Virus record (IMG/VR): IMGVR_UViG_3300036831_000148
Location: 32,001 to 96,000 of that record
Direction: 5' to 3' (one strand)
Source: a virus
DNA length: 64,000 nt
Made by a program: the position numbers and the translations under genes
In this document: positions 1 through 64,000 of the stretch, one piece after another
Position numbering within the stretch: position 1 is the first letter of the stretch
How the letters are laid out: every line of letters begins with the position of its first letter
The notes under the pieces: generated by a model
Databases searched by the model: none
What the model was told of the DNA's origin: nothing
Seen by the model: only the letters and a program-made list of their open reading frames with translations

Positions 1-142
1 TCAGTTCGACCTCGGGTACCACCTGAACGTCCACCAGGTGACCGCCCCAGTCCACCTCGGCGTCAACCCGCAGCTCCGCGCCCTCGGCCACGACAGAAGA
101 CCCGTCCGGGTAGTACAGGTAGACCGCTACCCGGGTAACCAT
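1..142 (-). CDS. hypothetical protein (partial, runs off window)
   Basis: ATG at 142, open frame MVTRVAVYLYYPDGSSVVAEG... to window edge, GC3-rich. Confidence 0.5.
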   Translation of the reverse strand, partial: MVTRVAVYLYYPDGSSVVAEGAELRVDAEVDWGGHLVDVQVVPEVEL

Positions 143-171
143 CTGGCGGAGGCCAGGGTCAAGCGGGAACG

Positions 172-312
172 TCACCAGTTGACCGTACCGTGCAGGGCCA
201 GGCTGAAGAGGATGAACAGCGCCGTGAAAACCCCAGCCAGTACGAGCAGGCACAGCAGGTCGCGGCCGAGCCGCCACCACGGGCCGTGCTCAGGGAAACC
301 CCGGTGAGCCAT
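172..312 (-). CDS. small membrane protein
   Basis: 46 aa from ATG 312 with one hydrophobic helix LLCLLVLAGVFTALFILFSLAL. Confidence 0.55.
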   Translation of the reverse strand: MAHRGFPEHGPWWRLGRDLLCLLVLAGVFTALFILFSLALHGTVNW

Positions 313-427
313 AAAACCACCTGCCAGCCGCGCCCGTGAAAGAGGTTCCACACCTTGCCGTGCACGCCCTCGGGCCAGTACCACTGGGTCGCCCAGCCCG
401 CCGGCGCGATGAACTCCCAGAAATCCC

Positions 428-880
428 TCACGACACGGGAATCGGAGTGTACCTCTTCACCGGGATGCCCAGGGCCTTCGCGAGCCGGGAGCAGTGCTTC
501 GTCCCGTGCGTGACGTGAAACGGCCAGCCGGGGTCGGCCGGCTTGCCCCGGCACTCCGCCCGCTCGCAGGGCAGGCCGAACGCCACGCAGCCCCACGCGC
601 CCAGACGGGCCATCTCCTCGTTGCGCCGGATGCCCGCCATGCCGTCGAACCGGCCGCCCGGGTACCAGTCCGCCGGGTGGCGCTCCACCCCGCCGCCCAG
701 GTACTCGTCCCAGAACGTCTCGCACAGCAGGTCGGCGCCGCGCGGGCAGGCCCCGCTGACCAGGAGGATGTCCGGGTCAAAGTCCCATGCCCTCTTGAGC
801 GGGCGCCGGATGATCCCGAAGTCGTCCCAGTCCTGCGACCCGGTAACCAGCAGGCGCCGCCGGGGCTCAGCCATTCCCAT
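428..880 (-). CDS. SLOG-superfamily (DUF2493/YspA-like) protein
   Basis: RLLVTGSQDW...LVSGACPRGAD...RN..M...HGT motifs; CGTAGT box 7 nt upstream of ATG. Confidence 0.7.
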   Translation of the reverse strand: MGMAEPRRRLLVTGSQDWDDFGIIRRPLKRAWDFDPDILLVSGACPRGADLLCETFWDEYLGGGVERHPADWYPGGRFDGMAGIRRNEEMARLGAWGCVAFGLPCERAECRGKPADPGWPFHVTHGTKHCSRLAKALGIPVKRYTPIPVS

Positions 881-894
881 GCCCGTTACTACGC

Positions 895-1473
895 CTAGCC
901 CGGGTCCGCCGGGAACATCTCCGAGCTGATGCTGAAGAACTGCATGTCGATCTTGTCGTGGTCAGCCGGCCCGACCAGCACCATCCGCTGCTCGCGCGGG
1001 TCCCACTTGACGTAGGCGAGGTCATCGCGCCCGTAGTGCTCAAAGCCGGTGAGCTGGCCGAAGAACACGCCGGTCATCTGCTGGCGCCGGGCAAGCCGCC
1101 GGATCGCCAGGTCGAACATGGGCACGCCGGTCTGCTCGGACGTGACCTCGATCGCCTGCGCGTTGCGGGCCATCTCCTGCACCGGCTTGCTGTAGGAGTA
1201 GGAGCCGATCTCCTCGTTCTGCAGCGGCGACGCAATCACCTGCTGGTACGGGAACCGCAGGTAGAGCCAGTCCGCCATTGACATGACGCCCATCTTGGCG
1301 AGCAACTGGAGGTCTGCCTGCATCCCGGGGTAGTCGTCGGCCCCCAGTTCCGCCAGGATCGTGAACATCATGGTCGCCTGCAGCAGCGCGCTGTTCACGT
1401 AGCCGGTGTAGCTGCCCACCGGGCGCCCGGTGAACTCGGCGAGCTCAGCCGGGGTGGGGACGGGCCAGGTCAC
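895..1473 (-). CDS. putative head-to-tail adaptor/connector
   Basis: 192 aa, P-T-x-x-EL N-terminus and E.IGSYSYSK motif, position downstream of capsid genes. Confidence 0.55.
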   Translation of the reverse strand: MTWPVPTPAELAEFTGRPVGSYTGYVNSALLQATMMFTILAELGADDYPGMQADLQLLAKMGVMSMADWLYLRFPYQQVIASPLQNEEIGSYSYSKPVQEMARNAQAIEVTSEQTGVPMFDLAIRRLARRQQMTGVFFGQLTGFEHYGRDDLAYVKWDPREQRMVLVGPADHDKIDMQFFSISSEMFPADPG

Positions 1474-1670
1474 GGCTCCTCCAGCCCGAGCAGCCGCCTG
1501 ACCTCCGTGACGAACCGCTGCGCCGCCTCGGTAAGCCGGCCCTCGGCCCAGGTAACGTCCAGGTCGCCGTCCTGCCGCGTGATGCGCAGCAGGTGCGTCC
1601 CGTCGTCGTCCATGATGACGACCGACGGCAGCGGGGGCGGCTCGAAGTCAGCCCAGGTGTACGCGGTCAC
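1470..1670 (-). CDS. hypothetical protein
   Basis: 66 aa from GTG 1670, coupled by GTGA overlaps on both sides. Confidence 0.55.
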   Translation of the reverse strand: MTAYTWADFEPPPLPSVVIMDDDGTHLLRITRQDGDLDVTWAEGRLTEAAQRFVTEVRRLLGLEEP

Positions 1671-2395
1671 CGCTGCCCCGCGAACGCCAACTGGGCGAGC
1701 TCGTGGCCCGCGTCCAGCACCAGGGCCTGCCCGCTGCCCTGCGCGGACAAGTGCATGGCGTGCACCCGGCTGCCGGTGCTGGCCCACAGCACCTGCACCC
1801 GGCCGTCGCCGGACCCGCGCGGCGCCACCGGGACCACGGCGGCCTGGTGGCCCTCGGAATCAGTGACGAACAGGTTGAAGTCGGCGTGCTTGAACGTCTC
1901 TATGTCCGTGATCGGGGCCGGGTAATGGTGCACCCCGCCGCCGTGCGGCAGGACCCCGGTGTGCGCCGCCGCGGGCAGCGGCACGCTGGCGTTGCAGATG
2001 CTGTCGGTCCACCGCGCCACCCCGGCCGCGTCGGTGACCGGCGCGTCCAGCAGGTCCCGGATGCCCAGTTCCTCAGCCGACCCGGGGAACGCCGCGTACA
2101 GCCGGCGCGCGTTGGCGCGGAGCAGGTCCACCCGCGCCGGGTCGGCGCAGAACTGCGCGCTCCACTCGATGCCCGCCAGGTTGCGGACCAGGAACCAGCC
2201 GTCCGCGTCCTTCACCCACAGCCCGCCGCCGTGGTGGTCCTGGACCGGCTCCGGGCCGTAGAAGGTCCCCCCGGCGGCCAGGTGGTGCATCTCCGCCCGC
2301 GCGGCCCGGTACTCGCCGGAGTCGCGCCGCGGCGGGTGGTCGGGGATCTCCACGTCCCAGCCGTGGTCCTCGTGCTCGACGTGCTCGCCGCTCAT
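1667..2395 (-). CDS. conserved actinobacterial protein (DUF6424-like, tentative)
   Basis: 242 aa, IPDHPPR/HHGGGLW/GIEWSAQF; CGATTG box 7 nt upstream of ATG. Confidence 0.55.
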   Translation of the reverse strand: MSGEHVEHEDHGWDVEIPDHPPRRDSGEYRAARAEMHHLAAGGTFYGPEPVQDHHGGGLWVKDADGWFLVRNLAGIEWSAQFCADPARVDLLRANARRLYAAFPGSAEELGIRDLLDAPVTDAAGVARWTDSICNASVPLPAAAHTGVLPHGGGVHHYPAPITDIETFKHADFNLFVTDSEGHQAAVVPVAPRGSGDGRVQVLWASTGSRVHAMHLSAQGSGQALVLDAGHELAQLAFAGQR

Positions 2396-2548
2396 GGCGG
2401 GGCAATCGGCGGGGGAGCCTTAACTCAGCCGGACCCGGCAGCAGGCCCCCGTGGTTACCAGAGCGCGGCCCCGGCCCGCAGTGACGGCCGGGCCCAGGCG
2501 TTTGTCAGGCCCGGAGCCGGAAGCTGGTCCGGGCTCCCCCGCTTCCAG

Positions 2549-3799
2549 TCAGGGTACCCCGGCCGCCATCAGCAGGCCGGACCCTGGCAGGGCAAGCTGA
2601 ACCTCCAGGTCCACCCAGTCGTTTTCGGGAGCATCCCAGTTGCCGGGGAACGCCCATGCCGTGTTCGGGCCCTCGAAAGCGCCCTGCAGCGGCGTGCCGC
2701 CCACGGTAGACGGCGCTGACAGCGGGCCGTTGCCCAGCCCGTTCGCCCCGAGGGCCAGCGCGCTGCCGCTGATCCCGCCCGAGCCCCAGAACGGGATGCT
2801 GTAGCTGCGCCAGAGGCTTCCCCCGGCGGTCCACACGGCCGGAATCAGGTTGCGGCCGGCGGGGAGCGTCACGCCGCTCGCCGAGTAGTCGGCGTACACC
2901 CACCCGCTGCCCGCGGACGCCGTGCCGCCGCCCTCGGCCTTCCAGGCCGGCGATGTCTTGTCCGTCCCGGCCACCACCGCCTGCGTGGTCGTGTCCCAGA
3001 CGGCGCAGCGGCTCGGCAGGACCTGCGCGCCCTGGCCGGACAGGAACCACAGCCGCACCGGGCTGCACGGCGCCGACAGCGAGACCGTGTTGCCCACCGC
3101 GTAGCCGTCGTCGTCCTGCACCGCGTTGAAGTCCAGCGAGTTCCCCAGCCCCCAGCCCTCAAGGCTCGGGAACAGGCGGTAGGTCGCCCCGGCCGGCGCC
3201 TGGTCGGTGACCTGCACGTCCAGCCACGACAGGAACGCGCCGTCGTCGCTGGCGGGGAACGCCACGGTCGGGTCGGAGCCGGCGATGGAGAAGCAGCTCT
3301 GCACGCTGCCGAACGGGTCCGGGCGGCTGCCGCTGGTGTGGCTGAACGCGGTGAGCAGCCCGTTGACGATGCCCGCCGAGTAGGGGTCGCCGCTGCCCCA
3401 CTGGGCGTTGGAGAGGGGGAACCCGGCACCGGTTGACGTCATGCCGGTCGCGGCGATGTACGACCAGCCGCGGGTGAGCGGGATGGGCGACGGCAGCGGG
3501 ACGAAGTTCATGCCGGCCGCCAGCGTCCCCGAGGTGACCACCGATGAGGGGATCACGCTGGCCGAGTGGCCTGCCCCGTCGATGTTCTCCGACCAGATGC
3601 AGAACTTCTGCGCGGCCGTGGCCTGCCCGCTCGCCACCCACCACCAGTAGCCCTGCAGCCAGGCGGTGCCGGTGACCTTGTACGCGGTCCCGGCGACGTA
3701 GCCGCCGGTGAAGGACGTCGGCGTCGCCGGCGGCTGGGTGCCTGACGAGCCGACCCCGGGCCGGCCGGCGACGCCGTCAAGCAGGCGGTAGGTGGTCAC
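2549..3799 (-). CDS. virion protein with two tandem beta-sandwich (DUF4082-like) domains
   Basis: 416 aa G/S/T/W-rich, internal duplication (TYRL...W.D..V twice). Confidence 0.5.
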   Translation of the reverse strand: MTTYRLLDGVAGRPGVGSSGTQPPATPTSFTGGYVAGTAYKVTGTAWLQGYWWWVASGQATAAQKFCIWSENIDGAGHSASVIPSSVVTSGTLAAGMNFVPLPSPIPLTRGWSYIAATGMTSTGAGFPLSNAQWGSGDPYSAGIVNGLLTAFSHTSGSRPDPFGSVQSCFSIAGSDPTVAFPASDDGAFLSWLDVQVTDQAPAGATYRLFPSLEGWGLGNSLDFNAVQDDDGYAVGNTVSLSAPCSPVRLWFLSGQGAQVLPSRCAVWDTTTQAVVAGTDKTSPAWKAEGGGTASAGSGWVYADYSASGVTLPAGRNLIPAVWTAGGSLWRSYSIPFWGSGGISGSALALGANGLGNGPLSAPSTVGGTPLQGAFEGPNTAWAFPGNWDAPENDWVDLEVQLALPGSGLLMAAGVP

Positions 3800-4786
3800 C
3801 TAGAAGCCCGTCGCCGAGCCGAGGTACATCCACTGGCTCTTGGCGCTGTCGTAGTCGAACGCCGCCAGGTCGCAGGCGCTCGCCGCCGAGGACAGCACGG
3901 GGGCCGAGCCGCCGCCGAAGTTGTAGCCGCCGGCGCCGGAGGCCCAGGTGAGCGTGAACGGGCCGCCGCTGGACGGCTGGCGCACCCGGAAGGTGAGCCG
4001 CTGCGCGTTCACCGGGTTGGACGGCGCGCCCATCGCCCGGTTGCCGCCGAGCGTGACATCAGCCTCGTTGCCGAGCGCGGCGTTGACCAGGATGGTCGCC
4101 GCGTCGGTGAGGCCGAACACCCGCGGGGACAGCTCCGCGCCGAGCGTCCCGCCGCCAGACGCCAGCAGGTCCGCCAGCAGGGCGGCGAGCGAGGAGGCCG
4201 AGGTCCCGGTGCCGCCGTCCAGCGTGCTGACCGGGCTGCCGGACGTCGGCTGCAGGCTGGCAGCATAGGCCTCCGCCGCCGTCTGCGCGCTGGCTGCCGC
4301 GCCCGACTGGTCAGCGCCCACCTGGGCGTAGGTGTAGTCGCCGGACTGCGCCGTCACCGCGCCGCTGCGCCCGAACACGCTGGCCACCGCGCCGCCTCCG
4401 GCCGCCGCCGCAGTGTTGGCCAGGGCGTACAGGTCCACCGTGCCGTCGTACGGGGACGCGCCGTACACCGACCAGGGCAGGAAGAACTCCCACTCGTCAG
4501 CGTCGGCGCCGGCCAGGCTGACCGACACCTCCCAGCACCAGAACCCGGTGCGGGACTCCAGCACCAGGCCGGCGTTGTCGGTGGCCAGCAGCCGTAGCGC
4601 CGCGCCCGCCGAGGTCACAAGCTGCCCGCCGGAGATCGCCGCCGTGACCGGCACGCCCGGGGTGACCAGCGGGACCCCGGAAGAGTACACCGGCTGGCTG
4701 GGGGTGAAGGTGGCCGTGCCCGTCAGCGGGGCGCCGGTGCCGTCGGCGAACGTCCCGGTTACCGTGACGTAGTTCAGCGTGGTCAC
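3800..4786 (-). CDS. fibre/minor structural protein
   Basis: VASVFGRSGAVTAQSGDY phage-fibre repeat, beta-rich C-terminal domain; CGATTA box 7 nt upstream. Confidence 0.6.
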   Translation of the reverse strand: MTTLNYVTVTGTFADGTGAPLTGTATFTPSQPVYSSGVPLVTPGVPVTAAISGGQLVTSAGAALRLLATDNAGLVLESRTGFWCWEVSVSLAGADADEWEFFLPWSVYGASPYDGTVDLYALANTAAAAGGGAVASVFGRSGAVTAQSGDYTYAQVGADQSGAAASAQTAAEAYAASLQPTSGSPVSTLDGGTGTSASSLAALLADLLASGGGTLGAELSPRVFGLTDAATILVNAALGNEADVTLGGNRAMGAPSNPVNAQRLTFRVRQPSSGGPFTLTWASGAGGYNFGGGSAPVLSSAASACDLAAFDYDSAKSQWMYLGSATGF

Positions 4787-4807
4787 GACAGGTTAATCGC
4801 CCCGGGG

Positions 4808-5503
4808 TCAGCCGAACGCGGGGGCGGGGACTGCCCGGCCGCGGCGCGCCTCGGCCTGGTCGGCCGCGCGCAGCTCCGCCTCCGTCGGCCCGGAGAACCG
4901 GGTCTTGGCCCCGTCCGGGCCGGTGACGGTGATCTGCTCGAACGACCCGAGGGCGTCGGCGTAGGACCGCCGGCCGGGCCACGGCCCGAAGTCGAACTTC
5001 TGCTCTCCCCAGCGGTCCACTTGCTGGTACCGGTCCAGGGTGATCCAGCCGAGCGCCTCGGCCCAGCGCGGGTGATCCGGGCCGATCGCCAGCTCCTGGC
5101 CGCGGTACCAGACCTGGCCGAACGCGGTCAGCCCGTCAGCCACGAAGTGGATCAGCACCGCCTCGCCCTCAGCCGGGACGAACTGCTGGGGGGCGCGCTC
5201 GAACCGCGCGGCGGCCGCCACCGCCTCGGCGTGCGCCCGCTCGCGCTCTGCCTTCTCCGCCGGGGAGAGCTCCGTCGCCGGGCGCGGGCGCATCGGCTCG
5301 CCGGCCACCGGGAGCTGCGCGCCCATCGGCACGCCGCACGCGGCGCAGAACCGGGAGTCCCGGTGGTTCTCGTGCCCGAGGGCACAGCGGGTGAGCTCGC
5401 CAGCCGGGGCGGTAATCTCACCCGGGCCGGCGGCACTGGGCCGCAGCCTCTCGGAAGCCGCCACCACGTCAACGACGGCCTGCGGGCCGCTGAGTCCTGC
5501 CAT
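4808..5503 (-). CDS. hypothetical protein with zinc ribbon
   Basis: CxxGHxNxxxxxFCxxCG; start ATG 5503 chosen because CGATTC lies exactly 7 nt upstream. Confidence 0.6.
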   Translation of the reverse strand: MAGLSGPQAVVDVVAASERLRPSAAGPGEITAPAGELTRCALGHENHRDSRFCAACGVPMGAQLPVAGEPMRPRPATELSPAEKAERERAHAEAVAAAARFERAPQQFVPAEGEAVLIHFVADGLTAFGQVWYRGQELAIGPDHPRWAEALGWITLDRYQQVDRWGEQKFDFGPWPGRRSYADALGSFEQITVTGPDGAKTRFSGPTEAELRAADQAEARRGRAVPAPAFG

Positions 5504-5603
5504 GCGGGGGGAATCGGCGGACGCAAAAGGGACCGCGCCCGAAGCACGGTCCCCCTGCGGCACAAACACGGCAGATCCTGGCGGGATCCGGTACTCACGT
5601 TAC

Positions 5604-5751
5604 CCGGAAATCGGGAGGGACGGCTAGCGGCTCTGCCCGAAGATCCTCGTCGCGGCCTGAGACCGCGTATCCCGTTCCGGGCCAGCTTTGGCCTCCGCCC
5701 CTCCCTCATTCCCGGTGCCGGGTCCGGGTGGGTGGTCCCGTGCCGCGGCAC
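5604..5751 (-). ncRNA. candidate structured ncRNA
   Basis: CGTAGT promoter box at 5759-5764; ~19-bp closing stem (5604-5623 with 5695-5715) enclosing several hairpins. Confidence 0.4.
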
Positions 5752-5773
5752 ACCTGTTACTACGCCCGGGCGC

Positions 5774-5810
5774 GGAGAAGCCCCCGGGCTACCGTTCCGG
5801 GGGCTTCTCC
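5774..5810 (-). terminator. hairpin terminator after major capsid gene
   Basis: GGAGAAGCCCCCGG...CCGGGGGCTTCTCC 14-bp inverted repeat. Confidence 0.75.
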
Positions 5811-5835
5811 AGGCTCAGCGAGAGCTACCTGCAGG

Positions 5836-7038
5836 CTAGTCGATGTTGCCGCTTCCCGCAGCGTTGCCGACCGATCCGGCCCAGTAGCCGGCCGGGACGG
5901 AGCTGCCGTTGGAGACGATGTTGGTGGCGACCAGCATCTGCTCCGGGCGGGTGATGATCGGGAGAAGGTGCCACTCAAGCAGGTACTGACGGGCGCTCGG
6001 GTCCTTCTCCTTCCACGTCTTCGCGTACTTCCCGGTGAAGCCGGACGGCGCCTCGTCGTCGGCGGTAGGGCCGATCAGGACTTCCACCGGCCGCTGGTCG
6101 GTGTAGTTCCCGAGGTAAAGCTGCCCGTCCGGCACGAAGAAGGTCAGGTACCCGAGGTCAGATTCGAACACCTGCTCCACGGTCGTCCAGGTGAGGCCCA
6201 TGAAGCCGGTCATGATGCCGGTCGAGTAGAACTCGTCCTTCATCCGGTCGGACAGCATGGTCGCCGGGATGGACACGGTGGACGCCTGGGTGGCCGACAC
6301 CCACGCCTCCATCAGCGCCATCATCGTCACCGAGGTAGCGAAGACCTCCTTCGCCGGCACCCGGCCGTGCACCTGCAGCAGCCGCTTCCAGGACCGCACG
6401 TCCTCCAGGATGGAGACCGGGGTCGCGTAGGTGATGGTGCCGCCGGTGGCGTTCAGCCGGGTGTTGGCCTGGCCGAGGGTGGCCGCGTTGCCCGGGGTGC
6501 CGGAGCCGGCCCCGCCGGTGGTGTAGTAGGCGAGGGCGGTGTTGGTCACCCACGCGGTCGCCGGCGTCACGAAGTGGCTGGCCGGGAACTTGTAGTCCAC
6601 CACGGCCTGGACGTCGGAGTAGTTGTAGGTGATGCCGCCGCCCAGCGCCTGCCAGATCGACCACTCCGCGAAATTATCGAACCTCTGGTTGAGGTCGTTG
6701 ATCTCGCGCAGCACCGCCTGCTCGGCGTTGATCCGGGCGATCTCGCCCGGGGTGCGCAGCCAGTGCAGGGTGGTCGGCTCGAAGACCTTCTTCTCGCGCA
6801 GGTAGATGAAGGCCGCGGACTCCTGGCTCCGGCCGAGGCGCGAGATGATGTGCGCCTCGGAGTTGGGCACGTTCGGCTTGGCGACCGCGCGAGAGCCCTT
6901 CACCACGTCCCAGGTGGCGCTCGGGAACGGCCACGGGGTCTGGTCTAGCCGGTTGAGCATCAGGAGGGTCTCGGGGGTGACGAACTTCTCTACCACCCCG
7001 CGCAGGACCACGGGCTCAAGGAGGCTGATGTCTGGCAC
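5836..7038 (-). CDS. major capsid protein (lambda E-like/HK97 fold)
   Basis: 400 aa from GTG 7038; follows decoration and protease genes; KTWKEKDPSARQYLLEWHLLP C-terminal motif. Confidence 0.8.
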   Translation of the reverse strand: MPDISLLEPVVLRGVVEKFVTPETLLMLNRLDQTPWPFPSATWDVVKGSRAVAKPNVPNSEAHIISRLGRSQESAAFIYLREKKVFEPTTLHWLRTPGEIARINAEQAVLREINDLNQRFDNFAEWSIWQALGGGITYNYSDVQAVVDYKFPASHFVTPATAWVTNTALAYYTTGGAGSGTPGNAATLGQANTRLNATGGTITYATPVSILEDVRSWKRLLQVHGRVPAKEVFATSVTMMALMEAWVSATQASTVSIPATMLSDRMKDEFYSTGIMTGFMGLTWTTVEQVFESDLGYLTFFVPDGQLYLGNYTDQRPVEVLIGPTADDEAPSGFTGKYAKTWKEKDPSARQYLLEWHLLPIITRPEQMLVATNIVSNGSSVPAGYWAGSVGNAAGSGNID

Positions 7039-7567
7039 GGGAATGCCTCTCGCATCCGGGTTCGCTCGGTTAGTCAGCGACACCCGAGCGGGTGCCCGGC
7101 CTGCGCCGCCCCCAGAGAGGGCCACATGGCTGGCCTGACCGCCGTGAGGCGGTTACCGTGCCTAATCGGCAAGCATGCGCAGCAGGCGCCTCCAGCGCGC
7201 CCGCAGCCGGTACAGCGGCCACACCACCCTGCGCTTCACCTGGCGGCGCAGCCGCTGGGCCGGCGTGTACTTCCCGTGCCCGATGTGAACGTGCGGCTCG
7301 GCGGTCCGGCCCGCGCTCCAGTCCGGGCCCCAGCGGCAGGTGTACGGCTGCAGGGAGTCCGCCCGGCGCTCGCGCAGCCAGATGCGGGCGATCACCAGCC
7401 ACGCGCGCCAGCGCGAGTGGTAGCGCCGCTTGCCGCAGTGTGCCGCCCGCCAGTCTCCGTACCGGTGGTGCCTCACACCCAGAATGTACGGGGGAGGTAT
7501 CACAGGGCTGAGGCCCCCGGCAGGCGGAGCCGGGGGCCTCACTGGCGGCGCGGGCCGCCAGTTCGCA

Positions 7568-8251
7568 CTAGAAGATGAACGCGTTCACCCCGACGCCGGT
7601 CGGCACGACGCCCGCGTTCGACGGCGGGACGCCGTCCATCGGGCCGCCGGGGAAGGCGTCCGGCACGGCGGACACCCCGCCGCCGTACGGCACGTAGCGC
7701 GCGCCCAGCAGGCTGATGACCTGGCCGGCGCCGGAGCCGAGGCCCTGGCCGTTGATGATGTTGGTGGCGTCGGTGCCGGACACCACGTTGCCGTTGAGGA
7801 TCCCGCGCACCACCATGTTGCCCAGGCAGTCGGTGGCCACCTTGCCCGCCGGGGACGCCGGGAACACGATGGAGCCGCCGGCGAGGGTGATGGCGTCCGG
7901 GTTCACCCCGTTGGTGCCGGAGTTGTAGGCGCTCAGCGAGGCCGCCCCCGCCCCGCCGGTGTCGCGCGCGTCGCGCAGCACGCCCACCGGGATCTGCCGC
8001 CCGTCGGTGGCCCCCGCCTGGTAGGAGAAGTACCGCCCGGACGCCACGTGCCGGGCGATGACGCACCCAGTGGGCAGCAGGCCCTGGCCCGCCGCGAGGG
8101 TGACCCCCCGCTGGGTGAAGCCGGCGTAGCTGAGCAGCAGCTCCTGTACGGCTTCAGCGTGGAACTCGTCGCCGAACCCGGAGCCGTACTCGTGGGTCGG
8201 CTTGACGTACCCGGGGACGTAATCAAACTCGCTAGAGTCGCCGCTAGGCAT
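7568..8251 (-). CDS. head decoration protein
   Basis: GVTLAAGQGLLPTGCVIA...Y..Y...ATDGRQIPVGVL, lambda-D-like motif; SD GAGGAG. Confidence 0.75.
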   Translation of the reverse strand: MPSGDSSEFDYVPGYVKPTHEYGSGFGDEFHAEAVQELLLSYAGFTQRGVTLAAGQGLLPTGCVIARHVASGRYFSYQAGATDGRQIPVGVLRDARDTGGAGAASLSAYNSGTNGVNPDAITLAGGSIVFPASPAGKVATDCLGNMVVRGILNGNVVSGTDATNIINGQGLGSGAGQVISLLGARYVPYGGGVSAVPDAFPGGPMDGVPPSNAGVVPTGVGVNAFIF

Positions 8252-8281
8252 CTGCCGTGCTCCTCGCTCTGCCTACCCCGG

Positions 8282-9403
8282 TTACTTCCGGGACCCGTCG
8301 GGGGTGAAGAACTCCGCGTGCTGCGCGGTGAGCCGCGCCACCTCGGCGTCGATGTCCTCTTCCTGGCGCTGCTCGCCATCGGGCCCGCCGACGCCCTTCT
8401 GCGCGGCCAGTTGGACGTAAGGGCGGTCGGCCGGGGCGACGATCGCGTCCAGGCCCGGCCGGTTGGTGAGCGCCATCTGGACGGCGACCTCGCGCGCCTT
8501 GGGCAGCAGCCGCCCGGTGCCGATGTAGCCGTCCACCTCGGTCTCGGCGGCGGCCAGCTTCAGCTCGTCCACCTCGCCGCGCAGGCTGGTGTTGGACTGC
8601 GCGAGCTCTACCACGGCGGCGGTCACGTCGGACAGCGACACCTGGCCGGGGTCGTCGCTGGCGGCGAGGCGGACCGCGCCCGCCTCCTGCAGCGCGGAGA
8701 CGATCGCGGCTGAAAGCGCGGCGCTGTCGGCCGCGGGCGGCACGGCGGCAGCCTGCAGGGCCGTGACGTCGATGCCGTGCTCGTCCTTCAGAGCGGCGAG
8801 CAGCTCGTCCTTGGTCATCTGCACGGTTTCCTCCGGCGCGGCGGTGAGTACGACCACTTCGCCGGGGTTATCGGCCGAGGCGGCGAGGACTTCCCTGTAG
8901 TCCTCCAGCCCGGTCACGTACGGCCGGTTGGTGACCGCGACGTGAAGCAGCGTCGGCCCTACCTTGGTGTTGGTCGCGCTGTCGGTGTAGTTGGTCGACA
9001 GGTACGCGCTGGCGCCCAGGTAGGTCTTGCCGAACTTCTCCGCGTCCGCGCGGGCGTCGATCAGCGCGTAGACCTTGCCGGCCCGCTCGCGGATGCCGAC
9101 CACCTCGCCCAGGTTCGCGCCGGGGCTCTCCACGTGCTCGTTCTTGTCGTTGGCGAGCGGGACCTGCACGATGTCGCAGTAGCCCTTGGTGAAGTTGTCC
9201 TGCATCGCGGCGACGAACGCGTCGTCGATGCGGATCTTCTCGCCGGTCTTCGGGTGCAGCAGCACGCCCTTGTTCAGGATGTGCTTCTCGTACAGCTTCC
9301 CCTGGACCCGGCGCGAGCGGGCGAGGGCCACCGGGATGTCGGCGACCGGCGCGAACGTGTCGCCGTCCGGGGCCGGCACGATGTAGCGCAGGTCATCGGC
9401 CAT
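8282..9403 (-). CDS. capsid maturation protease/scaffold (Mu I-like)
   Basis: SAYLSTNY...GPTLLHVAVTNRPYV motif plus coiled-coil C-terminus; CGATTA box 7 nt upstream. Confidence 0.75.
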   Translation of the reverse strand: MADDLRYIVPAPDGDTFAPVADIPVALARSRRVQGKLYEKHILNKGVLLHPKTGEKIRIDDAFVAAMQDNFTKGYCDIVQVPLANDKNEHVESPGANLGEVVGIRERAGKVYALIDARADAEKFGKTYLGASAYLSTNYTDSATNTKVGPTLLHVAVTNRPYVTGLEDYREVLAASADNPGEVVVLTAAPEETVQMTKDELLAALKDEHGIDVTALQAAAVPPAADSAALSAAIVSALQEAGAVRLAASDDPGQVSLSDVTAAVVELAQSNTSLRGEVDELKLAAAETEVDGYIGTGRLLPKAREVAVQMALTNRPGLDAIVAPADRPYVQLAAQKGVGGPDGEQRQEEDIDAEVARLTAQHAEFFTPDGSRK

Positions 9404-9409
9404 GCGCTC

Positions 9410-9634
9410 CTAATCGGACCGCCGGGCACTGCGGCTGTAGGCGGGCACCTGGGCCATCAGGGCCTCTGCGGCGGCGCCCATCATCTGCGCCGCGCGCTCC
9501 GGGTCGCGGGCCGCCTCGGCGGCCGCCTCGTCCACCTGCGCCGCGGCGTCGTCCAGCCCGGCGGCACGCAGGCGCGCGGCCATCTCGGCGGCCAGCGCGA
9601 GCGCGCCGGGGTCCGGGGGGCTGGGCTTCGGCAT
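9410..9634 (-). CDS. hypothetical Ala-rich protein
   Basis: 74 aa, SD GAGGAGG. Confidence 0.55.
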   Translation of the reverse strand: MPKPSPPDPGALALAAEMAARLRAAGLDDAAAQVDEAAAEAARDPERAAQMMGAAAEALMAQVPAYSRSARRSD

Positions 9635-9720
9635 GCGGCCTCCTCGCTTGACTTGAGTCTAGAGACTAGGGCAAGATAGCTGGCGTTGCACTTTTCATCG
9701 ACTACGGCAGGAGAATGTGC

Positions 9721-9927
9721 ATGACAGCAAAGCCGGCATGGGTCAAGTCGTCCCTGAGCTTCGCGAACGGCAACTGCGTGGAGGTATCCGACCTCCCCGG
9801 CGGGGTCGTGGGCGTGCGCAACAGCCGCGACCCCGATGGCGCGGTCCTCCGCTTCACGCCGGACGAGTGGCACGCGTTCATCGGCGGCGTCCGCGGCGGC
9901 GAGTTCAGCGGGTTCGGCAACGGCTAG
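9721..9927 (+). CDS. DUF397 domain protein
   Basis: WVKSSLS..NGNCVEV....GVVGVRNSRDP.G.VLRFT..EW.AF..GVR.GEF signature; SD AGGAG. Confidence 0.9.
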   Translation: MTAKPAWVKSSLSFANGNCVEVSDLPGGVVGVRNSRDPDGAVLRFTPDEWHAFIGGVRGGEFSGFGNG

Positions 9928-10067
9928 CCCGCCCCGCCCTCTTCAGGAAGACCGCTGTCAGCCTCCTGGCCAGTGCCGGCCGGGGGGCTTTCCTGTTCCT
10001 GCGGCGCGGGGTCCTCCTCGCGTACCGCCCAGCCGGGGTCCTCCTCGCGTACCGCCCACTCGCTCAC
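9924..10067 (-). CDS. small acidic peptide with duplicated WAVREEDP
   Basis: 47 aa from GTG 10067, CGATTA box 8 nt upstream; not in ORF track. Confidence 0.45.
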   Translation of the reverse strand: MSEWAVREEDPGWAVREEDPAPQEQESPPAGTGQEADSGLPEEGGAG

Positions 10068-10074
10068 GCAAGGG

Positions 10075-10308
10075 CTAATCGGGCAGGTACAGCACCAGGC
10101 CCGGGATCTCCTGCAGCACCCTGGACGCCTGGTCCAGGTCAGACGGCGCGCCGGACACCACGAGCCCGCCGTCGGTCATCGACGCCGTGTCCAGCGGCCC
10201 GAACTGGTAGCGGACGCGGTGCTCCCGCGCGTACTCGAACAGCCGGAGGACAGCCAGCGCGTAGGGGACAGTGCTGTCTGCGTACCACCGGCGCGTCTCG
10301 TCAGCCAC
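10075..10308 (-). CDS. hypothetical protein
   Basis: 77 aa, coupled to upstream gene. Confidence 0.55.
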   Translation of the reverse strand: MADETRRWYADSTVPYALAVLRLFEYAREHRVRYQFGPLDTASMTDGGLVVSGAPSDLDQASRVLQEIPGLVLYLPD

Positions 10309-11305
10309 CGCCCCCTGCCAGCCTTTTCAGTACCTGGTCAAGCTCGTGCACCGCCGCCTCCAGGAAGGCGCGGTCTGCCTCGTACTCGTCATCGGGCATG
10401 CCCCTGACCCCGGCCGCAGACACGAACGCCGGGCGCGCGGCAGCGGCGGGGCCCGGGGATACTTCGGCAGGCTGGCCCGCCCTGACGATCTCCAGGCGGC
10501 ACCGGCAGAACGGGTGCAGCAGCGGCCCCTGAAGCCTACCGTGGTAGGGGCGGGGCGGGTGCGTGTAGACGACCCGCTCGCCCGCTGGCAGGCCGTAGCG
10601 CCGCTCTCCCTGCGGCGTCCGCACGTGCATCTCCCGGTCCTGCGGCATCGCGGCCGGGCCGCCCAGGTAGGGAGTGAACGACTCGCGCAGCCCGATCGTC
10701 ACCCCGTTCAGCTTCCGGCACCAGTGGCAGCACGACGGGCTGTCCGCGTGCGCCCGCCAGCGCTTGCGCAGATCCTCCCCGGCCGCCTCGCGCTGCAGCG
10801 CCCGCGCGAGCACCGCGGCGGCGGCCCCGGATCCCTCCGCGGTGTGCAGCGCCATCCGGGAGCGGAGCGCGACCTGGCGCCCCCAGTCCAGCAGCGCGCG
10901 GCGCACCGCGCCGGCCCGCTGCTCGGCGGCGCGCTGGGCCGGGTGCTCGCCCGGCGGGGTGACCCCGGGGACGAACCGGCGCGGGGGCACCGAGGCGTGC
11001 GCGTGCCGCACCAGGCCGCGCAGGTGGCCTATATCGCCGAAGATCCTGCCGATGTCGTCCAGCAGGTGGCCCAGCACCTCGTCGTCGCCGGTCAGGTCAT
11101 CCCCGGCGTACCAGGCCGAGCGGACTAGTTCCTCTGCCTGCTGGCGCGACTCGTCCAGGGCCTCCCGCAGCACCGCGTCGGTGTCCGGGCGGCGCAGCAG
11201 GTCGTCGGCGCTGCCCTGCGGGTTGTTGCGCGTCACCAGCGCGAGGTAGCCGGCTGCCTCGGCAACTGACTGGCGGACGGCGGCAGCCAGGTCTTCCCCG
11301 GCCAC
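10301..11305 (-). CDS. MuF-like head morphogenesis/minor capsid protein
   Basis: KRW...CCHWCRKLNG...PLLHPFCRC. Confidence 0.75.
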   Translation of the reverse strand: MAGEDLAAAVRQSVAEAAGYLALVTRNNPQGSADDLLRRPDTDAVLREALDESRQQAEELVRSAWYAGDDLTGDDEVLGHLLDDIGRIFGDIGHLRGLVRHAHASVPPRRFVPGVTPPGEHPAQRAAEQRAGAVRRALLDWGRQVALRSRMALHTAEGSGAAAAVLARALQREAAGEDLRKRWRAHADSPSCCHWCRKLNGVTIGLRESFTPYLGGPAAMPQDREMHVRTPQGERRYGLPAGERVVYTHPPRPYHGRLQGPLLHPFCRCRLEIVRAGQPAEVSPGPAAAARPAFVSAAGVRGMPDDEYEADRAFLEAAVHELDQVLKRLAGGGG

Positions 11306-11792
11306 TGGCTAACTCCGGGCTGACGTCGCCGCGGAACGAGGTGCGCCGCGCCGTCAGGGTGGTGACCTCGGTAACCCGGTAGGGGTCCTCGCCAGGGCCG
11401 TGGTTGGGGGCGTACGGGCGCACCCACTCGCGCGGCCCGGCGTCGCCGTCGGCCGCGAACGCGAACTCCTCCATCCGCTCGTGCAGGTCCACGTCGCCCA
11501 GCCGGTCGAACAGCCACCGCGTCCACGACGCCTCGTTGAAGGTGGCAGGCGGCACCGGGAAGTAGTGGTTGACCGCCATCGGCTGCGCCGGGTCGTAGGT
11601 GTTGGTGCCGGACCGCTGGACGACCAGCGTCAGCCCGCGTGACTCCCCGGCGTGGCGGCCGGGCTTGTCCCGCTGGCAGTCATCCTCCAGCCACACCTGC
11701 CAGCCCAGGTAATCCCGGTACCGCAGGCGGCTCACCAGGCCGGCCAGGGTCTCGGGGTACGGGGCGGTCTGCTGCATCTGGCGCTCGGTCAC
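11097..11792 (-). CDS. hypothetical protein (coding-like portion ends at TTA codon 11310-11312)
   Basis: GTG 11792 with CGATTG box 7 nt upstream; the 70 codons after TTA overlap the next gene out of frame. Confidence 0.6.
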   Translation of the reverse strand: MTERQMQQTAPYPETLAGLVSRLRYRDYLGWQVWLEDDCQRDKPGRHAGESRGLTLVVQRSGTNTYDPAQPMAVNHYFPVPPATFNEASWTRWLFDRLGDVDLHERMEEFAFAADGDAGPREWVRPYAPNHGPGEDPYRVTEVTTLTARRTSFRGDVSPELASGRGRPGCRRPPVSCRGSRLPRAGDAQQPAGQRRRPAAPPGHRRGAAGGPGRVAPAGRGTSPLGLVRRG

Positions 11793-12100
11793 TGCCCGGC
11801 AATCGGCCCCTGGCCGGGGGGCTGGCCGGGCATGCCCGGCGGCGGGGTCGGGGCCAGGTGCGCGTAGGCGAGCCCGGAGATGGTGTCCCCCGGGCGGCAC
11901 ACCAGGGCTTGGCCGAGCTGCGGGTGGACGGCAGCGGCGCCCTTGGGCGCGGTCTTCGGCAGCATCGCCGGGTCAGGCGCGGCCGGGCCGGGCTGCCCTC
12001 CGGGCGGCGACACGCCCGCCGCGAGCTCGACCGCGCGCCCGGCGGCGATCTCCTCCACCAGGTCGCGGGCGAGCGCCATCATGGCGTCGTGCGCGCTCAC
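11789..12100 (-). CDS. hypothetical Pro-rich protein
   Basis: 103 aa, GTGA coupling to portal gene. Confidence 0.55.
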   Translation of the reverse strand: MSAHDAMMALARDLVEEIAAGRAVELAAGVSPPGGQPGPAAPDPAMLPKTAPKGAAAVHPQLGQALVCRPGDTISGLAYAHLAPTPPPGMPGQPPGQGPIAGQ

Positions 12101-13701
12101 GACCCGCCCAGCCCGTTCCCCTTGCCGCCCTGGCCGATGGCGCTGCCGCCCGCGGCCGACGTGCCGGTAGCCGAGGTCTGCGAGCCGACCGGCACCTTGA
12201 TGTGCACCACCGGCTGCTGCGGCGAGCCGCCCTTGCCTGCCTGGACCGGGTTCTGCGCCTGCTCCTGAGCCTGCTGAGCCTGCTGCCGCTGCTGGGTGAG
12301 CATCTGCTTCTGCTGCTTCTCGCGGTCGGCCTTGATCTTGTCGTAGTCAATGTCAAAGCCGAAGTCGCCCGCCAGCCGCTGCTCCAGTTCCAGCATGAAC
12401 TCGGGCGTGACGTTAGCCTGCTGTCCTGCTGTGGCGAGCTTATCGAAAGTATCCTGGATAGCCGCCTTGGCTTCCTCGGTAAGCGGGCCCCACTTGAACA
12501 GCGGGTACTTCCCGGAACCGAAGTTCCAGTCAACGAACCGCGGGAAGATGTGGTCGTTGATGACCTGCGCCATTTCCTCCAGGACGCCTTCCAGCATGAG
12601 GAAATAGGTGACATCGTCCTGCTTCCCGAAGTCGACTAGTGTGCTATCCCCCTGGCCCCCGCCCTGCTCGTTATCGAACCACTGAGCGAGAACGCTCTTT
12701 GACATCTGCGAATTGTGGTGGTTGATCAATCCCAGGAAGTCAAAGCGCGCCGCGGCCTCGTTGAGGGTCTGCACCGTCCAGTCGGCGGTGGGCAGCGCGA
12801 TGTACTGCGCGAGGCCCAACTGGGCGAGCGCCCGGATGAAGTTGTCCTTGTCCGCCTTCGGCGCATTCGGCACCATCGTGCCCACGCGCAGGCCCACGGC
12901 CGCCCTTTGCGCAGCCAGGTGGGCAATGTAGTACAGCTTTTCCTTCTTGTCGTAGTGGTAAAAAGCAGACTCGAACATGGAGACGCCGTAGAACGGGCGT
13001 TCGGCTTCCTCGTGCGCGTAGTACAGCCCGGTTTCTTTCGGGATCTTGACATCGATCGTCCGGCCCTGGAAGAAGGTCCGCTGCCGGAAGCCGTTCCACT
13101 CGCCCTGGCCGTCAACCAGGAAAGTCAGCGTCTCCGAGGGGCGCCAGTCGATCTTCCGCAGCGTCCACTTGCCCTTGTGCGGCCCGGTCTTCGGCTGCCA
13201 GTAGACCATCTCCCAGGCGCTGAACCCGTTGAAGAGGGCGAGCAGCATCTGCTTCACGAAACGGTCAAAGGAGTGGGTCATCCCGCCCTGCGCCCGCGGC
13301 GCGAACAGCAGGTCCTTGCAGAACTGGGCTTCCTCCACCCCGCCCACCACGCCGTCGGCGGGCACCACGTCCGCGTTCTTCATCGCGCTCAGCAGCGGCT
13401 TGGTGAGCAGCCGGTACAGCGCGCGGGCCTGGCCGTCGCGGCGCCGCATGGTGACCAGTTGCCGCACGGTCACCGGGTCGTCGCGGAAGATCTCCCACGA
13501 ATCGCGGTAGGGCGTGGAGAACGGGAGGAAGTACGGGACGCCGACCGCGAAGTTCTGCGCCTCCTCGGGCGGCTGCACCAGTTGCTGGTCGTCAGCGAGC
13601 TGGTAGCCCTCCTGGCCGTAGCCCTGGGAGGTGACGCCCATGCCGCCCGGGGGCTGCACCGTAGACGTGTACGAGCCCTGGCCGCCGCCTGGAGTGGTCA
13701 T
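12097..13701 (-). CDS. portal protein (Mu gp29/DUF935-like)
   Basis: 534 aa, ALFNGFSAWEMVY, PFYGVSMFESAF, INHHNSQMSKSVL motifs; CGATTA box 7 nt upstream. Confidence 0.8.
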   Translation of the reverse strand: MTTPGGGQGSYTSTVQPPGGMGVTSQGYGQEGYQLADDQQLVQPPEEAQNFAVGVPYFLPFSTPYRDSWEIFRDDPVTVRQLVTMRRRDGQARALYRLLTKPLLSAMKNADVVPADGVVGGVEEAQFCKDLLFAPRAQGGMTHSFDRFVKQMLLALFNGFSAWEMVYWQPKTGPHKGKWTLRKIDWRPSETLTFLVDGQGEWNGFRQRTFFQGRTIDVKIPKETGLYYAHEEAERPFYGVSMFESAFYHYDKKEKLYYIAHLAAQRAAVGLRVGTMVPNAPKADKDNFIRALAQLGLAQYIALPTADWTVQTLNEAAARFDFLGLINHHNSQMSKSVLAQWFDNEQGGGQGDSTLVDFGKQDDVTYFLMLEGVLEEMAQVINDHIFPRFVDWNFGSGKYPLFKWGPLTEEAKAAIQDTFDKLATAGQQANVTPEFMLELEQRLAGDFGFDIDYDKIKADREKQQKQMLTQQRQQAQQAQEQAQNPVQAGKGGSPQQPVVHIKVPVGSQTSATGTSAAGGSAIGQGGKGNGLGGS

Positions 13702-13717
13702 GCAGGGCTAATCGGGG

Positions 13718-14221
13718 TTACCTGCCAGCGCGGCGCGCCTGGGCGGCCTGGGGGCGCGTGCCCTTGCCGCGGGGCGTCTCCTCCGGCTGGTCGTCCTCCT
13801 TTTCCTCCTGCTCAGCGCGGCGCTCCCGCTCGGCCTCGTCGGCCTCGCGCTCCTGTTCGCCGCGCTCCGCGTCCGGCCGGTCCTGCGTGCCCTGGCCGGG
13901 CTGGACCTCCGGGCGGGGGCCGCCGGTGCCGGGCTCGCCCTCGTGCCGGTGCGCGCGCACGTCCTTGCCGAGGGGCGCGTCCACGATGCCCGCCAAGTTG
14001 GCCGCGCTGACGAACAGGCGGCGCCCGTCGCCCAGGAGGAGCTGCACGCCGATCAGGTTGCCGGCCTCGGCGGCGATCGACACGTCGTTGCTCGGGAGGG
14101 TCACCTCGCTGACGCCGCCCACCGGCTGCATCAGGGTAACCACGACTTCGCCCTGCTGGGCGCCGGGGACATTGCCCTGCTGGGCGCTGAACTCGTGCCA
14201 CATCGTCTGAAGGTGAACCAT
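13718..14221 (-). CDS. hypothetical protein with charged tail
   Basis: 167 aa; CGATTA box 7 nt upstream of ATG. Confidence 0.6.
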   Translation of the reverse strand: MVHLQTMWHEFSAQQGNVPGAQQGEVVVTLMQPVGGVSEVTLPSNDVSIAAEAGNLIGVQLLLGDGRRLFVSAANLAGIVDAPLGKDVRAHRHEGEPGTGGPRPEVQPGQGTQDRPDAERGEQEREADEAERERRAEQEEKEDDQPEETPRGKGTRPQAAQARRAGR

Positions 14222-14244
14222 GCCCGCGTAATCGTCCGGGCAGC

Positions 14245-14280
14245 GCAGAGCCCCCGGCCGGAGGGGAACGGGGGCTCTGC
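14245..14280 (-). terminator. hairpin terminator
   Basis: GCAGAGCCCCCG/CGGGGGCTCTGC inverted repeat just after the 14299 stop. Confidence 0.7.
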
Positions 14281-14298
14281 GGTCAGGCTATCCGGTTG

Positions 14299-15591
14299 TC
14301 AGCTAACGGGCGCGCCGACCAGCTCCAGGAACCCGTCGTTAACGAACTGCGTCGGGCCGAGGTAGGTCTTCCCGTTGGCATCCGACGCCACCGGGAACGC
14401 GGTCCACGCCGGGTTGCTGTAGAAGGTGCCGTGCGTCTCGGTGCCGCCCGGCAGGACAGAGTTGCCGTCAGCCAGGGTGTGGCTGAAGCCCTCCAGCTCG
14501 CTCGGGTCGGTGTTGTGGCCGTTGTACGGGTACGGCGGGGTGCCGCTCAGCGGGATGACCGTCTGGGTGTCGGCGATGGCGCCGGCGTCGGCCTCGTTGA
14601 ACGTCTTGCCTGGAATGGACACGCCGTTCTGGTAGCTGACGCCGGGGGCGCCCAGGTCGGTCGCGGAGAAGATGATCGTGCCCTGGGCGTACACGTGCCC
14701 GTGGAAAGTCGGGTGCGGGTTGGCCGCGTCGTAGAGGATGTCCAGGTCAACGGAGTTGTTGTCCGGGATTCCCGCCTTCAGCACGTCAAAGGTCGCGCCG
14801 GGGGTGTGCGCGGCCTTGAGCCAGGAAACCGACGGCACGGTACCGGCGGGCGGCTGCGGGGTACCTGCCGGCACCGTGAGAACCGAATTGACGTTGGCGC
14901 TCGTGCCCAGTTCGAATGTCGTGACACCAGACTTCACCACAGTGAAGTGGAACGTCTGGTTAGACGGGCTCGGGTGGATCGTGAACGTCGGCGACAGCAT
15001 CACGCCACCTGCAGGAATGGCCCCGCCGGGGATCACAACCGTTACCACAGCGCCAAGCGGCGGAGTCGGGCCGCTCGTCACGGTCAGGTTCGGAGACCCG
15101 GCCGTGTACGAGAGATCCGTGACCTCGTGCGTGAAGCTGAACCCGCTCGCCGAGTTGAGGCCGCTCGGGTTGACGATGCCGCCCTGGCACAGGTCGCTGT
15201 TGTTGCCAGCGGCAAGGTAGCCGGTGGCGTCTACCACGTCCATCAGGCCGCCGCCGACGTATACCAGCCCGATCTGGGCGGCCTGGCCGGTTCCCTGGTT
15301 GCACAGCCCGATGCCCGCCGCGCCGCCGATGCTCACGGTGCCGGTCACGGACGACACCGGCAGTTGCTCGATTGAGTGCTGGCCGTCCCCGCCGACCCGG
15401 CTCGCCAGGTGCGTGAAGTTGATGCTGTCGTTCTCGGCGTGGGCGTAGTAGCCGGAGATCGAGTCAGCGCCCGCCGGCGTGTACTGGACGGGGCCAACGC
15501 TGGCGCTCGCGGAGGCCGCAGCAGCCAGGCCGGCGCCCGCCACCAGGACGGGTACCGCAATGGCGGCAGCAAGCCGCCTGCCAATCTTCAT
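14299..15591 (-). CDS. secreted beta-rich protein (moron-like)
   Basis: Sec signal peptide MKIGRRLAAAIAVPVLVAGAGLAAAASASA; SD AGGAG; flanked by terminators. Confidence 0.7.
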   Translation of the reverse strand: MKIGRRLAAAIAVPVLVAGAGLAAAASASASVGPVQYTPAGADSISGYYAHAENDSINFTHLASRVGGDGQHSIEQLPVSSVTGTVSIGGAAGIGLCNQGTGQAAQIGLVYVGGGLMDVVDATGYLAAGNNSDLCQGGIVNPSGLNSASGFSFTHEVTDLSYTAGSPNLTVTSGPTPPLGAVVTVVIPGGAIPAGGVMLSPTFTIHPSPSNQTFHFTVVKSGVTTFELGTSANVNSVLTVPAGTPQPPAGTVPSVSWLKAAHTPGATFDVLKAGIPDNNSVDLDILYDAANPHPTFHGHVYAQGTIIFSATDLGAPGVSYQNGVSIPGKTFNEADAGAIADTQTVIPLSGTPPYPYNGHNTDPSELEGFSHTLADGNSVLPGGTETHGTFYSNPAWTAFPVASDANGKTYLGPTQFVNDGFLELVGAPVS

Positions 15592-15691
15592 ATGCAGCTC
15601 CTAAACAGTTGCGCCCCGCTCTAGAAGCAGGGCAACGAACCACTATGCCGCAGCCGTCACGCTCTTGCCACGAGTTAACCGAACTGTGACG

Positions 15692-15725
15692 CAAAAAGCC
15701 CCGCCAGTCCCGGAGGACGGCGGGG
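15692..15725 (-). terminator. intrinsic terminator closing the tRNA array
   Basis: CCCCGCCGTCC...GGACTGGCGGGG followed by CTTTTTG on minus strand. Confidence 0.75.
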
Positions 15726-15845
15726 AACATTGGGGCAACTGTAGCATGATGTGGCGGGAGGCCGGTTCCGATCTCTACCCGCGAAGCCGAGTCTCGTACC
15801 CGGCCTCCCGCCTCCACACTCTCCGCAGCGCGAGCATCATGCAAG

Positions 15846-15917
15846 TGACCCGGGGAGGACTCGAACCTCCATCCTCCGCTTAGGAGACGGTAGCCCTATC
15901 CATTGGGCGACCGGGCC
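15846..15917 (-). tRNA. tRNA-Arg(CCT)
   Basis: cloverleaf, loop CTCCTAA, GGTTCGAGTCC. Confidence 0.85.
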
Positions 15918-15918
15918 G

Positions 15919-15995
15919 TGGAGGGAGAGCCGGGAGTCGAACCCGGATGTCACGTTTTGCAGACGTGCGCCTTGACGCGCCTCGGCCACACTCCC
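15919..15995 (-). tRNA. tRNA-Cys(GCA)
   Basis: loop CTGCAAA, U73, encoded CCA. Confidence 0.85.
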
Positions 15996-16085
15996 ATGGA
16001 CGGGGCTGCACCTGAGTGCGGCAGCCTGCCCCGCTTTACTGGCCCACCGCTACCCGCTGCCAGGTCGCGGCGGTGAACTCAGTCG

Positions 16086-16158
16086 TGCGCCCGAAGGGAC
16101 TCGAACCCCCGACACCCGGCTTCGGAAGCCGGCGCTCTGTCCACTGAGCTACGGGCAC
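16086..16158 (-). tRNA. tRNA-Arg(CCG)
   Basis: loop TTCCGAA. Confidence 0.9.
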
Positions 16159-16163
16159 CTGAG

Positions 16164-16246
16164 AGGCGCGTGCAGGATTCGAACCTGCGTAGGGCAGAGC
16201 CGGCTGCTTTACAGGCAGCTCCCGTTATCCGCTTGGGTAACGCGCC
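16164..16246 (-). tRNA. tRNA-Tyr(GTA)
   Basis: loop CTGTAAA, long variable arm. Confidence 0.85.
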
Positions 16247-16247
16247 G

Positions 16248-16322
16248 TGGGGTTGGTAACGAGAATCGAACTCGTATATCTGGAGCCACAGTCCAGCGCT
16301 CTGCCGTTGAGCTATACCGACC
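16248..16322 (-). tRNA. tRNA-His(GTG)
   Basis: loop CTGTGGC, G-1:C73, CCA. Confidence 0.85.
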
Positions 16323-16323
16323 G

Positions 16324-16397
16324 TGTCCAGTGAGGGATTCGAACCCCCGACGCCTGCCGTGTGGAGGCAGCGCTCTCCCGGGCTGAGCTAACCGGAC
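16324..16397 (-). tRNA. tRNA-Val(CAC)
   Basis: loop TCCACAC (C33). Confidence 0.85.
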
Positions 16398-16457
16398 ATG
16401 AAGGACGGCAGGGGGCTGAGCTCGAAGGCGGTGTCAGCCTGCTCACCCGTCGTCCAG

Positions 16458-16530
16458 TACACGCGAGAGGACTCGAACCTCCAACGCACGGCTCCGTAGG
16501 CCGCTGCTCTATCCGTTGAGCTACGCGTGC
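16458..16530 (-). tRNA. tRNA-Arg(ACG)
   Basis: loop CTACGGA. Confidence 0.9.
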
Positions 16531-16531
16531 T

Positions 16532-16606
16532 TGGTGGGCGTACCTGGTGCCGACCCAGGGACCTCGTCTGCGTCAGAGACGCGCTCTCCCGCTGAGCTAT
16601 ACGCCC
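16532..16606 (-). tRNA. tRNA-Val(GAC)
   Basis: loop CTGACGC, atypical T-loop GTCGGCA, CCA. Confidence 0.8.
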
Positions 16607-16614
16607 TCGTTCTG

Positions 16615-16642
16615 TTGACCAGCGTCAAGAGGCGGGTACCGT
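16615..16642 (+). promoter_or_regulatory. sigmaA-like promoter with TTGAC-N4-GTCAA palindrome
   Basis: TTGACC-16-TACCGT, GTG 7 nt downstream. Confidence 0.6.
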
Positions 16643-16649
16643 TAGTTAC

Positions 16650-16790
16650 GTGGCCTACCTCGTCGTCCTCGGCATCGGCATCTGGATTGGTGCCGTCGCC
16701 GGCCTCAAGTACGGTGCCCGCCGTGCCTTCACCCGGCTCGGCCGGGCCGAGCACGGCGAGCGCATGCGCCGCTCAGGGTTCGGCAGCTAG
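16650..16790 (+). CDS. small single-pass membrane peptide
   Basis: 46 aa MAYLVVLGIGIWIGAVAGLKYGARRAFTRLGRAEHGERMRRSGFGS, GC3-rich, leaderless. Confidence 0.65.
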   Translation: MAYLVVLGIGIWIGAVAGLKYGARRAFTRLGRAEHGERMRRSGFGS

Positions 16791-16863
16791 CGGTCCTGAC
16801 GGGATTTGAACCCGCGGCCCTCCGCTCGACAGGCGGACGCTCTACGCACTGAGCTACAAGACC
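16791..16863 (-). tRNA. tRNA-Asp(GTC)
   Basis: loop CTGTCGA, G73. Confidence 0.9.
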
Positions 16864-16875
16864 ATGTGTACTGCG

Positions 16876-16948
16876 CTCTCCGACCAGGACTCGAACCTGG
16901 AACCTGCTGATTAACGGTCAGTCGCGCTGCCGATTGCGCCACCGGAGA
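16876..16948 (-). tRNA. tRNA-Asn(GTT)
   Basis: loop CCGTTAA (C33), U1-A72, G73. Confidence 0.85.
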
Positions 16949-17146
16949 TCGTAAACGCCGGGGTACCGTGCCGTTCCCGGCTCCTGGTGATACTCCGCCC
17001 GCTGGACCCGGGCCAGGCTGCAGTTCCCGGCTGTATCCGGCAGGCCCAGGCCCGCCCGAGTAAGGCCCCCGGTTGTTTAGCCCTTATCCAGCAGGGCCAG
17101 CCACGTGTTCCCCGGGGCTTTCGCCGGCCGCCAGTGCCGGGCCTCG

Positions 17147-17222
17147 TAGCGGGGGCAGGATTTGAACCTGCGTATATGCCAGGCTATGAACCTGGTGAGC
17201 GACCAAACTGCTCGACCCCGCG
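17147..17222 (-). tRNA. tRNA-fMet-like (CAT)
   Basis: CGCGGGG start with C1 mismatch, loop TTCATAG. Confidence 0.8.
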
Positions 17223-17303
17223 CCGCGCGGGGCTTAACCGGACGTGACCCGGAAGCGCACCCGCTGCTTGCGCCACGGCACCAGGGTAAGTCCGGCGCCG
17301 TCG

Positions 17304-17377
17304 TAACCCCAACCGGATTCGAACCGGTGTCGCCCTGCTTGAAGGGCAGGCGTCCTGAGCCGCTAGACGATGGGGCC
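17304..17377 (-). tRNA. tRNA-Glu(TTC)
   Basis: loop CCTTCAA (C33). Confidence 0.85.
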
Positions 17378-17469
17378 GTGCGTCCTGCCGAGCGGATTTC
17401 AGCCAGCTCCCGGCGCGGACCTCAGAATCCTGCTTTGGCGTGGCCGTCTCCCGCGTAGCAGGCTCTGCG

Positions 17470-17543
17470 TGGTCCTGGCGGGATTCGAACCCGCGCTTTC
17501 CTGCTTGAGGGGCAGACGGCTTAGACCGCTAGCCGACAGGACC
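17470..17543 (-). tRNA. tRNA-Glu(CTC)
   Basis: loop CCCTCAA (C33). Confidence 0.85.
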
Positions 17544-17548
17544 ATGTG

Positions 17549-17621
17549 TGCGCCGGGGAGGTCCCGAACCCCCGCCGCGCCGCTTAGAAAACGGCCGTTC
17601 TATCCGCTGAACTACCGGCGC
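17549..17621 (-). tRNA. tRNA-Arg(TCT)
   Basis: loop TTTCTAA. Confidence 0.8.
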
Positions 17622-17625
17622 GCAG

Positions 17626-17698
17626 TGGGCCGCCCGGGACTTGAACCCGGAACACTCGGATTAAAGGTCCGCCGCTCTGCCATTTGCGCTAGCGGCCC
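17626..17698 (-). tRNA. tRNA-Lys(TTT)
   Basis: loop CCTTTAA (C33). Confidence 0.85.
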
Positions 17699-17699
17699 G

Positions 17700-17776
17700 T
17701 GGTAGCGGTAGCCGGGCTCGAACCGGCGGCCCTCCCATTATGAGTGGGACGCTCTGACCGACTGAGCTATACCGCC
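17700..17776 (-). tRNA. tRNA-Met or Ile2 (CAT)
   Basis: loop CTCATAA, CCA encoded. Confidence 0.85.
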
Positions 17777-17777
17777 G

Positions 17778-17852
17778 TAGGCTGCCGTGGAGTCGAACCA
17801 CGCTGCTAACTGCGTATCAGGCAGTCCCCGTCAACCGGCTGGGTCGCAGCCC
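17778..17852 (-). tRNA. tRNA-Ile(GAT)
   Basis: loop CTGATAC, atypical D-arm. Confidence 0.75.
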
Positions 17853-18033
17853 TCGCTTGAAACTCGACAGCAACAGTTACCGTGTGTACGCTGTCGGATG
17901 CGAGCAGTAAAAGACGCTGCTCGTAAAGGCAAGGCACCGTCACCCTCCAGGGGCGCGGCCCGTCAGGCCTTTGGCTGCATTACGGAGGCGGCGCTCGTCG
18001 GCCCACTACAGGCGCCGCCTCACGCCAGCCTCG

Positions 18034-18119
18034 CAGAGGGTTGAGGTGCCGACCCCCACGGCCCTCCCGGGCCGCCGCCTGTTTTCTAGACAGGATGTCC
18101 CGCCGGGGACGAACCCTCC
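18034..18119 (-). tRNA. tRNA-Ser(AGA), 8/4-type fold
   Basis: CCTGT-CTAGAAA-ACAGG, long V-arm, G73, acceptor GGAGGGTT/AACCCTCT. Confidence 0.7.
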
Positions 18120-18189
18120 AGGTATCCGCGGTCACCCTCGGGCAGGTGCTCGGCCAGCCCCGACACCGGCCAGGATCGCGGCATCCAGG

Positions 18190-18273
18190 CAGAGAGCGGA
18201 CGACTCGAACGCCACGGCTTGCACCGCGAGCCCGCTAGCAACGGGTCCTGGCCGCCTGGCCAGTTCACTCTCC
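18190..18273 (-). tRNA. tRNA-Ser(GCT), 8/4-type fold
   Basis: 8-bp acceptor GGAGAGTG/CGCTCTCT, 4-bp T stem, 6-bp D stem with 4-nt loop. Confidence 0.75.
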
Positions 18274-18345
18274 AGGTGCAGGACTTTTTGAAACCGGGCG
18301 CAACCCGGGGGCGTCCTGCGTGCCCTCGCCGCCTGCGCGGCCGAG

Positions 18346-18430
18346 TGGGCGGGGAGGGATTCGAACCCTCACGTCCCTCCCGGGACACACGGTCCTGAGC
18401 CGTGCGTGGCTGCCGTTACACCACTCGCCC
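18346..18430 (-). tRNA. tRNA-Leu(CAG)
   Basis: loop CTCAGGA, long V-arm. Confidence 0.9.
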
Positions 18431-18598
18431 ATGCTCCCCGGGCTGTTCTCCCTTGACTGGTCCGGGCCCGGGGGGCCGGCAGGGAGCCAGGTCGGCGCTC
18501 GCGCGCTGAGCTTCCCGGCCTCCTGCAGGAGGCCGGTCCGCCTGGAAGTGTCTGGGTGCTCCCCGGCTGCGCGTCCGCTAGCCGGCTTGCCCCCATAG

Positions 18599-18671
18599 AG
18601 CCGACGACGGGATTCGAACCCGCGGCCCTCACCTTGGCAAGGTGATGCGCTACCAACTGCGCCACGTCGAC
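18599..18671 (-). tRNA. tRNA-Gly(GCC)
   Basis: loop TTGCCAA, U73. Confidence 0.9.
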
Positions 18672-18710
18672 AAGCCGGACGGCCAGCCGCCGTCCGGGGT
18701 TCACCGGGCG

Positions 18711-18929
18711 TTAGCCGCCCTCCACAATCTCCCTGACCGAGGTCCGGGACCGGCCGGGCACCTGGATGCCGGACACCTCGCCGTCCGCCGCGGCGAACGT
18801 GAGGTGCACGGTCGTGCCCCTGAACTTCAGGGTGCACCCCACCGCCTCCGGGTGCACGCGGACCGTCAGGTCCACGTTGACGTCGCCCACTCCTACTGCG
18901 GCGGCGCCGCGGTTGCTCGTGCTGGCCAT
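18711..18929 (-). CDS. hypothetical protein
   Basis: 72 aa, TGATG coupling, SD GGAGG. Confidence 0.55.
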   Translation of the reverse strand: MASTSNRGAAAVGVGDVNVDLTVRVHPEAVGCTLKFRGTTVHLTFAAADGEVSGIQVPGRSRTSVREIVEGG

Positions 18930-19018
18930 CAGGTTGCCTCCTCCACCGTGACCGTGACCGACGCCTCAGCAGTGTTGCCTGCGGCGTCGGTCGCGGTGGC
19001 GGTAATGACCAGGTCCAC
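18929..19018 (-). CDS. 29-aa peptide duplicating part of the upstream Ig-like protein
   Basis: MDLVITATATDAAGNTAEASVTVTVEEAT; TAGTG and TGATG overlaps. Confidence 0.5.
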   Translation of the reverse strand: MDLVITATATDAAGNTAEASVTVTVEEAT

Positions 19019-19347
19019 TAGCTGGGCGGCGTCACGGTCGTGGTGAGGACCGCCGTGCCGGTGCCGTTGGACAGGGTGTTGGACTGCTCGGTGTAGGTGT
19101 CGCCGAAGGAGTCGCTCGCGGCGACGTCCATGGACTCGCTGGCCTGCTCCACCACGGTCACGTTCACCGAGGCCGCAGCCGTGTTGCCGTCGGCGTCGGT
19201 CGCGGTGGCGGAGATGACCAGGGAGACCGGGTTGGACGCGCTGTCGGCGTAGGCCGCCGTCAGGGTCAGCGTCTGGCCGGCCGTGTAGCTGTCAGCGTCA
19301 GTGGTCAGGGTCAGCGTCGGCGTGCCGGGGGCAGGGGGCGTGGTCAT
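19018..19347 (-). CDS. Ig-like beta-rich protein
   Basis: 109 aa T-rich, ISATATDADGNTAAASVNVTV; SD AGGAG and CGATTA box upstream. Confidence 0.7.
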   Translation of the reverse strand: MTTPPAPGTPTLTLTTDADSYTAGQTLTLTAAYADSASNPVSLVISATATDADGNTAAASVNVTVVEQASESMDVAASDSFGDTYTEQSNTLSNGTGTAVLTTTVTPPS

Positions 19348-19419
19348 GGGGTTCCTCTCCTGGAAAACCTGGGTCCCCACGCTAATCGCCACCAGCCCGC
19401 CGTGTCCGGCGAACGCGAG

Positions 19420-19493
19420 AGCCTCCACCCGGAGCCGAACCGGGGACCTCGCCCGTACCAAGGGCGTGCTCGTTCCAACTGAGCTATAGAGGC
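19420..19493 (-). tRNA. tRNA-Thr(GGT)
   Basis: loop TTGGTAC. Confidence 0.85.
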
Positions 19494-19535
19494 ATGCCAG
19501 GAACGCGCCTTCACGCGACAGGTGACTAATGAAGG

Positions 19536-19608
19536 CTCCGGGGGCCGGGCTCGAACCGGCGTGCCCTTGGTCCAAAGCCAAGGCGGGATGCCGTCAACCC
19601 ACCCCGGA
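19536..19608 (-). tRNA. tRNA-Gln(TTG)
   Basis: loop CTTTGGA, U1-A72, G73. Confidence 0.8.
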
Positions 19609-19613
19609 CCGAG

Positions 19614-19686
19614 CTGGGCGACAGGGACTTGAACCCTGACCCGCGGGACCATAACCCGCTGCTCTGCCGTTTTGAGCTAGCGCCCA
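19614..19686 (-). tRNA. tRNA with ATG (His) anticodon on a Gln-like body
   Basis: GCGGG-TTATGGT-CCCGC; TGGG acceptor with U1-A72, G73. Confidence 0.75.
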
Positions 19687-19689
19687 CTG

Positions 19690-19762
19690 AGCCGGTTACC
19701 GGACTCGAACCGGTCGCCCGCAGCTTACAAGGCTGCTGCTCTGCCAGGTGAGCTAAACCGGC
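19690..19762 (-). tRNA. tRNA-Thr(TGT)
   Basis: loop CTTGTAA. Confidence 0.9.
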
Positions 19763-19766
19763 AAGG

Positions 19767-19852
19767 TGTCCGGGGCGGGACTTGAACCCGCAGCGCCCGT
19801 AGCGGGCACCAGCACCTCAAGCTGGCGCGTCTGCCTATTCCGCCACCCGGAC
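19767..19852 (-). tRNA. tRNA-Leu(GAG)
   Basis: loop TTGAGGT, long V-arm. Confidence 0.9.
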
Positions 19853-19982
19853 AAAAGCGGGAGACCCGGTGACCGGACCCCGGCGCGCACCGGGGCGGCT
19901 GCCCTCGCTCCACCTGCGTGACCGCCTTGCGCGAGGCGGCTTCCGGTGGCGAGTCACCTGGGGATGCTGCACGTCTCCCTAG

Positions 19983-20050
19983 AGCCGCTGCCCGGTGCCG
20001 ACCCGGGTCGCCCGCCGTACGAAGGCGGGGCCGCAGCCGTGCGCGGCGGC
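19983..20050 (-). tRNA. compact tRNA-Thr(CGT)
   Basis: 68 nt, minimal D-arm, loop TTCGTAC, T-loop GTCGGCA. Confidence 0.65.
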
Positions 20051-20109
20051 AGGCCTCCGGGCGTTTGCCCCCGCGCAAGCGCTTACGGGGGTTATAGGCA
20101 CCGGAGGTT

Positions 20110-20187
20110 GCGGTTGCTCTGGGCCACTGAGCTACCGGACGCCCCTTCCAGGGAGACCGGGCGGGATTCGGACCCGCGACCTTCCGC
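20110..20187 (-). ncRNA. permuted anticodon-less tRNA-like module 1
   Basis: order: GCGG stem, V loop, T arm, looped acceptor, TAGCTC..GAGC D arm, CCGC. Confidence 0.65.
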
Positions 20188-20189
20188 TG

Positions 20190-20261
20190 CTGGAGTACCT
20201 GGACTCGAACCAAGACCGGCGGGTCCAGGGCCCGTCGCGCTGCCAATTACGCCATACTCCA
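20190..20261 (-). tRNA. tRNA-Gln(CTG)
   Basis: loop CCCTGGA (C33), U1-A72. Confidence 0.85.
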
Positions 20262-20360
20262 AGGCGGGAGGGCTCTTTGCTGACCCTCCGACTAACGGCC
20301 TTGCTCCCCGGCTCCCGGGGGACCGGACAGGGATTTGCAGGACGGCCCTGTCAGCCGTTG

Positions 20361-20436
20361 TAGGCGAGACGGGAATCGAACCCGCAAGAAGACGCGGGTT
20401 TTGAAGCCGCCGCATATGCCGTTCTGCTACTCGCCC
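20361..20436 (-). tRNA. tRNA-Leu(CAA) with short variable arm
   Basis: loop TTCAAAA, A73, 8-nt variable region. Confidence 0.7.
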
Positions 20437-20440
20437 GAAG

Positions 20441-20512
20441 TACCCCGCCAGGGACTCGAACCCTGACCTCACGGATTAAGAGTCCGCTGCTCTGCCATTG
20501 AGCTAACGAGGC
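20441..20512 (-). tRNA. tRNA-Lys(CTT)
   Basis: loop CTCTTAA. Confidence 0.9.
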
Positions 20513-20518
20513 TTGAAG

Positions 20519-20683
20519 CCCGGTGCCCAGCCCGCTCCCCCTGCCGTCCGGACTCGAACCGGGAGGTGCGCACCCTTGCTGGTAACCACTCGCCTGAGAC
20601 CGGGCCGCAGCCCCGCTGGCGGCCGCCAGCGGAGAGCAGGCCGGCCCCGTGCCAGCAGCAGAGGGGGCGGGCTGGGAACCGGG
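20519..20683 (-). ncRNA. long rod-like RNA carrying a tRNA T-arm
   Basis: ~25-bp terminal stem and CCGG-TTCGAGT-CCGG arm near 3' end. Confidence 0.5.
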
Positions 20684-20780
20684 AAGAACAACCCGGACCT
20701 GTTCCGGCCTCACGGCACTTATGCGAGGTGCCGTAGTCTTTTGGCCAGCCGGTTTCCGGGGGCGGTATGCATCCCGCCAG

Positions 20781-20853
20781 AGCCCCACCGGGGAATTGAA
20801 CCCCGCTAACCAGCTTGGAAGGCTGGCACATCGCCACTGAATGCTTGTAGGGC
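20781..20853 (-). tRNA. tRNA-Gly(TCC)
   Basis: loop CTTCCAA, U73. Confidence 0.85.
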
Positions 20854-21264
20854 AAGATCTACTTCCGGCCATAGCTCTCGAATGCGTGCGCGCCGGCGCG
20901 CACCAAGCCAGGGCCACACTTTCAAGGTCAGCCACTCACGGTGAGGCCGAGCCGCAACCTGCCAAATCCAGGCCGTCTTATAGCCACGAACGCTCTCCTC
21001 GCGGGTGATGCGGCCGACACCAGTCACGCTGAACAATCGCTCAACGATGTCCTCGTCCGTCATTCGAACAGCTACTACCCACCGCCCCTGTCGGTTCGGA
21101 CCACCCGTCCAGCAGCCCTCACCCTCCAAGATGCCTGCAATCCAGGCAACCTCGGGAGCAGTGACCGCCTCACGGGGGCTGCCGATGTCGGTGTAACGGC
21201 ACTTTCGGCACCGTTCCGCCGTATACCTCTTACGAGTGCCACAAGCACAAAGGTTGTACCCCAT
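20806..21264 (-). CDS. LAGLIDADG-family homing endonuclease with N-terminal Cys motif
   Basis: AWIAGILEGEGC...VRMTDEDIV.RL...TGVG; lower GC; overlaps tRNA-Gly. Confidence 0.75.
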   Translation of the reverse strand: MGYNLCACGTRKRYTAERCRKCRYTDIGSPREAVTAPEVAWIAGILEGEGCWTGGPNRQGRWVVAVRMTDEDIVERLFSVTGVGRITREESVRGYKTAWIWQVAARPHREWLTLKVWPWLGARRRARIRELWPEVDLALQAFSGDVPAFQAG

Positions 21265-21282
21265 ACCTGTGTTACGTGCAGG

Positions 21283-21355
21283 TGGTCACGGGGGCGCCCG
21301 AATCCCCGGCATGCTGCTTTTCAGGCAGCCGCTCTACCATCTGAGCTACGCGACC
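21283..21355 (-). tRNA. tRNA-Phe(GAA)
   Basis: loop CTGAAAA, imperfect T arm. Confidence 0.8.
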
Positions 21356-21475
21356 GTGGATGACAGCGCACCCAGCCCGCCCGGGGAACCCGGTACCCCG
21401 GCACGAACTCGGGACAGGCGTCCCTGCTTCGGCCGACCACCGGGTTATGCCGGCTCCTGCCTAGGCGCTGCCAAG

Positions 21476-21546
21476 TCGGGATACAGGGAGTCGAACCCCG
21501 GCTGACTGGCCCCAGACCAGGCGCGCTTCCGTTACGCAATATCCCG
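21476..21546 (-). tRNA. tRNA-Pro(TGG)
   Basis: C1-G72, A73, loop TCTGGGG (C33). Confidence 0.8.
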
Positions 21547-21548
21547 TC

Positions 21549-21615
21549 ACAGGCGTTCAGACCGCTGAACTACCAGGCCGAAGCCCTCGCCCGGAGTTGA
21601 ACCGGGATTTCCTGC
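21549..21615 (-). ncRNA. permuted anticodon-less tRNA-like module 2
   Basis: GCAGG-AAAT-CCCGG TTCAACT CCGGG-acceptor closed by cTTCGg-TA-GTTC AGCGGTCT GAAC-G-CCTGT. Confidence 0.75.
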
Positions 21616-21620
21616 TTGCG

Positions 21621-21696
21621 TCGGGCTGGGCGGATTCGAACCGCCGTCCTCCCGGCCCCCAGCCGGGCGCGCTGAGCCAAACTGCGCTACAGCCCG
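21621..21696 (-). tRNA. tRNA-Pro(GGG)
   Basis: loop CTGGGGG. Confidence 0.9.
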
Positions 21697-21818
21697 ATGT
21701 TTCGCGCGGGGTACCATCTCCCGCTCCCTGGGTCGCTAACCACTACCAGCCAGTGCCGTACGCTCACCAGCTGGCCCGGCCCGTCCGGCATGCGCCGTCA
21801 GGACCCCAGGCCCTTACG

Positions 21819-21893
21819 TCGGGGTGGGGAGATTCGAACTCCCGACCTCTACGTCCCGAACGTAGCGCGCTAGCCAAGCTGCGCCACACCCCG
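21819..21893 (-). tRNA. tRNA-Pro(CGG)
   Basis: loop TTCGGGA. Confidence 0.9.
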
Positions 21894-22005
21894 ATGGAGC
21901 CGCATGTTTTACCCAGTCCGGGCGGTTGGAGGCCCGCCGGCTCGTCAGGTTACCTTTTGCCCGGTGATCAACTCCGGAATAGGATGCCTTGCCTGGCATG
22001 CGACG

Positions 22006-22079
22006 TGGAGCTTGCGGGAATCGAACCCGCGGCCTCTGCATTGCGAGTGCAGCGCACTACCAAGCTGTGCTAAAGCCCC
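22006..22079 (-). tRNA. tRNA-Ala(CGC)
   Basis: G3:U70, loop CTCGCAA. Confidence 0.9.
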
Positions 22080-22083
22080 AGAT

Positions 22084-22219
22084 GCGGCGCTCTGCCATTG
22101 AGCTACCCGGATCAGTCAGCAGGCCGGCTGCCGGGGCGTTCCGCTACGCGTACTAGCCCGGCGCTCGGCGCCCGCTGCCTTCGCATCTCCGGGACGGGGG
22201 TCGAACCCGCGTCTCCCGC
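22084..22219 (-). ncRNA. permuted anticodon-less tRNA-like module 3 with extended acceptor hairpin
   Basis: T arm GCGGG TTCGACC CCCGT first, CCCGGA/TCCGGG stem enclosing ~75 nt, then TAGCTCAATGGCAGAGC. Confidence 0.7.
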
Positions 22220-22221
22220 CG

Positions 22222-22294
22222 TGGAGCCTAGGGGAGTCGAACCCCTGACCTTTTGCATGCCATGCAAACGCGCTACCTGCTGCGCCAAGGCCCC
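22222..22294 (-). tRNA. tRNA-Ala(GGC)
   Basis: G3:U70, loop ATGGCAT. Confidence 0.9.
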
Positions 22295-22483
22295 AGGGCG
22301 CGACAGCGGGACCGCGGTGTGAACACGGTCCCGCTGCCACGTCAGACCCCGCCGCCCGCCGAAGCGGGCAACGGGAGAACTCGCGGCGGGCTGGCAACCC
22401 GCCGCCTTACGATGCTCACGCTGTGGAGATGTCAAGGTTCGTTGACATTCACCCGCTCGGGCTCTCGCCGTCGCCGGTGGTCG

Positions 22484-22555
22484 CAAGGACGGGAGGGGTC
22501 GAACCTCCGCCACTGGTTTTGGAGACCAGCGCTCTGCCTGTTGAGCTACGTCCCT
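22484..22555 (-). tRNA. tRNA-Trp(CCA)
   Basis: loop CTCCAAA, G73; first tRNA of the array. Confidence 0.9.
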
Positions 22556-22558
22556 ATG

Positions 22559-22599
22559 AAACTGAAAAACCGCCCTGTCCGGAGCTTCCGGGGGCGGTT
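22559..22599 (-). terminator. attenuator terminator immediately before the first tRNA
   Basis: AACCGCCC-CCGGA AGC TCCGG-ACA-GGGCGGTT followed by TTTCAGTTT. Confidence 0.8.
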
Positions 22600-22620
22600 C
22601 CTGCTGGTCAGGACTAGTCC

Positions 22621-22731
22621 TTAGCCAGGAACCACCTCGCCGGGGATGAAGTTGTGCTCAGGCAGGAGCATGCTTGCGCACGGGCTGGCGTACCACCCTC
22701 GCGACTGCTGCTTTGACTGCCTGGCCATCAT
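22621..22731 (-). CDS. putative attenuator leader peptide
   Basis: MMARQSKQQSRGWYASPCASMLLPEHNFIPGEVVPG; SD AGGGAG; last codons overlap the antiterminator strand. Confidence 0.7.
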   Translation of the reverse strand: MMARQSKQQSRGWYASPCASMLLPEHNFIPGEVVPG

Positions 22732-22774
22732 GCTCCCTAACGTATCCGCTGCGGCCCGCCCGGGCCACTCTTTA

Positions 22775-22803
22775 AAGGTACTACCTTGCTTGACTGTTGT
22801 CAA
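22775..22803 (-). promoter_or_regulatory. sigmaA-type promoter for leader/tRNA array with operator palindrome
   Basis: TTGACA-17-TACCTT; CTTGAC-N4-GTCAAG over the -35 box. Confidence 0.75.
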
Positions 22804-22821
22804 GCTATTTACCGGGGAAGT

Positions 22822-22852
22822 TCGCGGGACCCGGCCCTACCGGGTCCCGCGA
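22822..22852. terminator. 13-bp perfect hairpin after gntR
   Basis: TCGCGGGACCCGG/CCGGGTCCCGCGA. Confidence 0.55.
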
Positions 22853-22872
22853 CCCCTCTTCCGACAGGCACC

Positions 22873-22901
22873 ACCGTACTACCCCTCTTGACTGCTGTCA
22901 A
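22873..22901 (-). promoter_or_regulatory. second sigmaA-type promoter with operator palindrome
   Basis: TTGACA-17-TACGGT; near direct repeat of 22775-22803. Confidence 0.7.
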
Positions 22902-23364
22902 ACATACTGCCCAGCCCGCCGGAGGCCACGCCGCCGCGGTCGGCGTCCACCGCCCGGCGGACCAGCGGGTGCATGACCGCCAGGATCTCCACCGGCCCGG
23001 CCCGGCACACCCGGACTGCCGCCTGCGCGTCGGCGAACCGCCCCGCCGGCTCCCCGACCCGGGCGGCGAGCTCGGCCAGCGACCGCTCCCAGTCCGCCTC
23101 ACCCAGCCCGGCCACGTGCGCCATCAGCTTCTCGAACGGCATCGCCGGGCGGGTCACCCGGACGAAGGTACCCGCCCCCTGGCGGGCCTCGGCCAGCCCC
23201 TCGCGGACGATCACGTCCAGCGCCTTGCGGGCGGTCGCCCGGGCGACCCCGTACGACATCATCAGGTCGTTCTCGCCGGGCAGCCGGCTCCCGGGCGGGA
23301 AGGTGCCCGCGGCGATGCCGGTACGCAGGTCGGCGGCGATCAGGGGGTACCTGGGGCGCTCCAC
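22879..23364 (-). CDS. GntR-family winged-HTH regulator
   Basis: PRYPLIAADLRTGI..GTFPPGSRLPGE.DLM..YGVARATARKAL..EGL...QGAGTFV; TACGCT 7 nt upstream of GTG 23364. Confidence 0.85.
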   Translation of the reverse strand: MERPRYPLIAADLRTGIAAGTFPPGSRLPGENDLMMSYGVARATARKALDVIVREGLAEARQGAGTFVRVTRPAMPFEKLMAHVAGLGEADWERSLAELAARVGEPAGRFADAQAAVRVCRAGPVEILAVMHPLVRRAVDADRGGVASGGLGSMFDSSQEG

Positions 23365-23524
23365 GTCCGGAAGCGTACACCGGCGTTCACGGCTGTTCAC
23401 AGTCGTTCGGAACCGTGCTGCCTGGTGACAGCGGGCGGCAGGCCGTGCACACTGGAGGTGCCTTCCGGTTGCGCGGACGGGCGAGACTGATGGCGCTGGG
23501 GGAGCCGCATGCGGCGCGGCTCCC

Positions 23525-25489
23525 TCACTGCGCGTAGTCCCCGCTGACGCTGCCCCAGTCGTCCAGGTAGCTGGACCCGTACTCGAAGCCCGGCCGGTCA
23601 CCGGGCAGGAACTGGTCGGGACCGAGCATCACCAGCGTCCCCGGCATTCCCGCGGGCGAGGGGATGTCCGCCTCCGGCCCGTAGAACGAGACCTGGCCGG
23701 GATAGGCGCGCTTGCCGTTCGGGTCCTCCTGGCCCCCGGCCTCCAGCGCGCCGCAGGCCGCGCCGGCGAGGGAGTCGGCCTCGTCCTTGGACGAGTCGCC
23801 CAGGTGGTCGATCTTGCCGTTCGGCAGCCGGGACAGGCCGAGCAGCTCCACCACGGTCAGCTCCCGGGCCGGCATCTGCAGCCTGCCCTCGTACATGAGG
23901 TCGCGCAGGGTGCGCCAGCCCTCCTCCGACACGTCGGTGGAGAACCGGTCGGTCTCGATGCCGTGGCTCTCCAGGATCTGCATGCTGTCCTTGGACTGCC
24001 ACTGGTCAAAGGTGAAGCGGACCACCGGGAAACCCATCCGGCGCAGCTCCAGGCACAGCATCCGCGCCCAGCGGATCTGGATCTCCATCGGCGGCACCGC
24101 GCCGGGGCTGGACTCGTAGCTGATGGTGAAGTCCACCTTCACCACCGGGCGGCGCTCCTGGACCTGGATCTCCAGGCCGTCCTCGTCGTAGCCGGTCAGG
24201 GCGTGATCCTGCCAGCGCTTGACGTGGGCCATCGACACGCCGGCCCGGTCGCCGGTGGCCGCCAGGTCGGCGTGCATCGCGTACAGCGCGCCCTTCACCG
24301 GGAACAGCTCAGGGCTGAAGGTGTACTGCGGCTTCCAGGTGGCGCCCTCGCGCACGTAGGAGACGCTCACCGGCGGCATGACGTACTCGGTCAGGCAGTC
24401 GCGGATCGCCGCCTCGTTGGCGAAGTACGGGTTGATGGCGCGCCGCGGGCGGCACTCGTACTTGGCCTCCGCCAGCGCCGGGTCCTTCTCGTAGTCCTCG
24501 GCGAACGACTCCTTGCCCTTGATCCGCGGGTTCGCCTCCCAGGTGGCGAGCGGCCCGGACACGTAGTAGCGGCTGGCCTCGCCCTTGGCCTCGTTGTCGG
24601 CCTTGCCCTTCGCCACCAGTTGCTGGATGGTGCTGCCCAGGTAGCGCGGGTAGGAGATGTGGACGTTCTTGAACGTCTCCGGGAACCGCGTAGTGGCGCT
24701 GGTCCGGATCATGTCCAGGATCGCCTCGGCCGAACTGGAGGACTCGCGCTGCTTGGCCCCGCCTGACTTGGCGAGCTCGGCGGCCGAGCGGAACGCGTCG
24801 ATCTCGTCGGCGATCCCCAGGATCAGGTTCAGCCCCTCCTGGCTGTCGGCGTCGCTGTGCCCGGAGACCGCCTCGATGTTGTGCTCGAACCGGATGGTGT
24901 CCAGCAGCGCGGTGGTCCGCTCGCCGCGGCTGCCCCGGCGCTGCCGCTCGGCGGCGTCCAGGATGTCCACGCCCTGGCGCTGGAACCAGCAGCCGGGCCG
25001 GCCGACGGCGCGGCGCATGGGGGCGAAGAACGCGCGCTGCGCCTGCTTCGAAGATGATGCGACGTTCAGGACGTGGATCGAATCCTGCTCGGGCATCCGG
25101 TAGTAAAGCTGCGGACTCTTCAGGCACAGCAGCAGGTAGCAGACCCGCATGGCGATCATCCGGCAGGTGTGGTCCTTGCCTCCGCCCTTGCCCCACTCCA
25201 GCTCCAGGAAGTTGACCATCCTGGTCGGCTGGCTCCAGTAGTCCCGGACCTTCCGCTCGGCGCTGCCCGCCAGCAGGGCGTAGGTGTCCAGGTAGTAGAC
25301 CCGCTCGGCGTGCCGCACCGCCTCGTACTGGACGTCGCTCAGCGGCGGGTTCGCCAGGTAGGCGCGGTCCTGCACGAACACGTCAAGCGGGACCGGCTCC
25401 TCCTCGAAGATGCTGGTCCCGCTTACGGAGGTGCCAGTGCCGCCGACCGCCCCGAGCAGGGCCGCCGCGGCAGCGCCGGCTGACGCCAC
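23525..25489 (-). CDS. terL: terminase large subunit
   Basis: Walker A WGKGGGKD, Walker B IADEID, RNaseH-type HADLA/FDQWQS/KDEADS. Confidence 0.85.
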   Translation of the reverse strand: MASAGAAAAALLGAVGGTGTSVSGTSIFEEEPVPLDVFVQDRAYLANPPLSDVQYEAVRHAERVYYLDTYALLAGSAERKVRDYWSQPTRMVNFLELEWGKGGGKDHTCRMIAMRVCYLLLCLKSPQLYYRMPEQDSIHVLNVASSSKQAQRAFFAPMRRAVGRPGCWFQRQGVDILDAAERQRRGSRGERTTALLDTIRFEHNIEAVSGHSDADSQEGLNLILGIADEIDAFRSAAELAKSGGAKQRESSSSAEAILDMIRTSATTRFPETFKNVHISYPRYLGSTIQQLVAKGKADNEAKGEASRYYVSGPLATWEANPRIKGKESFAEDYEKDPALAEAKYECRPRRAINPYFANEAAIRDCLTEYVMPPVSVSYVREGATWKPQYTFSPELFPVKGALYAMHADLAATGDRAGVSMAHVKRWQDHALTGYDEDGLEIQVQERRPVVKVDFTISYESSPGAVPPMEIQIRWARMLCLELRRMGFPVVRFTFDQWQSKDSMQILESHGIETDRFSTDVSEEGWRTLRDLMYEGRLQMPARELTVVELLGLSRLPNGKIDHLGDSSKDEADSLAGAACGALEAGGQEDPNGKRAYPGQVSFYGPEADIPSPAGMPGTLVMLGPDQFLPGDRPGFEYGSSYLDDWGSVSGDYAQ

Positions 25490-25492
25490 CCG

Positions 25493-25660
25493 CTACCAGC
25501 GCCGCGCGTCCGGCCACCACAGCCGGAACGCCAGGTGCCCGGCGATGAAAAGCAGGACCACGAAGGCGATGGCGAGCAGGTGCTGGACGGAGATCGTGTT
25601 GTCCGTCCAGGCGAGTACCGCGCCGATGACGGAGACAAGGCAGGCGATGACAGCGAGCAT
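25493..25660 (-). CDS. small two-TM membrane protein
   Basis: 55 aa MLAVIACLVSVIGAVLAW...HLLAIAFVVLLFIAGHLAFRLWW; SD AGGAGG; not in ORF track. Confidence 0.65.
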   Translation of the reverse strand: MLAVIACLVSVIGAVLAWTDNTISVQHLLAIAFVVLLFIAGHLAFRLWWPDARRW

Positions 25661-25662
25661 GG

Positions 25663-26466
25663 TTACCAGGCCCTCCTAGGCTCGGAGCCCGGCCGGTGCA
25701 GCGGGCCGCCGTCGTGGTTGTTGTCCCCGTAGTGCTGGTGCTCGTGCTCGTGGGTGGCGGTCATCGCGTGCGCGTGGCTGTGCGTGCCGGTCATGGACGC
25801 GTGGTGCATCGCCACCGCCGCCGGGCCCGCCATCCGGGCGGCGAGCGCCAGCATGGAGGCGGCGGCCTTCTCGCCGTCCTCCTCCCGGTCGCCGCCGAAG
25901 CCGGGCAGCGAGTTCACGTCCACGCCCATCTCCCGCGCCCGCTTGCGGATCAGCGCCTTCGCCGCGCCGGCGTTGCCGTGGCCGGAGGCAGCCAGCACGG
26001 CCGCGCTGTGCAGGTGCTTCCTGTCCTCGATCGGGAAGCTGCCGTCGGGCAGCGCGTGGCCGGCCTTCGCCGCCTTCTTGCGCCCGCCCGCGGTCTCGCT
26101 CTCCGGGGTAAGCGTCACCAGCGCCAGGTCCCGGCCCGGCTGGCCGGCCAGGATCTCGCCGAGCGCCGCAGCCAACTGGGAGGCCTTCACGCTCTTGTCC
26201 GAGCGGGCGCACATGGACGCGGCCCGCTTGGCCGGGACCTTCCGCTTCACCAGGGCCTTGAAGGTGGCGTGGGAGGAGTGCTCGCCGCCGCCTCCCCCGT
26301 CGTCGTCATCGTCGTCCTTGCCGCCGTCCTTCTCGTCGTCGTCAGCAGCGGCGAGCAGGGTCAGCAGCTCCCTGGTGGCGACCTGCGCGGCGAGCAGCAG
26401 ATCCGCGTCCAGGTCGGGAGACGGCGGGACGGCGCCCGACAGTTCGAGCAGCTTCTCCAGTGACAC
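25663..26466 (-). CDS. hypothetical virion-associated protein with His-rich tail
   Basis: GHALPDGSFPIEDRKHL motif common in actinophage head-region proteins. Confidence 0.6.
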   Translation of the reverse strand: MSLEKLLELSGAVPPSPDLDADLLLAAQVATRELLTLLAAADDDEKDGGKDDDDDDGGGGGEHSSHATFKALVKRKVPAKRAASMCARSDKSVKASQLAAALGEILAGQPGRDLALVTLTPESETAGGRKKAAKAGHALPDGSFPIEDRKHLHSAAVLAASGHGNAGAAKALIRKRAREMGVDVNSLPGFGGDREEDGEKAAASMLALAARMAGPAAVAMHHASMTGTHSHAHAMTATHEHEHQHYGDNNHDGGPLHRPGSEPRRAW

Positions 26467-26672
26467 CGTGCCTCCCAGGGGCGATCTGGCTCCGCCCGGG
26501 TTATCGGACTACTTCGCGGGGAGAGCGCCGGAGGGCTTCTTAACCGTCGCGGGGGGCTTCTTAGCGGCAGCTGGCGCCGGGTGGCTGGCCATGTGCTCCA
26601 CGTGCAGGTGGTGGAGGTGCTCCAGGTGGGCGACGTGCTCGGCGTGCAGCCTGTGCAGGTGCTCAACGTGCT

Positions 26673-28235
26673 CTACGTGAAGCTGGTGGGCGTCCGGGCG
26701 GGGCCGTTCGGGTTGTCGGTCGCCAGCGGCCGGTAGGTGACCGGGCTGACGCCCTTGCCCCCGGCCTGCATCCGGGCGGCATCGTCCGCCGAGTGGGTCA
26801 GGTTCTGGCCCATCGCCAGCGCCTGGACGTGGTGGTGGATGTGCCGGGCCAGGTCGTGCGCGCCGGACTCGCGGGCGACCACGCAGGCGCGGAGCGCGGA
26901 CTGGGCTGCCCCGCCCGGGTTGGTGGCGAGCATCCGGCGGGCCGAGTCCAGGTACGCGCTCACCTTCGCCTTGTCCAGCGCGGGCAGCGCGTTCAGTTGC
27001 CGGCGCGCGTCCGGGTCGGCGATGTCCAGCAGGTTCTCCAGCGGCTGGATCAGCGGGGTACGCATCGACGTGTCGGAGGTGACCGGCTCGGACACGTCCT
27101 TCCCCGTCACCGCGGCGAGCGCCAGCACCCGGTCAAGAGCGGTCATGTCGTCCTCCTGCGTCATCCGGGCCATCTGGCTCGGGCCGTTGTACACGCCGTG
27201 GAAGTAGCGCTTGCGGATCCGGTCGGTGAGCGCGCCCAGCGCCTGCTCGGCCTTGCGCCAGGCCAGCACCTTGTGCTGGCCCTGAAGCATCGCCGTAGTC
27301 GCCGAGGACTGCCCGGCGGGCGGGATGCGGGTGAACACGTTGGCGGTGTAGGCCGAGGGCAGCATGTTTCCCTGGTCGGCCTTGTGCGCCGCGTACATGG
27401 CCGCCTGGGCGCTGCGCATCACCGCCAGCGCTTCCAGGGGGTTGTCCTTGCTGAGCTTGTAGGCGGCCTGCTCCAGGAACTTGCGGGCGGTCGCCGACAG
27501 GCTGGCGTCCGAGCACTCGGGCACCAGCGGGATGACGGCGCGCACCTCTGCCGCCGTCGGCAGCTTCGCCGCGGGCGGCAGCGGCGGGCTGGGGGCGATG
27601 GCCTGCACCGGGTTCTGGTGCAGCCCGTACTGGGAATACCGCCCTCCGGGTGGCGGCGGCAGAGTAAAGGGGCGCGCGCCCGGGGCCGTCGCCACCGCCA
27701 GCTCCACCGCCGAGGCGGCGGCGCGGTCCCCGTGGCGCGCATGCGCCTCCGCCCGCTCCTGCTCCCACTGCGCCACGTTCCGCGCGGCGGCGGCCCGCAC
27801 GTCCGGGTGGGTGCGCTTGCCCTTGCCGCTCTTGGTCTTCCAGCCGCCCGGGTTCACCCCGGCCGCCCACTTCTTGACGATGCCGACCGCCACCCCGTAG
27901 GCGGCGTGCTTGCCGTAGCGCGCCACCAGGTGCGGGTACAGGTGCTCGATGTAGGGCGGCAGGTGGTGGCCCTTCATGTGGAACAGGCCCGGCCCGCCCG
28001 GCGGCACCGTCGGCTTCACCACCGTGGAGGCTTCCGGCGTGCGCGGGGTGAACTTGACCAGCGCGCCGCCCTCGCTCAGCCCGCGCGGCTCTCCCGTTGC
28101 GGGCCTGCAGTGCAGGTCAGGGTGCTCCCGGCCACCCTTGTCCACGTGTCGGTACCACGGGCACTCGCGCAGCAGGTGATCGTGCGCCTCGCGTTCATCG
28201 TGCGCCGCCTCCAGGAGATCCAGGGCACCGGCCAT
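26673..28235 (-). CDS. hypothetical protein (internal SD+ATG near 27146)
   Basis: ATG 28235 via TGATG overlap; 520 aa. Confidence 0.6.
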   Translation of the reverse strand: MAGALDLLEAAHDEREAHDHLLRECPWYRHVDKGGREHPDLHCRPATGEPRGLSEGGALVKFTPRTPEASTVVKPTVPPGGPGLFHMKGHHLPPYIEHLYPHLVARYGKHAAYGVAVGIVKKWAAGVNPGGWKTKSGKGKRTHPDVRAAAARNVAQWEQERAEAHARHGDRAAASAVELAVATAPGARPFTLPPPPGGRYSQYGLHQNPVQAIAPSPPLPPAAKLPTAAEVRAVIPLVPECSDASLSATARKFLEQAAYKLSKDNPLEALAVMRSAQAAMYAAHKADQGNMLPSAYTANVFTRIPPAGQSSATTAMLQGQHKVLAWRKAEQALGALTDRIRKRYFHGVYNGPSQMARMTQEDDMTALDRVLALAAVTGKDVSEPVTSDTSMRTPLIQPLENLLDIADPDARRQLNALPALDKAKVSAYLDSARRMLATNPGGAAQSALRACVVARESGAHDLARHIHHHVQALAMGQNLTHSADDAARMQAGGKGVSPVTYRPLATDNPNGPARTPTSFT

Positions 28236-28678
28236 CAGGCACCTGCCAGCGCCTCGACGAACTTGTCCTGCAGCATCGCGCGCAGCCCCTTGTCGTCCAC
28301 CTCGCCGAGCACCCGCAGGAACACGTCGCGGACCTGCTCGGGGGTCAGCCCCCCGGTGGCCTGCGGCCGGCTCTTGGACCGCACGTCGTCCCAGGTACGG
28401 GCGATGGCCTCCCAGGCGAGCAGCGCGTCCTTCTCCTGGCCGGGGTGGGCGTAGCCGTCGTCGGTGCCGTAGCCGTGCCGGGAGGTCTGCTGGTGCTTGA
28501 AGTACCAGCCGAGCAGCACGCTGGTCCGCATGATCTGCGCGGCCGACATGTCCAGGCCCTCGCACTCGCGCCGGATCGTCGCGTAGAACTCCTCGTACCC
28601 GCGGCGCAGGTCGTCGTCGGTCACCGTCCCCGGGCAGGAGAACAGGCCGTCAATCTTGTCCCAGTCAGCGCTTGCCAC
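28235..28678 (-). CDS. hypothetical protein (possible terminase small subunit)
   Basis: 147 aa helical, first gene after a CGATTA box in the operon leading to terL. Confidence 0.5.
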   Translation of the reverse strand: MASADWDKIDGLFSCPGTVTDDDLRRGYEEFYATIRRECEGLDMSAAQIMRTSVLLGWYFKHQQTSRHGYGTDDGYAHPGQEKDALLAWEAIARTWDDVRSKSRPQATGGLTPEQVRDVFLRVLGEVDDKGLRAMLQDKFVEALAGA

Positions 28679-28711
28679 GCCCCTGTAATCGGGCGCCGCA
28701 GTCCCTCGCCC

Positions 28712-28999
28712 TCACGAACCCGCGCCAGCAGCCTCCCGCACCCGGCACGGCGACCACTGCTCGCAGGCCGGGCAGCGGTCGTAGCGCTCAGTCCGCAGGC
28801 CGTACCCGGCCGGGTGCTGCAGTTGCATCAGGGCCAACTGGGGGATCTTGCGGCCGAGTGAGTCCTCCCCGCGGCGGGCGAGCTCGGCGAACACCTGCTC
28901 GTCGGTCATGCCCTGAGTGCCGTTCAGCACCGGGGCGGACCGCGCGCAGGTGCCCTCCGCGAAGGCGTACTGCAGCGGGTGCTCCTCGTCCAGGCCCAC
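28712..28999 (-). CDS. hypothetical protein
   Basis: TAGTG coupling, CPAC..W.PC motif. Confidence 0.5.
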   Translation of the reverse strand: MGLDEEHPLQYAFAEGTCARSAPVLNGTQGMTDEQVFAELARRGEDSLGRKIPQLALMQLQHPAGYGLRTERYDRCPACEQWSPCRVREAAGAGS

Positions 29000-29175
29000 T
29001 AGAACCCCGTCACGATGAACGGGGACAGCGGCTTCTCCAGGCTCTCCCGGAGCATGTCCCGCGAGTACGCCGCCAGCAGCCACGCCGTCCCGAAGCTGTG
29101 CCCGTAGCTCACCTGCAGGGCGACCGCGCACTCCACCGTCCAGCGGTCCAGGGCCGCCTTCTCCTCCAGGCTCAC
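28999..29175 (-). CDS. hypothetical protein
   Basis: 58 aa, GTGA coupling. Confidence 0.5.
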   Translation of the reverse strand: MSLEEKAALDRWTVECAVALQVSYGHSFGTAWLLAAYSRDMLRESLEKPLSPFIVTGF

Positions 29176-29972
29176 CGCGGCCGGAACCACTCAGGGGGGC
29201 AGCGCCGCTCGCGGATGTAGCGCGGCCAGGACTGGTTCACGTCCACCGGGACCAGCCGGCCGGACCGGCGCGGCGGCGGGTACGGGGCGATGGCCGGCCC
29301 GTGCCAGGTGAAGCCCTGCTCGTACCACTCGCCTGCCTCGTTGCCGTCCAGGATCATCTCGCGCAGCTCCAGGTGGCAGAACTGGCCCGCCTTGCGGCGG
29401 ATCGCCTCCGGCCCGCCCAGCCAGGTGAAGTGCCAGCCGCAGCCCGGCGCCAGCGGCAGCCGGGCGCGCACCCCGTTGTCCCGCACGACGTGCAGCGGGA
29501 CCTCCGCCAGGGCCTTCGCCCGCCCGGCGACGGCGATCCGGGCCTGCTCCGGGTACACCCAGTCAACCGCGAACATGGACAGCCACATGCCCATCGCGAC
29601 CGGGCCGTCCGGCTGCATCGAGACCGCCGCGTCCGAGGGGATCTCGTCCACGTCGCAGACCAGCACCAGGTCCTCCGGCTCCGCGTCGCCCTCCAGGCCG
29701 CGCCAGACGGCCTGCCGCTGGGCGAACTCGCGGTCCCAGGGGTTGGCGGTCTCCGCCCGGGTGGGCAGGTCGGCGACCACGTGGGTGATCCGGTCCAGCC
29801 ACGGGCTGAACCGGTCCCGGTTCTCGCCGAAGTGCAGCGGCTTCGGGTTGCCCTGGTGGTCAACCGCGGCCTCCACCAGGACGTGCCGGTCCACCTTGCC
29901 GTCCAGTTCAATGAGGCGGCACTCCAGCATGTCCAGCTCGTCGCCGAACAGGAAGGTGTCGAAGACCTTCAC
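29172..29972 (-). CDS. GT17-like glycosyltransferase (MGAT3-like)
   Basis: VFDTFLFGDELDMLECRL.EL...VD..VLVEA...G.PKPLHF; CDVDEIP; GWHFTW. Confidence 0.8.
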   Translation of the reverse strand: MKVFDTFLFGDELDMLECRLIELDGKVDRHVLVEAAVDHQGNPKPLHFGENRDRFSPWLDRITHVVADLPTRAETANPWDREFAQRQAVWRGLEGDAEPEDLVLVCDVDEIPSDAAVSMQPDGPVAMGMWLSMFAVDWVYPEQARIAVAGRAKALAEVPLHVVRDNGVRARLPLAPGCGWHFTWLGGPEAIRRKAGQFCHLELREMILDGNEAGEWYEQGFTWHGPAIAPYPPPRRSGRLVPVDVNQSWPRYIRERRCPPEWFRPR

Positions 29973-29974
29973 CG

Positions 29975-30664
29975 CTAGCTGACCACGTTGCCGCGCCCGG
30001 TGCGCCGGTGGTCCCAGTGGTGCAGCGCCACCGCGCCCGGCAGGGCGTCCAGGTCCCAGTAGGCGTCCGCGGTCTCGCCGGGCGGGATCGCCGACCAGTG
30101 CACCGGGTTGAACACCTCGGCGCCGAACACCGTGAGGCTCTCCGGCAGGCGCTGGTACATCCCGGTGAGCAGCAGCGGGCCGGTCATGTGGTTCATGTGC
30201 AGGTCGCCGGCGTCGCGCAGCGCGAAGTAGCGCACCGGCAGCTCGGCCACCACCGCCAGCCAGAACGGGTGCCAGGGCGGCCCGCCGAAGACGGCGTTGA
30301 CCACGTGGTGCCGCTCGGCCTCCTCCCAGCTCGCCCACGCCCGCCCGTCGGTCATCTCCGGGCGCAGCGGGCGGACCGGCTGCAGGTCGCAGTTGGCGTA
30401 GATCCCGCCGAACTTGGCCACCAGGTCGTAGCCGATGACGTCGGCCAGCGCGGTGGGCAGCTCCACCGAGTTCCCGTTGGTGCACCGCGCGCGCAGGTCG
30501 TCCAGCACGGGCTCGTTGGCCAGGTCGGCGGGCAGGTCCTGCCACGACCAGTCGTGCACGACCCAGCCGGGGTTCAGCTCCCGCCACCGCTGGCCGTACT
30601 CGCGGAACCGCTGCGGCATCGGGCGCGGCCCCAGCCACAGCCGGTGAATGATCTCCGGAATCAC
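29975..30664 (-). CDS. GT32/DXD-type glycosyltransferase
   Basis: IPEIIHRLWLG...W..LNPGW...AD......FGGIYANCD...TGP. Confidence 0.8.
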   Translation of the reverse strand: MIPEIIHRLWLGPRPMPQRFREYGQRWRELNPGWVVHDWSWQDLPADLANEPVLDDLRARCTNGNSVELPTALADVIGYDLVAKFGGIYANCDLQPVRPLRPEMTDGRAWASWEEAERHHVVNAVFGGPPWHPFWLAVVAELPVRYFALRDAGDLHMNHMTGPLLLTGMYQRLPESLTVFGAEVFNPVHWSAIPPGETADAYWDLDALPGAVALHHWDHRRTGRGNVVS

Positions 30665-31551
30665 GCGAACATCCTCCGGTAGTGGGCCGCGGCCTCGGCC
30701 ATGCCGTCCTCCAACTGGACGAACGAGAGCGGGTCCAGGCCCAGGCCGCGCACCTTGTCCGGGTCGGCGAGCACCTCCGAGCCCGGCGTCTCGCCTGGCC
30801 GCATCGGCAGGTGCTCGATGCCCGCCTGGATGCCCGCCTGCTCGCGGAGCACGGCCTGCGCGCACCGCGCGACCTCCAGGATGGTGGTGCGCCGCCCGGT
30901 GCCGGCCTCGTAGATCAGCCCCGGCTTGCCCTGCTCCAGCGCCTGCACCAGGCAGCGGGCCACGTCGGTGACGTAGATCATGTCCATCACCTGGCTGCCG
31001 TCGCCGTACACCTGGATGGTCTCGCCGTGCAGCGCCCGGGAGAGGAACGACGGCACCACCTTGCGCACCCGGCTGGTGCCGTACGGCTGGGCGACAGACT
31101 GGCCGGGGCCGTAGGCGTTGAACGCGCGGACGCTGCACGCGTGCAGGCCCCGGTGCCGGGCGTACATGACGGTGAACCGGTCAACGGTGGTCTTGGAGAT
31201 CGAGTAGGTGGAGAACTCGAACCAGTTGCCGACCGCGATGTTCACCAGCGGCGCCCCGTACTGGGCGCAGGCCTGCAGCACGTTGAGCCCGCCCAGGATG
31301 TTGGTCTCCGCGGCCGGGAGCGGGTTGGCGATCGTCTCCTGGGTGCCGAGCACGCCGGCCAGGTGAATCACGGCGTCCGCGTGGGCGACCGCCTCGGTGA
31401 CCGCGGTGGCGTCCCGGATGTCGCCGAGGATCAGGTTGCCGCTCACCTGCCGCTTGCGGTCAAAGATGACCGGCTCGTGGCCGCGCTGCCGCAGCTCCTG
31501 GCAGGTGGCCCGCCCGATGAAGCCGTCCCCGCCGGTGACCAGGACCTTCAC
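30661..31551 (-). CDS. NAD-dependent sugar epimerase/dehydratase
   Basis: VTGGDGFIG, HLAG, YSISK, FNAYGPGQ. Confidence 0.9.
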   Translation of the reverse strand: MKVLVTGGDGFIGRATCQELRQRGHEPVIFDRKRQVSGNLILGDIRDATAVTEAVAHADAVIHLAGVLGTQETIANPLPAAETNILGGLNVLQACAQYGAPLVNIAVGNWFEFSTYSISKTTVDRFTVMYARHRGLHACSVRAFNAYGPGQSVAQPYGTSRVRKVVPSFLSRALHGETIQVYGDGSQVMDMIYVTDVARCLVQALEQGKPGLIYEAGTGRRTTILEVARCAQAVLREQAGIQAGIEHLPMRPGETPGSEVLADPDKVRGLGLDPLSFVQLEDGMAEAAAHYRRMFA

Positions 31552-31790
31552 AGTTGCTCGCCCTGGTCGGCGATGGCCTGGCGGACCGCGGCGTCCTTGG
31601 CGTCCACCAGGTGCCGCAGGGCGACGGTGAGCTCAGGGCCGTCGCCGACCAGTTCCAGCAGCTTGTCCCGGGTGTCGCGCATCACGGCGGCAACACTAGC
31701 GGGCGGGCCCTCCGGAAGGCGGGGGTTCGGGGTAAGCCACCGGGCGACCTGCTGGACAGACGGGTGGCGGTCGGCGAGGTTGACGGTCAT
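31548..31790 (-). CDS. conserved small phage protein
   Basis: GPELTVALRHLVDAKDAAVR. Confidence 0.6.
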   Translation of the reverse strand: MTVNLADRHPSVQQVARWLTPNPRLPEGPPASVAAVMRDTRDKLLELVGDGPELTVALRHLVDAKDAAVRQAIADQGEQL

Positions 31791-32942
31791 TTATCTCCCC
31801 AGTGCGGTCCTCATGAAGTCCAGGGAGGCAGGCTGCCCTCCCCCCGCTGCGATCGGCGCGGGCACCGCAGGCGGCGGGCACAGCGCCTTGCCCACCTGCG
31901 ACAGGGCTAGCTGCAGGCAGGCCCGGCGGTCCTCAATCCGGACCCGGGCGTGCAGGTCCCACAGCACCGTCATGGCCCCCAGCACCCGGGCCGGGCCCAG
32001 CCGGGCGGCGAGCGCCTTGCGGGCCTCCAGTGCCTCTCCCTGGGCGGTCACCGGCCCGCCGCAGCACAGCACCTGCAGGTCGGCCAGGCAGCGGACCAGC
32101 TCCCGGGTGACGTGCCCGGGGTCCCCGTAGGCGGCGAGCGCGGCGTCCATCGCGGCGTACATGGCGGCGGCGTCGCCGTCGGCGGTGGCCAGCAGCAGGC
32201 CGGGGGCGAAGTCGGTCTCCCCGGTCAGCTCCTGCCACGCCTCCAGGCTGTGCACGTCCACGGACGCCACCTGGTCCAGTCGCACCACCGCGTCGCGCAT
32301 CGCCCCCTGCGCGGCCTCGGCGATAGCGGCGACCAGGGCCGGCTCGGTGGCCAGTCCCTCCAGCCGGCAGATCTCCGCCAGCCGGCCGGCTACCTGCTCA
32401 GTGGTGAGCGGGTCGAACTTGAACGGGCTGGACCGGCTCTGGATGGTGGCCGGGACCGACTTCACCTGAGTGGTGATGAGGATGAACACCGTGCCCGGCG
32501 GCGGCTCCTCCAGGATCTTGAGCAGCGCCTCGAACGCGGCAGCGGACAGGCCGTGCGCCTCGTCGATGATGTACACCCGGTAACTGCCGGCGAGGGTGCC
32601 GTACTGGGCGCTCTCCCGCACCCGGCGGATCTGCTCCACGTTGCCGTTGCTAGCCGCGTCGATCTCGGTCACGTCCGGGCTGGCGTCGGCGTCGATCGCC
32701 CGGCAGGAGGCGCACTGGCCGCACGGCCAGGACCCGGCCGGGCCGGGCGGCGCGGCGCAGTTGAGCGCCTTCGCGACGATCCGCGCCATGGTGGTCTTGC
32801 CGCTGCCGTGCTTGCCGTGCAGCAGCAGGCAGCCGGGCACCGTGCCACGGCGGCACATCCGGAACAGCACCGCCACCGACGGCCGCTGCCCCACCACGTC
32901 ACCGAACGTGCGCGGCCGGTACTTCAGGGCAAGGTTGCTCAC
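31791..32942 (-). CDS. dnaX: DNA polymerase III clamp loader gamma/tau
   Basis: LKYRP.TF.DVVGQ, GKHGSGKTT, Zn module, EIDAASN, IIDEAH, LLKILEEPP. Confidence 0.9.
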   Translation of the reverse strand: MSNLALKYRPRTFGDVVGQRPSVAVLFRMCRRGTVPGCLLLHGKHGSGKTTMARIVAKALNCAAPPGPAGSWPCGQCASCRAIDADASPDVTEIDAASNGNVEQIRRVRESAQYGTLAGSYRVYIIDEAHGLSAAAFEALLKILEEPPPGTVFILITTQVKSVPATIQSRSSPFKFDPLTTEQVAGRLAEICRLEGLATEPALVAAIAEAAQGAMRDAVVRLDQVASVDVHSLEAWQELTGETDFAPGLLLATADGDAAAMYAAMDAALAAYGDPGHVTRELVRCLADLQVLCCGGPVTAQGEALEARKALAARLGPARVLGAMTVLWDLHARVRIEDRRACLQLALSQVGKALCPPPAVPAPIAAGGGQPASLDFMRTALGR

Positions 32943-33187
32943 TCGGGCCTCCTGGCGATGGTCGCCCCCAGGAACACCGGGCCGGGACCGGCGCGGGCCT
33001 GAGCGTCAATTGGCAGGCCGGCGGCACACGCCGGCCCTGACTGGCTTATACGGCGGTAGCCGAACTCGCTGCCGCAGTTCGGGCACGCGAGGTAGACCGT
33101 CAGGCCGTCCTGCTCGGGCTCGGCGGGAGCGCCGCACTGCGGGCAGGGGGCGCCCTCGGCGAACTGCGGCTCAGGCAGCTGCGTCAA
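32939..33187 (-). CDS. zinc-ribbon protein
   Basis: CPQCG...CPNCG. Confidence 0.6.
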   Translation of the reverse strand: MTQLPEPQFAEGAPCPQCGAPAEPEQDGLTVYLACPNCGSEFGYRRISQSGPACAAGLPIDAQARAGPGPVFLGATIARRPE

Positions 33188-36100
33188 CGGGCTGCGCCTG
33201 GTCTAGCGTGTCCGGGCTCGGGTGCCGGGGGAAGCCGGGGCCCGCCCAGTCCTCGTCCTCTTCGGCGGGCTGGCTCGCGGCGGCGCCGAAGGTGTCCCCG
33301 TACCGGTGCGTCATCTTGAAGCCGGGGCTGTCCACAGGCTCTCTCCCCAGGTGTGGGTAACTCGTACCCGGTAATACGCCGGCGGCGCGCAGCCCTGCTG
33401 TTACCAGCCCGGTGGCCTGGTCCGCGCACCGCGGGCACAGGCTGTCCGACCAGGGCACGTCCACCAGGCTGGCGGGCACCGGCCGGCCGCAGCCCTCGCA
33501 GGGCTGCGCGCCTCCGTGGAAGAACTCCTCGCGCAGCGCGGTGTAGCGGGCCGCGTCGATCCACGAGGCCCGCCCGGTGAGCGCCGCGTACGCCTGGTAC
33601 GGGCCGAGCCTGCCGTTGAGGATCATCTTCAGCAGCACCCGGTGCCCGTCGCGGGTCACCCAGAAGTCAGCGACGTGCTCCTTGGCGTCGCCGCGCACGG
33701 CGGTCGCCCCGGTGTAGAAGCTGTCCGCCCGGATCTGAACCGGCACCTCCGCTGCCGCGTCCCACCAGGCGAGGCGGCGGCCCAGCGCCCCCGGGTCGTC
33801 GGCGACCTCCAGTTCCCACAGGCTGGAGGGGCGCGACGGCAGCTTCGCCGAGGGCAGCAGCACCCGGTACAGGCCGGTCCAGCTCAGGTGCGGCTGCAGT
33901 ATCTCCCCCAGCTTCGCCAGGTAGGGGCCGACCGCCTCACTGCCCCGGGTGAGGCCGAACTCCACGTAGTCCCGCCCGGCGCTGCGCTCGCGGTAGCCGG
34001 TGCTGCCGGACGCCAGCCGCACCGCGCGGCTGGCCAGGTCGGGGAAGCCCGGAAAGGACTCCTGCGCCTGGTAGGCGGCCCGGCGGAAGACGTACACCAG
34101 CGACTCGTTGGTGACGAACCGGAGCCCCGGCGGGCGGTCCACCTGCAGACGGACTTTCAGCGCCACGGTGGAGTGGTCAACCGGGCGAACCGGCCGGGCC
34201 TGCAGGTCGCGGTCGGCCGCCTGCACCCGGGCCCGGCGCAGCTCCAGGTCCTCCCGCGTGCACACCCCGCAGGCGTTCCCGCTGCACTGCTGGTCGCAGC
34301 GCGGCACCCACTCCTGGCCGTGGTAGCCGTCGGGGACCTGGCTGTCGTAGGTCTCGGCGCTGGTGCCCTCCAGGAACTCCACCATGTCCCGGTAGGCCCG
34401 CCACATCAGGTCGCGGGACACGCCGGTGTGAATGAACTCCCAGCCGAGCAGGTCGCCGTAGAACCGCTCACCGAAGATGTCGTCGGTGCCGTTGCGGAAG
34501 CCGCGGCGGCGCAGCGCCTCGTCCAGCCGGGCGGGCATGTCCTTGGGGAACCCGCCCCAGGAGGCGGTCCCGTAGTGCTCGATCACGTCGGCGACCGCCT
34601 CGCCCACGTCCCGGCTCGCGCGCTGGCAGACCTGGAAGAACGCCATCTTCTCGGCAGTCGCCTTGGACCCGATCTTCACCCAGATCCGGTGGTTGTCCAT
34701 CAGCTCCCGGAACGCCTCCGACAGCATGTAGTCGGGCGGGGTGACCGCGAACCACTGCAGCGGGGTCTGCGCCTCGATCAGCAGCGGCGTCCAGGAGAAG
34801 ATGATCTGCACCCCGGCGGCGGCCGGGCCGAGCGAGTCGCGGATGTCCGCCAGCCGGCGGCCCAGTTCCACCACCCGCATCACGTCAGCGCGGGACTCGC
34901 CCGGCCAGTTGCTGATGAAGTACAGCTTCACCTTCCGCACCCCGGCCCGGATCGCCCGGGTGACCGCCGCGGCCACGTCGTCGTCGGAGGTGCCCTTGCC
35001 GGCCAGGTCGCGGATCCGCTGGGCGCCGCCTTCCAGCCCGAGCGTGATGGAATCAGTGCCGGACACCTGCAGCAGCAGCGAGAAGTCGCCGTCGCTGAGG
35101 TAGTCGTCGATCCGCATGGACGAGGCGTCCACCCGGTCGGTGACATTCTCCAGCAGCGCCCCAATCAGTTCCTTCTTCCGCCGGTGCATCGGCGGGTCAG
35201 GGGCCACCAGGCTGATCTCGGTGGCGCCCATGTTGCGCCGCCAGGCGGCCGCCCGCTCCACCGTGCGCTCCACCGGCTCCTCCCGCGGCGGCTTAGACAC
35301 CCAGGACAGCCGGCAGAACACGCACCAGCAGTCGCAGCCGCGCATGGCCTCCACGTCCCCCGAGCCCATGCCGGGGTCGGAGAACAGCACCGGCGCGCTG
35401 GTCATCAGGTCCGCGTCCGCCAGGCTGGCGACCCGGCGCGAGCGGCGCTCCAGGGGCATCCCGTCCAGCAGGGGACGGTAGCCGGCGACCGTCTTCGTCT
35501 GCTCGGGCAGCCCGCGGTCCTCGTAGCGGTAGTCCACGGCGGTGAACCGGGGGAAGTACAGGAACCGGAACTCCAGGGCCAGCCGCTGATAGCACCACAC
35601 GCGCCGGGACTGCCAGTCACCGGACTCCCTGAGCTCGCGGACGCGCGCGCAGACGGCGGCGATGCCGGGGTTGCCGGGCTCGTCCTCCGCCTCGCCCAGC
35701 CAGACGCAGTCCACCACCGGAGCCATGAACTCGGGGGCGCACCAGGCCTGCCCGCCGGCCAGGATCATCGGGTAGTCCTCCGGCACCCGGTCCCGCCAGC
35801 GCAGCGGCACCCCGCTCATGGTCAGGTACCGGCAGAAGTTCATGAACAGCACCGTGTAGGAGATGCTGGTGCCGACGATGTCAAAGTCCCGCAGCTGGTG
35901 GCGGGACTCAATCCCGAACACCGGCACCTGCCCTTTAACCAGCAGGTCCAGGTCGCGCATGGTGGCTGGCAGGTACCAGCGATCCGCCAGGGTGTAGGCC
36001 CCGGCCTTGTGAACCGCGTCGTACAGCGCCGGGATGGCCATGTTCCCGGCCGCCTGGCTGTAGTCCCAGGACGCGGCGAGCAGCAGGCGCACCGAGGCCC

Positions 36101-36218
36101 CGTCCCAGGGGCGGCGCGCCGAGTTGGGCTCGGTGCCCAGGTACTGCTGCGGCCCGTCAAAGCGGTGGAGGTTCCCCTCCAGCCACCCGGCGACCGATTC
36201 GGGGCTGCGTCCCGGCAA
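33171..36218 (-). CDS. B12-binding radical SAM protein (TIGR03960-like) fused to a TIGR03936/DUF2344-like domain
   Basis: QYLGTEPNS, FDIVGTSISY, GEAE, RGCDCWCVFC (CxxxCxxC), KVKLYF; C-terminal LRFVT..L..VFRRA. Confidence 0.75.
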   Translation of the reverse strand: MPGRSPESVAGWLEGNLHRFDGPQQYLGTEPNSARRPWDGASVRLLLAASWDYSQAAGNMAIPALYDAVHKAGAYTLADRWYLPATMRDLDLLVKGQVPVFGIESRHQLRDFDIVGTSISYTVLFMNFCRYLTMSGVPLRWRDRVPEDYPMILAGGQAWCAPEFMAPVVDCVWLGEAEDEPGNPGIAAVCARVRELRESGDWQSRRVWCYQRLALEFRFLYFPRFTAVDYRYEDRGLPEQTKTVAGYRPLLDGMPLERRSRRVASLADADLMTSAPVLFSDPGMGSGDVEAMRGCDCWCVFCRLSWVSKPPREEPVERTVERAAAWRRNMGATEISLVAPDPPMHRRKKELIGALLENVTDRVDASSMRIDDYLSDGDFSLLLQVSGTDSITLGLEGGAQRIRDLAGKGTSDDDVAAAVTRAIRAGVRKVKLYFISNWPGESRADVMRVVELGRRLADIRDSLGPAAAGVQIIFSWTPLLIEAQTPLQWFAVTPPDYMLSEAFRELMDNHRIWVKIGSKATAEKMAFFQVCQRASRDVGEAVADVIEHYGTASWGGFPKDMPARLDEALRRRGFRNGTDDIFGERFYGDLLGWEFIHTGVSRDLMWRAYRDMVEFLEGTSAETYDSQVPDGYHGQEWVPRCDQQCSGNACGVCTREDLELRRARVQAADRDLQARPVRPVDHSTVALKVRLQVDRPPGLRFVTNESLVYVFRRAAYQAQESFPGFPDLASRAVRLASGSTGYRERSAGRDYVEFGLTRGSEAVGPYLAKLGEILQPHLSWTGLYRVLLPSAKLPSRPSSLWELEVADDPGALGRRLAWWDAAAEVPVQIRADSFYTGATAVRGDAKEHVADFWVTRDGHRVLLKMILNGRLGPYQAYAALTGRASWIDAARYTALREEFFHGGAQPCEGCGRPVPASLVDVPWSDSLCPRCADQATGLVTAGLRAAGVLPGTSYPHLGREPVDSPGFKMTHRYGDTFGAAASQPAEEDEDWAGPGFPRHPSPDTLDQAQPVDAAA

Positions 36219-36881
36219 CTACTCCGCCTCCCCCTCGAACACCTGCGTGCGGCCGTCCGGACCGCGCGCCAGGCGCACCGTCACGTCGGCGAACTGAACC
36301 AGCGACTTATCGTGGGTAATCATAAACACCTGCACCCCCATCCGGTCGGCCACCTCGCGCAGGAAGGCGCCCAGCCGGTCAATGAAGCTCTCGCTGACGA
36401 ACCGGAACGACTCGTCCAGGAACAGCACCTGGCGGGCCCCCGGGGTCAGCTTCACCATCACCAGCCGCAGCACGAAGCCGACCACCACCACCATGCCGCC
36501 GCCGCGGGCGTCCACCACCGCCGTCTCAAGGACCCGGTCCCCGTAGGGAGACCGGATGACCGGCTCCAGGGTGGCCTGCCCGCCGACCTCGCCGGGCAGC
36601 AGGTGAAACGACAGTTCCTCGCCGAAGATCACCTGCAGGGCGCGCGTCGCCAGGTCCTCGAACATCGCCCTGGCGGCCTCCTGGCGCTCCTCGCCCATGC
36701 TGGTCAGCAGCGCGGCCACCTTCGCGTGCAGGTCAACCGCTGCCTCAAGCCGCTCGATTTCCGCGGCGGCGGCCTTGCCCGCCCTCGCCAGCGCGACCGC
36801 GCGGCCGGCCTCCCGGTCCAGGCGGCGCTGTACCGCCAGGGCCCGGGAGGCCAGGGCGTCAAGGTCTACGGGGCCGCCCAC
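36219..36881 (-). CDS. SbcC/Rad50-like ATPase, C-terminal half
   Basis: coiled coil then ARGGG signature, LFLDES, ITH; no Walker A. Confidence 0.75.
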   Translation of the reverse strand: MGGPVDLDALASRALAVQRRLDREAGRAVALARAGKAAAAEIERLEAAVDLHAKVAALLTSMGEERQEAARAMFEDLATRALQVIFGEELSFHLLPGEVGGQATLEPVIRSPYGDRVLETAVVDARGGGMVVVVGFVLRLVMVKLTPGARQVLFLDESFRFVSESFIDRLGAFLREVADRMGVQVFMITHDKSLVQFADVTVRLARGPDGRTQVFEGEAE

Positions 36882-37018
36882 TGCCAGCCAGCCAGGTCAA
36901 GGTCCGGGCGCTCCTCCAGCCAGTCCAGGAAGTCGGACGGCGTATCGAACGTCACCTTGGCCTTGCCGTCGGTAACGGCGCCCTGCAGCCCGGTTTCGAA
37001 CCTTCCGACAGAGATCAT
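36866..37018 (-). CDS. hypothetical 50-aa protein
   Basis: TGATG coupling, MISVGRFETGLQGAVTDGKAKVTF... Confidence 0.5.
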   Translation of the reverse strand: MISVGRFETGLQGAVTDGKAKVTFDTPSDFLDWLEERPDLDLAGWQWAAP

Positions 37019-37608
37019 CAGGCGCGCTTGCCGCCGTGGCGGCGAGGCCGGGTCCGGTTGTAGGCCATCTTGCGGGTGTACTCGGCCTGCAGGTCAATGC
37101 CGTACAGCCCGCAGAGCTGCCGGAGGAACATGATGACCCCGGCCAGTTCCCGGGCCGGGTCCTCGTAGCAGGTCTCCCGGGCGAGCGACACGCGCGCGAT
37201 GGCGCAGTGCAGTGCGTTCATGTTCTCCAGGAAGCCGTCGTCCAGGGCGAATACCCCCTGGTCAGCCTCCACGTAGTCAGTCGTCGGCAAGCCGAACCGG
37301 TCGCTGTCGTCCAGCGCCCGGATGAGGATGTCAGCGAACTCGCTGCCGACGCCCTCCGGCTTGGGGTTCTGAAAGCAGCCGGGGCACCCCTCTACGGTGC
37401 CGTCATCCTCGTGCATGTGCTCCAGGTAGCGCGTGGCGTCAGCCAGGCCGTGCACGCGCCAGGCGTCGCTCGCCTCGGCGACCTCGCTGTGCAGCAGGGC
37501 GAGCGCTGCGGGGAACGTCACCGGGCTATCGTTCCAGCCCATCAACTCGCAGTAGGCGGCCACCTCGGCCTGCATCTCGGCCAGGGGGAGCACTTCCGTT
37601 GTCGTCAT
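37018..37608 (-). CDS. MazG-like NTP pyrophosphohydrolase (tandem domain)
   Basis: LALLHSEVAEA...SEFADILIR...KMAYNRTRP.RHGGK. Confidence 0.8.
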   Translation of the reverse strand: MTTTEVLPLAEMQAEVAAYCELMGWNDSPVTFPAALALLHSEVAEASDAWRVHGLADATRYLEHMHEDDGTVEGCPGCFQNPKPEGVGSEFADILIRALDDSDRFGLPTTDYVEADQGVFALDDGFLENMNALHCAIARVSLARETCYEDPARELAGVIMFLRQLCGLYGIDLQAEYTRKMAYNRTRPRRHGGKRA

Positions 37609-38804
37609 CACTTGTCTCCGTATCCGACCAGGGCGGGCGGCATCTGGGGGATGATCGCGGTGACCCTGGCCTCGTTGTCCTCCAGCAGAAGCGGGGGGTA
37701 GCTCTTGCCCCGCGGGATGCCCACCCGGAACTCGCAGTAGGCGGACGGGTGCGCAGCCAGCGCCGCGTCCAGGTGGCCGGCGTTGACCGCGAGCAGCAGC
37801 CGCTCGCCCTCCCACTTGGCCTGCAGCACCTGCTCGGCGCCGTTGCCGTCGCTGTCGCGCGACAGCACCGTCAGGCGGCCGGGCTCGGCGACCAGGGCGA
37901 CCGCCGAGGTGCTGGCGTCGGCGTTGACCCGCACCCGGTGCAGCGCCCTGGTCAGGTCGGCCTTGTCCACGCCGAGTACCAGCTTGTTGACCGACGCCGG
38001 GCGCAGGAACAGCGCCTCCACGCCGGGGAAGGGGGCACTCGGCTTGGCGGCCGCCAGCGTGACGGTGCCCGCCCGGAACACCGCGTACGAGCCGAAGTCG
38101 GCGACCTCCACGTTCTCCACAGGCACCTTCTCCAGCACCTTCACCAGGTCGGCAAGGGCGAAGCCGGGCACCGACAGCGGCACCGGGAAGCCGGGGACGG
38201 GGGCGCGGGAGAACTGGCTGCTGTCCACCGCGCAGGCGAACATCATGCGGCCCTCGTGGTCAGTGCCCTCGTCGACCACGGCGCTCTCCACCCGGACCTG
38301 CGTGAACGCCGGGCGGCCGGGGTCCTTGCCGACCGCGTGGCGGACGGTCATCAGGCCGGCGAGCAGCGACTCGCGGGGGACCGGCGCAAACCCGGCGCCG
38401 TCCAGGTCGGGCAGGCCGGGCCAGCGCGCCGGGCTAGGGGCGCGCAGCGTCCAGGACGCGCCGCCGGCCAGCACGGTGACCTCGTTGCCGGACACCCGGA
38501 CGGTGACGTCGCCGTCGGGGGCCTCGGCGAGCAGCGCCTTCAGCTTCCGGCCGGAGACGTAGAACCGGCCCTCGCCCTCGGCGCGCACCCCGGGGGTGCT
38601 GGCGAAGACGCTCAGGTGCTGGTCGGTGCCCGCCAGGGTCAGCCCGGCGGGCGTCACGTCCACCTGGAAGCACCCGTGGATGGGCAGCGTGGTGGTGCCG
38701 GGCACGGCCGCCATCGCCCACTCGGCCAGTTGCGCGAACGGCGCCTTCCTGACCGTGAAGCTGCAGGAGCCGTAACCCTGCCATGTTCCTTCGATCTCGC
38801 TCAC
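37608..38804 (-). CDS. dnaN: DNA sliding clamp (Pol III beta)
   Basis: 398 aa, L.L.GTD, AVDS, FP, C-terminal IIPQM pattern of beta clamp. Confidence 0.8.
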   Translation of the reverse strand: MSEIEGTWQGYGSCSFTVRKAPFAQLAEWAMAAVPGTTTLPIHGCFQVDVTPAGLTLAGTDQHLSVFASTPGVRAEGEGRFYVSGRKLKALLAEAPDGDVTVRVSGNEVTVLAGGASWTLRAPSPARWPGLPDLDGAGFAPVPRESLLAGLMTVRHAVGKDPGRPAFTQVRVESAVVDEGTDHEGRMMFACAVDSSQFSRAPVPGFPVPLSVPGFALADLVKVLEKVPVENVEVADFGSYAVFRAGTVTLAAAKPSAPFPGVEALFLRPASVNKLVLGVDKADLTRALHRVRVNADASTSAVALVAEPGRLTVLSRDSDGNGAEQVLQAKWEGERLLLAVNAGHLDAALAAHPSAYCEFRVGIPRGKSYPPLLLEDNEARVTAIIPQMPPALVGYGDK

Positions 38805-39052
38805 TGACTGCCTTCCGCTAGGTCAAGCTGGCGGCGGGCCTCTGCCGCCGCCTCCGCTACTTGGTTATCCAGGCTGGCCAGCAGGTCGCGGGCCTCCTCA
38901 GCGGTTCTTACGCCGAACTCCTCAAGCAGGTCGGCGGCGACGGCATCGGCCCTGGCCTGGTCCTGCTGCACCCCCGCAACGGCCTGCGCGTGGCGCGCGC
39001 GGGCGCCCGCCGCGTCCCTGCGCAGTTGCGCGATGACCTCCTCGGCGCTCAC
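38801..39052 (-). CDS. coiled-coil protein
   Basis: 83 aa, L.EEFGV.T.EEA..LL. Confidence 0.55.
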   Translation of the reverse strand: MSAEEVIAQLRRDAAGARARHAQAVAGVQQDQARADAVAADLLEEFGVRTAEEARDLLASLDNQVAEAAAEARRQLDLAEGSQ

Positions 39053-39496
39053 CTAGTCCGCCCGGACTACTTCGCGCACGCCCATCAGGGCCAGGCCGAG
39101 GTAGTTGAGCCCCTCCGCCTGCGCGCACTGCGAGCACGTGCAGTTGCCCCAGAAGTTGTCGTGCCAGTGGTTGCCCTCCACCAGGAGCTCGCCCCCGGTC
39201 TGGGCCAGGCGCCTCCCCAGGTCCGGGTTCTGGGTGAATTTCATCAGCACGGTCACGAGCATGACCGGCTTCCTCGCCCGGTCCCAGTCGCCGCGCAGTT
39301 CCACGCTCCGGCCGAGCCTCTTGGCCTCGGCCGGGGTCGCCAGGGCCGTGAACCGGGCGCGGACCGCGAGGTCCCGGGTCTTGTACGCCTGGTAGGCGTG
39401 CTCGGCCGACGGGTAGATGACGCCGCCGAGGGTCACCGGGCACAGCCAGAAGTTGGACAGGAACCGGTACTCGCCGTCAAAGCTCTCGATAGCCAT
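39053..39496 (-). CDS. NADAR (YbiA-like) family protein
   Basis: FLSNFW, YPSAEHAYQAYK, AKRLGR, KFTQN, LVEGN.W.D.FWG, G.N.LG..LM.VR. Confidence 0.9.
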   Translation of the reverse strand: MAIESFDGEYRFLSNFWLCPVTLGGVIYPSAEHAYQAYKTRDLAVRARFTALATPAEAKRLGRSVELRGDWDRARKPVMLVTVLMKFTQNPDLGRRLAQTGGELLVEGNHWHDNFWGNCTCSQCAQAEGLNYLGLALMGVREVVRAD

Positions 39497-39509
39497 ACCC
39501 GTGATACGC

Positions 39510-40349
39510 CTACTGCGCCGCGCCGACGCGGCCCGGCCGGCTGCCCATCTTGAAGGCCGGGCAGGCGTGCAGCACCGGGCAGCCCCACTGCCCGGTGCAG
39601 TCGCTGCGGTCCTGCTTGGGGGCCAGCTTCCCGGCCCAGATGTCGCGGGCGGTCTTCTCGATCCGGCCGGCCATCTGCCGCACCGCGGCGGCGTCCACCG
39701 TCACCGGGAGCACCCGCTGGGTGCACATCGGCTGGATCAGCCCGGTACGGGCGGGCATCCGGCCGTGCATGCCCATTACCGCCAGGGCGTAGAAGGCGAG
39801 CTGCCCGAGCACCTTGCGGTAGTAGTCCTCGTTACGGGTAGCCTTCAGGTCCCAGACCGCGTAGTCGCCGTTGCCGTCACGGACCAGCAGGTCCATCTCG
39901 CCGATGATGGAAATCATCCGGGGCAGGCCGTCCGGCCCGGTGACCTCCACCGGCACCTCGAACCGGACCGCGGGCTGCCACTCGAACGGCAGGCAGTACA
40001 CCTTCAGGATCTCCTCCAGGCGCACCACCAGCTCCCGGCACATGTCCAGGGTCTCGGCCCGGTCGGTGACCGTCTTCCAGTGCACGAACCCCTCGTCGGA
40101 GTGCTCGGTGCACTCCTTGAAGATGGCGTCGATCTGGGCCCGCATCCAGCCGGCCTCCGGGTCCTCCTGCAGCAGCCAGCGGCGCATCGCGATGTCCACT
40201 GCGGTTCCGTGCACGTACGAGCGGATGTTCTGCGCGGACGGCTTATGACGGCGCATCAGGTCGCCCTTGGCCGGGCACTCGTCGTGCAGTTTCAGCCTTG
40301 ACCAGCTCAGCCTCAGCAGTTCCGGGGGGACCTCCAGCGTGCTGGTCAC
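39510..40349 (-). CDS. PD-(D/E)XK RecB/Cas4-like exonuclease
   Basis: LSWS...CP, GEMDLL, WDLK, QLAFY, C-terminal Cys cluster. Confidence 0.8.
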   Translation of the reverse strand: MTSTLEVPPELLRLSWSRLKLHDECPAKGDLMRRHKPSAQNIRSYVHGTAVDIAMRRWLLQEDPEAGWMRAQIDAIFKECTEHSDEGFVHWKTVTDRAETLDMCRELVVRLEEILKVYCLPFEWQPAVRFEVPVEVTGPDGLPRMISIIGEMDLLVRDGNGDYAVWDLKATRNEDYYRKVLGQLAFYALAVMGMHGRMPARTGLIQPMCTQRVLPVTVDAAAVRQMAGRIEKTARDIWAGKLAPKQDRSDCTGQWGCPVLHACPAFKMGSRPGRVGAAQ

Positions 40350-40861
40350 AGCCCTCCGCCCATGCCGTCGGCCGCGCCCCGGCGGAACCGCTCCTCGTCC
40401 TCGGGGTAGCGCGGGTTCACCACGAGGACCGGCACCTCGGCCAGCATCTCGATCTGCCCGGCGGCCTGCGGGTGGTCCTCGTAGTAGAGCAGCATCTCGA
40501 TCCCCCGCTCGCGCAGCTCGCAGATGAAGCGGGCCTTCAGCCGCCCGTTGGGGGCGTTGTCGCCGGGCGGGCGCTGCCGGATGTCGTCAAACGGGATCCG
40601 GTGCAGGTCCAGCCACTGGCGGGTGACCGCCGCAGACGACTCCTCGCTGCCCGAGAAGACGTACACCCGGTGGTGCGGGTAGTGCAGCCGGGCGGCGGCG
40701 ACCGCGCCGGGGAAGGGCGTGTCGCCCATCCGGGCGGCGCAGTACCTGCCCCAGTCCGACGACGGGTCAGACATCGGCGACAGGCCCCAGCGGTGCCGGG
40801 TGTCCGCCAGCGTCGAGTCAAGGTCAAAGCCGACCGCCGTGGTCAGCGCTCCGCGGTCCAT
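40346..40861 (-). CDS. HAD-family phosphatase (PNKP-phosphatase-like)
   Basis: FDLDSTLAD, SG, T..WL, K, YED. Confidence 0.75.
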   Translation of the reverse strand: MDRGALTTAVGFDLDSTLADTRHRWGLSPMSDPSSDWGRYCAARMGDTPFPGAVAAARLHYPHHRVYVFSGSEESSAAVTRQWLDLHRIPFDDIRQRPPGDNAPNGRLKARFICELRERGIEMLLYYEDHPQAAGQIEMLAEVPVLVVNPRYPEDEERFRRGAADGMGGGL

Positions 40862-41838
40862 AATCCTCCTAGCTGGGCCATCAGGTACTCCTCGGCGAGG
40901 GCGGTCACGGCTTCCCCGTGGCCTCCGGCCCGGATGGCGGCGAGCACGCTCTCTACGTTTAGTACGCCCAGCGCCGCGCCGTTCACCCCCGCCAGGAAGG
41001 CGTCCAGGCTGCGCCGGGCGGTGACCTCCCGGGCGTGCTCCCGCAGCCGGAACACCTCGGACGCCGGCTTCGCCTTCAGCGGGATGAACTCGAACGACGA
41101 GGGCGACCCCAGCTCCCACAGCGCGCAGCCGACCTGCCGCTCCAGGTTGTACTCGTCCAGCGAGCCGCGCGACAGCGCCCCGAAGTTGCAGAACCGCAGC
41201 GCCGAGTCGTCGGCGGCGTAGACCCCGTGCGGCTCGTGGATGTGCCCGTACAGCAGGCCGTGGCTGAACGGGCCGTCGTCTATGCCCTGCGCCCACCACC
41301 GCGCCGGGGTGCACTCGGCGCCCGGGTAGCGCGGCTCCCGGCCCGGCGGGTAGACGGGCGCGTGGGTGACCACCAGGGACTGCCCGAACACGCCCTCGCG
41401 GAAGTCCGCGAGGCAGGCGCGCACGCGCTCCTCGCTCCACTCCTGCTGCCAGGGCACCCCGTACAGCGGCAGGTTGTCCTCGGTCCAGCCCTCCAGGCGC
41501 CGCGCGCCCGCCAGGTAGAGCACCCCGAGCGGCTGCCCGGCCTCGATCGACGCGAGGCGGTCGTGGAGGATGTCGTGGTTGCCCGGCACGATGTACAACG
41601 GGCAGGGATAGCCGTGCACCACCCTGATCAGGTCCTGCATCACCCCGTGGTCGGTGCGCGACGGGGCCTTGTGGTGCAGCACGTCGCCCGCCCAGACCAC
41701 GGCGCTCACCTCGCGGGCGGATGCGACCTCGGTCGTCTGCCAGAGCAGGTCCAGCAGGTCAGGCCAGTAAGTCTCGGTGCACGACGACGGCGGCCGACGG
41801 CTGGCGTGGATGTCGCTGACTCCCAGGATCCTCGTCAC
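40843..41838 (-). CDS. SbcD/Mre11-like nuclease
   Basis: SDIH, GD, GNHD, TH, GHIH, NFGALSR. Confidence 0.8.
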   Translation of the reverse strand: MTRILGVSDIHASRRPPSSCTETYWPDLLDLLWQTTEVASAREVSAVVWAGDVLHHKAPSRTDHGVMQDLIRVVHGYPCPLYIVPGNHDILHDRLASIEAGQPLGVLYLAGARRLEGWTEDNLPLYGVPWQQEWSEERVRACLADFREGVFGQSLVVTHAPVYPPGREPRYPGAECTPARWWAQGIDDGPFSHGLLYGHIHEPHGVYAADDSALRFCNFGALSRGSLDEYNLERQVGCALWELGSPSSFEFIPLKAKPASEVFRLREHAREVTARRSLDAFLAGVNGAALGVLNVESVLAAIRAGGHGEAVTALAEEYLMAQLGGLWTAER

Positions 41839-41859
41839 GCCTGTTACTACGGCGGGCGG

Positions 41860-42867
41860 TCAGGTGGTGCTGAACGTCGCCGTCGCCCAGTCCCCGGCGT
41901 GGTGGCCGTCGGCCGCCAGCGCGCGCACCCCGGCGGTGTACTGCGCCTTCCGCGCCAGCGAGCCGCCCTGCCACGTTTCCGGGTTAGCGTCCCTGGCCAC
42001 GTAGCGCGGGTAGGACGTGATGTCCGGCCCGGCCAGGCTCGGGCCGGCCGCGACGGCGATCTCGTACTCCGCCACGGCGGGCATCGGCGCGTAGCCCGGC
42101 CGCTCAGGGGGGGAGCCCCACTCCAGTTTCACGCTGGTGTCGCCGCCCGCGGCGGTCAGCTTCTGCACCGGCAGGTAGGTCCAGTCAGCCGGCAGGGGCT
42201 TAGGGGCCGGGCTCGCCCAGGCTCGCAGCGCCGCCTCGTCGCCGTTGAAGTAGTCCGTGTCCCCGCCGCCCGCCGCGACGTGGCCGTTCTGCCAGAACGT
42301 CCACGACCGCCACGGCGCGGGCGCGATGGGGGCGGACTCGTAGTAGGCGATGAACAGCGGGTAGGCGGCGCACGCGCCGAGCAGCGCCTGCGCCATGAAC
42401 AGGTCGGTGTACAGCACCACCTGGCAGCCCGGCCCGGCGAGGGCCTTCACCTCGTTGAGGAACTCCAGGGCAGCCGGGCCGACCGACTCGGCGGACAGCC
42501 CCGGCACCCAGGCGGGGTGCAGGCCGGTGTGCGAGCGGGCGGAGGACCGGGCGGTGCCGTGCGACTCCATCCCGTCGTCGCCGATGGTGATCTCCACGTC
42601 CGCCACCAGGATGTCCCCGGCCTGCAGGCCGTGCGCCCGTACCGTCTGCATGAAGTGCTGGGCCTGGCCGACCGCCGGCAGGGCCGGGTGGAAGAAGTGG
42701 TAGGCGCCGCGGACCTTGCCGGCGGCCTTCAGGTTCGACCAGTTGGACGCGAACGTCAGGTCGGACCAGGTGGTGCCCTCGGTCGCCTTGGCGAACCCGA
42801 AGGTGTCCCCGCCCCACCCGCCGATCGCCTGGAAGCTGCTGCGGTCCTCGCCGGTGACATTGGTCAT
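41860..42867 (-). CDS. GH25 muramidase endolysin with Fn3-like C-terminal domain
   Basis: D.SSFQ, KATEG, RGAYHFF, DVE, WTFWQ; CGATTA box 7 nt upstream. Confidence 0.85.
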   Translation of the reverse strand: MTNVTGEDRSSFQAIGGWGGDTFGFAKATEGTTWSDLTFASNWSNLKAAGKVRGAYHFFHPALPAVGQAQHFMQTVRAHGLQAGDILVADVEITIGDDGMESHGTARSSARSHTGLHPAWVPGLSAESVGPAALEFLNEVKALAGPGCQVVLYTDLFMAQALLGACAAYPLFIAYYESAPIAPAPWRSWTFWQNGHVAAGGGDTDYFNGDEAALRAWASPAPKPLPADWTYLPVQKLTAAGGDTSVKLEWGSPPERPGYAPMPAVAEYEIAVAAGPSLAGPDITSYPRYVARDANPETWQGGSLARKAQYTAGVRALAADGHHAGDWATATFSTT

Positions 42868-42884
42868 GAACCCCTAATCGGGGC

Positions 42885-43826
42885 CTAGGCGACCTCGCGC
42901 CCGCAGGTAGGGCACTGGCCTGCGTCGTCAAGGGCCTGGTGCACCCCGGCCAGCGCGGCCCGCTCGTCTGCGGCGGCCCGCTCAGCGGCGGCGGCGTGGC
43001 GGGCGGCACCCGCGCGGGCCTCCTCCAGGGCGCCCGCCAGGCTGCGGAGCCGGGCCGCGCGGCCGGCGAGCAGCTCCAGGTCCTCCAGGGACGGCGGCTC
43101 CCGGCGGGCGGCCTCGGCCCGCGCGGCGGCTGCAGCGGCCTGCGCCGCCTCCAGGCGGGCCCCCAGGGCGCGCAGCCGTGAGGCGGCGGCACTTGCCTCC
43201 TGCGCCCGTGCCAGGGCGCGTGCGGCCCGCTCCGCCGCCTCACGGCGCCCGCCCAGGCCCGCGAACTCCTGGACCTCCGCCAGCAGCGCGTCGTGGCGCT
43301 CGCGGGCGGCAGCCAGGTCGCGGGCCAGTTGCTTGCGGGCCCGGTTCACCTCTGCGGCGGCACCGTAAACCAGCGAGACGTTCGTCAAATCACCGAGCTT
43401 CCGCGCAATCACCGTGCCCGGCTCGGACAGCAGGAACGGCGGGTCGTGCTGTCCGGCGAAGTTCAGGTCCGACAGCGCCAGCAGGCTGGCCACCGGGCCG
43501 GGAACCTTCTTGTCCAGCTTGGTGTACCGCTCCCGGGACCACTGCCCGTCCTCGCCCAGCACGGCGGTGACGTACTCGTTCCGGCCCCGGGACGGCGAGC
43601 GGGTGACCTGGCACGCCCACGCGTCGTTGCCGGTCGCGACCGAGCAGGACGACTCCCCGGCGGTGACGTAGGACGTGCCGCGGGCATTGAACGCCAGCAG
43701 CCGCAGCGCGCGGAACAGTCCGCTCTTGCCGGCCCCGGTGGGCCCGGTAACGACGGTGAGCCTGCCCAGGGGGACGACCGCCCTGGGCAGGCTCTGGAAG
43801 TTGGTAACTTCTACCCGGCTTAGCAC
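42885..43826 (-). CDS. SbcC/Rad50-like ATPase, N-terminal half
   Basis: NFQS, GPTGAGKS, Q-loop, coiled coil ending in CPTCG hook. Confidence 0.8.
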   Translation of the reverse strand: MLSRVEVTNFQSLPRAVVPLGRLTVVTGPTGAGKSGLFRALRLLAFNARGTSYVTAGESSCSVATGNDAWACQVTRSPSRGRNEYVTAVLGEDGQWSRERYTKLDKKVPGPVASLLALSDLNFAGQHDPPFLLSEPGTVIARKLGDLTNVSLVYGAAAEVNRARKQLARDLAAARERHDALLAEVQEFAGLGGRREAAERAARALARAQEASAAASRLRALGARLEAAQAAAAAARAEAARREPPSLEDLELLAGRAARLRSLAGALEEARAGAARHAAAAERAAADERAALAGVHQALDDAGQCPTCGREVA

Positions 43827-43842
43827 ACCCGGTTATACGGCC

Positions 43843-44181
43843 TCAGCCGTCACCGCTGACGTGCACCGAGTGGCCCTCGCCGTCGCCCCCGTCGTCACCG
43901 CCGAAGAAGCCGTGCGAGGCGTGCGGGTCATCATCTACAGACTTGTAGACGGTGCGCGCGCCCTCGTCGTAGTACCCGCCCACGTGCGCGGTGTGCCACA
44001 CCGAGTAGGGCACCACCTGCGGCTGCGCCTGCCCGGCGGTGCAGAGCTCGTACTTGACGGCGCCGGCCGGGCCGGCCTGCCGCACGCAGGTGATGTTGTC
44101 CTTGGCCACCGACCGGTCGCTGAGCCAGTTGAGGCCGAACAGCAGGCCGATGGCGACAAGGGCCGCGATGAGCTTGGCCAC
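43843..44181 (-). CDS. membrane-anchored hypothetical protein
   Basis: N-terminal TM helix. Confidence 0.55.
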   Translation of the reverse strand: MAKLIAALVAIGLLFGLNWLSDRSVAKDNITCVRQAGPAGAVKYELCTAGQAQPQVVPYSVWHTAHVGGYYDEGARTVYKSVDDDPHASHGFFGGDDGGDGEGHSVHVSGDG

Positions 44182-44182
44182 G

Positions 44183-45142
44183 TCAGACTCCAGCGGCCGG
44201 GCCGGCCAGGGTCAGCCAGGCCCCGTAGCCCGCGAGGATGAAGACCAGGAACGCCCCCAGCGCGAGCACCACGACGATGCCGGTGCTGTGCACCTCGGTC
44301 ACGATCCCGTTGTCCACCAGGTACCGGACCCGGCGGCGGTACCCGGGCGGCCCGATGACGATCGAGTCCTTGAGGTTGCCCAGGGCCGACAGCGCGCCGG
44401 TGCGCTCACGCAGGATCATGTTGGCCTTGCGCGCGGCGTACAGCCACTGGATCTCGTCCGCCGGCCCCTTGCTCGCGTACTTGGCGAACAACTGGGAGCC
44501 GAGCAGGCCGAGCACGACCAGGGCCAGCTTGCCCGAGCCCGACCACTGGCCGATCTCGTGGCCGAGCATGCCCCACGAGGCTGGCGGGTTGATGCCGCCG
44601 GTCTGCAGGGCGGGGATCTTCCAGATGGCCAGTGCCCCGACGGCGATGCCGGGCAGGGCCGCGGCGAACGCCAGCAGCGGGGTGGCCGCGATGCGGTACC
44701 AGGTGTAGTCCTTGCGCACCTTGGGCGGCCTGGAGGTCAGGAAGGCGACCACCACGCCCGTCGCTACGCCGATGTAGACGTAGCGGATGTCGTGCCGGTC
44801 GGTGACCCACCACAGCGGGGCTGCCTGCCCGTTGTTGACGAAGCCGAAGAAGTTCCAGTGCAGGAGGTTGGCCAGGTGGACCGGCAGCCGGTCCCACCAG
44901 TCGCCCGGCTGGTACGACCCGTAGACCGCCACCGGCTGCCCGTGCTTGGCCTCAGTGAACAACGTGGTCTGGGTGCCGATGTAGTAGCCGGCGTCTGAAG
45001 CCCAGTGGACGATGTGGCCGAGGATGAAGCCCCACACCACGGTCTCCAGGGTGAGCCAGACGGCTTCCCCGCCCTTGGGCCGCCAGGAAACCTGCTCCGG
45101 GGCGAACTCGGCGCCGAGCTCGCGCTCAGAGGTCCCGGTCAC
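44183..45142 (-). CDS. multi-pass membrane protein
   Basis: about 5 hydrophobic segments. Confidence 0.65.
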   Translation of the reverse strand: MTGTSERELGAEFAPEQVSWRPKGGEAVWLTLETVVWGFILGHIVHWASDAGYYIGTQTTLFTEAKHGQPVAVYGSYQPGDWWDRLPVHLANLLHWNFFGFVNNGQAAPLWWVTDRHDIRYVYIGVATGVVVAFLTSRPPKVRKDYTWYRIAATPLLAFAAALPGIAVGALAIWKIPALQTGGINPPASWGMLGHEIGQWSGSGKLALVVLGLLGSQLFAKYASKGPADEIQWLYAARKANMILRERTGALSALGNLKDSIVIGPPGYRRRVRYLVDNGIVTEVHSTGIVVVLALGAFLVFILAGYGAWLTLAGPAAGV

Positions 45143-45561
45143 GCCTGCGCCGCCAGGATGATGCCCGGCATGGTGACGGTGAAGTACTTCACCCGGGCGG
45201 GGTGACCGCCGGACACCAGGTGGCCCTTCTCCGCCGCGCCCAGCAGTTGCGCCTCAACCTGTGGCCGCCTGGAGGCGGGGACGCCGCACTTGGCCATCAG
45301 TGCCTGCCGGCCCGCGTGCGAGCCGATGGCCTTAACAGCGGCGATCTGCCCGGCCGCCGTGACGGTCCCGCACTTGACCGAGACGCGCAGCAGGTCCTTC
45401 TTGGCCTGCTGGGCTGCTGTCGACGTGGCCTCGGCCGACACCCGGGCCGCAGCTGACGCCGCGGGCACGGTGCTCCCGTGCGGGCCGCAGGCGGCAAGCG
45501 CAGCGGCCACGGCGAGCGCCGCGAGCACCAGCCCGAAGGCTCTCCCGATTCGTGATGCCAT
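45139..45561 (-). CDS. lipoprotein
   Basis: signal peptide with LAAC lipobox. Confidence 0.65.
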   Translation of the reverse strand: MASRIGRAFGLVLAALAVAAALAACGPHGSTVPAASAAARVSAEATSTAAQQAKKDLLRVSVKCGTVTAAGQIAAVKAIGSHAGRQALMAKCGVPASRRPQVEAQLLGAAEKGHLVSGGHPARVKYFTVTMPGIILAAQA

Positions 45562-45575
45562 TCTTTTCTCCCGTC

Positions 45576-45815
45576 CTAATCACAGAATGGTCCTGCACTT
45601 GCTACGCCTAACCCCGCCTCCGTGCGGAAGCTGTAGCCGGGCCACTGCGCCGTGAACGTGCACCCGCACTCCGGGCACAGTTGCAGCGCCTCTTCCGGGC
45701 CCTCGTCCTCCGGGTCCTCCGGCTCCAGCCAGGTGCCCTCGAACTCGGTGCCGCACCGCCAGCCCGGGCGACCTGGGCAGGCGATGACAGCGGCGAGGAT
45801 TTTGCGCTCGTGCAC
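45576..45815 (-). CDS. small zinc-ribbon protein
   Basis: CP......CG...CPECG; leaderless from sigmaA promoter. Confidence 0.55.
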   Translation of the reverse strand: MHERKILAAVIACPGRPGWRCGTEFEGTWLEPEDPEDEGPEEALQLCPECGCTFTAQWPGYSFRTEAGLGVASAGPFCD

Positions 45816-45821
45816 AGGATC

Positions 45822-45850
45822 ACCTTAGCGATTCTCTTTACTAGAGTCAA
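45822..45850 (-). promoter_or_regulatory. sigmaA-type promoter with operator variant
   Basis: TTGACT-17-TAAGGT, GTG 6 nt downstream; TTGAC-N4-GTAAA. Confidence 0.7.
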
Positions 45851-45911
45851 GACATGGATCGGCGGCCCCCCGGTCGCCATCGCGTCAGGGGGCCGCCGCG
45901 TCTTTCAGGGG

Positions 45912-47105
45912 TCAGGACTCGCCGGCCGGCGGCGTCCAGTCCTCGGGCAGCAGCCGGCGGCAGCCGGCGGGCAGGCTGCCGTCGCACATGCCGCCGCCCT
46001 GGTGGACGATGCCGCCGGCCAGGTCCAGCAGGCTGCGCACGGCGCGCCAGTTGGTGCCGTTCAGGTTGGCGGTCACCGAGGCGGCGTGCGCCACGTCGTA
46101 CATGGACAGGCGGCCAGGAGTGTCCTCCAGGGCCGACAGGATGCGGAACTTCAGGTCCTTGGCCACCGGGTAGTCCCGGAACAACTGGGCCAGCACCGTG
46201 TTGTAGTCCGCGTCCACCCCGGTCCGGGTGAGCACCTGCAGGCCGTTGAACGCCGCCTCCATGCCGTCCAGGCAGTAGTCGGCCGCCTCGGCCGCCCAGC
46301 CGAACACCGCCTCCGGCGTGGAGCCGCGCCGGTTGAAGCCGCCGAGGCTGCGCTCGACGTCGGTCACCCCGGCGGTGGTGGCCAGCCGGAACATGTAGCC
46401 GGACACCACCGTCTGCTTGGCCCCGATCAGCGAGTTGGACACCTCGATGCCGAAGCACCAGGCGTCGTCGTCCTCGCCGGTCCCGGCGATGACCTGCTGC
46501 GCGGCCGGGAACACCACCCGGAAGCTGGTGTGCTCCAGGTCGTGGAAGATCTTGGGGTCCACCTCCGCGCTGTCGGCGACCGCGTGCCCCAGCTTGGCGC
46601 GCACCGCCAGCAGCACCGTGTCCAGCAGGCGCACGTCGCTGAACGGGGTGATGGTGGCCCGGCACTGGGCGACCGCCAGCGGGCACTCGGTGCCGTCGGA
46701 CTCCCCGGCGGGCGCCGGGCCGCGGCCCGGCGTGCCCGACAGCAGCAGCTTCAGCTCCCGCTCGTCCAGGCCCTCCTGCAGCGCGAAGTTGACGCAGGAG
46801 GTGAGCAGGGCGGGCGGGAGGAACTCCTGGTACTTCTTGTTGAGCTTCGCCGTGGAGGCGAGCATCTGGGCGGCCTGTCGGGTGAGCTGGTAGACCTCGC
46901 CCTCCGGGGTGGTCACCCAGGCGGCGCACGGGTCGGTGAGCGATCCGTAGTCCCAGCCCTTGCCGTACTCGGCGGCCAGGCCCGGGTCCCCGGTCCAGAA
47001 CGTCGCGCAGTCCAGCGGGGCCGCGACCTCCAGTTGCCCCCGCGCCTCTTCCACGGTGAGCAGGCCGGCGGCCTTGGCGTCGAACGGAACGTCGGAGTAG
47101 TCCAT
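45912..47105 (-). CDS. DUF932-like protein
   Basis: GIEVSNSLIG...VSGYMFRL...G; SMYDVAHA; adjacent to recA. Confidence 0.55.
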   Translation of the reverse strand: MDYSDVPFDAKAAGLLTVEEARGQLEVAAPLDCATFWTGDPGLAAEYGKGWDYGSLTDPCAAWVTTPEGEVYQLTRQAAQMLASTAKLNKKYQEFLPPALLTSCVNFALQEGLDERELKLLLSGTPGRGPAPAGESDGTECPLAVAQCRATITPFSDVRLLDTVLLAVRAKLGHAVADSAEVDPKIFHDLEHTSFRVVFPAAQQVIAGTGEDDDAWCFGIEVSNSLIGAKQTVVSGYMFRLATTAGVTDVERSLGGFNRRGSTPEAVFGWAAEAADYCLDGMEAAFNGLQVLTRTGVDADYNTVLAQLFRDYPVAKDLKFRILSALEDTPGRLSMYDVAHAASVTANLNGTNWRAVRSLLDLAGGIVHQGGGMCDGSLPAGCRRLLPEDWTPPAGES

Positions 47106-47113
47106 GGCAGCTA

Positions 47114-48136
47114 CTACGGCTCAGCCGGCGCGGGCGGTTCGGGCGCGGGGACCAGCTTGCGCTCCAGGGCCAGCGCGGTCGCCTCGTTCTCGCGCAGGAA
47201 CGTGACCGCGTTCACCTTGCCCTGGCCGATCTGGTCGCCGTCGTAGGTGTACCAGGCCCCCGACTTGCGGACCAGCCCGGCGTCCACCGCCAGGTCCAGC
47301 AGCTCCCCCTCGCGGGAGATGCCCCGGCCGTACAGCAGGTCGAACTCGGCGGTCTTGAAAGGCGGGCTCAGCTTGTTCTTCACCACCTTCACCCGCGTGC
47401 GGTTGCCGATCGCGTCGGTGCCGTCCTTCAGCGTCTCGATCCGGCGGATGTCCAGCCGGACGGAGGCGTAGAACTTCAGCGCCTTGCCGCCGGTGGTGGT
47501 CTCCGGCGAGCCGAACATCACGCCGACCTTCTCGCGGAGCTGGTTGATGAACACCAGCGTGGTCTTCGTGTCATGGGCGGCGCCGGTGATCTTGCGCAGC
47601 GCCTGGGACATCAGCCGGGCCTGCAGGCCGACGTGGCTGTCGCCCATCTCGCCTTCGATCTCCGCCCTGGGCACCAGGGCGGCCACCGAGTCGATGATGA
47701 TCATCGTCACGTCGCCCGACTTGACCAGCGTGTCAGCGATCTCCAGGGCCTGCTCGCCGGTGTCCGGCTGGGACACCAGCAGGTCGTCGGTGACCACCCC
47801 GAGCGTCGCGGCCCAGTCCGGGTCCAGGGCGTGCTCGGCGTCGATCATCGCGACCGTCCCGCCGGCCCGCTGGGCGCGCCCGGCGGCGGTGAGGGCGATG
47901 GTGGTCTTGCCGGACGACTCCGGCCCGTAGATCTCCACGACCCGGCCGCGCGGCAGGCCCCCGACGCCGAGCGCGAGGTTGACTCCGATGGAGCCGGAGT
48001 CAATGACCTCGATCGGCACCCGCGCCTCGTCGCCCAGGCGCATGATGGCGCCCTTGCCGTACTGCCGCTCGATCTGCGCGAGCGCGGCGTCCAGGCCCTT
48101 CGGCCCCGCCGAAGGCGGTGACCCTACCCTTGGCAC
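47114..48136 (-). CDS. recA: recombinase RecA
   Basis: [35 protein letters not shown]. Confidence 0.95.
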
Positions 48137-48708
48137 CAGTTACCTCCCGGGATGTGCTCCGGCCCGCAGCCGACCTCGGCCAGTTGCTTGCGGATGTCCT
48201 CGAACTCGGTCAGGTGGGCGAGGCGGATGACCGCGCCCGGGGTGTTCAGCAGGTCCCCCGGCCCGAAGCACGGCCAGAGCGACAGCATGTAGTCCGCTGG
48301 CTTGTCCGGGTCAGGCGGGACGTAGTCATCCCCGGTCACCGGGTAGCCCTTCAGGGCCATCACCCGGACTACGCGGGCGTCGTCGGCGTAGGCCCCGCCG
48401 TCCTTGAGGCCGTCACCGACCGCCCGGACCAGCTTGTCCAGGTCCGGCTTGGTGAACGGCCAGTGCGGGCGGCGCTTGGGCGCCGACAGGGGCTTCAGGC
48501 GGGTAAAGGTGACGGCCAGGACGACCGGGCCCTCCATAGGGTCCCGGCCGCCCATGACCGACACGGTCGCCGCGCGGACGTTGGCGCGCCAGTCGTTCTG
48601 GGAGCGCTCGTTGTCCTTCTTCAGCATGGGCCGGCCTGTGCTCTTGCTGATGACGGCCTTGGCGCTGCCCTGGGTGGCGGCGTTCCCGTAAACGACGACC
48701 GTGAGCAC
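48124..48708 (-). CDS. rusA: RusA-like Holliday junction resolvase
   Basis: [19 protein letters not shown]...YADDARVV. Confidence 0.85.
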
Positions 48709-48713
48709 GGCGG

Positions 48714-49901
48714 TTAGCTGGCCTCGTCGATGATCTGCTCGAACGTCTTGGCCCCCGGCCTGGGGCCAGCAGCAGCCGGGACAGGCTCCCGGGCCCCGCC
48801 GAACGGGTCGTCCGGCATCTCCGGCGCTCCGGCGCCAGCGGCACTCGCCGGCTGCGCGGGGGCGCCCCCGGCGAACGGGTCGTCCGCGGGGGCGGCAGGC
48901 GGGGCTGCGGCAGGCGCTGCCGCTGGAGCGGCGAACGGGTCGCCCGCGGCATCTGCCGCCTTCTCAGCGCGCTGCGCGGGCGACATGAACTCCTCGCTGC
49001 CTCCCGGGTGCTCGGCCAGCATTTCATCCAGGGTCTTGTCCAGGTCCGGCGCCGCGCCGGACACCGGGCCGGACCCGGTCGGGTCCTGCCGGGCGGTGCC
49101 CCACGTCTCAGCCTGGCGCCAGCGCCGCTCGGCGTCGCTCACGTCGCGGGTCATGTACTCGCGGTCGCCGGGGCCGAACCGGCCGCAGGCGGACTTCATC
49201 TGGTTGTCAGTCGGCCGGTTCGCCTCGTTGGCCCACAGGGCCCCGATCAGGGCGAATACCTGCTGGTCACGGTAGGCGGGGCGCATCGGGGGCTTGAAAG
49301 TCAGCCGCTGGAAGCCGCCGTCCTCGCAGTACAGCACCAAGTCGGCCTGCTTGAGGGAGATCTCGGCGTCCGGCCCGAGGTCAAGCAGCTCCCGGATGGC
49401 GCCCTTGTTCTCCATCAGCGCGTTGTACATCTTCTGGGTGAGCTTGAGGATGAACAGCGCCGCGCCGGGCGGGTCCTGGATCTCGGTGCCCGACCGGCGC
49501 CGGGGGGTGTACTTGATGACCGGCACCGCGAACCGGCGGGACGGCAGCATGTCCCGCGTGCCGCGGGCGGCGGACGCGCAGGCCGGGCAGCGGTCAGGGT
49601 CCAGGCCCTTGCCCGTGCCCTCAATGACGGCGTAGTCGCCGAGGCAGATGCGCTGGCCGACGAAAGTCAGCGCGAAGTCCTGGCCCCAGACAGTGCCGTC
49701 CTTGCGCTTCTTGTCCTCGATGACCGGCGAGCCGTCCTCGTTGATGACGGGAGCACGGATGCTGTGCACGTACTCCCACCAGATCTCGTCCTCGTTGGGG
49801 ATGGTGAACCGGGCGTACTCGCCGGTCTCCAGCTTCATCGCCGGGAACTGCTCCTCGTTGGCGGTGTCCTTGTAGTCGTCGCTCAGCCGCGCCTTTGGCA
49901 T
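48714..49901 (-). CDS. putative ssDNA-binding protein
   Basis: gp32-like layout, CPAC, acidic DPF-repeat tail, next to recombination genes. Confidence 0.55.
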   Translation of the reverse strand: MPKARLSDDYKDTANEEQFPAMKLETGEYARFTIPNEDEIWWEYVHSIRAPVINEDGSPVIEDKKRKDGTVWGQDFALTFVGQRICLGDYAVIEGTGKGLDPDRCPACASAARGTRDMLPSRRFAVPVIKYTPRRRSGTEIQDPPGAALFILKLTQKMYNALMENKGAIRELLDLGPDAEISLKQADLVLYCEDGGFQRLTFKPPMRPAYRDQQVFALIGALWANEANRPTDNQMKSACGRFGPGDREYMTRDVSDAERRWRQAETWGTARQDPTGSGPVSGAAPDLDKTLDEMLAEHPGGSEEFMSPAQRAEKAADAAGDPFAAPAAAPAAAPPAAPADDPFAGGAPAQPASAAGAGAPEMPDDPFGGAREPVPAAAGPRPGAKTFEQIIDEAS

Positions 49902-49963
49902 CTGGTCTCCTGTTCAGGCTCCGAACTTCCCTGCCTCCTACTACGTCCGGGGCCGCCGCGCCC

Positions 49964-50125
49964 TCAGTGGTCGGAGACGAAGCGGTACGACTGGGTCTCG
50001 GTGTCGAACTCCACCCGGTCCACGTCGTACCACCAGCGCTCTACCGGGTCAGGGAGCTGCACCTTCCCGCGCCCGAACTCGTGCTGCAGGCGCTCCAGCT
50101 CCTCCAGGAGATCGTCGGAGTACAA
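49964..50125 (-). CDS. hypothetical 53-aa protein
   Basis: TTG start with SD AAGGGA; MYSDDLLEELERLQHEFG... Confidence 0.55.
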   Translation of the reverse strand: MYSDDLLEELERLQHEFGRGKVQLPDPVERWWYDVDRVEFDTETQSYRFVSDH

Positions 50126-50166
50126 GGCCGTTCCCTTCGCCAGCGGATTTGGCGGAGCGATCGGCG

Positions 50167-50679
50167 TCAGCGCTCCAGGTTCGTCTCCCAGGGCAGGTAG
50201 CGCAGCCGGGCGAGCAGTTCCTCGCGGACGTTGAGCAGGCCGAAGTAGGCGAGGTTCACCAGTTCCTCGGCCTCCTTGACGACCGCCAGGGCGGCCTCGG
50301 CCTGGCGGGCCGCCCGGCGGGCGGGGCTGCCCTGGGTGCGCGCCACCACCTCGCGGTCCCGGACGCTCTCGTACTCCCGGCGCATCGCCTGGCCCGACGT
50401 CTTCACCAGGGCCGCGTCGTAGGCGTCGTCGGCCTCCTCGCCGCGCCTGGCGGCTACCCGGGCAGCCATGCGGCGCCGGCGGATCATCTCAGCCCGCAGC
50501 GGCTCGGCCAGGTCCAGCCGGGCGCGCACGTCCAGCAAGGCCGCGTGCACCGCCGTGGGGTCGGCGTCGGCGGGGGGCAGGCCGACCGCGCGCAGCATGC
50601 CGATCTTCTCCACCAGCTCTCCGCACGAGGCGGCAACCGCCTCCTCGTGGCTGGTCAGGCCGTCGTCCCCGGCAGTCAC
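50167..50679 (-). CDS. hypothetical coiled-coil protein
   Basis: 170 aa helical. Confidence 0.55.
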   Translation of the reverse strand: MTAGDDGLTSHEEAVAASCGELVEKIGMLRAVGLPPADADPTAVHAALLDVRARLDLAEPLRAEMIRRRRMAARVAARRGEEADDAYDAALVKTSGQAMRREYESVRDREVVARTQGSPARRAARQAEAALAVVKEAEELVNLAYFGLLNVREELLARLRYLPWETNLER

Positions 50680-50990
50680 TCCGGCGCCGGGGGCGGCGCG
50701 TACTTGGCGAGCACGAGGTCCCGCTCGGCGCGGTGCTCGCGGACCTTGATCATGTGGCCCTGGCGGGCCGCGCTGTCCTCCGGCTCGCGCATTCCCCGGG
50801 AATGGTGCACGAAGGCCATTCCGTCGTTGTCCAGGGCCTTGTAGACATCCTGGGTGGTCATCCGGCTCGCTACTGCCACCGGGTCTTCCACCCCGCGCTC
50901 CGCCAGCATGCGCAGCAGGTCAACCTCCTGCGCCGTGACGTCAAAGCGCACCTTGCCGTAGTCCTCAGACCAGCCGTTGTTAACTTCCAT
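50676..50990 (-). CDS. hypothetical protein
   Basis: 104 aa; TGTAGT box 7 nt upstream. Confidence 0.6.
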   Translation of the reverse strand: MEVNNGWSEDYGKVRFDVTAQEVDLLRMLAERGVEDPVAVASRMTTQDVYKALDNDGMAFVHHSRGMREPEDSAARQGHMIKVREHRAERDLVLAKYAPPPAPE

Positions 50991-50998
50991 GCCCGTTA

Positions 50999-53497
50999 CT
51001 ACACCGCAAGCCCGTCAAGCAGGCGCGCGGCGCCCTCCGCGTCCTGGTCCCAGCGGACCCGGGCCGGCATCCCGGCTGCCAGGGACGCCTGTCCCTCGTC
51101 CTGCGGGGTGAGCCCGCAGGTGAACCCGGCCTCGATCGAGCTGCCGTCCGGCATCCGGATCTCCACCGGGTTCTCGCCTGGCAGCGACTTCAGGAACCCG
51201 GCGAGCTGCAGCACCTGCTCGCGCGCCGGCGAGGCAGGGAGGAAGATCACCACGCGGCGCGGCGGGCCTGCGTCCCACTTGCGGGCCGGGGGCTCCAGGA
51301 CGGGCGGGGCAGGCTCCTGCAGCGGCGGCTCGGCCGGCTTCGGCTCAGGCTCGGGGAGGTCGGAGGTGAGGCAGATTTCCCCGTCTTCGAGCACCGTAAT
51401 CTCCTTGACGCTCCCCCACGACCGGCCGATGTGCCAGTCCGCCACCATCGGGGGCCAGGGAACGCCCGGCCCCTTCACCTCGTAGACCACGGCAGGCGCC
51501 AGCGCGGCGATGACCTCCTGGGGCGTCACGTCGCCCCGCACCTCGAATTCAAGCGCGTCGTGCACGTTCATAATCAGCCGGACCCGGTCCGACAGCCCGG
51601 CCCTATCCAGCGCGCGCAGCGCCCGGACCATGGCCATCTTCACGTACTCGCCGGTAGCCGGGCCCTGGATTACCGCGTTGCCCGCTGTCCGCTCACCAGC
51701 TGCCTGCACCCGGCGGGACGGGTTGTCAAACTCCCAGATCCGCACCTTGCGGCCGAACTTGGTAATGACGTACCCGTCGCGGCGGGCCTGGCGGATGACC
51801 GAGCGGGAGTACGGCTTCAGTTGCGGGTAGGCGGCGTGGTAGGCGGTGAACAGCGCCTCCGCCGCCTCCACGGGGATGCCCAGTTGCTGGGCCATGCCGC
51901 CGGCGGTCTGGCCGTAAACGGTGGCGAAGTTCATCCGCTTTCCGGTGTCCTTGCGCTGCGCCTTCGTCACCTGGGACATCGCGATGCCGAGCATCAGCGA
52001 CGCGGTCAGCTTGTGCACGTCCTCGCCGCGGGCGAACGCCTCCACCAGCGCGGTCACGCCAGCCTCGGCGGCGGTCACCCTCAGTTCGATCTGGCTGTAG
52101 TCGAACCCGAGGATGTAGTACCCGTGCTGGTCAGGCTCCAGCGGGCCGGCGTACCCGGCTTCCTGCAGCACCAGCGCCCACCACGGGAGGGTGCCCGGCC
52201 CGGTGGCCACCAGGGCGTCACGGAAGTTGAAGTCAAACCGCTCGCCGCTGCGCAGCTCGTAGTGGTACTCGCCGGGGGACTGCTGGTAGTTGGGGGCCTC
52301 GCAGGAGAACCGGCCCGCGATGGTGCCGTGCTGCAGCAGGGACGGGTGCGCGCGGCCATCGGCTGCCCAGGAGTACTTGCCCTCGTAGATGTCCAGGAAC
52401 TTCAGCCGCAGGTCGTGCAGCCGCTTCCAGGACAGGTACTTCTTGACCTCCGGGTACTTGGCGGCCAACTGGGGCAGCGCCCGCTTGGCGTCCACGCTGG
52501 GAGCGCCGGACTCGGTATGGTGCATCACCGGCATACCGCACTGGACGTAGAGCAGGTCAGCCAGTTGCTTGGAGGAGTTGAAGTTGAAACCGGACGCCAG
52601 CCGCGCCCCGGCGAGGGCCTCGAAGTCCTCGATCACCTCGGCGAGCAGCTTCTCGGCGAACTCGCGGATCTCCGCCGACTTGGCCCGCAGCAGGTTCCAG
52701 TCGTAGCAGATGCCGGTGTCCGCCATCTCGCACACGATGGGCAGGACCTGCATCTCCAGCTTGTAGATGAACGTGTTCCGCACTTTCGGCCAGCGGTACA
52801 GGTGGTGCCGCAGCGCCTCCACCGCGTCCTCGCACATGTAGGCGCAGACCTCGGGGTCAGCCGGGTCGAACACGTTGAACCGGACGGAGTTCATCTCCTT
52901 CTCCGTCGGCGGGCGGCCGATGACGACCGTCAGCAGGTCAGCGAGCGAGCGCATCTGGTAGCCGAAATTCGCCAGCGTCGCCGCCTTCAGGCCGTGGCTC
53001 TTGTTCTCGCCCTCGGCGAACGACTCCAGCAGCGTGCAGGACCGCACCGGGAAGTAGCCGCGGGCGGCCACCACCGCTGCCCCGAGCAGCGGGTGGTCGT
53101 GCAGGTTGCGCAGGAAGAACCGCGACAGCCAGCGGAGCTCGGCGACCGCGCCGTGCGCCACTCCCAGCGGCAGCCCGTCGTCGTCAGTAGCGTGCAGCAT
53201 CTGCCAGAACAAGGCGGCTGCCGCCTTGTTGTCCACGTTGGGGGCCGAGTCAAAGGCCAGCGGCACCGCGCGCGCCCAGTTGAGGCTGTTGGTGAACTGG
53301 AAACTGACCACCATGTTGGCCTCGGCCCGCAGCGACATGCCCTCGCGGGATTCCCCGTGGTAGCCGGTTTCCACGTCAAAGCCGAAGGGCTTCCTCTCGG
53401 CGATGACCGCCTTAACCCGGTCCTCAAGCTCGGCCAGGTCGGTGAGCAGCGCGCTGCTCGGCATCACCCGGGCCGGAGACTCCGCCACGGCGGTCAC
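50999..53497 (-). CDS. polA: DNA polymerase, family A
   Basis: exo FDVETG; TIAGRFSC..PNYQQ; DYSQIELR; K..NF...YG; NVHDAL. Confidence 0.9.
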   Translation of the reverse strand: MTAVAESPARVMPSSALLTDLAELEDRVKAVIAERKPFGFDVETGYHGESREGMSLRAEANMVVSFQFTNSLNWARAVPLAFDSAPNVDNKAAAALFWQMLHATDDDGLPLGVAHGAVAELRWLSRFFLRNLHDHPLLGAAVVAARGYFPVRSCTLLESFAEGENKSHGLKAATLANFGYQMRSLADLLTVVIGRPPTEKEMNSVRFNVFDPADPEVCAYMCEDAVEALRHHLYRWPKVRNTFIYKLEMQVLPIVCEMADTGICYDWNLLRAKSAEIREFAEKLLAEVIEDFEALAGARLASGFNFNSSKQLADLLYVQCGMPVMHHTESGAPSVDAKRALPQLAAKYPEVKKYLSWKRLHDLRLKFLDIYEGKYSWAADGRAHPSLLQHGTIAGRFSCEAPNYQQSPGEYHYELRSGERFDFNFRDALVATGPGTLPWWALVLQEAGYAGPLEPDQHGYYILGFDYSQIELRVTAAEAGVTALVEAFARGEDVHKLTASLMLGIAMSQVTKAQRKDTGKRMNFATVYGQTAGGMAQQLGIPVEAAEALFTAYHAAYPQLKPYSRSVIRQARRDGYVITKFGRKVRIWEFDNPSRRVQAAGERTAGNAVIQGPATGEYVKMAMVRALRALDRAGLSDRVRLIMNVHDALEFEVRGDVTPQEVIAALAPAVVYEVKGPGVPWPPMVADWHIGRSWGSVKEITVLEDGEICLTSDLPEPEPKPAEPPLQEPAPPVLEPPARKWDAGPPRRVVIFLPASPAREQVLQLAGFLKSLPGENPVEIRMPDGSSIEAGFTCGLTPQDEGQASLAAGMPARVRWDQDAEGAARLLDGLAV

Positions 53498-53718
53498 AGC
53501 CCGGCCTCGCACAGCCTGCAGGTGGTCGCTGTCGCCATCTTCTCCTCCTCGAAAAGGCACCCGCACAACTGGCACCACCAGGTACTGGCCCGGCGGGCCC
53601 GCTCCGCGCACTCGCGCCCGTACAGCAGGCCGCCTACCTCCGTGCACGCCGACCGGCGGCGCAGGTGGCGGCAGCCGAAGCAGCGGACCCAGACCGGCGG
53701 CAGCGCTCGCATCGTCAT
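53494..53718 (-). CDS. Cys-rich zinc-finger protein
   Basis: several CxxC pairs. Confidence 0.55.
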   Translation of the reverse strand: MTMRALPPVWVRCFGCRHLRRRSACTEVGGLLYGRECAERARRASTWWCQLCGCLFEEEKMATATTCRLCEAGL

Positions 53719-53722
53719 ACGG

Positions 53723-53911
53723 TCACTCCGGAAGGGCGATGTCCCGGTCGGCCAGGCGGCGGCGCACCTGGCCGAACTGCACAGGCGTGACTACGTCTAG
53801 CAGCGCGGCGACCACCTCCAGGAGGCCGTCCCGCTCGCGGGTCGCCTCGTCCAGTTCCATCTGGACGCTTCGCGCGTGCACCCGGATCGCCTCGCATTCC
53901 TCGCAGTCCAT
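53723..53911 (-). CDS. hypothetical protein
   Basis: 62 aa, CEEC, coiled coil. Confidence 0.55.
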   Translation of the reverse strand: MDCEECEAIRVHARSVQMELDEATRERDGLLEVVAALLDVVTPVQFGQVRRRLADRDIALPE

Positions 53912-53943
53912 GTCCCCAGGGGTTCCCGTATCCTGTTACGCCG

Positions 53944-54882
53944 CTACCACAGCGCCGCCAGGCTTTCGGCCACCCCGGCGGACGCCCCGGCCCGCCAGGC
54001 GGCGTCCGCGGCGGCGAGCAGGGCACGGCAGCGGCGCACCCGGTCGGGCCCGTAACGGGCCAGGTGCGGGATAACCCGGTTGGCGGCGAACCGCTCCGCC
54101 TTCAGCCAGGAGGCCGCCTCTCTGGGGGTCAGCCCCTGGCGCGTGCCGTCGGCGACCAGTTCGACCGCGGCCAGCCGGGACGACAGCAGGCCGATGACCA
54201 TCCCCAGGTCGCCGCGAGCAAGCGCGCGGGCGGCAGCGGCGGCGCCCGCGCGGTCCCCGGCCATCAGCCGGTCGGTGAAGTCACCGCCCGGATCAGGCGG
54301 GCAGACGACCGCCAGCGAGGCGGGCTGCGGGTCCAGGCCGGCGAGGCGGGCCTGCTCGCACGCCAGCCAGGCCCCGCTCAGCCCGCCGCCGCGCGTCAGC
54401 ACCTCGTAGGCGAGGTTCAGCGAGACCCCCGGCCACCAGGAGGCCACCAGGGCAGTCTGGTCCTCCAGGGACGACGGCGCGCAGCACCGGACAAGCTGCC
54501 CGGACCGCGACGACTGCAGCGCCGCCAGGTGCGGGGCAAGCTGCCCGTCGTCGCGCGCGAAGTCGTCGTCGCCGGAGACGAACGTCACGTAGGCGGTGTC
54601 CAGCTCTCCGGCCGTGGCGAGCAGCGTGACGTTCCCGGTGGCCTTCAGCCGCTCGGCCCCGTACACCGTCACCCGGCGCCCGCCCGGCGGCGGGACCGAC
54701 AGCAGCAGGTTCCACACGTCCCGCTCGGGCACCTCTCCGGCGAACAAGGCCGAGCACTGGTCCGGCGGCGCGCCCGCCCGGTGCTCGGCCACCACCTCGC
54801 GGGCCAGGACGTGCTCGGCACCGCAGACCCACGTGAGCGGCCGGACAGTCTTCTTGCGGGACCACTGCAGGTAAGTTGCCAA
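53944..54882 (-). CDS. clamp-loader delta-like subunit (HolA-like)
   Basis: 312 aa; WVCGAE.VL, RRVTVYGAERL, F.D.L..GD...A pattern; context. Confidence 0.6.
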   Translation of the reverse strand: MATYLQWSRKKTVRPLTWVCGAEHVLAREVVAEHRAGAPPDQCSALFAGEVPERDVWNLLLSVPPPGGRRVTVYGAERLKATGNVTLLATAGELDTAYVTFVSGDDDFARDDGQLAPHLAALQSSRSGQLVRCCAPSSLEDQTALVASWWPGVSLNLAYEVLTRGGGLSGAWLACEQARLAGLDPQPASLAVVCPPDPGGDFTDRLMAGDRAGAAAAARALARGDLGMVIGLLSSRLAAVELVADGTRQGLTPREAASWLKAERFAANRVIPHLARYGPDRVRRCRALLAAADAAWRAGASAGVAESLAALW

Positions 54883-55117
54883 GACGGGCCAGCCATTCCG
54901 CCACAGCCTCCACCAGGTCCGACGACGGGGGGACGGAGCCGCAGTCGCTCCACTTGACGAACCCCAGCCGGATCCTGGCTACCTGGGCGGTGCCGTTCAG
55001 CTTCACCACGGCCCAGCCGTTGTGCTCGCCGGCCTCCGTCCAGGCGGCTTCTTCCTCTGCCTCGGTAGCTCGTTCGTAAGAGACCGTCAGGCCGAGGGGG
55101 ATGGTCGCGTTGTCCAT
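54293..55117 (-). CDS. hypothetical protein (coding-like portion 81 aa, ends at TTA 54872-54874)
   Basis: ATG 55117; beyond TTA, 192 codons overlap the holA-like gene out of frame. Confidence 0.5.
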   Translation of the reverse strand: MDNATIPLGLTVSYERATEAEEEAAWTEAGEHNGWAVVKLNGTAQVARIRLGFVKWSDCGSVPPSSDLVEAVAEWLARLGNLPAVVPQEDCPAAHVGLRCRARPGPRGGGRAPGGRAAGPVLGLVRRRGARAGRVEPAAVGPAAGRAPGDGVRGRAAEGHRERHAARHGRRAGHRLRDVRLRRRRLRARRRAACPAPGGAAVVAVRAACPVLRAVVPGGPDCPGGLLVAGGLAEPRLRGADARRRAERGLAGVRAGPPRRPGPAARLAGGRLPA

Positions 55118-55122
55118 GCCCT

Positions 55123-55599
55123 CTACTGCGTCCGGCGGATCGTTCCCGTCTGCCGGGCGAGGTCGCGGATCATCGCCGGGGTGTACCGGCCGCCCTCGGC
55201 GAGCTGCATCAGCCGGGTCGCCGGGCCCGCCTGCGCGAGCTCGGCGGCGATCAGCCGCTCGAACCCCAGCCGGGTCATCACCGCCCACCGGGGCCCGTTC
55301 GGGCCGGTCGCCTGCGCGATGGCGTCAATCAGGTGGTTGATCCTGGAGTGCACCAGGTAGAACGGGTCGGGCGAGGCCCCCTGCGCGGCAAGCTCGGCGA
55401 ACTTGGCCTGGTTCGCGGCCACCAAGTCCTCGAACTGCTGCCCGAGCACCTCCAGGGAGGGAGCCACCGCAGGCGGGGCCGAAGGACCCCGGCTAGGGGG
55501 CGGCGGCACGGCCTGGCGGGGACCCGGCGCAGGGGGCAGAGGGCCGTCGCCGTTGTGGACGCGGTGCGTCTTGCGGTGGTCGCCGTTTTCCTGGCTCAC
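55123..55599 (-). CDS. hypothetical protein
   Basis: 158 aa, SD GAGGAG. Confidence 0.6.
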   Translation of the reverse strand: MSQENGDHRKTHRVHNGDGPLPPAPGPRQAVPPPPSRGPSAPPAVAPSLEVLGQQFEDLVAANQAKFAELAAQGASPDPFYLVHSRINHLIDAIAQATGPNGPRWAVMTRLGFERLIAAELAQAGPATRLMQLAEGGRYTPAMIRDLARQTGTIRRTQ

Positions 55600-55671
55600 G
55601 AGGGCTCCTCACGTTCGGGAAGTTGCCCTCCTCCAATCGCCAGCCCGGATAATCTCCCCCCGGCAGCGCAA

Positions 55672-56331
55672 TCACCCCGCAGGGAAGGCCCGCTCCAGCG
55701 CCACCACCGGTGCCAGTTTCGCGCCCGGCCAGCGGCTCAGCCCCTCAAGCACGCGCAGGGCCTGCTCGGGGGTGACACCGGGCGCGAACCCGGGGGAGAA
55801 GTCCTCCCAGCGCCCGGAGGCTGCCTCCGCAGCCCAGGCGGTCAGCACCGTAACCTGGGCCGGGGTCCAGCCGCGGACCGCCTGCACGAGCAGCGCGGCG
55901 CTGCCCGACTGGGCAGCCTTCAGCGCGGTGGCCACGGCGGTCTTGTCCGCCGCGCCGGCGATCTCCGCCTCCTGGGCGGCGCCCAGTACCAGCAGGCGGC
56001 ACCGGGACATGACGGTCGGCAACAGCGCCCGCTCGGCGGCGAGCACGAACCGGCAGCCCGGCGGAGGCTCCTCCAGGGTCTTCAGCAGCGTGTTCTGCAC
56101 CTGCGCGCCCGCCTTAGCCATGTTCAGCGCGTAAACCCGCACCTGCCCGCCGGGAACCGTCCAGGCGCCGTCCCGGATCTCCCGGGCGGCTGCCGCGTTC
56201 AGTTCGTACCGGTACGTCCAGTTCAGGTCACCGCAGGCTTCCAGCAGAACGACGCCCGCTCCCCGGCCGAGCAGCAGCAGGGTGGGGGGCAGTTCGCGCG
56301 CGAGCGCCTCGCGCGCCTGCTCAGGCGTCAT
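55672..56331 (-). CDS. clamp-loader delta-prime-like subunit (HolB-like)
   Basis: QNTLLKTLEEPP...F.L......LLPTVMSRC. Confidence 0.8.
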   Translation of the reverse strand: MTPEQAREALARELPPTLLLLGRGAGVVLLEACGDLNWTYRYELNAAAAREIRDGAWTVPGGQVRVYALNMAKAGAQVQNTLLKTLEEPPPGCRFVLAAERALLPTVMSRCRLLVLGAAQEAEIAGAADKTAVATALKAAQSGSAALLVQAVRGWTPAQVTVLTAWAAEAASGRWEDFSPGFAPGVTPEQALRVLEGLSRWPGAKLAPVVALERAFPAG

Positions 56332-56521
56332 CCTTCATCTCCTCGTCACGCACCGGCCAGAACTTCCAGTACCCGCCGCGCGTGCGCCCGGAGTGCCAGT
56401 CAGCGGCCGGGGTATCCCGCTTCCAGTGACCAGCATTGTCCTCGCACCGGGCAGTTGACCGCAGCGACGGCTGCGCGCCGCACCTCGGCTGAGAGGGGCT
56501 GTTGTCCACGGCAAGTTTCAC
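56321..56521 (-). CDS. hypothetical protein
   Basis: 66 aa, GTGA coupling. Confidence 0.45.
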   Translation of the reverse strand: MKLAVDNSPSQPRCGAQPSLRSTARCEDNAGHWKRDTPAADWHSGRTRGGYWKFWPVRDEEMKDDA

Positions 56522-57603
56522 GGAGCCACCAGCAGGAACGCCGCCTCGCGGACCGCCTCCAGGTCGGCGGGGCTGACCCCGGGTAGTTTCGCCAGGCCAC
56601 CCAGGGCCTCCTCGAACGCGCGCCACGGGCCGGTCTCCGTCAGGTCCGGCGGGGAGATGGGCTCGGCCTCCAGGCCGTCCAGCAACCGCTCCAGGCCGAA
56701 GATCAGGGCCGCCTTCACCTTGCCGAAGTGCCCGCCCTCGTAGTGGCCGCCCTTGGCCGCGCGGGTCTTCGGGTAGTCACGCATTACCTGCGCGGCGAAG
56801 TCCAGGTACCACTGCCTGCCCGCGGCGGCAAGCGGGTGCCCGGTGTCGGCGAAGGCGGGCAGTACCCGGTTGCCGCGCGAGTCGCGCAGTGCCTTCACCG
56901 CCTCGCGCACCTGCAGGGCGGTAAGCAGCATGCCGCCCAGCTCGAAGCACGCCGGGGGCGGCGCGGGCAGCGGCCTCGGAGCGGTTACCGCGCCGAGCAG
57001 GCCGCGGAGTTCCGCCATCCAGGCCTCGGCCGCTTCCGGGGTGACCTTGAACCTGGCCCGGACCGCCGCCGCGGTCACCGGCTTGCCGGCGCCGTAGCGG
57101 TCGGCGAGCGCGTCAAACAGCGGGAGCACCGGCGCGCGGCCGGGCGGCTCCGGCAGCCGGCGGGAGATCGCGGCGCGCAGCCGCTCCAGGGCCTCGTCGT
57201 CGGCCAGCGACGGATACTGGTCGCTGACGGACGTCATCGCGTCAATAGCCGGGCTCAGGCCGTCCTGGCCCGCCCCCGCGTCAAGCAGCAGCGGCTCGCG
57301 CGCGCTCCGGGCGGCTACCTCGCGCAGCCCCCGGCAGTAGACCGGGACCTGGCCGAGGATGAACGCCTTGAACGAGACCGGCGCGCGCGTGTAGTCGCTG
57401 ACGTGAGCCGGGTTGTACAGGGCGATGACGTCGCGCTTGATGAACTGGCCCAGGATGTACTGGACCCCGTCCTCCACGTCCTGGGGCCTGGCCCCGGGCC
57501 CTAGCCCGCGCCACACCACCCTCTTGATGTCCGGGTAGTAAACCCGGGCAAGCTCGTCGTAGTCGGCAGGGACAGCAGAGACAGCTGAACTCGGAGACGC
57601 CAC
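56518..57603 (-). CDS. putative phage sigma-70 region-2-like factor
   Basis: YDELARVYYPDIKRVV...QDVEDGVQ.I...F......YNP...SFKAFI. Confidence 0.55.
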   Translation of the reverse strand: MASPSSAVSAVPADYDELARVYYPDIKRVVWRGLGPGARPQDVEDGVQYILGQFIKRDVIALYNPAHVSDYTRAPVSFKAFILGQVPVYCRGLREVAARSAREPLLLDAGAGQDGLSPAIDAMTSVSDQYPSLADDEALERLRAAISRRLPEPPGRAPVLPLFDALADRYGAGKPVTAAAVRARFKVTPEAAEAWMAELRGLLGAVTAPRPLPAPPPACFELGGMLLTALQVREAVKALRDSRGNRVLPAFADTGHPLAAAGRQWYLDFAAQVMRDYPKTRAAKGGHYEGGHFGKVKAALIFGLERLLDGLEAEPISPPDLTETGPWRAFEEALGGLAKLPGVSPADLEAVREAAFLLVAP

Positions 57604-57638
57604 ACAGAACTCCCCAACAGAACCTCACCAGTAGGTTG

Positions 57639-57667
57639 AGGTTAGCCCTGTGCTTTACTCCCGTCAA
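57639..57667 (-). promoter_or_regulatory. sigmaA-type promoter with operator variant
   Basis: TTGACG-17-TAACCT; TTGAC-N4-GTAAA. Confidence 0.7.
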
Positions 57668-57685
57668 GTTAACCGGGAGTAAGGC

Positions 57686-58006
57686 CTACCAGACAGCCTG
57701 GTACTCGCGCCGGGCCCGCTCCACGGCCGGCTCGCCGACCGCGATGCGCGAGCCGGGGACATCCAGGGCGCCGTCCGCGCTGGTCTCCACCAGCACGACG
57801 CCGCGCCGGCCCAGGTTGGTGGACAGCAGCGACTTGTAGGCGCACCCGGCAGGCAGCTCGAACGCGCCGCGGGTGAACGTGACGACGGCGGGCACCACCT
57901 CGCCGCCCCTGAGACCGTCGGCGGCGGCGGTGCCGGTCAGTTCCTCGGCCACCCGCCACTTCCGCCCGCCGCCGAACAACTCGTCCCACGCGCGGGTGGT
58001 CGCCAT
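57686..58006 (-). CDS. hypothetical protein
   Basis: 106 aa, TGATG coupling. Confidence 0.55.
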   Translation of the reverse strand: MATTRAWDELFGGGRKWRVAEELTGTAAADGLRGGEVVPAVVTFTRGAFELPAGCAYKSLLSTNLGRRGVVLVETSADGALDVPGSRIAVGEPAVERARREYQAVW

Positions 58007-58275
58007 CAGTCCTCCAGGGGGTCGCGCACCGTGAAGCGGTCCTCCGATGCCTGCCTGCGGAACTGGGTATCGGCGACCCGGCGCGCCAGGTCCTGCTGCC
58101 GCTCAGCCGGGCGCTCCTGCTCGCGCCAGCGCTCGTACTCGGCGGCGGCGTCCAGCGCGGAACCCGGGTCGGACCGGTACAGCGCGGCCCACTTCTCGCA
58201 GGCCAGCAAGTGAATGACCATGGCCGCCAGCTCGCCGGACTCCTGGCACCCGGCGCAGCGGCCCTGCGCCCTCAC
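58006..58275 (-). CDS. hypothetical zinc-finger protein
   Basis: CAGC...H...C. Confidence 0.5.
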   Translation of the reverse strand: MRAQGRCAGCQESGELAAMVIHLLACEKWAALYRSDPGSALDAAAEYERWREQERPAERQQDLARRVADTQFRRQASEDRFTVRDPLED

Positions 58276-58324
58276 GGGGCCTGGCCCGCGCGACAGTGCC
58301 CGCTGCTCTTGCTCACGTCTTTTC

Positions 58325-58576
58325 CTACGCCCGGCTGAGCAGCTCCGAGAGGAGCGCGGGCACTGACCGGCGGACCTTCTCCCGGTCGACGTGCTTGCAC
58401 AGCCCGTCTGCACGTGCAGCGTGACGGCAGCCGGGGCAGGTGCACGACCAGCTCCCGTCCGGGTACCGGGAGACCCGGTACTCCAGGCCCGGCTCGCTGT
58501 CGGAGGGGACCATGACCTCGGCCACCATGCCGGAGACACGGCGGCCGGGGGGCTCGGCGGAAACGGAAACCCTCAC
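58325..58576 (-). CDS. SWIM zinc-finger protein
   Basis: WSCTCP...CKH. Confidence 0.7.
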   Translation of the reverse strand: MRVSVSAEPPGRRVSGMVAEVMVPSDSEPGLEYRVSRYPDGSWSCTCPGCRHAARADGLCKHVDREKVRRSVPALLSELLSRA

Positions 58577-58860
58577 GTGACGGGATCCGGCGCGGCCGGA
58601 AACGCCCCGGTCAGCATCGGGGACGGGCCAGTCGAGTAAGCCACCGGGCCGCCCGGCGTCCCGCTGAGGTGGCCGGGGACGCCGGGCATGACCACGGTGA
58701 CGGAGGTCGGCCGGGCGGCCCGCTGCTCGGCGACCGCGTGCACCGCGTCCCGGGTCAGCCCGGCCATCTCCTGGTCCGGCCAGTGCTTGATCATCGCGGT
58801 AAACATCGGCGCGCGCGGGTCCAGGGGCCACGGCACGCTCTTGTCCAGGGGATCCACCAT
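58573..58860 (-). CDS. hypothetical protein
   Basis: 95 aa. Confidence 0.5.
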   Translation of the reverse strand: MVDPLDKSVPWPLDPRAPMFTAMIKHWPDQEMAGLTRDAVHAVAEQRAARPTSVTVVMPGVPGHLSGTPGGPVAYSTGPSPMLTGAFPAAPDPVT

Positions 58861-58875
58861 GGAATCACCCTACGG

Positions 58876-59262
58876 TCAGGCCTCGGCAGCCGGCGCGGGC
58901 TCCGCTTCCCGGGCCTCAGCCTCCTGCCGCTCCAGGTCCGCCATCAGGGCGGCCGTCTGGCCCTGGGGGATGTCCAGGCCGGTGTGCTCGCAGTACAGCA
59001 AGACCGACGGGCTCGCGCCGGCCGCGTCCGCTGCCTGGCGGCACTCCTCGCACTGCAGACGGCGCATCCGGGCCACCTCGATGTTCTGCACCACGTAGGC
59101 TGCGGGGCGCACACCCGACCCGGGGATCATGTGGATGCTAGCGAACTTCCACTCCTCCAGGGCCATCTGGAAGATGCGCTGCCGCGACACGCGCAGCAGC
59201 ACCCCCGCCCGCGGCAGGCTGGACCATCCGAGCAGGACGGGAATCTGTTCCTTGGTCTTCAC
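58876..59262 (-). CDS. putative HTH DNA-binding protein
   Basis: SLPRAGVLLRVSRQRIFQM helix-turn-helix; SD AAGGAG. Confidence 0.6.
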   Translation of the reverse strand: MKTKEQIPVLLGWSSLPRAGVLLRVSRQRIFQMALEEWKFASIHMIPGSGVRPAAYVVQNIEVARMRRLQCEECRQAADAAGASPSVLLYCEHTGLDIPQGQTAALMADLERQEAEAREAEPAPAAEA

Positions 59263-59346
59263 GGTCTTCTCCTTATCCCGCCAGGGCGGGCCGTTTCCTG
59301 TTTCCCTCCTATAAGCTTAACCCGAGTCAAGTTTATTCCGCTAGTG

Positions 59347-59868
59347 TCAGAACGCCCGGCTCATGATCTTCTTGCACTTCTCCAGCCACAGGGTGCACTG
59401 CTCCTCCGTGCGTACCAGGCGCAGCAGGCCAAGCAGGAACGCCAGCCGGCGGGAAACCTGGTCGTCGTACTGCCGGGTAGCCCAGTCCGGGCAGTTGGCC
59501 GCGCACCAGGTGCGCAGCGCGGCGGCCAGGTCGTCAAGCGCGGGCTCGGGCTCGCGGGCCGCCTGGTCCCACAGGTGGGCATAGCCCGGCGGCGCGTAGC
59601 CGACTTTCTTCAGCGCCCGGATGGCGGCCGACTCGCGGTCCATGTCCCAGACCTCGGCCAGCAGGGTGACGGCGCTGAACCGCCTCCGCTCGGCGTAGCA
59701 GTACGCGTGCCCGTCGTAGACGCGCATCGCCCCGCCCTCGCCGCAGGCCGGGCACCGGGCACGCAGCCCGCGGTCGCGCGAGTCAGCGCCCAGCCCGGCC
59801 CACTGCGCGGCCCGGGAGAAGGGCACCCGCTCGTTGGCGATGGCGGCCAGTGGCCGCGGGCCGCCCAC
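59347..59868 (-). CDS. primase-type zinc-binding domain protein
   Basis: RARCP...AMRVY..HAYCYA; directly after dnaB. Confidence 0.55.
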   Translation of the reverse strand: MGGPRPLAAIANERVPFSRAAQWAGLGADSRDRGLRARCPACGEGGAMRVYDGHAYCYAERRRFSAVTLLAEVWDMDRESAAIRALKKVGYAPPGYAHLWDQAAREPEPALDDLAAALRTWCAANCPDWATRQYDDQVSRRLAFLLGLLRLVRTEEQCTLWLEKCKKIMSRAF

Positions 59869-59869
59869 G

Positions 59870-61315
59870 CTATCCGTCCAGGCCGAGGTAGTCCCCGCCC
59901 GCCTCGTCCCGGTCAGTGAAGCAACTGGTGGCGAAGTCGGCGGTCAGCGGGAACCGCTTGCCGCGCGGCCCGTCGCGGTTCTTCAGCACCGTCACCTCCA
60001 GGGGGGTGCGGCGCCCGAAAGAGCGGTCCTCGTCGGCATTGGACAGCGCCAGCACCACGCCCGGCGTCCGGCTGGCCTCGTCGGTGGCCGACAGGTCGTC
60101 CAGGGAGAAGCCGCCGCTCACCTTCATCTGCTTGCGTCCCTCCCGGCTGGACTGCCACGGGGTGATGAGGGGGACGCCGCGCCCGTCCATGAACGTCTGC
60201 GCCCAGCGGTGGGCCGCCTTGATGATCCCGGCGAGCGTCTCGTACTCGCGCGCGTCGCGCCCGGCCCGCTCCGGGCTGAACAACTGCAGGTAATCGACGA
60301 CGACCAGGTCCGGCGGCACCGACCGGGCGATGGCGGCGGCGCGCGCGGCCATCACCGACACCGTGCACCGCTGCGGCATCTGCACCACGTTGAGCTGCCC
60401 GTAAGGGCCGTTCTTCAGGTCGGCGAGCACGGCGACCAGGGCGCTCTCCTCGCCCTCGGTGAGCCGCCCGCCGCGGATGGCGGCGCTGTTGATGCCCTCG
60501 GGCAGGCCGAACTTCGGCAGCCTGGAGTGCCGGGCGGCGATCTTCACGCGCAGCGCGGAGCGGAGCTGCTCGGTGGTGAACACCAGGACGTTGCGGCCTT
60601 CCATCACCGCGTTATGCCAGGCGGTCTGCACGCACAGGGACGACTTGCCCGCCGTGGTGCCGGCCATGACCACGGCCATCTCCCCGTCGCCCAGCCCGCC
60701 GTCCAGGTAGTCGTCCAGGGACTTGAGGCCGAACTGGATGCCGGGGACCTTGCCGGACACCCGCAGTTGCTTAGCCGCCACGTAGGCGGCCAGGATGTCG
60801 TCGCCCTCGCCGGTGACGTTGCCGCCGGGGCTGTCGGAGGCGCCGCCGGCCCGCTCGGCGTCGGCGAAGGACGCCAGCACGTACTCGCGCGCGTCGGCGT
60901 GCCCGGACAGCACCCGGCCGTCGTCCAGCCGGACCTCGTCGCGCATGATCTGCATCCCGGTAGCCAGCGCGTCCCCGGTCGCCCGGTCGGCGGCCAGGTC
61001 GCGGAGCTGGTCAACCGAGTGCCTGAACTCGTGCGGCTCAGGAGCCAGCGCGGCCATGGCGTCGTACGCCTCCCCGTACATCAGGGAGGTCCCCGGCCGC
61101 TTGCCGCGCAGCAGGTCGCTGAGCGCCTTGCGGCTCATGATCCCGCCGTACTGGTCCATGTACCAGACAAGCAGCAGGAACAGCTTGCGCTGCACCGGGT
61201 CGGTGAAGTGCTCCTCCTCCAGGCGGGCTGACGCGTACTCCAGGGCCTTCACCGACCCGGTGCCCGCCACCACGGCGGACAGGACGGTCCTCGCGTGCGC
61301 TACCGCGTCGGCCAT
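59870..61315 (-). CDS. dnaB: DnaB-like replicative helicase
   Basis: AGTTAGKS, FTTE, VVDYLQL, KNRDGP. Confidence 0.85.
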   Translation of the reverse strand: MADAVAHARTVLSAVVAGTGSVKALEYASARLEEEHFTDPVQRKLFLLLVWYMDQYGGIMSRKALSDLLRGKRPGTSLMYGEAYDAMAALAPEPHEFRHSVDQLRDLAADRATGDALATGMQIMRDEVRLDDGRVLSGHADAREYVLASFADAERAGGASDSPGGNVTGEGDDILAAYVAAKQLRVSGKVPGIQFGLKSLDDYLDGGLGDGEMAVVMAGTTAGKSSLCVQTAWHNAVMEGRNVLVFTTEQLRSALRVKIAARHSRLPKFGLPEGINSAAIRGGRLTEGEESALVAVLADLKNGPYGQLNVVQMPQRCTVSVMAARAAAIARSVPPDLVVVDYLQLFSPERAGRDAREYETLAGIIKAAHRWAQTFMDGRGVPLITPWQSSREGRKQMKVSGGFSLDDLSATDEASRTPGVVLALSNADEDRSFGRRTPLEVTVLKNRDGPRGKRFPLTADFATSCFTDRDEAGGDYLGLDG

Positions 61316-62820
61316 CAGGCAGCCTCGTCCCGCTCGGCTGCCAGGCGGCTGAGGATGACGTGCATGCCGTAGAGCGCCTGCTGAGGGACCACCCCGTTGC
61401 CGAGCAGCTTCAGCTTCGCGCTGCGCGACAGGCGGGGCACGCCGGTGACGTGCCCCTCGGGCAGGCCCATCATCCACTCCACGAACACCGGGGACAGGGT
61501 GCGGTTCCCGCTGCGGCCGACGGCCAGCGGGTACGGGGCCGCGCGGCCGAACACCCGCTGCCAGCGCCGCACCGCCGCCGCGTACTTCCCCCAGTCAACC
61601 TCCGGCTCGGCGGCGACCGAGATCGCCAGGCCGGGCAGCAGGAGCTCGCCGCCGCGCTCGCCGCCCCGGCTGTGGTGCCCGCCGACGCCGTCGGAGGCTG
61701 AGGGCGAGGGCAGCAGGTCGTCCACCACCCCGTCCAGCAGCGGCCCGGTCAGGCTCTCCCTGCGCCGGTGGGTGGCGTTCGGGGTGGGCAGCAGGTCTTC
61801 TTCCGGCAGGTTCTCCACCTCGTCGGCCAGGGTCGGCCCGTGCCCGCCGGCCCGGCGCTTGTCCGGGTGCTGGCTGCCGCCGTTCACCGCCAACTGGGCG
61901 GTGGGCGTCTTCAGCAGGGAGATCGCCTCCACCAGGGTCCCGCCTTCGCGGCCCTTGGCGTCAGTGACCAGCCCGGCGTTACTGCCGAGGGTGGCCGACG
62001 GGGTGGGCAGCAGGCCAGCGACCGCGGCGGGCAGGTCATTGTCGCCCTCGGTGCGCTCGCGGCCGGACGGGCGCGGCTCCCGGTCCCCGGGGTTCCCGTC
62101 GCCCTTGAAGTCGGTGGCGCCCGGAGTGGGCAGCAGCGCGCCCAGCAGGGTCGGGTTGCCGCGCACGTACACGGTGCTGGCCCGGTCCCCGTCGGCGGCC
62201 ACCGGCGTCGGCAGCAGGCCGGCGACCGCCGGGCCCAGGTCGTCGCCGTGCCTGCCGTTCAGGGTGGACGGCGACGGGGCCGTGGTAGAGCTGCCGCCGC
62301 TCACCCGCGGGGTGGGCAGCAGTTCACGGGGAACCTGGCCGCTGGCGAGCTCCAGCGCCTGCTCCAGGCCGAGGCCGCTAGCCGCGCCGCGGGGGGTGCG
62401 TCCGTAGCGCTCGGCGTTGGCCCCGGTCAGCGCGGCGCGCGAGTTCCGGTTGCCGCCTCCGACCCGCGGCGTGGGCAGCAGCCCGTCTTCAGCGTCCTGC
62501 AGTGTCTGCGCGACCACGGCGAGACTGGAGATGGTGTAGCGCGGCCCGCCCGGCAGGGCGGCGCGCATCGCCAGGTGCCCTTCCGGGCTCTTGCCGTCGT
62601 CATGCGCGCACGGCGTGGGCGGCAACTGGCCAGGCGAGGATGAAGACCCGCTCCCGCCGGTGGCACCCGCCGATGTCGGCTGCGGAAACAACTTGCCACT
62701 CCGCATCGAACCCGAGGTCGGAAAGGTCGCCGAGAACGGCACCAAGTGCCCGCAGAGGCCGAGCTGTGGAGTCTCCCACACACACCTCGCAGGGTTCCAC
62801 ACCGCTATGAGCCCTAGCAC
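61315..62820 (-). CDS. C5 cytosine methyltransferase, C-terminal part with LLPTP repeats
   Basis: 9 LLPTP-type repeats; LSPVFVEWMMGLP (IX), LGNGVVP (X). Confidence 0.75.
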   Translation of the reverse strand: MLGLIAVWNPARCVWETPQLGLCGHLVPFSATFPTSGSMRSGKLFPQPTSAGATGGSGSSSSPGQLPPTPCAHDDGKSPEGHLAMRAALPGGPRYTISSLAVVAQTLQDAEDGLLPTPRVGGGNRNSRAALTGANAERYGRTPRGAASGLGLEQALELASGQVPRELLPTPRVSGGSSTTAPSPSTLNGRHGDDLGPAVAGLLPTPVAADGDRASTVYVRGNPTLLGALLPTPGATDFKGDGNPGDREPRPSGRERTEGDNDLPAAVAGLLPTPSATLGSNAGLVTDAKGREGGTLVEAISLLKTPTAQLAVNGGSQHPDKRRAGGHGPTLADEVENLPEEDLLPTPNATHRRRESLTGPLLDGVVDDLLPSPSASDGVGGHHSRGGERGGELLLPGLAISVAAEPEVDWGKYAAAVRRWQRVFGRAAPYPLAVGRSGNRTLSPVFVEWMMGLPEGHVTGVPRLSRSAKLKLLGNGVVPQQALYGMHVILSRLAAERDEAA

Positions 62821-63175
62821 TGAACAGACCCCTCACGTTCTCGATCACGACCAGGTCAGGATGCAGGATGCCGATCGCCCTGGCCATGTGGTACCAGGCG
62901 CCGCTGCGGTTGCCCGGAAGCAGCCCGCCGCGCATCCCGGACACTGATACGTCCTGGCAGGGAAACCCGCCCGCCAGGATGCTGACCGGCGGGACCTGCG
63001 TCCAGTCCACCTTGCCGATGTCTCCCAGGTTGGGCACGCCCGGGTAGCGGGCGGCGAGCACGGCGGAGGCGTCCGGGTCGTTGTCGGCGACCCAGGCGAC
63101 CTCGGCGCCGAACATCGCGCAGACCGCCGCGTCCAGGCCGCCGTAGCCGCTGCAGACGCTGCCAACGGTGGTCAC
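62600..63175 (-). CDS. C5 cytosine methyltransferase, N-terminal catalytic part
   Basis: SVCSGYGG (I), GFPCQD (IV), ENV (VI), HRRERVF (VIII). Confidence 0.85.
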   Translation of the reverse strand: MTTVGSVCSGYGGLDAAVCAMFGAEVAWVADNDPDASAVLAARYPGVPNLGDIGKVDWTQVPPVSILAGGFPCQDVSVSGMRGGLLPGNRSGAWYHMARAIGILHPDLVVIENVRGLFSARAHSGVEPCEVCVGDSTARPLRALGAVLGDLSDLGFDAEWQVVSAADIGGCHRRERVFILAWPVAAHAVRA

Positions 63176-63178
63176 CGG

Positions 63179-63739
63179 CTACTCCGGCAGGCGGAAGGCC
63201 CGGACGCGCGAGCCGGGGGAAAACGGGACCTGGTTGCCGGCCACGCCGGTAAGGATGACTCTCATGCCCGTTGCTACGTCCGGGACGCCGGCGACCGCCT
63301 CGCGGGCGGTCACCGTCTCCGGGGGGCAGGCCACCCGGCCGACGTCCACCACCATGTCGCCCGGCCTCACGGCCTCTACCGGGCAGGTGGTCCAGGACCG
63401 CCCGTGGTGATCGATCGAGATGCGCGGGCGGCGGAACGGCGGCGGAATCACCCTGCGCGTGGCGGGCATGCTCGGCAGGCTGTCTCCGCTGAACGTGGTC
63501 CGCCGGGCCGCCTCCGCCTTGCTGATGGGCACCAGGTCCTCGGCGTGCAGCGGCTGCGCGGCAACTGCGGTCTGCCGGTCCACCTGCTCCAGGGCCGCGT
63601 CCGACATGAACGCCTCCACCGGGGGCACGTCTTTCAGCTTCCCCTCCCGGTAGGCGTCTACGTCACGCCCGAGGCTGTCGGGTATCTCCAGCATGTGCGC
63701 CGGCCTGTCCGCCATGAACCCTCCCGTGGTCGGGTCCAC
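63179..63739 (-). CDS. hypothetical protein
   Basis: 186 aa ORF. Confidence 0.5.
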   Translation of the reverse strand: MDPTTGGFMADRPAHMLEIPDSLGRDVDAYREGKLKDVPPVEAFMSDAALEQVDRQTAVAAQPLHAEDLVPISKAEAARRTTFSGDSLPSMPATRRVIPPPFRRPRISIDHHGRSWTTCPVEAVRPGDMVVDVGRVACPPETVTAREAVAGVPDVATGMRVILTGVAGNQVPFSPGSRVRAFRLPE

Positions 63740-63983
63740 GATCGGTGGCGACGACGCAGCGGCCCCGCGCGGTGCGGACGACCAGCCCGCACCCGGAGCA
63801 CACCCCTTTCTTCCAAATCCATGCGAACTGGCCGGCCGGCGAGACGAACTTACCGCCGGACGCCGGCTCCACGCGGACCTCCGGGCTGGGCTCGTACACC
63901 TCGCGCAGCGAGATCCCTACCGAGGCCCCGCCCGCGGCCCGGCACTCGTGCCGGACCACCCGCCAGAACGGCAGCGCCAGCAT
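63663..63983 (-). CDS. hypothetical protein (may extend beyond window)
   Basis: ORF with Cys/His motif. Confidence 0.4.
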   Translation of the reverse strand: MLALPFWRVVRHECRAAGGASVGISLREVYEPSPEVRVEPASGGKFVSPAGQFAWIWKKGVCSGCGLVVRTARGRCVVATDRGPDHGRVHGGQAGAHAGDTRQPRA

Positions 63984-64000
63984 GCCGGGCGGGTCCTGCT

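Follow-up and report, generated by a model that had tools for sequence, protein, structure and literature searches.

In-frame TTA codons mark protein ends in a family of high-GC soil phages, where UUA may act as a translation terminator

UUA has changed from a sense codon to a stop codon in labyrinthulean (Thraustochytrium) mitochondria, in pedinophyte-derived dinoflagellate plastids (UUA/UCA) and in Marsupiomonadales mitochondria (UUA/UUG); in these organelles UUA closes a large share of the genes, and a mutated RF2 (Ser204) or mtRF1a was identified (PMC12574857). In Streptomyces, the upstream ORF of adpA carries a UUA near its 3' end, 5 nt ahead of the main start, and Antonov et al. (2023, PMC10732093) proposed that a 1-nt push onto UAG/UAA terminates translation at this codon. 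UUA-triggered translational bypassing was described for the terminase genes of phiHau3 and prophages (Smith et al. 2013, as cited in PMC10732093), and Micrococcus luteus leaves AGA and AUA unassigned under GC pressure, a case connected with the codon-capture theory (PMC4695839). As a stop, UUA has so far been described only in mitochondria and plastids, and we found no such publication for phages or bacteria.

Here, we analyzed a window of 64,000 nucleotides (bases 32001-96000) of the virus record IMGVR_UViG_3300036831_000148 (146,268 bp, 71% GC), which derives from an uncultured, high-GC soil phage (G000) and carries nearly all its genes on the minus strand. The sister phages used for comparison were G001, G002 and G011, the TTA-sharing genomes being about 65-75% identical to one another. 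For the counts of in-frame TTA, genes were called from coding cores (the caller keeps ORFs with long overlaps). The nearest cultured relative is the Microbacterium phage Magritte, whose host genus falls within the Micrococcales; its only in-frame TTA is at codon 4 and its gene ends lack the codon, so that this phage offers no experimental handle, and the co-occurring high-GC phages G008 and G012 show no such gene-end TTA either. A megablast of 12 kb against GenBank phages gave no match, and tblastn with the radical-SAM protein returned distant gut-phage fragments only. The host is placed to phylum only (Actinomycetota, Atlas): a search with the DivIVA-like protein found no relative among genome contigs, and one with the gene A profile found just four distant prophage-like loci (Mycobacterium, Streptosporangiaceae, Acidimicrobiia).

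Table 1. Coordinates (window numbering) of the TTA sites and of the features discussed with them.
Feature	Position	Strand	Formal ORF or description
Site 1 TTA	11310..11312	-	ORF 11097..11900
Site 2 TTA	33372..33374	-	ORF 33171..36218
Site 3 TTA	40861..40863	-	ORF 40843..41838
Site 4 TTA	45609..45611	-	ORF 45576..45815
Site 5 TTA	54872..54874	-	ORF 54293..55288
Site 6 TTA	312..314	-	TTATG; closes 39-codon gene 431..315
Gene A	11313..11792	-	conserved phage protein, ~155-160 aa; start GTG 11792 or ATG 11777
Gene A formal run-on	11097..11309	-	70 codons over MuF-like gene; no coding signal in frame
Separate small gene	33171..33335	-	start GTG 33335 or ATG 33314
Next gene at site 5 ("holA-like")	53944..54882	-	own start TTG 54882
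tRNA array	15845..22555	-	37 tRNA genes; Leu anticodons only CAG, GAG, CAA

A first-pass annotation had noticed five in-frame TTA codons in the window, all where proteins appear to end, and had read them as possible stops or frameshift switches. The five are real (each plus-strand TAA is a minus-strand TTA in frame with a minus-strand ORF), and so are the long formal run-ons at sites 1, 2 and 5 (70, 66 and 192 codons); sites 3 and 4 run on for 5 and 10 codons. They are not the only ones, the window holding a sixth in-frame TTA (314-312). Coding potential ends at all six TTAs, and at sites 1 and 5 it switches frame exactly at the TTA, with a GC3 of 0.50 and 0.55 in the run-ons as compared with 0.87 and 0.96 in the frame of the next gene.

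At site 1 (GAG TTA GCC A GTG), conservation of gene A ends with ...GDVSPE and the TTA follows immediately; 597 homologues of this protein were found, and homologues end in ...NPE followed by TAG or TGA. At the end of gene A, G000 and G011 have TTA and G002 has TAG, while most of the approximately 40 further relatives carrying the motif have either TAG or TGA. A TAG lies at +1, and the MuF-like gene (10301..11305) starts at GTG 11305; the log-likelihood ratio (LLR) of coding is -1.04 in the run-on and +0.30 in the MuF frame. A Logan contig from an independent assembly, with a depth of about 20x, is identical over 9861-13300 and excludes a sequencing error at site 1, the one site covered by this check, which used contigs (not reads) of one run, probably that of the source sample.

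Site 5 closes an 81-codon ORF (55117..54875), the formal ORF continuing to 54293, and its TTA arises from two codons of the next gene, ACT/TAC (T-Y). This gene, called holA-like although it has no Pfam match, begins with (M)ATYLQWSR, an N-terminus conserved in G001, where it starts with ATG (ATG GCT ACG TAT, MATYLQW). L013 has the same TTA with a run-on of 17 codons, and in homologues of the small protein the stop lies 2-3 codons beyond the aligned position. G001 has no counterpart of the ORFs upstream of sites 1 and 5, the 81-codon one being an insertion specific to the lineage. As had been pointed out, a +1 slip at 54874 leads into the frame of the next gene; a frameshift switch is nevertheless unlikely, in view of the lineage-specific nature of the ORF and of the conserved start of its neighbor. 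A fusion of both by deletion of one T was considered as well and rejected, since it would break the conserved A-T-Y codons.

At site 2 (GGC GTA TTA), the TTA closes the conserved part of a 949-codon radical-SAM protein and is kept in all four genomes (G000, G001, G002 and G011), with run-ons of 66, 19, 59 and 525 codons, respectively; in G011 it reads TTA-A. The frame of this gene relative to the next one varies among genomes. The small ORF at the end of the run-on is a separate gene, as suspected, which shares the radical-SAM frame by chance in this genome and occupies another frame in G001. The conservation of the TTA in relatives argues against a sequencing error at both sites 2 and 5.

Site 4 (TTA-G) follows ...FRTEAG, the end of a 68-codon gene (45815..45612), and the next 10 codons have a GC3 of 0.20; the codon is TAG in G002 and TGA in G011, and G001 has TAG one codon sooner. 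The next start is 36 nt downstream of site 2 and 81 nt downstream of site 4. At site 6, the ATG at 312-310 opens the next gene (312..172), the formal ORF continues for 50 codons to the TGA at 161-159, and the GC3 is 0.95/0.85 ahead of the TTA and drops beyond it; in the G002 orthologue the aligned codon is a stop, a single clear case from a TTA-spanning alignment test that was used for such cases only, being otherwise swamped by low-complexity tail matches. Site 3 is also a TTATG junction (GGA GGA TTA TGG, next start ATG 40861-40859, formal TGA 5 codons on), where the orthologues stop 2-4 codons past the aligned position, so that this site is not informative by itself. Taken alone, sites 3 and 4 would be compatible with short real extensions.

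The comparison of the family supports the view that TTA marks functional protein ends, from the following lines of sequence evidence. First, the pattern exceeds chance, since 66% of the in-frame TTAs fall in the end zone, for a baseline of 5%. The chance effect of AT-rich boundary signals, which the first-pass annotation had kept as a possibility, fails because other AT-rich rare codons show no such concentration, the end-zone share of ATA, CTA, AAA, TTT, ATT and TAT being 6-14%. Among about 150k codons, no TTA stands for a conserved interior leucine; G002 has two interior TTAs (65878 and 146091). Second, the alignment of orthologues from G000, G001, G002 and G011, which had been suggested as a check, places TTA exactly on TGA or TAG in at least seven gene families, and a giant gene (2405-2899 aa) reads TTATG in G002 and G011 versus TGATG in G000 and G001. 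The codons aligned to the stop of the query were TGA (205), TAG (127), TAA (32) and TTA (18), the next sense codon occurring 7 times; TTA is the rarest codon overall, yet the commonest sense codon at stop-aligned positions. Third, the sequence behind TTA evolves like that behind a true stop. Behind a junction TTA, the formal stop is reached after a median of 13 codons (mean 32.6, n=18), as compared with a median of 22 for the virtual read-through of real junction stops (n=49, p=0.91) and of 0 for the other sense codons at junctions (n=264, p=7e-13). Six of the overlaps of at least 100 nt in the family have a TTA at the junction (590, 209, 208, 154, 154 and 145 nt). Fourth, each genome has 4-7 TTA-type ends, which is about what is expected for an all-AT stop, and 10-25 TAA ends. 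Most junction TTAs are only a few nt away from the next start, TTATG being the commonest arrangement (1-4 per genome; TAATG, 0-2).

Given that TTA occurs almost only at protein ends, and often at the very codon where a sister phage carries a regular stop, termination of translation is its most likely role. We propose, with a probability of roughly 0.55, that UUA at gene ends operates as a translation terminator, possibly leaky or conditional, in this phage-host system. UUA would then be a fourth stop signal, evolutionarily interchangeable with UGA, UAG and UAA. The actinobacterial host would supply no Leu-tRNA(UAA) to the ribosomes reaching UUA, and the finished chain might be released by a host release factor accepting UUA or, alternatively, by near-cognate release, rescue or drop-off at the stalled ribosome. 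At TTATG junctions, release would permit coupled re-initiation at the AUG that overlaps the TTA, in the manner of TGATG and TAATG. The more specific proposal that the host has lost tRNA-Leu(UAA) and has a release factor reading UUA, and that codon capture under GC pressure produced a four-stop code shared with its phages, is a tentative one that we regard as improbable in this full form.

Concerning the decoding machinery, the absence of tRNA-Leu(UAA) from the window was verified and extends to the whole genome, and to every tRNA array of the phage family; the array has no Leu UAG anticodon either. The phage genome has no gene for a protein with an RF-1 domain, and the tRNA region (15000-24000) showed no tmRNA, only a sub-threshold YrlA match. 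Both absences count against the terminator, as do the two interior TTAs of G002. A stalled ribosome, moreover, does not release its chain spontaneously, and rescue by tmRNA would tag the protein for degradation. Furthermore, a conserved 302-aa gene outside the window (genome 11989..11081; 117078 in G002) has a single in-frame start followed by an early TTA, at codon 3 in G000 and codon 4 in G002. Judging from this arrangement, UUA seems to be passable in that gene, unless recoding occurs, which speaks against a hard stop. A search for this N-terminal TAC TTA GC pattern matched G002 only.

The 302-aa gene, which would require UUA to be decoded, is an argument for the best-surviving alternative, namely that TTA is an ordinary rare leucine codon and that the sites are stop-loss mutations with out-of-frame tails that are translated and tolerated. 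TGA and TAA are each one substitution away from TTA, sites 1 and 4 resemble a T duplication ahead of TAG (TAG to T-TAG), and GC bias alone predicts roughly the absence of interior TTAs. However, random changes should produce CGA, GGA, TGG, CAG and the like far more often than TTA, and these other codons, when at stop-aligned positions, meet a new stop within 1-7 codons, whereas TTA tails reach 192 or 525. It is also difficult to reconcile stop loss with TTA sites that last across genomes as diverged as these, or with neutrality of tails of 50-190 residues, rich in Arg, Pro and Ala, on several large proteins. We therefore consider this alternative unlikely.

It is less likely still that UUA serves as a programmed pause, where the ribosome awaiting a scarce, perhaps growth-phase-regulated tRNA-Leu(UAA) would occupy the start region of the next gene and gate its initiation, read-through resuming with the tRNA present; a gating of this kind has been put forward for bldA and the adpA upstream ORF. 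The nearness of most family junction TTAs to the next start, often as TTATG, agrees with a pause, as do the ribosome pausing at UUA in the adpA upstream ORF of Streptomyces (PMC10732093) and a UUA that can be passed at codon 3 in the 302-aa gene. On the other hand, a pause explains neither the lack of constraint on the tails nor the replacement of stops by TTA at the same codon, and G008, G012 and Magritte are devoid of such TTAs.

Very little likelihood is left for a +1 slip at a hungry UUA onto an overlapping UAG/UAA (U-UAG), with termination at that standard stop, which is the 1-nt push proposed for UUA-G/A by Antonov et al. (PMC10732093). The earlier remark that two sites read TTA-G holds for sites 1 and 4, and TTA-G also occurs at some G002 sites and in frame A of the 302-aa gene (TAC TTA GCA), with TTA-A at the G011 radical-SAM site. 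As a general mechanism the slip is not supported: it fits just two of the six window sites, and the junction TTAs of the family are mostly TTA-T (TTATG, the commonest form) or TTA-C, where +1 gives UAU or UAC, and the P-site codons GAG, AAC and GTA cannot re-pair at +1. The last alternative, assembly errors masking stops or AT-rich start and promoter signals falling in frame by chance, is largely refuted and barely credible, for although one extra T would account for sites 1 and 4 and a CCGATTA-like upstream motif includes TTA, it is opposed by the identical Logan contig, by the TT of site 5 that the conserved T-Y codons demand and L013 shares, by the site 2 TTA common to four genomes and by the lack of end enrichment of other AT-rich codons.

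If UUA terminates translation in these phages, standard gene callers mis-annotate them: proteins receive false C-terminal tails as long as 190 residues, separate genes appear fused (the radical-SAM ORF of 1015-1449 aa), and long overlaps are predicted that do not exist. A sense-to-stop change of the code would then reach beyond organelles to phages and bacteria; under a true four-stop code, this would be a reassignment in both, and the TTA at codon 3-4 would be a site of leaky termination or recoding. The system could represent a living intermediate for the codon-capture theory, because at 71% GC TTA-type ends roughly match TAA ends in frequency. The TTATG junctions offer a simple reporter design for asking whether translational coupling is possible at a hungry or reassigned codon, and the TTA signature, which some co-occurring soil phages carry and others lack, could mark host range.

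The present system resembles M. luteus in its very-high-GC actinobacterial setting, where an A-ending codon has vanished and may be without a tRNA. At the unassigned codons of M. luteus, ribosomes stall and do not release the chain; to our knowledge, replacement of stop codons by these codons has not been reported. With phiHau3, as far as the citing account describes it, the likeness lies in a UUA in an actinophage gene at a change of frame, and the N-terminus of the 302-aa gene (TAC TTA GC, 2 extra nt) is similar. In Hau3, by the same account, the two halves belong to one conserved protein joined across 7-10 nt, whereas each of the six window sites is followed by a distinct gene that has a start of its own. 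An exception in this respect may be the 302-aa gene, which lies outside the window. The adpA upstream ORF is similar in that, in a high-GC actinobacterial setting, a rare UUA lies at the 3' end of the coding sequence and close to the start codon that follows. That ORF, however, is a single regulatory one of the host with a normal stop two codons later, while here many unrelated phage genes are concerned, with no nearby stop and with exact TTA-for-stop swaps between orthologues. The bldA-type preference for G/A 3' of UUA is seen at only 2/6 window sites, the 3' base in the family being mostly U, with TTA-T and TTA-C dominant. Finally, the comparative evidence is of the same kind as that for UUA reassignment in organelles (table-23-like code), the codon aligning here too with the stops of orthologues at CDS ends. 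The difference is that we are dealing with the phage of a bacterium, in which approximately 3-5% of the genes end in TTA and one gene seems to need UUA to be read.

The virus record is a single contig of 146,268 bp (71% GC), of which the window covers bases 32001-96000, with nearly all genes on the minus strand. Its closest cultured relative is Microbacterium phage Magritte (portal 50% identical), and prophage-like relatives of one gene, together with a DivIVA-like gene, point to a putative host among the Actinomycetota. The first-pass annotation had listed five in-frame TTA codons in the window, all at gene ends. All five are genuine, each plus-strand TAA being a minus-strand TTA in frame with a minus-strand ORF; the three long run-ons (codons from TTA to the formal stop) had been counted correctly, and the remaining two are of 5 and 10 codons. 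A sixth site had been overlooked (see table). Within the coding cores of the entire window we found no in-frame TTA.

TTA sites and associated features (window positions unless marked otherwise)
Feature	Position	Strand	Run-on (codons)	Remark
Site 1	11310-12	minus	70	closes gene A (11313..11792), before a MuF-like gene
Site 2	33372-74	minus	66	radical-SAM ORF
Site 3	40861-63	minus		
Site 4	45609-11	minus		preceded by ...FRTEAG
Site 5	54872-74	minus	192	lies just inside the start of the next, holA-like gene (53944..54882)
Site 6	314-312	minus	50	TTATG closing a 39-codon gene; run-on spans the whole next gene
Stretch after radical-SAM TTA	33336-33380	minus		
81-codon ORF	54883-55122	minus		
Overlap without TTA	63663-63715	minus		53 nt
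YrlA (Y RNA-like) match	20092-20201	minus		within the tRNA array
tRNA with anticodon ATG	19613-19686	minus		His, A34; ARAGORN
Start of 302-aa gene	genome 11950-12010	minus		outside the window; in sister phage G002, 117040-117100
TTA-rich stretch of G002 (L072)	97900-98200			

The sequence was checked at site 1, whose region occurs in one public soil-metagenome run: over 9861-13300, GAG TTA GCC included, the record shows no difference from a Logan contig of 3470 nt assembled from that run at a depth of about 20. As this run is probably the source sample, assembler error is excluded at site 1, and a population variant is possible there. At sites 2 and 5 the TTA is confirmed by its conservation in other assemblies; the sequence of sites 3, 4 and 6 comes from a single assembly.

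The coding frame was judged by codon-usage log-likelihood and a GC3 scan, according to which coding potential quits the ORF frame exactly at the TTA of sites 1 and 5. GC3 is 0.91 before and 0.50 after the TTA of site 1 (0.87 in the next gene's frame), 0.55 after that of site 5 (0.96 in the next gene's frame) and 0.20 over the ten codons 3' of site 4. At site 2 the 66 codons 3' of the TTA are coding, in the same frame; the small downstream gene lies in a different frame in the sister phage G001, and is therefore a separate gene.

Orthologues carry a stop at the aligned codon at sites 1, 4 and 6. The gene A family (about 155-160 aa, 597 database matches) ends in ...RRTSFRGxLNPE, and in the protein alignment our gene A reads ...GDVSPE, TTA and then out-of-frame sequence. 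In the nucleotide sequences of about 40 relatives, the TTA position or one within a few codons of it is mostly occupied by TAG or TGA (e.g., CCG GAG TAG CCG GTG vs CCG GAG T-TAG CCA GTG in the window), and the sister phage G011 has TTA at the same codon (CCC GAG TTA CAT GGC TGA). The codon of site 4 is TAG in G002 and TGA in G011, and the G001 orthologue stops one codon earlier; at site 6 the stop is in G002. At site 2, GGC GTA TTA is common to the window and the three sisters G001, G002 and G011, where the run-ons are of 19, 59 and 525 codons. The DNA following this TTA is conserved in all four genomes (GTATTAC.GGTAC ... CACACCTG.GGAG) with indels that vary the frame. Its behaviour is that of a non-coding signal under conservation, such as a promoter/RBS region, and not that of coding sequence. 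At site 5 the 81-codon ORF, which has only four database homologues, all metagenomic, is missing from G001: there only 5 nt separate the two flanking genes, and the window has an insertion of 240 nt by comparison. Its TTA is made by the next gene's conserved A-T-Y codons, that gene's start being conserved too, and is shared by L013 (17-codon run-on); the small-protein homologues stop 2-3 codons past the aligned position. The comparison was uninformative at site 3.

We extended the analysis to the three sisters and ten other high-GC phage records, calling genes from coding cores. As judged from the following lines of evidence, selection is shown to treat a junction TTA as a stop codon. First, at least seven gene families, independent of one another, have a TTA that falls exactly on an orthologue stop; they include that of a 2405-2899-aa gene, which ends with TTATG in G002 and G011 vs TGATG in our phage and G001. 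Second, in pairwise alignments extending right up to a stop, the codon facing that stop in the other genome was TGA in 205 cases, TAG in 127, TAA in 32 and TTA in 18, every other sense codon counting at most 7. Third, the run-ons of junction TTA (n=18, median 13, mean 32.6 codons) cannot be told apart from those obtained by virtual read-through of true stops at junctions (n=49, median 22; p=0.91), whereas after any other junction sense codon a stop comes almost immediately (n=264, median 0; p=7e-13). Fourth, 66% of in-frame TTA fall in the end zone (baseline 5%), as compared with 6-14% of ATA, CTA, AAA, TTT, ATT, TAT and AAT and 33-38% of the SD-like AGA and CGA. Fifth, the four genomes have nine formal overlaps of at least 100 nt, and in six of these a TTA lies at the junction. 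TTA-type ends (4-7 per genome, vs 10-25 TAA ends) are as frequent as expected of an all-AT stop under GC pressure, and TTATG (1-4 per genome) is at least as frequent as TAATG (0-2). The overlap without TTA, between two genes, is kept at a length of 41-56 nt throughout the four family genomes; either the two genes truly overlap this far or the site is one of a different type of recoding. The G002 stretch, which is AT-richer, apparently non-coding and contains six TTA within a 403-codon formal ORF, may represent an ncRNA or have a regulatory role.

The TTA signature also occurs in G004, G005, G006 and G009, and is absent from G008, G012 and Magritte. This presence in some phages and absence from others suggests a host- or lineage-specific trait. 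G008 (L094-L102; 162 kb, 70% GC) has 33 tRNAs and shares the three Leu anticodons of our phage, yet not one of its roughly 48,000 codons is an in-frame TTA; it would be a useful negative control for the signature.

The reading of UUA as a terminator or frameshift switch is partly supported: TTA marks protein ends and aligns with orthologue stops. That UUA at gene ends is a translation terminator is, though unproven, the best-supported reading, to which we give a probability of about 0.55. Ribosomes would end translation at the junction UUA, in the leading mechanism because UUA is left undecoded during infection. Among the 33-37 tRNAs that such a phage supplies, Leu(UAA) never occurs; the 37 tRNA genes of the window offer only CAG, GAG and CAA for Leu, the absence of Leu(UAA) being as had been claimed, and the remaining genome has no tRNA-Leu(UAA) either. 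Release might occur through a host release factor accepting UUA, or through near-cognate release or rescue at the stalled ribosome, and at TTATG it would let coupled restart happen at the overlapping AUG. We found no RF-1 domain protein in the phage genome, and no tmRNA near the tRNAs. The tRNA array also contains a sub-threshold YrlA match (32 bits vs a gathering score of 69), the related Magritte encoding a Ro-like RNA-binding protein. Beside tRNA-Gln(TTG) lies a tRNA whose predicted anticodon, ATG, is unusual, the normal tRNA-His(GTG) being present as well.

The +1 slip to UAG could operate at TTA-G sites alone, two of the six in the window. The main counter-evidence to the terminator reading is a conserved 302-aa gene (genome 11989..11081; 117078 in G002). 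In our phage and G002 its only in-frame start is an ATG giving MALLLSN, with a TTA as codon 3 or 4. Translation from the SD-proximal ATG/GTG would use a different frame (MTQWRYY); this frame agrees with the true N-terminus in G001 and G011 (QWRFY-SN) and enters TAC TTA GC, exactly where our phage and G002 have two extra bases. Two explanations may apply: UUA is a leaky stop that is decoded at some rate, or recoding at this N-terminus depends on UUA, as at the phiHau3 site.

In Streptomyces, UUA needs the bldA tRNA. Antonov et al. describe an upstream ORF of adpA whose UUA lies 5 nt ahead of the main start codon, and propose that a 1-nt push brings UAG/UAA into place there; they also present evidence that UUA triggers bypassing in the terminase gene of phiHau3 (PMC10732093). 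In Micrococcus luteus, AGA and AUA are unassigned under GC pressure (PMC4695839). Our literature searches found no published report of TTA in place of stop codons in phages or bacteria. UUA, UCA and UUG are stops in labyrinthulean mitochondria, pedinophyte-derived plastids and Marsupiomonadales mitochondria, in association with mutations of RF2 or mtRF1a; the authors name the plastid case as the first change of a sense codon to a stop beyond mitochondria (PMC12574857). These organellar stops were recognized by the criterion that we applied to the phage TTA, namely the occurrence of the codon at homologue-defined ends.

Follow-up and report, generated by a model that had tools for sequence, protein, structure and literature searches.

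Is a tRNA gene that carries a histidine anticodon on an acceptor end of the glutamine type a device for misreading codons, an unusual decoder or an altered spare copy? The question is raised by one gene in the tRNA array of a virus represented by a metagenome-assembled contig of 146,268 bp, with 71% G+C and an estimated completeness of 97%. The stretch analyzed here, referred to as the window, is 64,000 nucleotides long and comprises bases 32001-96000 of this IMG/VR record. A preliminary description made from the letters alone had proposed that the gene, the candidate below, encodes either a glutamine-charged tRNA that mistranslates histidine codons or a nuclease-resistant decoder of glutamine codons.

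An intact tRNA gene with the anticodon AUG

The order of genes in the window is a Mu-type portal gene (12097-13701, minus strand), a probable terminase gene, which gave no family match and no protein match, and the tRNA array. The features needed below are as follows; the A and B types of tRNA-Gln(UUG) are defined in the next section.

15845..22555, minus strand: 37-gene tRNA array containing the candidate, between the putative terminase gene and a GntR-type gene
19614..19686, minus strand: the candidate, a B-type tRNA-Gln(UUG) derivative with anticodon AUG (from ARAGORN, Rfam, family models and homologues)
19650..19652, minus strand: anticodon of the candidate, A34 (19652), U35 (19651) and G36 (19650), read from the sequence
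19536..19608, minus strand: resident A-type tRNA-Gln(UUG), starting 5 nt downstream of the candidate, slot-conserved in the closest relatives
19690..19762, minus strand: tRNA-Thr(UGU), ending 3 nt upstream of the candidate
20190..20261, minus strand: tRNA-Gln(CUG), the second ordinary Gln tRNA, with U1-A72, G73 and C33
16248..16322, minus strand: tRNA-His(GUG), the ordinary His tRNA, which reads CAU too, with encoded G-1, C73 and CCA

ARAGORN called a tRNA-His(atg) at 19613-19686 on the minus strand, a label that comes from the anticodon alone, and 19614-19686 scored 48.4 bits (E 3e-8) against Rfam RF00005, whose gathering score is 29. The acceptor pairs read from the sequence are U1-A72, G2-C71, G3-C70, G4-C69, C5-G68 and G6-C67, and the C7.U66 mismatch that follows them is the sole helical defect. 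Next come U8 and A9, a D stem GCUC/GAGC closed by the D loop AAAACGGCA with A14, G18, G19 and A21, a perfect anticodon stem of 5 bp (GCGGG/CCCGC) with the loop U32 U33 A34 U35 G36 G37 U38, a variable region of 4 nt, and a T arm CAGGG/CCCUG with the T loop UUCAAGU. The discriminator is G73 and CCA is not encoded. All the residues of a canonical elongator tRNA (U8, A14, G18-G19, A21, U33, G53-T54-T55-C56, A58 and C61) are present, and the candidate is a real, intact tRNA gene. The base at -1 is G (window 19687) and cannot pair with G73. A register in which this G-1 serves as base 1 and C74 as the discriminator was rejected, as it gives a G.G end pair and a 3-nt connector to the D stem and leaves an extra unpaired U ahead of the acceptor strand.

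Most of what the preliminary description had read from the gene was borne out: the perfect anticodon stem, the loop UU-AUG-GU, U1-A72 and G73, the difference from the window His tRNA at position 73 (G73 vs C73 of His(GUG)), and the place beside tRNA-Gln(UUG), at a gap of 5 nt. It had also likened the acceptor to those of the two Gln tRNAs in the window, which holds for U1-A72 and G73 but not for the UGGG start, since theirs are UCCG and UGGA.

Several other tRNAs of the array are unusual in their own right. The A-type tRNA-Gln(UUG) at 19536-19608 has a 3-bp D stem and a 6-bp anticodon stem and falls below the Rfam gathering score, and it is nevertheless kept in L006, L011, L048 and G001, four of the relatives introduced below. 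Five more ARAGORN calls of the array also lie below that score, namely Ile-GAT, both Ser, Thr-GGT and Gly-TCC. The tRNA-Gln(CUG) at 20190-20261 has C at the normally invariant position 33, as do its counterparts in several relatives (loop CCCUGAA or CCCUGGA). Nearly all His tRNAs of the phage family (window 16248-16322 and L006-L062) encode G-1 together with C73-CCA, and most non-His tRNAs of these arrays have no encoded CCA.

The closest homologues are glutamine tRNAs at the same array slot

Near and distant DNA searches brought up no close cultured phage, giving either no match or generic tRNA matches only. The nearest cultured relative is Microbacterium phage Magritte, with a portal that is 50% identical; its array of 30 tRNAs has no His tRNA and only one Gln(CUG), and is therefore uninformative. 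A search of genomes for prophage relatives that could indicate the host yielded two distant matches, both in metagenome bins of doubtful assignment. With the portal protein as the query, 51 related loci with 51-92% portal identity were obtained from IMG/VR, and the whole 152-kb genome of G001 (the L058 locus), which is among the closest relatives, was included. Arrays of the same gene order are held by 26 of the related loci, with 580 tRNA calls.

The top three homologues of the candidate are all full-length tRNA-Gln(UUG) genes of related uncultured phages at the same array slot, with the following identities when position 34 is excluded, compared with 69% for the best His(GUG) gene.

L021:1227-1299: B-type Gln(UUG), 82% identity
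L162:1816-1891: B-type Gln(UUG), 81% identity
L051:4877-4949: B-type Gln(UUG), 79% identity

These genes share with the candidate the slot, the UGGG acceptor start, U1-A72, G73, the lack of CCA and the D arm. The pair 7:66 is non-Watson-Crick in the candidate as it is in the B-type genes, being a U.G wobble in L021 and a pyrimidine-pyrimidine mismatch in L162, whose first six acceptor pairs are the same as those of the candidate. The consistent difference lies at position 34, which is U in the B-type genes and A in the candidate; the loop of L021, UUUUGGU, differs from the candidate's UUAUGGU at this position only. Because the candidate and L021 differ by compensatory changes at 5:68 and 31:39, it can be concluded that the lineage evolved as a functional tRNA, under tRNA constraints.

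Comparison of the arrays showed that two interchangeable Gln(UUG) genes occur in the family at the slot after Leu(GAG)/Thr(UGU). The A type has the acceptor UCCGGGG; the B type has the acceptor UGGGCG, the D arm TAGCTCA...GGCAGAGC and the loop UU-UUG-GU. The occupants of the slot are as follows.

Window: Thr(UGU), candidate (B-type body, AUG), A-type Gln(UUG), Thr(GGU)
L011 and G001 (92% portal identity): Thr(UGU), A-type Gln(UUG), Thr(GGU), directly abutting
L162: Thr(UGU), B-type Gln(UUG), Thr(GGU)
L006: A type, after Thr(UGU) and an unrelated insert
L048: A type, after Leu(GAG)
L021 and L051: B type, after Leu(GAG)

In the relatives the B type thus stands in place of the A type, whereas the candidate stands beside an A-type Gln(UUG). 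Since the window stacks both slot alleles, one of its two Gln(UUG)-derived genes is redundant for CAA. The insert in L006 (4867-4965) is a 99-nt non-tRNA sequence between Thr(UGU) and Gln(UUG) with long inverted ends, GGAGGCTGCATGCAAGG ... CCTTGCAGCCTCC, and from it the Gln(UUG) slot appears to be an insertion hot spot.

The acceptor end is that of glutamine and the core is generic

U1-A72 is found in every one of the 15 distinct Gln tRNAs of the phage family, together with G73 in 11 and A73 in 4. The 19 distinct family His tRNAs all have G1-C72, and they mostly carry C73 (18), G-1 (17) and an encoded CCA (16); the window His(GUG), at 16251-16322, has G-1, G1-C72, C73 and the encoded CCA. Against these two sets the candidate shows the Gln pattern at its acceptor end. 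We then built one covariance model from the Gln set and one from the His set as stand-ins for isotype models. The candidate scored 61.8 bits with the family Gln model, in which the two true Gln genes reached 74 and 81, and 48.4 bits with the family His model, no higher than unrelated Thr, Asp and Arg tRNAs reach (48.5-52.8) and far from the true His gene at 81.6. The isotype-model comparison that had been suggested as a check on the Gln-type reading therefore favors Gln, as far as these family models can stand for it.

The remainder of the molecule is less telling. The position-wise Gln/His log-odds of the candidate was +25 bits toward Gln when all Gln genes were in the training set and +4 bits, at the class border, without the B-type homologues, and the segment made up of its D and anticodon arms and variable region is very close to that of His(GUG) genes of other phages. 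Judged from sequence, positions 8 to 65 form a generic core that resembles His and Gln tRNAs about equally. Because the B-type core is itself generic, the Gln signal is confined to U1, A72, G73 and homology. The "Gln-type body" of the preliminary description accordingly stands for the acceptor end and for the ancestry (homologues, slot and models) and falls away for the core, and the Gln call leans heavily on the acceptor end and the B-type homologues.

The candidate can also be compared with the known bacterial identity elements. The Gln set consists of G73, U1-A72, G2-C71, G3-C70, G10, U34, U35, G36, A37 and U38, and the His set of G-1, C73 and the GUG anticodon (PMC9976931). All four acceptor-end elements of the Gln set (U1-A72, G2-C71, G3-C70 and G73) are present in the candidate, and so is G10 at the start of the D stem. 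In the anticodon loop the set is incomplete: U35, G36 and U38 are present, and A and G occupy positions 34 and 37, where U (or C) and A would be expected; G37 is, however, shared by the majority of bona fide Gln tRNAs in the phage family. GatCAB depends on U1-A72 (PMC9976931), and its substrate rule of U1-A72 without an extra D-loop nucleotide at 20a/20b (PMC9976931, PMC2811023) is followed by the candidate, with U1-A72 and only C20 between G19 and A21. Neither part of the His set is found, as a G-1/C73 pair is impossible and the anticodon is A34 U35 G36 instead of G34 U35 G36.

A true His isoacceptor specialized for CAU is, on these data, the least probable of the readings considered here. 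The His-box anticodon, the G at -1 and the arms and variable region that are close to His(GUG) of other phages would fit it. However, G73 does not pair with G-1, the family His tRNAs have G1-C72 without exception in place of U1-A72 and nearly always C73 and usually CCA, G34 is itself a His element (PMC9976931), and the His-model score is no better than that of unrelated tRNAs. Moreover, CAU is very rare in the phage and read by the GUG tRNA anyway, and neither a Thg1 nor a HisRS gene was found there.

The AUG anticodon is private to one genome

The only A-starting anticodon among the 580 tRNAs of the 26 related arrays is ACG, and AUG occurs in none of these arrays. In exact-pattern scans, the candidate anticodon arm, whether sought with AUG or with position 34 left free, was absent from other viral contigs, and neither anticodon-arm pattern was present in 241 million metagenome records; a pattern of the T arm plus acceptor end matched no other viral contig. 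A generic pattern (U33-AUG-G37, the T-loop motif and a CCAG 3' end) gave 0 matches in viral contigs, whereas the same pattern with UUG, run as a control, gave at least 119. In metagenome contigs the generic AUG pattern gave 53 matches, approximately the chance expectation, of which 4 pass the Rfam tRNA threshold. These four have the Gln-type acceptor end (U1-A72, G73).

L203:354-425: AUG tRNA in a metagenome contig
L247:1548-1619: AUG tRNA in a metagenome contig
L240:1829-1899: AUG tRNA in a metagenome contig
L236:1923-1990: AUG tRNA in a metagenome contig

The loop of L203 (70% GC) is exactly UUAUGGU. By sequence these four are no relatives of the candidate; they indicate that Gln-type AUG tRNAs arise sporadically. 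A separate observation is that L208, L216, L236 and L247 have a common 3' half from the anticodon stem on and differing 5' halves; the shared halves could be att-site remnants or a conserved class.

Conservation in related phages had been named as a check, and it did not turn out in favor of the gene: the AUG version has neither twin nor sister and is private to one genome. Because a private mutation was the very outcome that the preliminary description had set against itself, its functional proposals are left unsupported.

The array contains a second tRNA of this kind. Ser(AGA) at 18033-18119 (minus strand) is a non-canonical tRNA whose D arm, a 5-bp hairpin closed by a 4-nt loop, lacks G18-G19 and whose T loop is GUCGGCA; it lies below the Rfam threshold. 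Its homologues in L045, L021/L061 and L049 are 75-80% identical, have the anticodon CGA with C33 and are not called by ARAGORN. The change in Ser(AGA), the only UCN-box tRNA of the phage, is thus the second private change to A34 in the genome, and two such changes against none in 580 related tRNAs hint at something non-random. Outside the family, among the matches listed, A34 tRNAs other than ACG made up about 2% (16/669) of a broad sample of unrelated phages; a Ser tRNA with the anticodon ACU on a normal long-armed body was seen in the unrelated phage arrays L100, L120, L136, L156, L159, L161 and L180, also among the matches listed.

A single base that occurs in one record of a metagenome-assembled contig could be a sequencing or assembly error, the true gene being UUG and the phage possessing two tandem Gln(UUG) genes; in principle, the mixing of strains could also have placed the two slot alleles in tandem as an artefact. 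We regard such an error as unlikely, if worth keeping in mind. Consensus substitution errors are rare in short-read assemblies, and the second A34 change on the same contig would mean two errors both at wobble positions, which is improbable. The junctions on both sides of the candidate are clean and the spacing is tRNA-like.

CAU codons are rare and show no sign of a dedicated decoder

A gene call based on GC3 gave 152 genes that cover 76% of the genome, with the following codon counts.

CAT: 35
CAC: 695
CAA: 49
CAG: 1193

CAT thus accounts for 35 of 34,863 codons (0.1%) and 4.8% of the His codons, and its occurrences are distributed among 23 genes. Orthologues could be aligned at 15 of these codons; they have His at 9, some other residue at 6 and Gln at 0, so recoding, with CAT where orthologues have Gln, was rejected. 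A CAT-rich gene served by the candidate was rejected as well, the maximum being 4 CAT in a 630-codon gene, as was a connection with the leader ORF that precedes the array and uses CAC and CAG and no CAT. The 630-codon gene (26673-28565, minus strand, no Pfam match) holds 4 of the 35 CAT and 5 of the 49 CAA, clustered in its first 100 codons. G001, a relative without the AUG tRNA, keeps the three N-terminal CAT of this gene (codons 6, 12 and 54 of its orthologue), and the fourth is mostly CAC in relatives. No gene for a protein with the cytidine/adenosine deaminase fold, for GluRS/GlnRS, for HisRS or for Thg1 was found in the phage.

These observations bear on the idea that the candidate is a purposeful mistranslator in the manner of the tRNAProX group of actinobacteria, which would place Gln (or Glu) at CAU, and perhaps at CAC, and thereby diversify or damage proteins. 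Several points speak for it: the cloverleaf is intact, a full Gln-type acceptor end is joined to a His-box anticodon, ANN-anticodon mistranslators are known in nature from Streptomyces and Kitasatospora (PMC10404621), and a few intact Gln-type AUG tRNAs occur in metagenome contigs, one of them (L203) with the identical loop. We nevertheless consider it quite unlikely. A dedicated mistranslator would be conserved and linked to a synthetase; the candidate is absent from the 26 related arrays and without a twin in viral or metagenome contigs, and the phage has no partner synthetase gene (GluRS/GlnRS or HisRS). In addition, CAU is 0.1% of codons and its sites are ordinary His positions, and A34 removes an identity element of the Gln/Glu enzymes (PMC9976931). 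With AUG private and the CAU sites aligned with His and never with Gln, the His-to-Gln mistranslation put forward in the preliminary description finds no backing. A variant, in which the candidate would be a deliberate low-level His-to-Gln mistranslator at CAU with an unmodified AUG or would, together with Ser(AGA), exploit an unusual handling of A34 by the host, we hold to be distinctly unlikely.

The second proposal, a Gln decoder or decoy whose wobble change protects it from a host anticodon nuclease or soaks that nuclease up, fares no better and is in our view very unlikely. Altered loops have been suggested to let phage tRNAs evade anticodon nucleases (PMC10264068), and unusual loops occur in several members of the present array, Gln(CUG) with its C33 among them. 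However, the escape changes described leave the anticodon intact (PMC10264068), and a decoder with A34 would read CAA and CAG poorly because unmodified A34 pairs mainly with U (PMC11066159). The phage also keeps two ordinary Gln tRNAs, and the change, being private, is not conserved.

A probable spare glutamine tRNA with a private change at position 34

The reading that we favor, and hold to be fairly probable, takes the candidate for a Gln(UUG) copy that was redundant and underwent a change from U34 to A private to this genome. The tRNA would probably be charged poorly and have an almost neutral effect. It would most likely be a recent private variant and not a conserved device. As a type of gene, it would be counted among the sporadic A34 variants, or anticodon-shifted paralogues, of tRNA genes.

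Under this reading, recombination between array variants presumably stacked the A-type and B-type Gln(UUG) genes in tandem. The A-type copy would have kept the UUG function and rendered the B-type copy redundant, and the U34-to-A substitution could persist because the B-type gene was spare. As a point against a purely accidental variant, the candidate shows no decay apart from position 34 and has all its tertiary invariants intact, so it is no old pseudogene.

What the RNA does can be worked out in part from its sequence and its neighbors, from which we infer its charging, modification and expression. As the gene begins 3 nt after Thr(UGU) and ends 5 nt before Gln(UUG), co-transcription and joint processing with the neighbors are expected, and the RNA would fold normally. 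Because G-1 is unable to pair with G73, RNase P would be expected to cut at +1 and leave an RNA without the His mark, and HisRS, which needs G-1 paired with C73, would be unsuited to it. The acceptor end (U1-A72, G2-C71, G3-C70 and G73) would instead direct the RNA to the Gln route, either by GlnRS or by a non-discriminating GluRS followed by GatCAB. For the GluRS of B. subtilis, a Gram-positive, non-discriminating enzyme, modified U34 is the main element (PMC9976931). Since the Gln set has a pyrimidine at position 34 and GluRS relies chiefly on modified U34 (PMC9976931), charging of the candidate is probably poor.

A34 itself is probably unmodified, because the candidate loop, UUAUGGU, differs from the Arg(ACG) loop of the phage, CUACGGA, at positions 32, 35 and 38 and is in this respect not that of a TadA substrate, by a loop rule that comes from E. 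coli and may not be that of the host enzyme. In E. coli, deamination of an AUG anticodon required a loop resembling that of Arg(ACG), and no inosine was formed with any of the changes tested at 32, 37 or 38 (PMC5137457, PMC11066159). According to in vivo decoding data, unmodified A34 reads mainly U-ending codons and reads those ending in A or G weakly (PMC11066159). Any charged fraction would thus put a little Gln at CAU in competition with His-tRNA(GUG), and the net effect would be near neutral or slightly harmful.

If this reading is right, the window holds a snapshot of tRNA-array evolution, in which two interchangeable genes come to lie side by side by recombination and the one that is not needed can acquire another anticodon, as a first step of tRNA remoulding or of loss. 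For the biology of the phage the candidate carries little weight, as the codon within its reach hardly occurs and there is no indication that the change is being maintained; it would matter much more if it were shown to be charged and used. To our knowledge, no phage-encoded mistranslating tRNA has been demonstrated.

Comparison with known systems

Phage tRNAs thought to escape anticodon nucleases (PMC10264068) resemble the candidate in that they belong to a phage array that departs from host-like anticodon loops. They keep their anticodon and decoding, whereas in the candidate the anticodon itself is changed. The combination of an AUG anticodon and a non-His body has also been made by design, in a CAU-reassigning tRNA that reads CAU and, once A34 is deaminated to inosine, CAC. 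That tRNA was over-expressed with its own synthetase, and its inosine needed an Arg(ACG)-like loop, from which the candidate loop differs at 32 and 38.

The tRNAProX molecules of Streptomyces and Kitasatospora (tRNAProA, tRNAProN and tRNAProT; PMC10404621) likewise combine an A-starting anticodon with the identity of another amino acid, in a high-GC setting that, for the phage, is probably actinobacterial. They are conserved across species, have A33, A15:A48 and G21, and adjoin a dedicated ProRSx gene (PMC10404621); the candidate, in contrast, is a singleton with ordinary U33 and tertiary pairs and no partner enzyme. Should the candidate after all be a mistranslator, or exploit the handling of A34 by its host, it would represent the first case of a phage that carries a counterpart of the actinobacterial tRNAProX system.

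A further parallel is with the sporadic ANN tRNAs of bacteria, which include genes entered in GtRNAdb as His-tRNA(AUG) (Raval et al., bioRxiv 10.64898/2026.05.15.725136). As in the candidate, A34 occurs there outside Arg(ACG) and in a split box, the genes are scattered without clade-wide conservation, and a GNN isoacceptor accompanies them in every case. In bacteria, according to the survey and experiments, ANN tRNAs of two-fold boxes are sporadic, and U34A or C34A in these boxes is expected to mistranslate and to be selected against (bioRxiv 10.64898/2026.05.15.725136). The genes of that survey are labelled by their anticodon, whereas the candidate can be assigned by its acceptor end and ancestry to the neighboring amino acid, as U34A on a Gln tRNA, and is phage-borne. 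On the favored reading it provides a natural example of U34A in a split box, a change predicted to mistranslate and to be selected against.

Follow-up and report, generated by a model that had tools for sequence, protein, structure and literature searches.

A conserved leader of broad codon content, predicted to act as a ribosome-coupled attenuator, precedes the tRNA array of an uncultured soil actinophage

Ribosome-mediated transcription attenuation is, as judged from sequence comparison, probably applied to a tRNA array in an uncultured soil actinophage, where the arrangement is real, conserved and under selection. We consider it likely, from the sequences and from folding models, that the leader is a transcription attenuator of the whiB7 type, in which a broad sample of decoding by the ribosome gates the tRNA genes downstream. 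A preliminary description of this DNA had proposed that the leader samples almost the whole tRNA pool and gates the array; a ribosome-coupled, broad-sampling attenuator is indeed supported by conservation, frame-preserving indels, covariation, a simulated ribosome walk and residue turnover. It is an open question why phages have large sets of tRNAs; a leading idea is that they replace damaged or depleted host tRNAs. If our reading is true, such a cis-acting switch, opening the array only upon failure of decoding, would count directly as evidence that phage tRNAs serve as an on-demand repair kit; it would also extend leader-peptide attenuation to tRNA genes and offer a compact natural sensor of decoding stress.

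The window, by which we mean the whole stretch of 64,000 nucleotides analysed, covers positions 32,001 to 96,000 of IMG/VR record IMGVR_UViG_3300036831_000148 (146,268 bp, 71% GC, with a terminal repeat). The host is probably an actinobacterium, since the nearest cultured phages by terminase (23525-25489) are Microbacterium phage Magritte (46%) and Streptomyces phages. A terminase search of genome contigs found no prophage relative, and neither a tyrosine integrase nor a serine recombinase was found in the phage genome. The features are collected in Table 1. Where 38 tRNAs had been described, ARAGORN called 37, and the 38th is a degenerate Thr(CGT) (19984-20052) seen with relaxed scoring only; the first tRNA does start at 22555 and is tRNA-Trp. 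Besides Arg ACG, A34 anticodons occur in two tRNAs, Ser AGA and His ATG (18033-18119 and 19613-19686, minus strand). Two protein-coding ORFs without a Pfam match lie within the array (21264-20806 and 19347-19018, minus strand), the first being homing endonuclease-like by eye; in L001 (12500-12900), an ORF that is HNH-like by eye sits between the terminator and tRNA-Trp. The array also holds three permuted tRNA-like elements (22220-22082, 21617-21548 and 20201-20092, minus strand), in which the T arm precedes the D arm and the anticodon loop is absent, and similar elements occur in L001 and L003. Weak YrlA matches were obtained at 20092-20201 (E 5e-4, below gathering) and 22062-22230, and no Ro60/TROVE or RtcB protein was found in the phage genome.

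Table 1. Coordinates of the leader, its promoters and the tRNA array in the window
Feature	Position	Strand	Details
Distal promoter P1	22873..22901	-	TTGACA-17-TACGGT; TTGAC-N4-GTCAA palindrome over -35
Distal promoter P2	22775..22803	-	-35 TTGACA 22803-22798, -10 TACCTT 22780-22775; same palindrome over -35; equivalent in 12 relatives
Proximal promoter P3	22739..22776	-	AT hexamer 22776-22771, 3 bp, -35 TGGCCC, 17 bp, -10 TACGTT (22744-22739)
SD-like AGGGAG	22733..22738	-	spaced for second ATG (22728)
Leader ORF	22621..22731	-	36 codons, 18 residue types; sensing zone, codons ~2-29 (predicted)
Intra-ORF hairpin	22667..22712	-	compatible with antiterminator; z -2.9 vs codon-order shuffles
Antiterminator 5' strand (last codons of ORF)	22626..22636	-	11 bp, one G-U
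Shared strand (antiterminator 3' strand and terminator 5' arm)	22593..22603	-	
Intrinsic terminator (outer stem, inner hairpin, U-tract)	22559..22600	-	stem 22600-22567, U-tract to 22559; -22.6 kcal/mol
tRNA array, beginning with tRNA-Trp	15845..22555	-	37 genes and degenerate Thr(CGT); all 20 amino acids; gene order same in relatives
rrn-leader-like element after tRNA-Trp	22411..22482	-	GNRA-type hairpin, then boxA-like motif
3' arm of long-range stem, closing array after last tRNA	15820..15838	-	-47 kcal/mol
Terminator closing array	15693..15725	-	

The structural core of the preliminary description was confirmed. The 36-codon ORF (22731-22621), the terminator with its U-tract (22599-22559) and the 11-bp pairing of the ORF end with the terminator 5' arm were all recovered; this duplex is stronger than those of shuffled ORF ends (p = 0.017), the antiterminator duplex likewise outdoes shuffles in 15 of the 16 leaders tested, and the fold of the leader region is better than that of 200 shuffled sequences (z -3.1). 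The two hairpins are mutually exclusive, as had been stated. When a ribosome footprint was masked at each codon in turn and the fold was recomputed (the ribosome walk), the antiterminator kept a probability of ~0.9 up to codon ~29 and was mostly near 0 from codon ~30 to the stop, where the leader end is masked. The same switch at codon ~29-30 was found in 17 of 18 leaders; homologue L006 has no antiterminator in the model. Without a ribosome, the nascent RNA forms the antiterminator (probability 1.0); at full length, the equilibrium of the naked RNA mostly favours the terminator (0.81 in the window), so that control must be kinetic. A stable intra-ORF hairpin, possibly a pause or protector hairpin, reaches z <= -2 against codon-order shuffles in 14/18 leaders while its loop and sequence vary freely; these values come from per-sequence folds, and RNAalifold gives a 3-bp core only because the lengths vary. 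U-tracts are weaker in some relatives, and weak U-tracts are tolerated by the mycobacterial polymerase (PMC3993855). The leader peptide has no match in Pfam and is not on record as a called gene; Rfam holds no family for the leader, and within 22300-23000 only tRNA-Trp scores, so that there is no T-box or riboswitch match.

Codon-diverse leaders with covarying antiterminator and terminator were found upstream of related arrays, as the preliminary description had anticipated, the cassette recurring in 20 further phage sequences as well as in Propionibacteriaceae genomes. Searches with the terminase and with downstream motifs yielded 17 further distinct leaders, each with the order ORF, antiterminator, terminator and tRNA-Trp before a syntenic array; they have 28-38 codons, are always open and end 20-26 nt from the terminator core. 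A terminator-pattern search added three phage leaders, with 18, 19 and 18 residue types, as well as two of 17 types from Propionibacteriaceae genomes, and a further two (17 and 19 types) came from a DNA search of related bacterial genomes; these serve as an out-of-sample check because composition was not a search criterion. Over the wider set, leaders have 28-48 codons, their frame is never interrupted, and 20-28 nt separate the stop codon from the terminator core. The outer stem of the terminator is paired in 97.5% and the antiterminator in 91.5% of cells, both with changes on the two sides; values as high came up in 1/500 and 0/500 shuffles, respectively, relatedness being ignored in both comparisons. 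During leader evolution, indels keep the frame and the stems stay paired while the peptide changes: across clades, peptides can be aligned only at the end that forms the antiterminator, and some motifs recur within clades. In L010, which has a terminase 85% identical, the array is absent and the leader is also absent at that locus. A covariance model (R1) recovered the window copy only and missed known divergent homologues, and the gaps examined in the cultured phages Boopy, TunaTartare, A3Wally and Atuin held no clear equivalent. In Propionibacteriaceae, the cassette heads small, partly degenerate tRNA arrays (L153:6150-6560, L155:3300-3720 and L167-L169), and those in L153 and L155 adjoin housekeeping-like genes and a tRNA-Leu. 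L008 (12720-16342) combines a reduced array of 15-16 tRNAs with a damaged tRNA-Trp, a weak U-tract and no long-range stem, and its leader is intact.

The breadth of the leader had been the most striking element of the preliminary description, and its counts of 18 amino acids and 27 codons, with Asp and Thr absent, are right, but breadth is hardly evident from the window leader alone. Eighteen residue types correspond to p = 0.05 against phage gene windows and p = 0.025 against shuffled ORFs, and are reached by 3 of 26 real N-termini; 27 codons correspond to p = 0.005 against phage gene windows and p = 0.57, which is chance level, against nucleotide-shuffled ORFs. Comparison across the family shows selection on its leaders that favours a breadth of residues together with rare A-ending and AGG codons. 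Cys, Trp, Phe, His, Asn, Ile and Lys occur in all nine well-aligned leaders, with Cys occupying three columns, Trp two, Phe five and His five, and the loss of a rare residue at one site is repeatedly paired with a gain elsewhere. When columns were shuffled, this well-aligned clade had 19.11 residue types against 17.83 (p = 0.0002, phylogeny ignored and alignment-dependent) and 4.56 against 2.68 single-copy C/W/F/Y/H (p = 0.0002, phylogeny ignored), and all 18 leaders had 18.33 against 16.18 types; since permutation of this kind takes no account of phylogeny and is sensitive to the alignment, the p-values overstate what are few independent events. Among the 18 leaders, CGA, AGG and GAA are each retained in 16, TCA in 15 and GCA in 13, against a genomic use of 2-10%. 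A-ending codons number 74 against 11.5 expected (6.4-fold) and T-ending codons 21 against 18.4; an A-ending excess, 2.4-fold, is also present at real phage N-termini, and the leader A's are mostly unpaired. This codon pattern fits a sampling of distinct decoders. Each leader has 15-20 residue types with the rare ones in single copy, rather than the amino-acid runs of trp, his and ilv leaders, and the window leader has 3 Ala in its 36 codons.

What the leader can sense has limits. Its last seven codons lie inside or next to the antiterminator, and consequently Asp, Thr and Val would not be sensed in the window, where the sensing zone lacks a codon for 9 of 36 array anticodons. The earlier idea that loss of nearly any tRNA is the trigger must thus be narrowed: these three amino acids are blind spots here, and tRNA loss and other causes of slow translation look alike in the sequence. 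It had also been suggested that the missing Asp and Thr codons sit in frame just upstream. We rejected this, because those codons overlap the P3 -10 hexamer, have no in-frame start after the P2 start site and are not conserved, the region carrying an in-frame stop in four relatives. We also examined the leader as a roster of the anticodons of its own array and rejected it, as its own leader fits an array no better than foreign ones do (mean difference -0.003, so no leader-array matching) and the conserved TCA and GCA codons are unreadable by the array in 9/10 and 8/10 cases, respectively. L008 has a 19-residue leader before an apparently decaying array for 8 amino acids. The leader would gauge the decoding of the cell broadly and is not an array roster.

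Three candidate promoters precede the ORF. The promoter TTGACA-17-TACCTT of the preliminary description was found at its place and is P2. The SD AGGGAG is likewise present, but its distance is only 1 nt to the first ATG and 4 nt to the second. The predicted start of P3 is the A of the first ATG, that is, leaderless, with the -10 hexamer 7 nt before that ATG, and in the window its AT tract overlaps the -10 of P2. This layout recurs in all 18 tabulated leaders, with the -10 lying 6-7 nt ahead of the first start codon and a weak -35 that usually has an AT-rich tract 3 bp above it. In promoters activated by WblC/WhiB7, an AT-rich hexamer stands 3 bp before a TKGM-type -35, followed by a 16-19 bp spacer and a TANNNT -10, and the WblC regulon contains six tRNA genes (PMC7157823, PMC10727445). 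P3 partly resembles them in this hexamer/-35/spacer/-10 anatomy, and the best fit over spacings gave a hexamer with >=4 A/T in 13, TKGM in 14 and TANNNT in 15 of the 18 leaders; it differs in that the literal GAAAWY is found in only a few, and no WhiB protein is encoded in the phage genome. Activation of P3 by host WhiB7/WblC is therefore a tentative proposal from promoter anatomy, to which we give somewhat less than even weight. Two related phages, L156 (G005) and L157 (G001), encode a WhiB-family protein, that of L156 lacking an obvious AT-hook. Codon 2 is ATG or GTG in 13/13 leaders with a distal promoter against 1/7 without one, possibly reflecting few independent events, as would be expected if codon 1 served leaderless and codon 2 SD-led initiation. 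A promoter/terminator scanner called neither promoter nor the bulged leader terminator. About 30 TTGAC-N4-GTCAA palindromes occur genome-wide, nearly all overlapping the -35 of minus-strand promoters; those in the window are at 22888-22901, 22790-22803 and 16615-16628, the last reading as a plus-strand (antisense) promoter inside the array. A purine-rich word (GGCAGGCA-like) recurs before start codons downstream of operator promoters, many of them of small genes outside the window. A GntR wHTH domain (PF00392) is fused to a small ORF (23364-22879, minus strand) that ends inside P1, and relatives have this ORF without the HTH.

Beyond the terminator, the array resembles an rrn operon. The boxA-like motif (22436-22411) is also the 5' arm of the long-range stem, and this stem is the best duplex site of the whole array and was found in 9/10 arrays. 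In relatives, the motif is nearly identical to one found in 35 of the 41 genomes sampled around a Propionibacteriaceae host, where it lies 190-260 nt before 16S in 6/6 genomes checked. The likeness to an rrn leader thus consists of a near-copy, in relatives, of a motif found upstream of 16S, and of a complement that closes the transcript; the difference is that the phage element encloses tRNAs rather than rRNA, and the window copy is more diverged. The motif upstream of 16S is putatively the functional boxA (PMC10218544). Because the long-range stem spans the array, the array is probably made as a single rrn-like transcript, with a precursor of ~6.9 kb. Between the U-tract and tRNA-Trp there is no room for a promoter, which, if there is one transcript, implies that the array is entered through the attenuator.

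We propose the following mechanism, in which the switch point is predicted by folding, and translation, termination and induction are inferred. Transcription from P3 would give a leaderless RNA read from the first ATG, and transcription from the operator-bearing P1 or P2 an RNA read SD-led from the second. A ribosome keeping pace to codon ~30 or the stop would cover the antiterminator strand, the terminator would fold and the RNA would end near 22560-22565. If the ribosome stalled anywhere in codons ~2-29, or was not loaded, the antiterminator would form first on the nascent RNA and presumably be kinetically trapped, and polymerase would enter the array and transcribe it as one ~6.9-kb rrn-like precursor. 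Anticodon nucleases, starvation and ribosome-targeting drugs may be the triggers, and transcription of the array probably occurs mainly during slow decoding by ribosomes. An extended, three-layer circuit is also conceivable, in which host WhiB7/WblC activates the leaderless promoter, the all-amino-acid leader confirms failing decoding (caused, for example, by an anticodon nuclease) and the rrn mimic carries polymerase through the array, the cassette having moved into Propionibacteriaceae chromosomes; taken as a whole, we regard this as rather doubtful.

Other explanations of the leader were weighed against a broad-sampling attenuator. The switch might couple to translation with incidental codon content and so report ribosome availability or ribosome-targeting drugs only, a reading that agrees with the nascent antiterminator of the ribosome-free RNA, with the lack of a match between leader and array anticodons and with the borderline composition of the window leader itself. 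We nevertheless judge it unlikely, because single-copy rare residues persist while shifting position, particular rare codons are retained where the RNA is unpaired and out-of-sample leaders again have 17-19 residue types. It is quite improbable that a phage or host protein, or Nus factors, acting on the intra-ORF hairpin or the leader set the switch and translation is secondary: the hairpin is conserved (z <= -2 in 14/18) and an rrn-like antitermination motif is nearby, but the loop and sequence of the hairpin vary freely, the boxA-like motif lies downstream of the terminator, and it is the frame, stop position and double start that are conserved.

A slightly smaller chance still is given to the ORF being a functional small protein, or the RNA an sRNA, ended by a leaky constitutive terminator, with the array reached by unregulated read-through. 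That the terminator is the equilibrium fold and that some peptide motifs recur within clades would suit such a product; the peptides, however, are unalignable across clades except at the antiterminator-forming end, matches in Pfam and Rfam are lacking, and the antiterminator covaries. Finally, the 27 codons are what a shuffled ORF gives, as a chance ORF with chance pairing in GC-rich DNA would predict, but more than 20 divergent sequences conserve the cassette with covariation, which leaves coincidence a negligible probability.

The attenuator that we favour can be compared with several known systems. In trp, an untranslated leader terminates, whereas the untranslated phage leader would read through in our model. 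Like the trp, his, thr and ilv leaders, including M. tuberculosis ilvB1 (PMC13236596) and the Corynebacterium ilvB uORF (PMC11109978), the phage leader is a short ORF whose end overlaps an antiterminator competing with an intrinsic terminator; those leaders, however, contain runs of one to three amino acids and regulate enzymes of biosynthesis, whereas tRNA genes are controlled here. The preliminary description had rightly set the leader apart from trp and ilv leaders, but it had overlooked that many amino acids are already sensed by the whiB7 uORF (PMC10274678). Our literature searches, in which subscription journals were thinly covered, found no paper on an attenuator of tRNA genes. A long, normally silent tRNA array, the Anabaena trn operon (L-array), is induced by translational stress (PMC8421152), and its repressor is TrcR (PMC10272220). 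Both arrays would thus be induced when translation is impaired, which was observed in Anabaena and is inferred for the phage; the trn operon differs in being controlled by repressor sites at its promoter, and the words "attenuation" and "leader" are absent from PMC8421152.

The closest parallel is the whiB7/wblC uORF, whose translation favours a Rho-independent terminator and whose stalled or lost translation favours an antiterminator (PMC10274678, PMC11550727). In M. smegmatis, this uORF encodes 19 amino acids, each of which is sensed (PMC10274678), and the response to Trp or His is lost once those codons are removed (PMC10274678, PMC11550727); whiB7 is also the most induced transcript after VapC5 cuts tRNA (PMC10287673). 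The phage leader shares a broad-composition ORF and, in its nascent-RNA fold, an untranslated state that favours the antiterminator. It differs in length and content, the whiB7 uORF being described as longer and Ala-enriched and the phage leaders having 28-48 codons with about one copy of each rare residue, and in its target, which is a transcription factor for whiB7 and tRNA genes, with tRNA-Trp directly downstream, for the phage. Because of this target and the lack of Ala enrichment, we do not count the phage leader as a member of the whiB7-uORF family.
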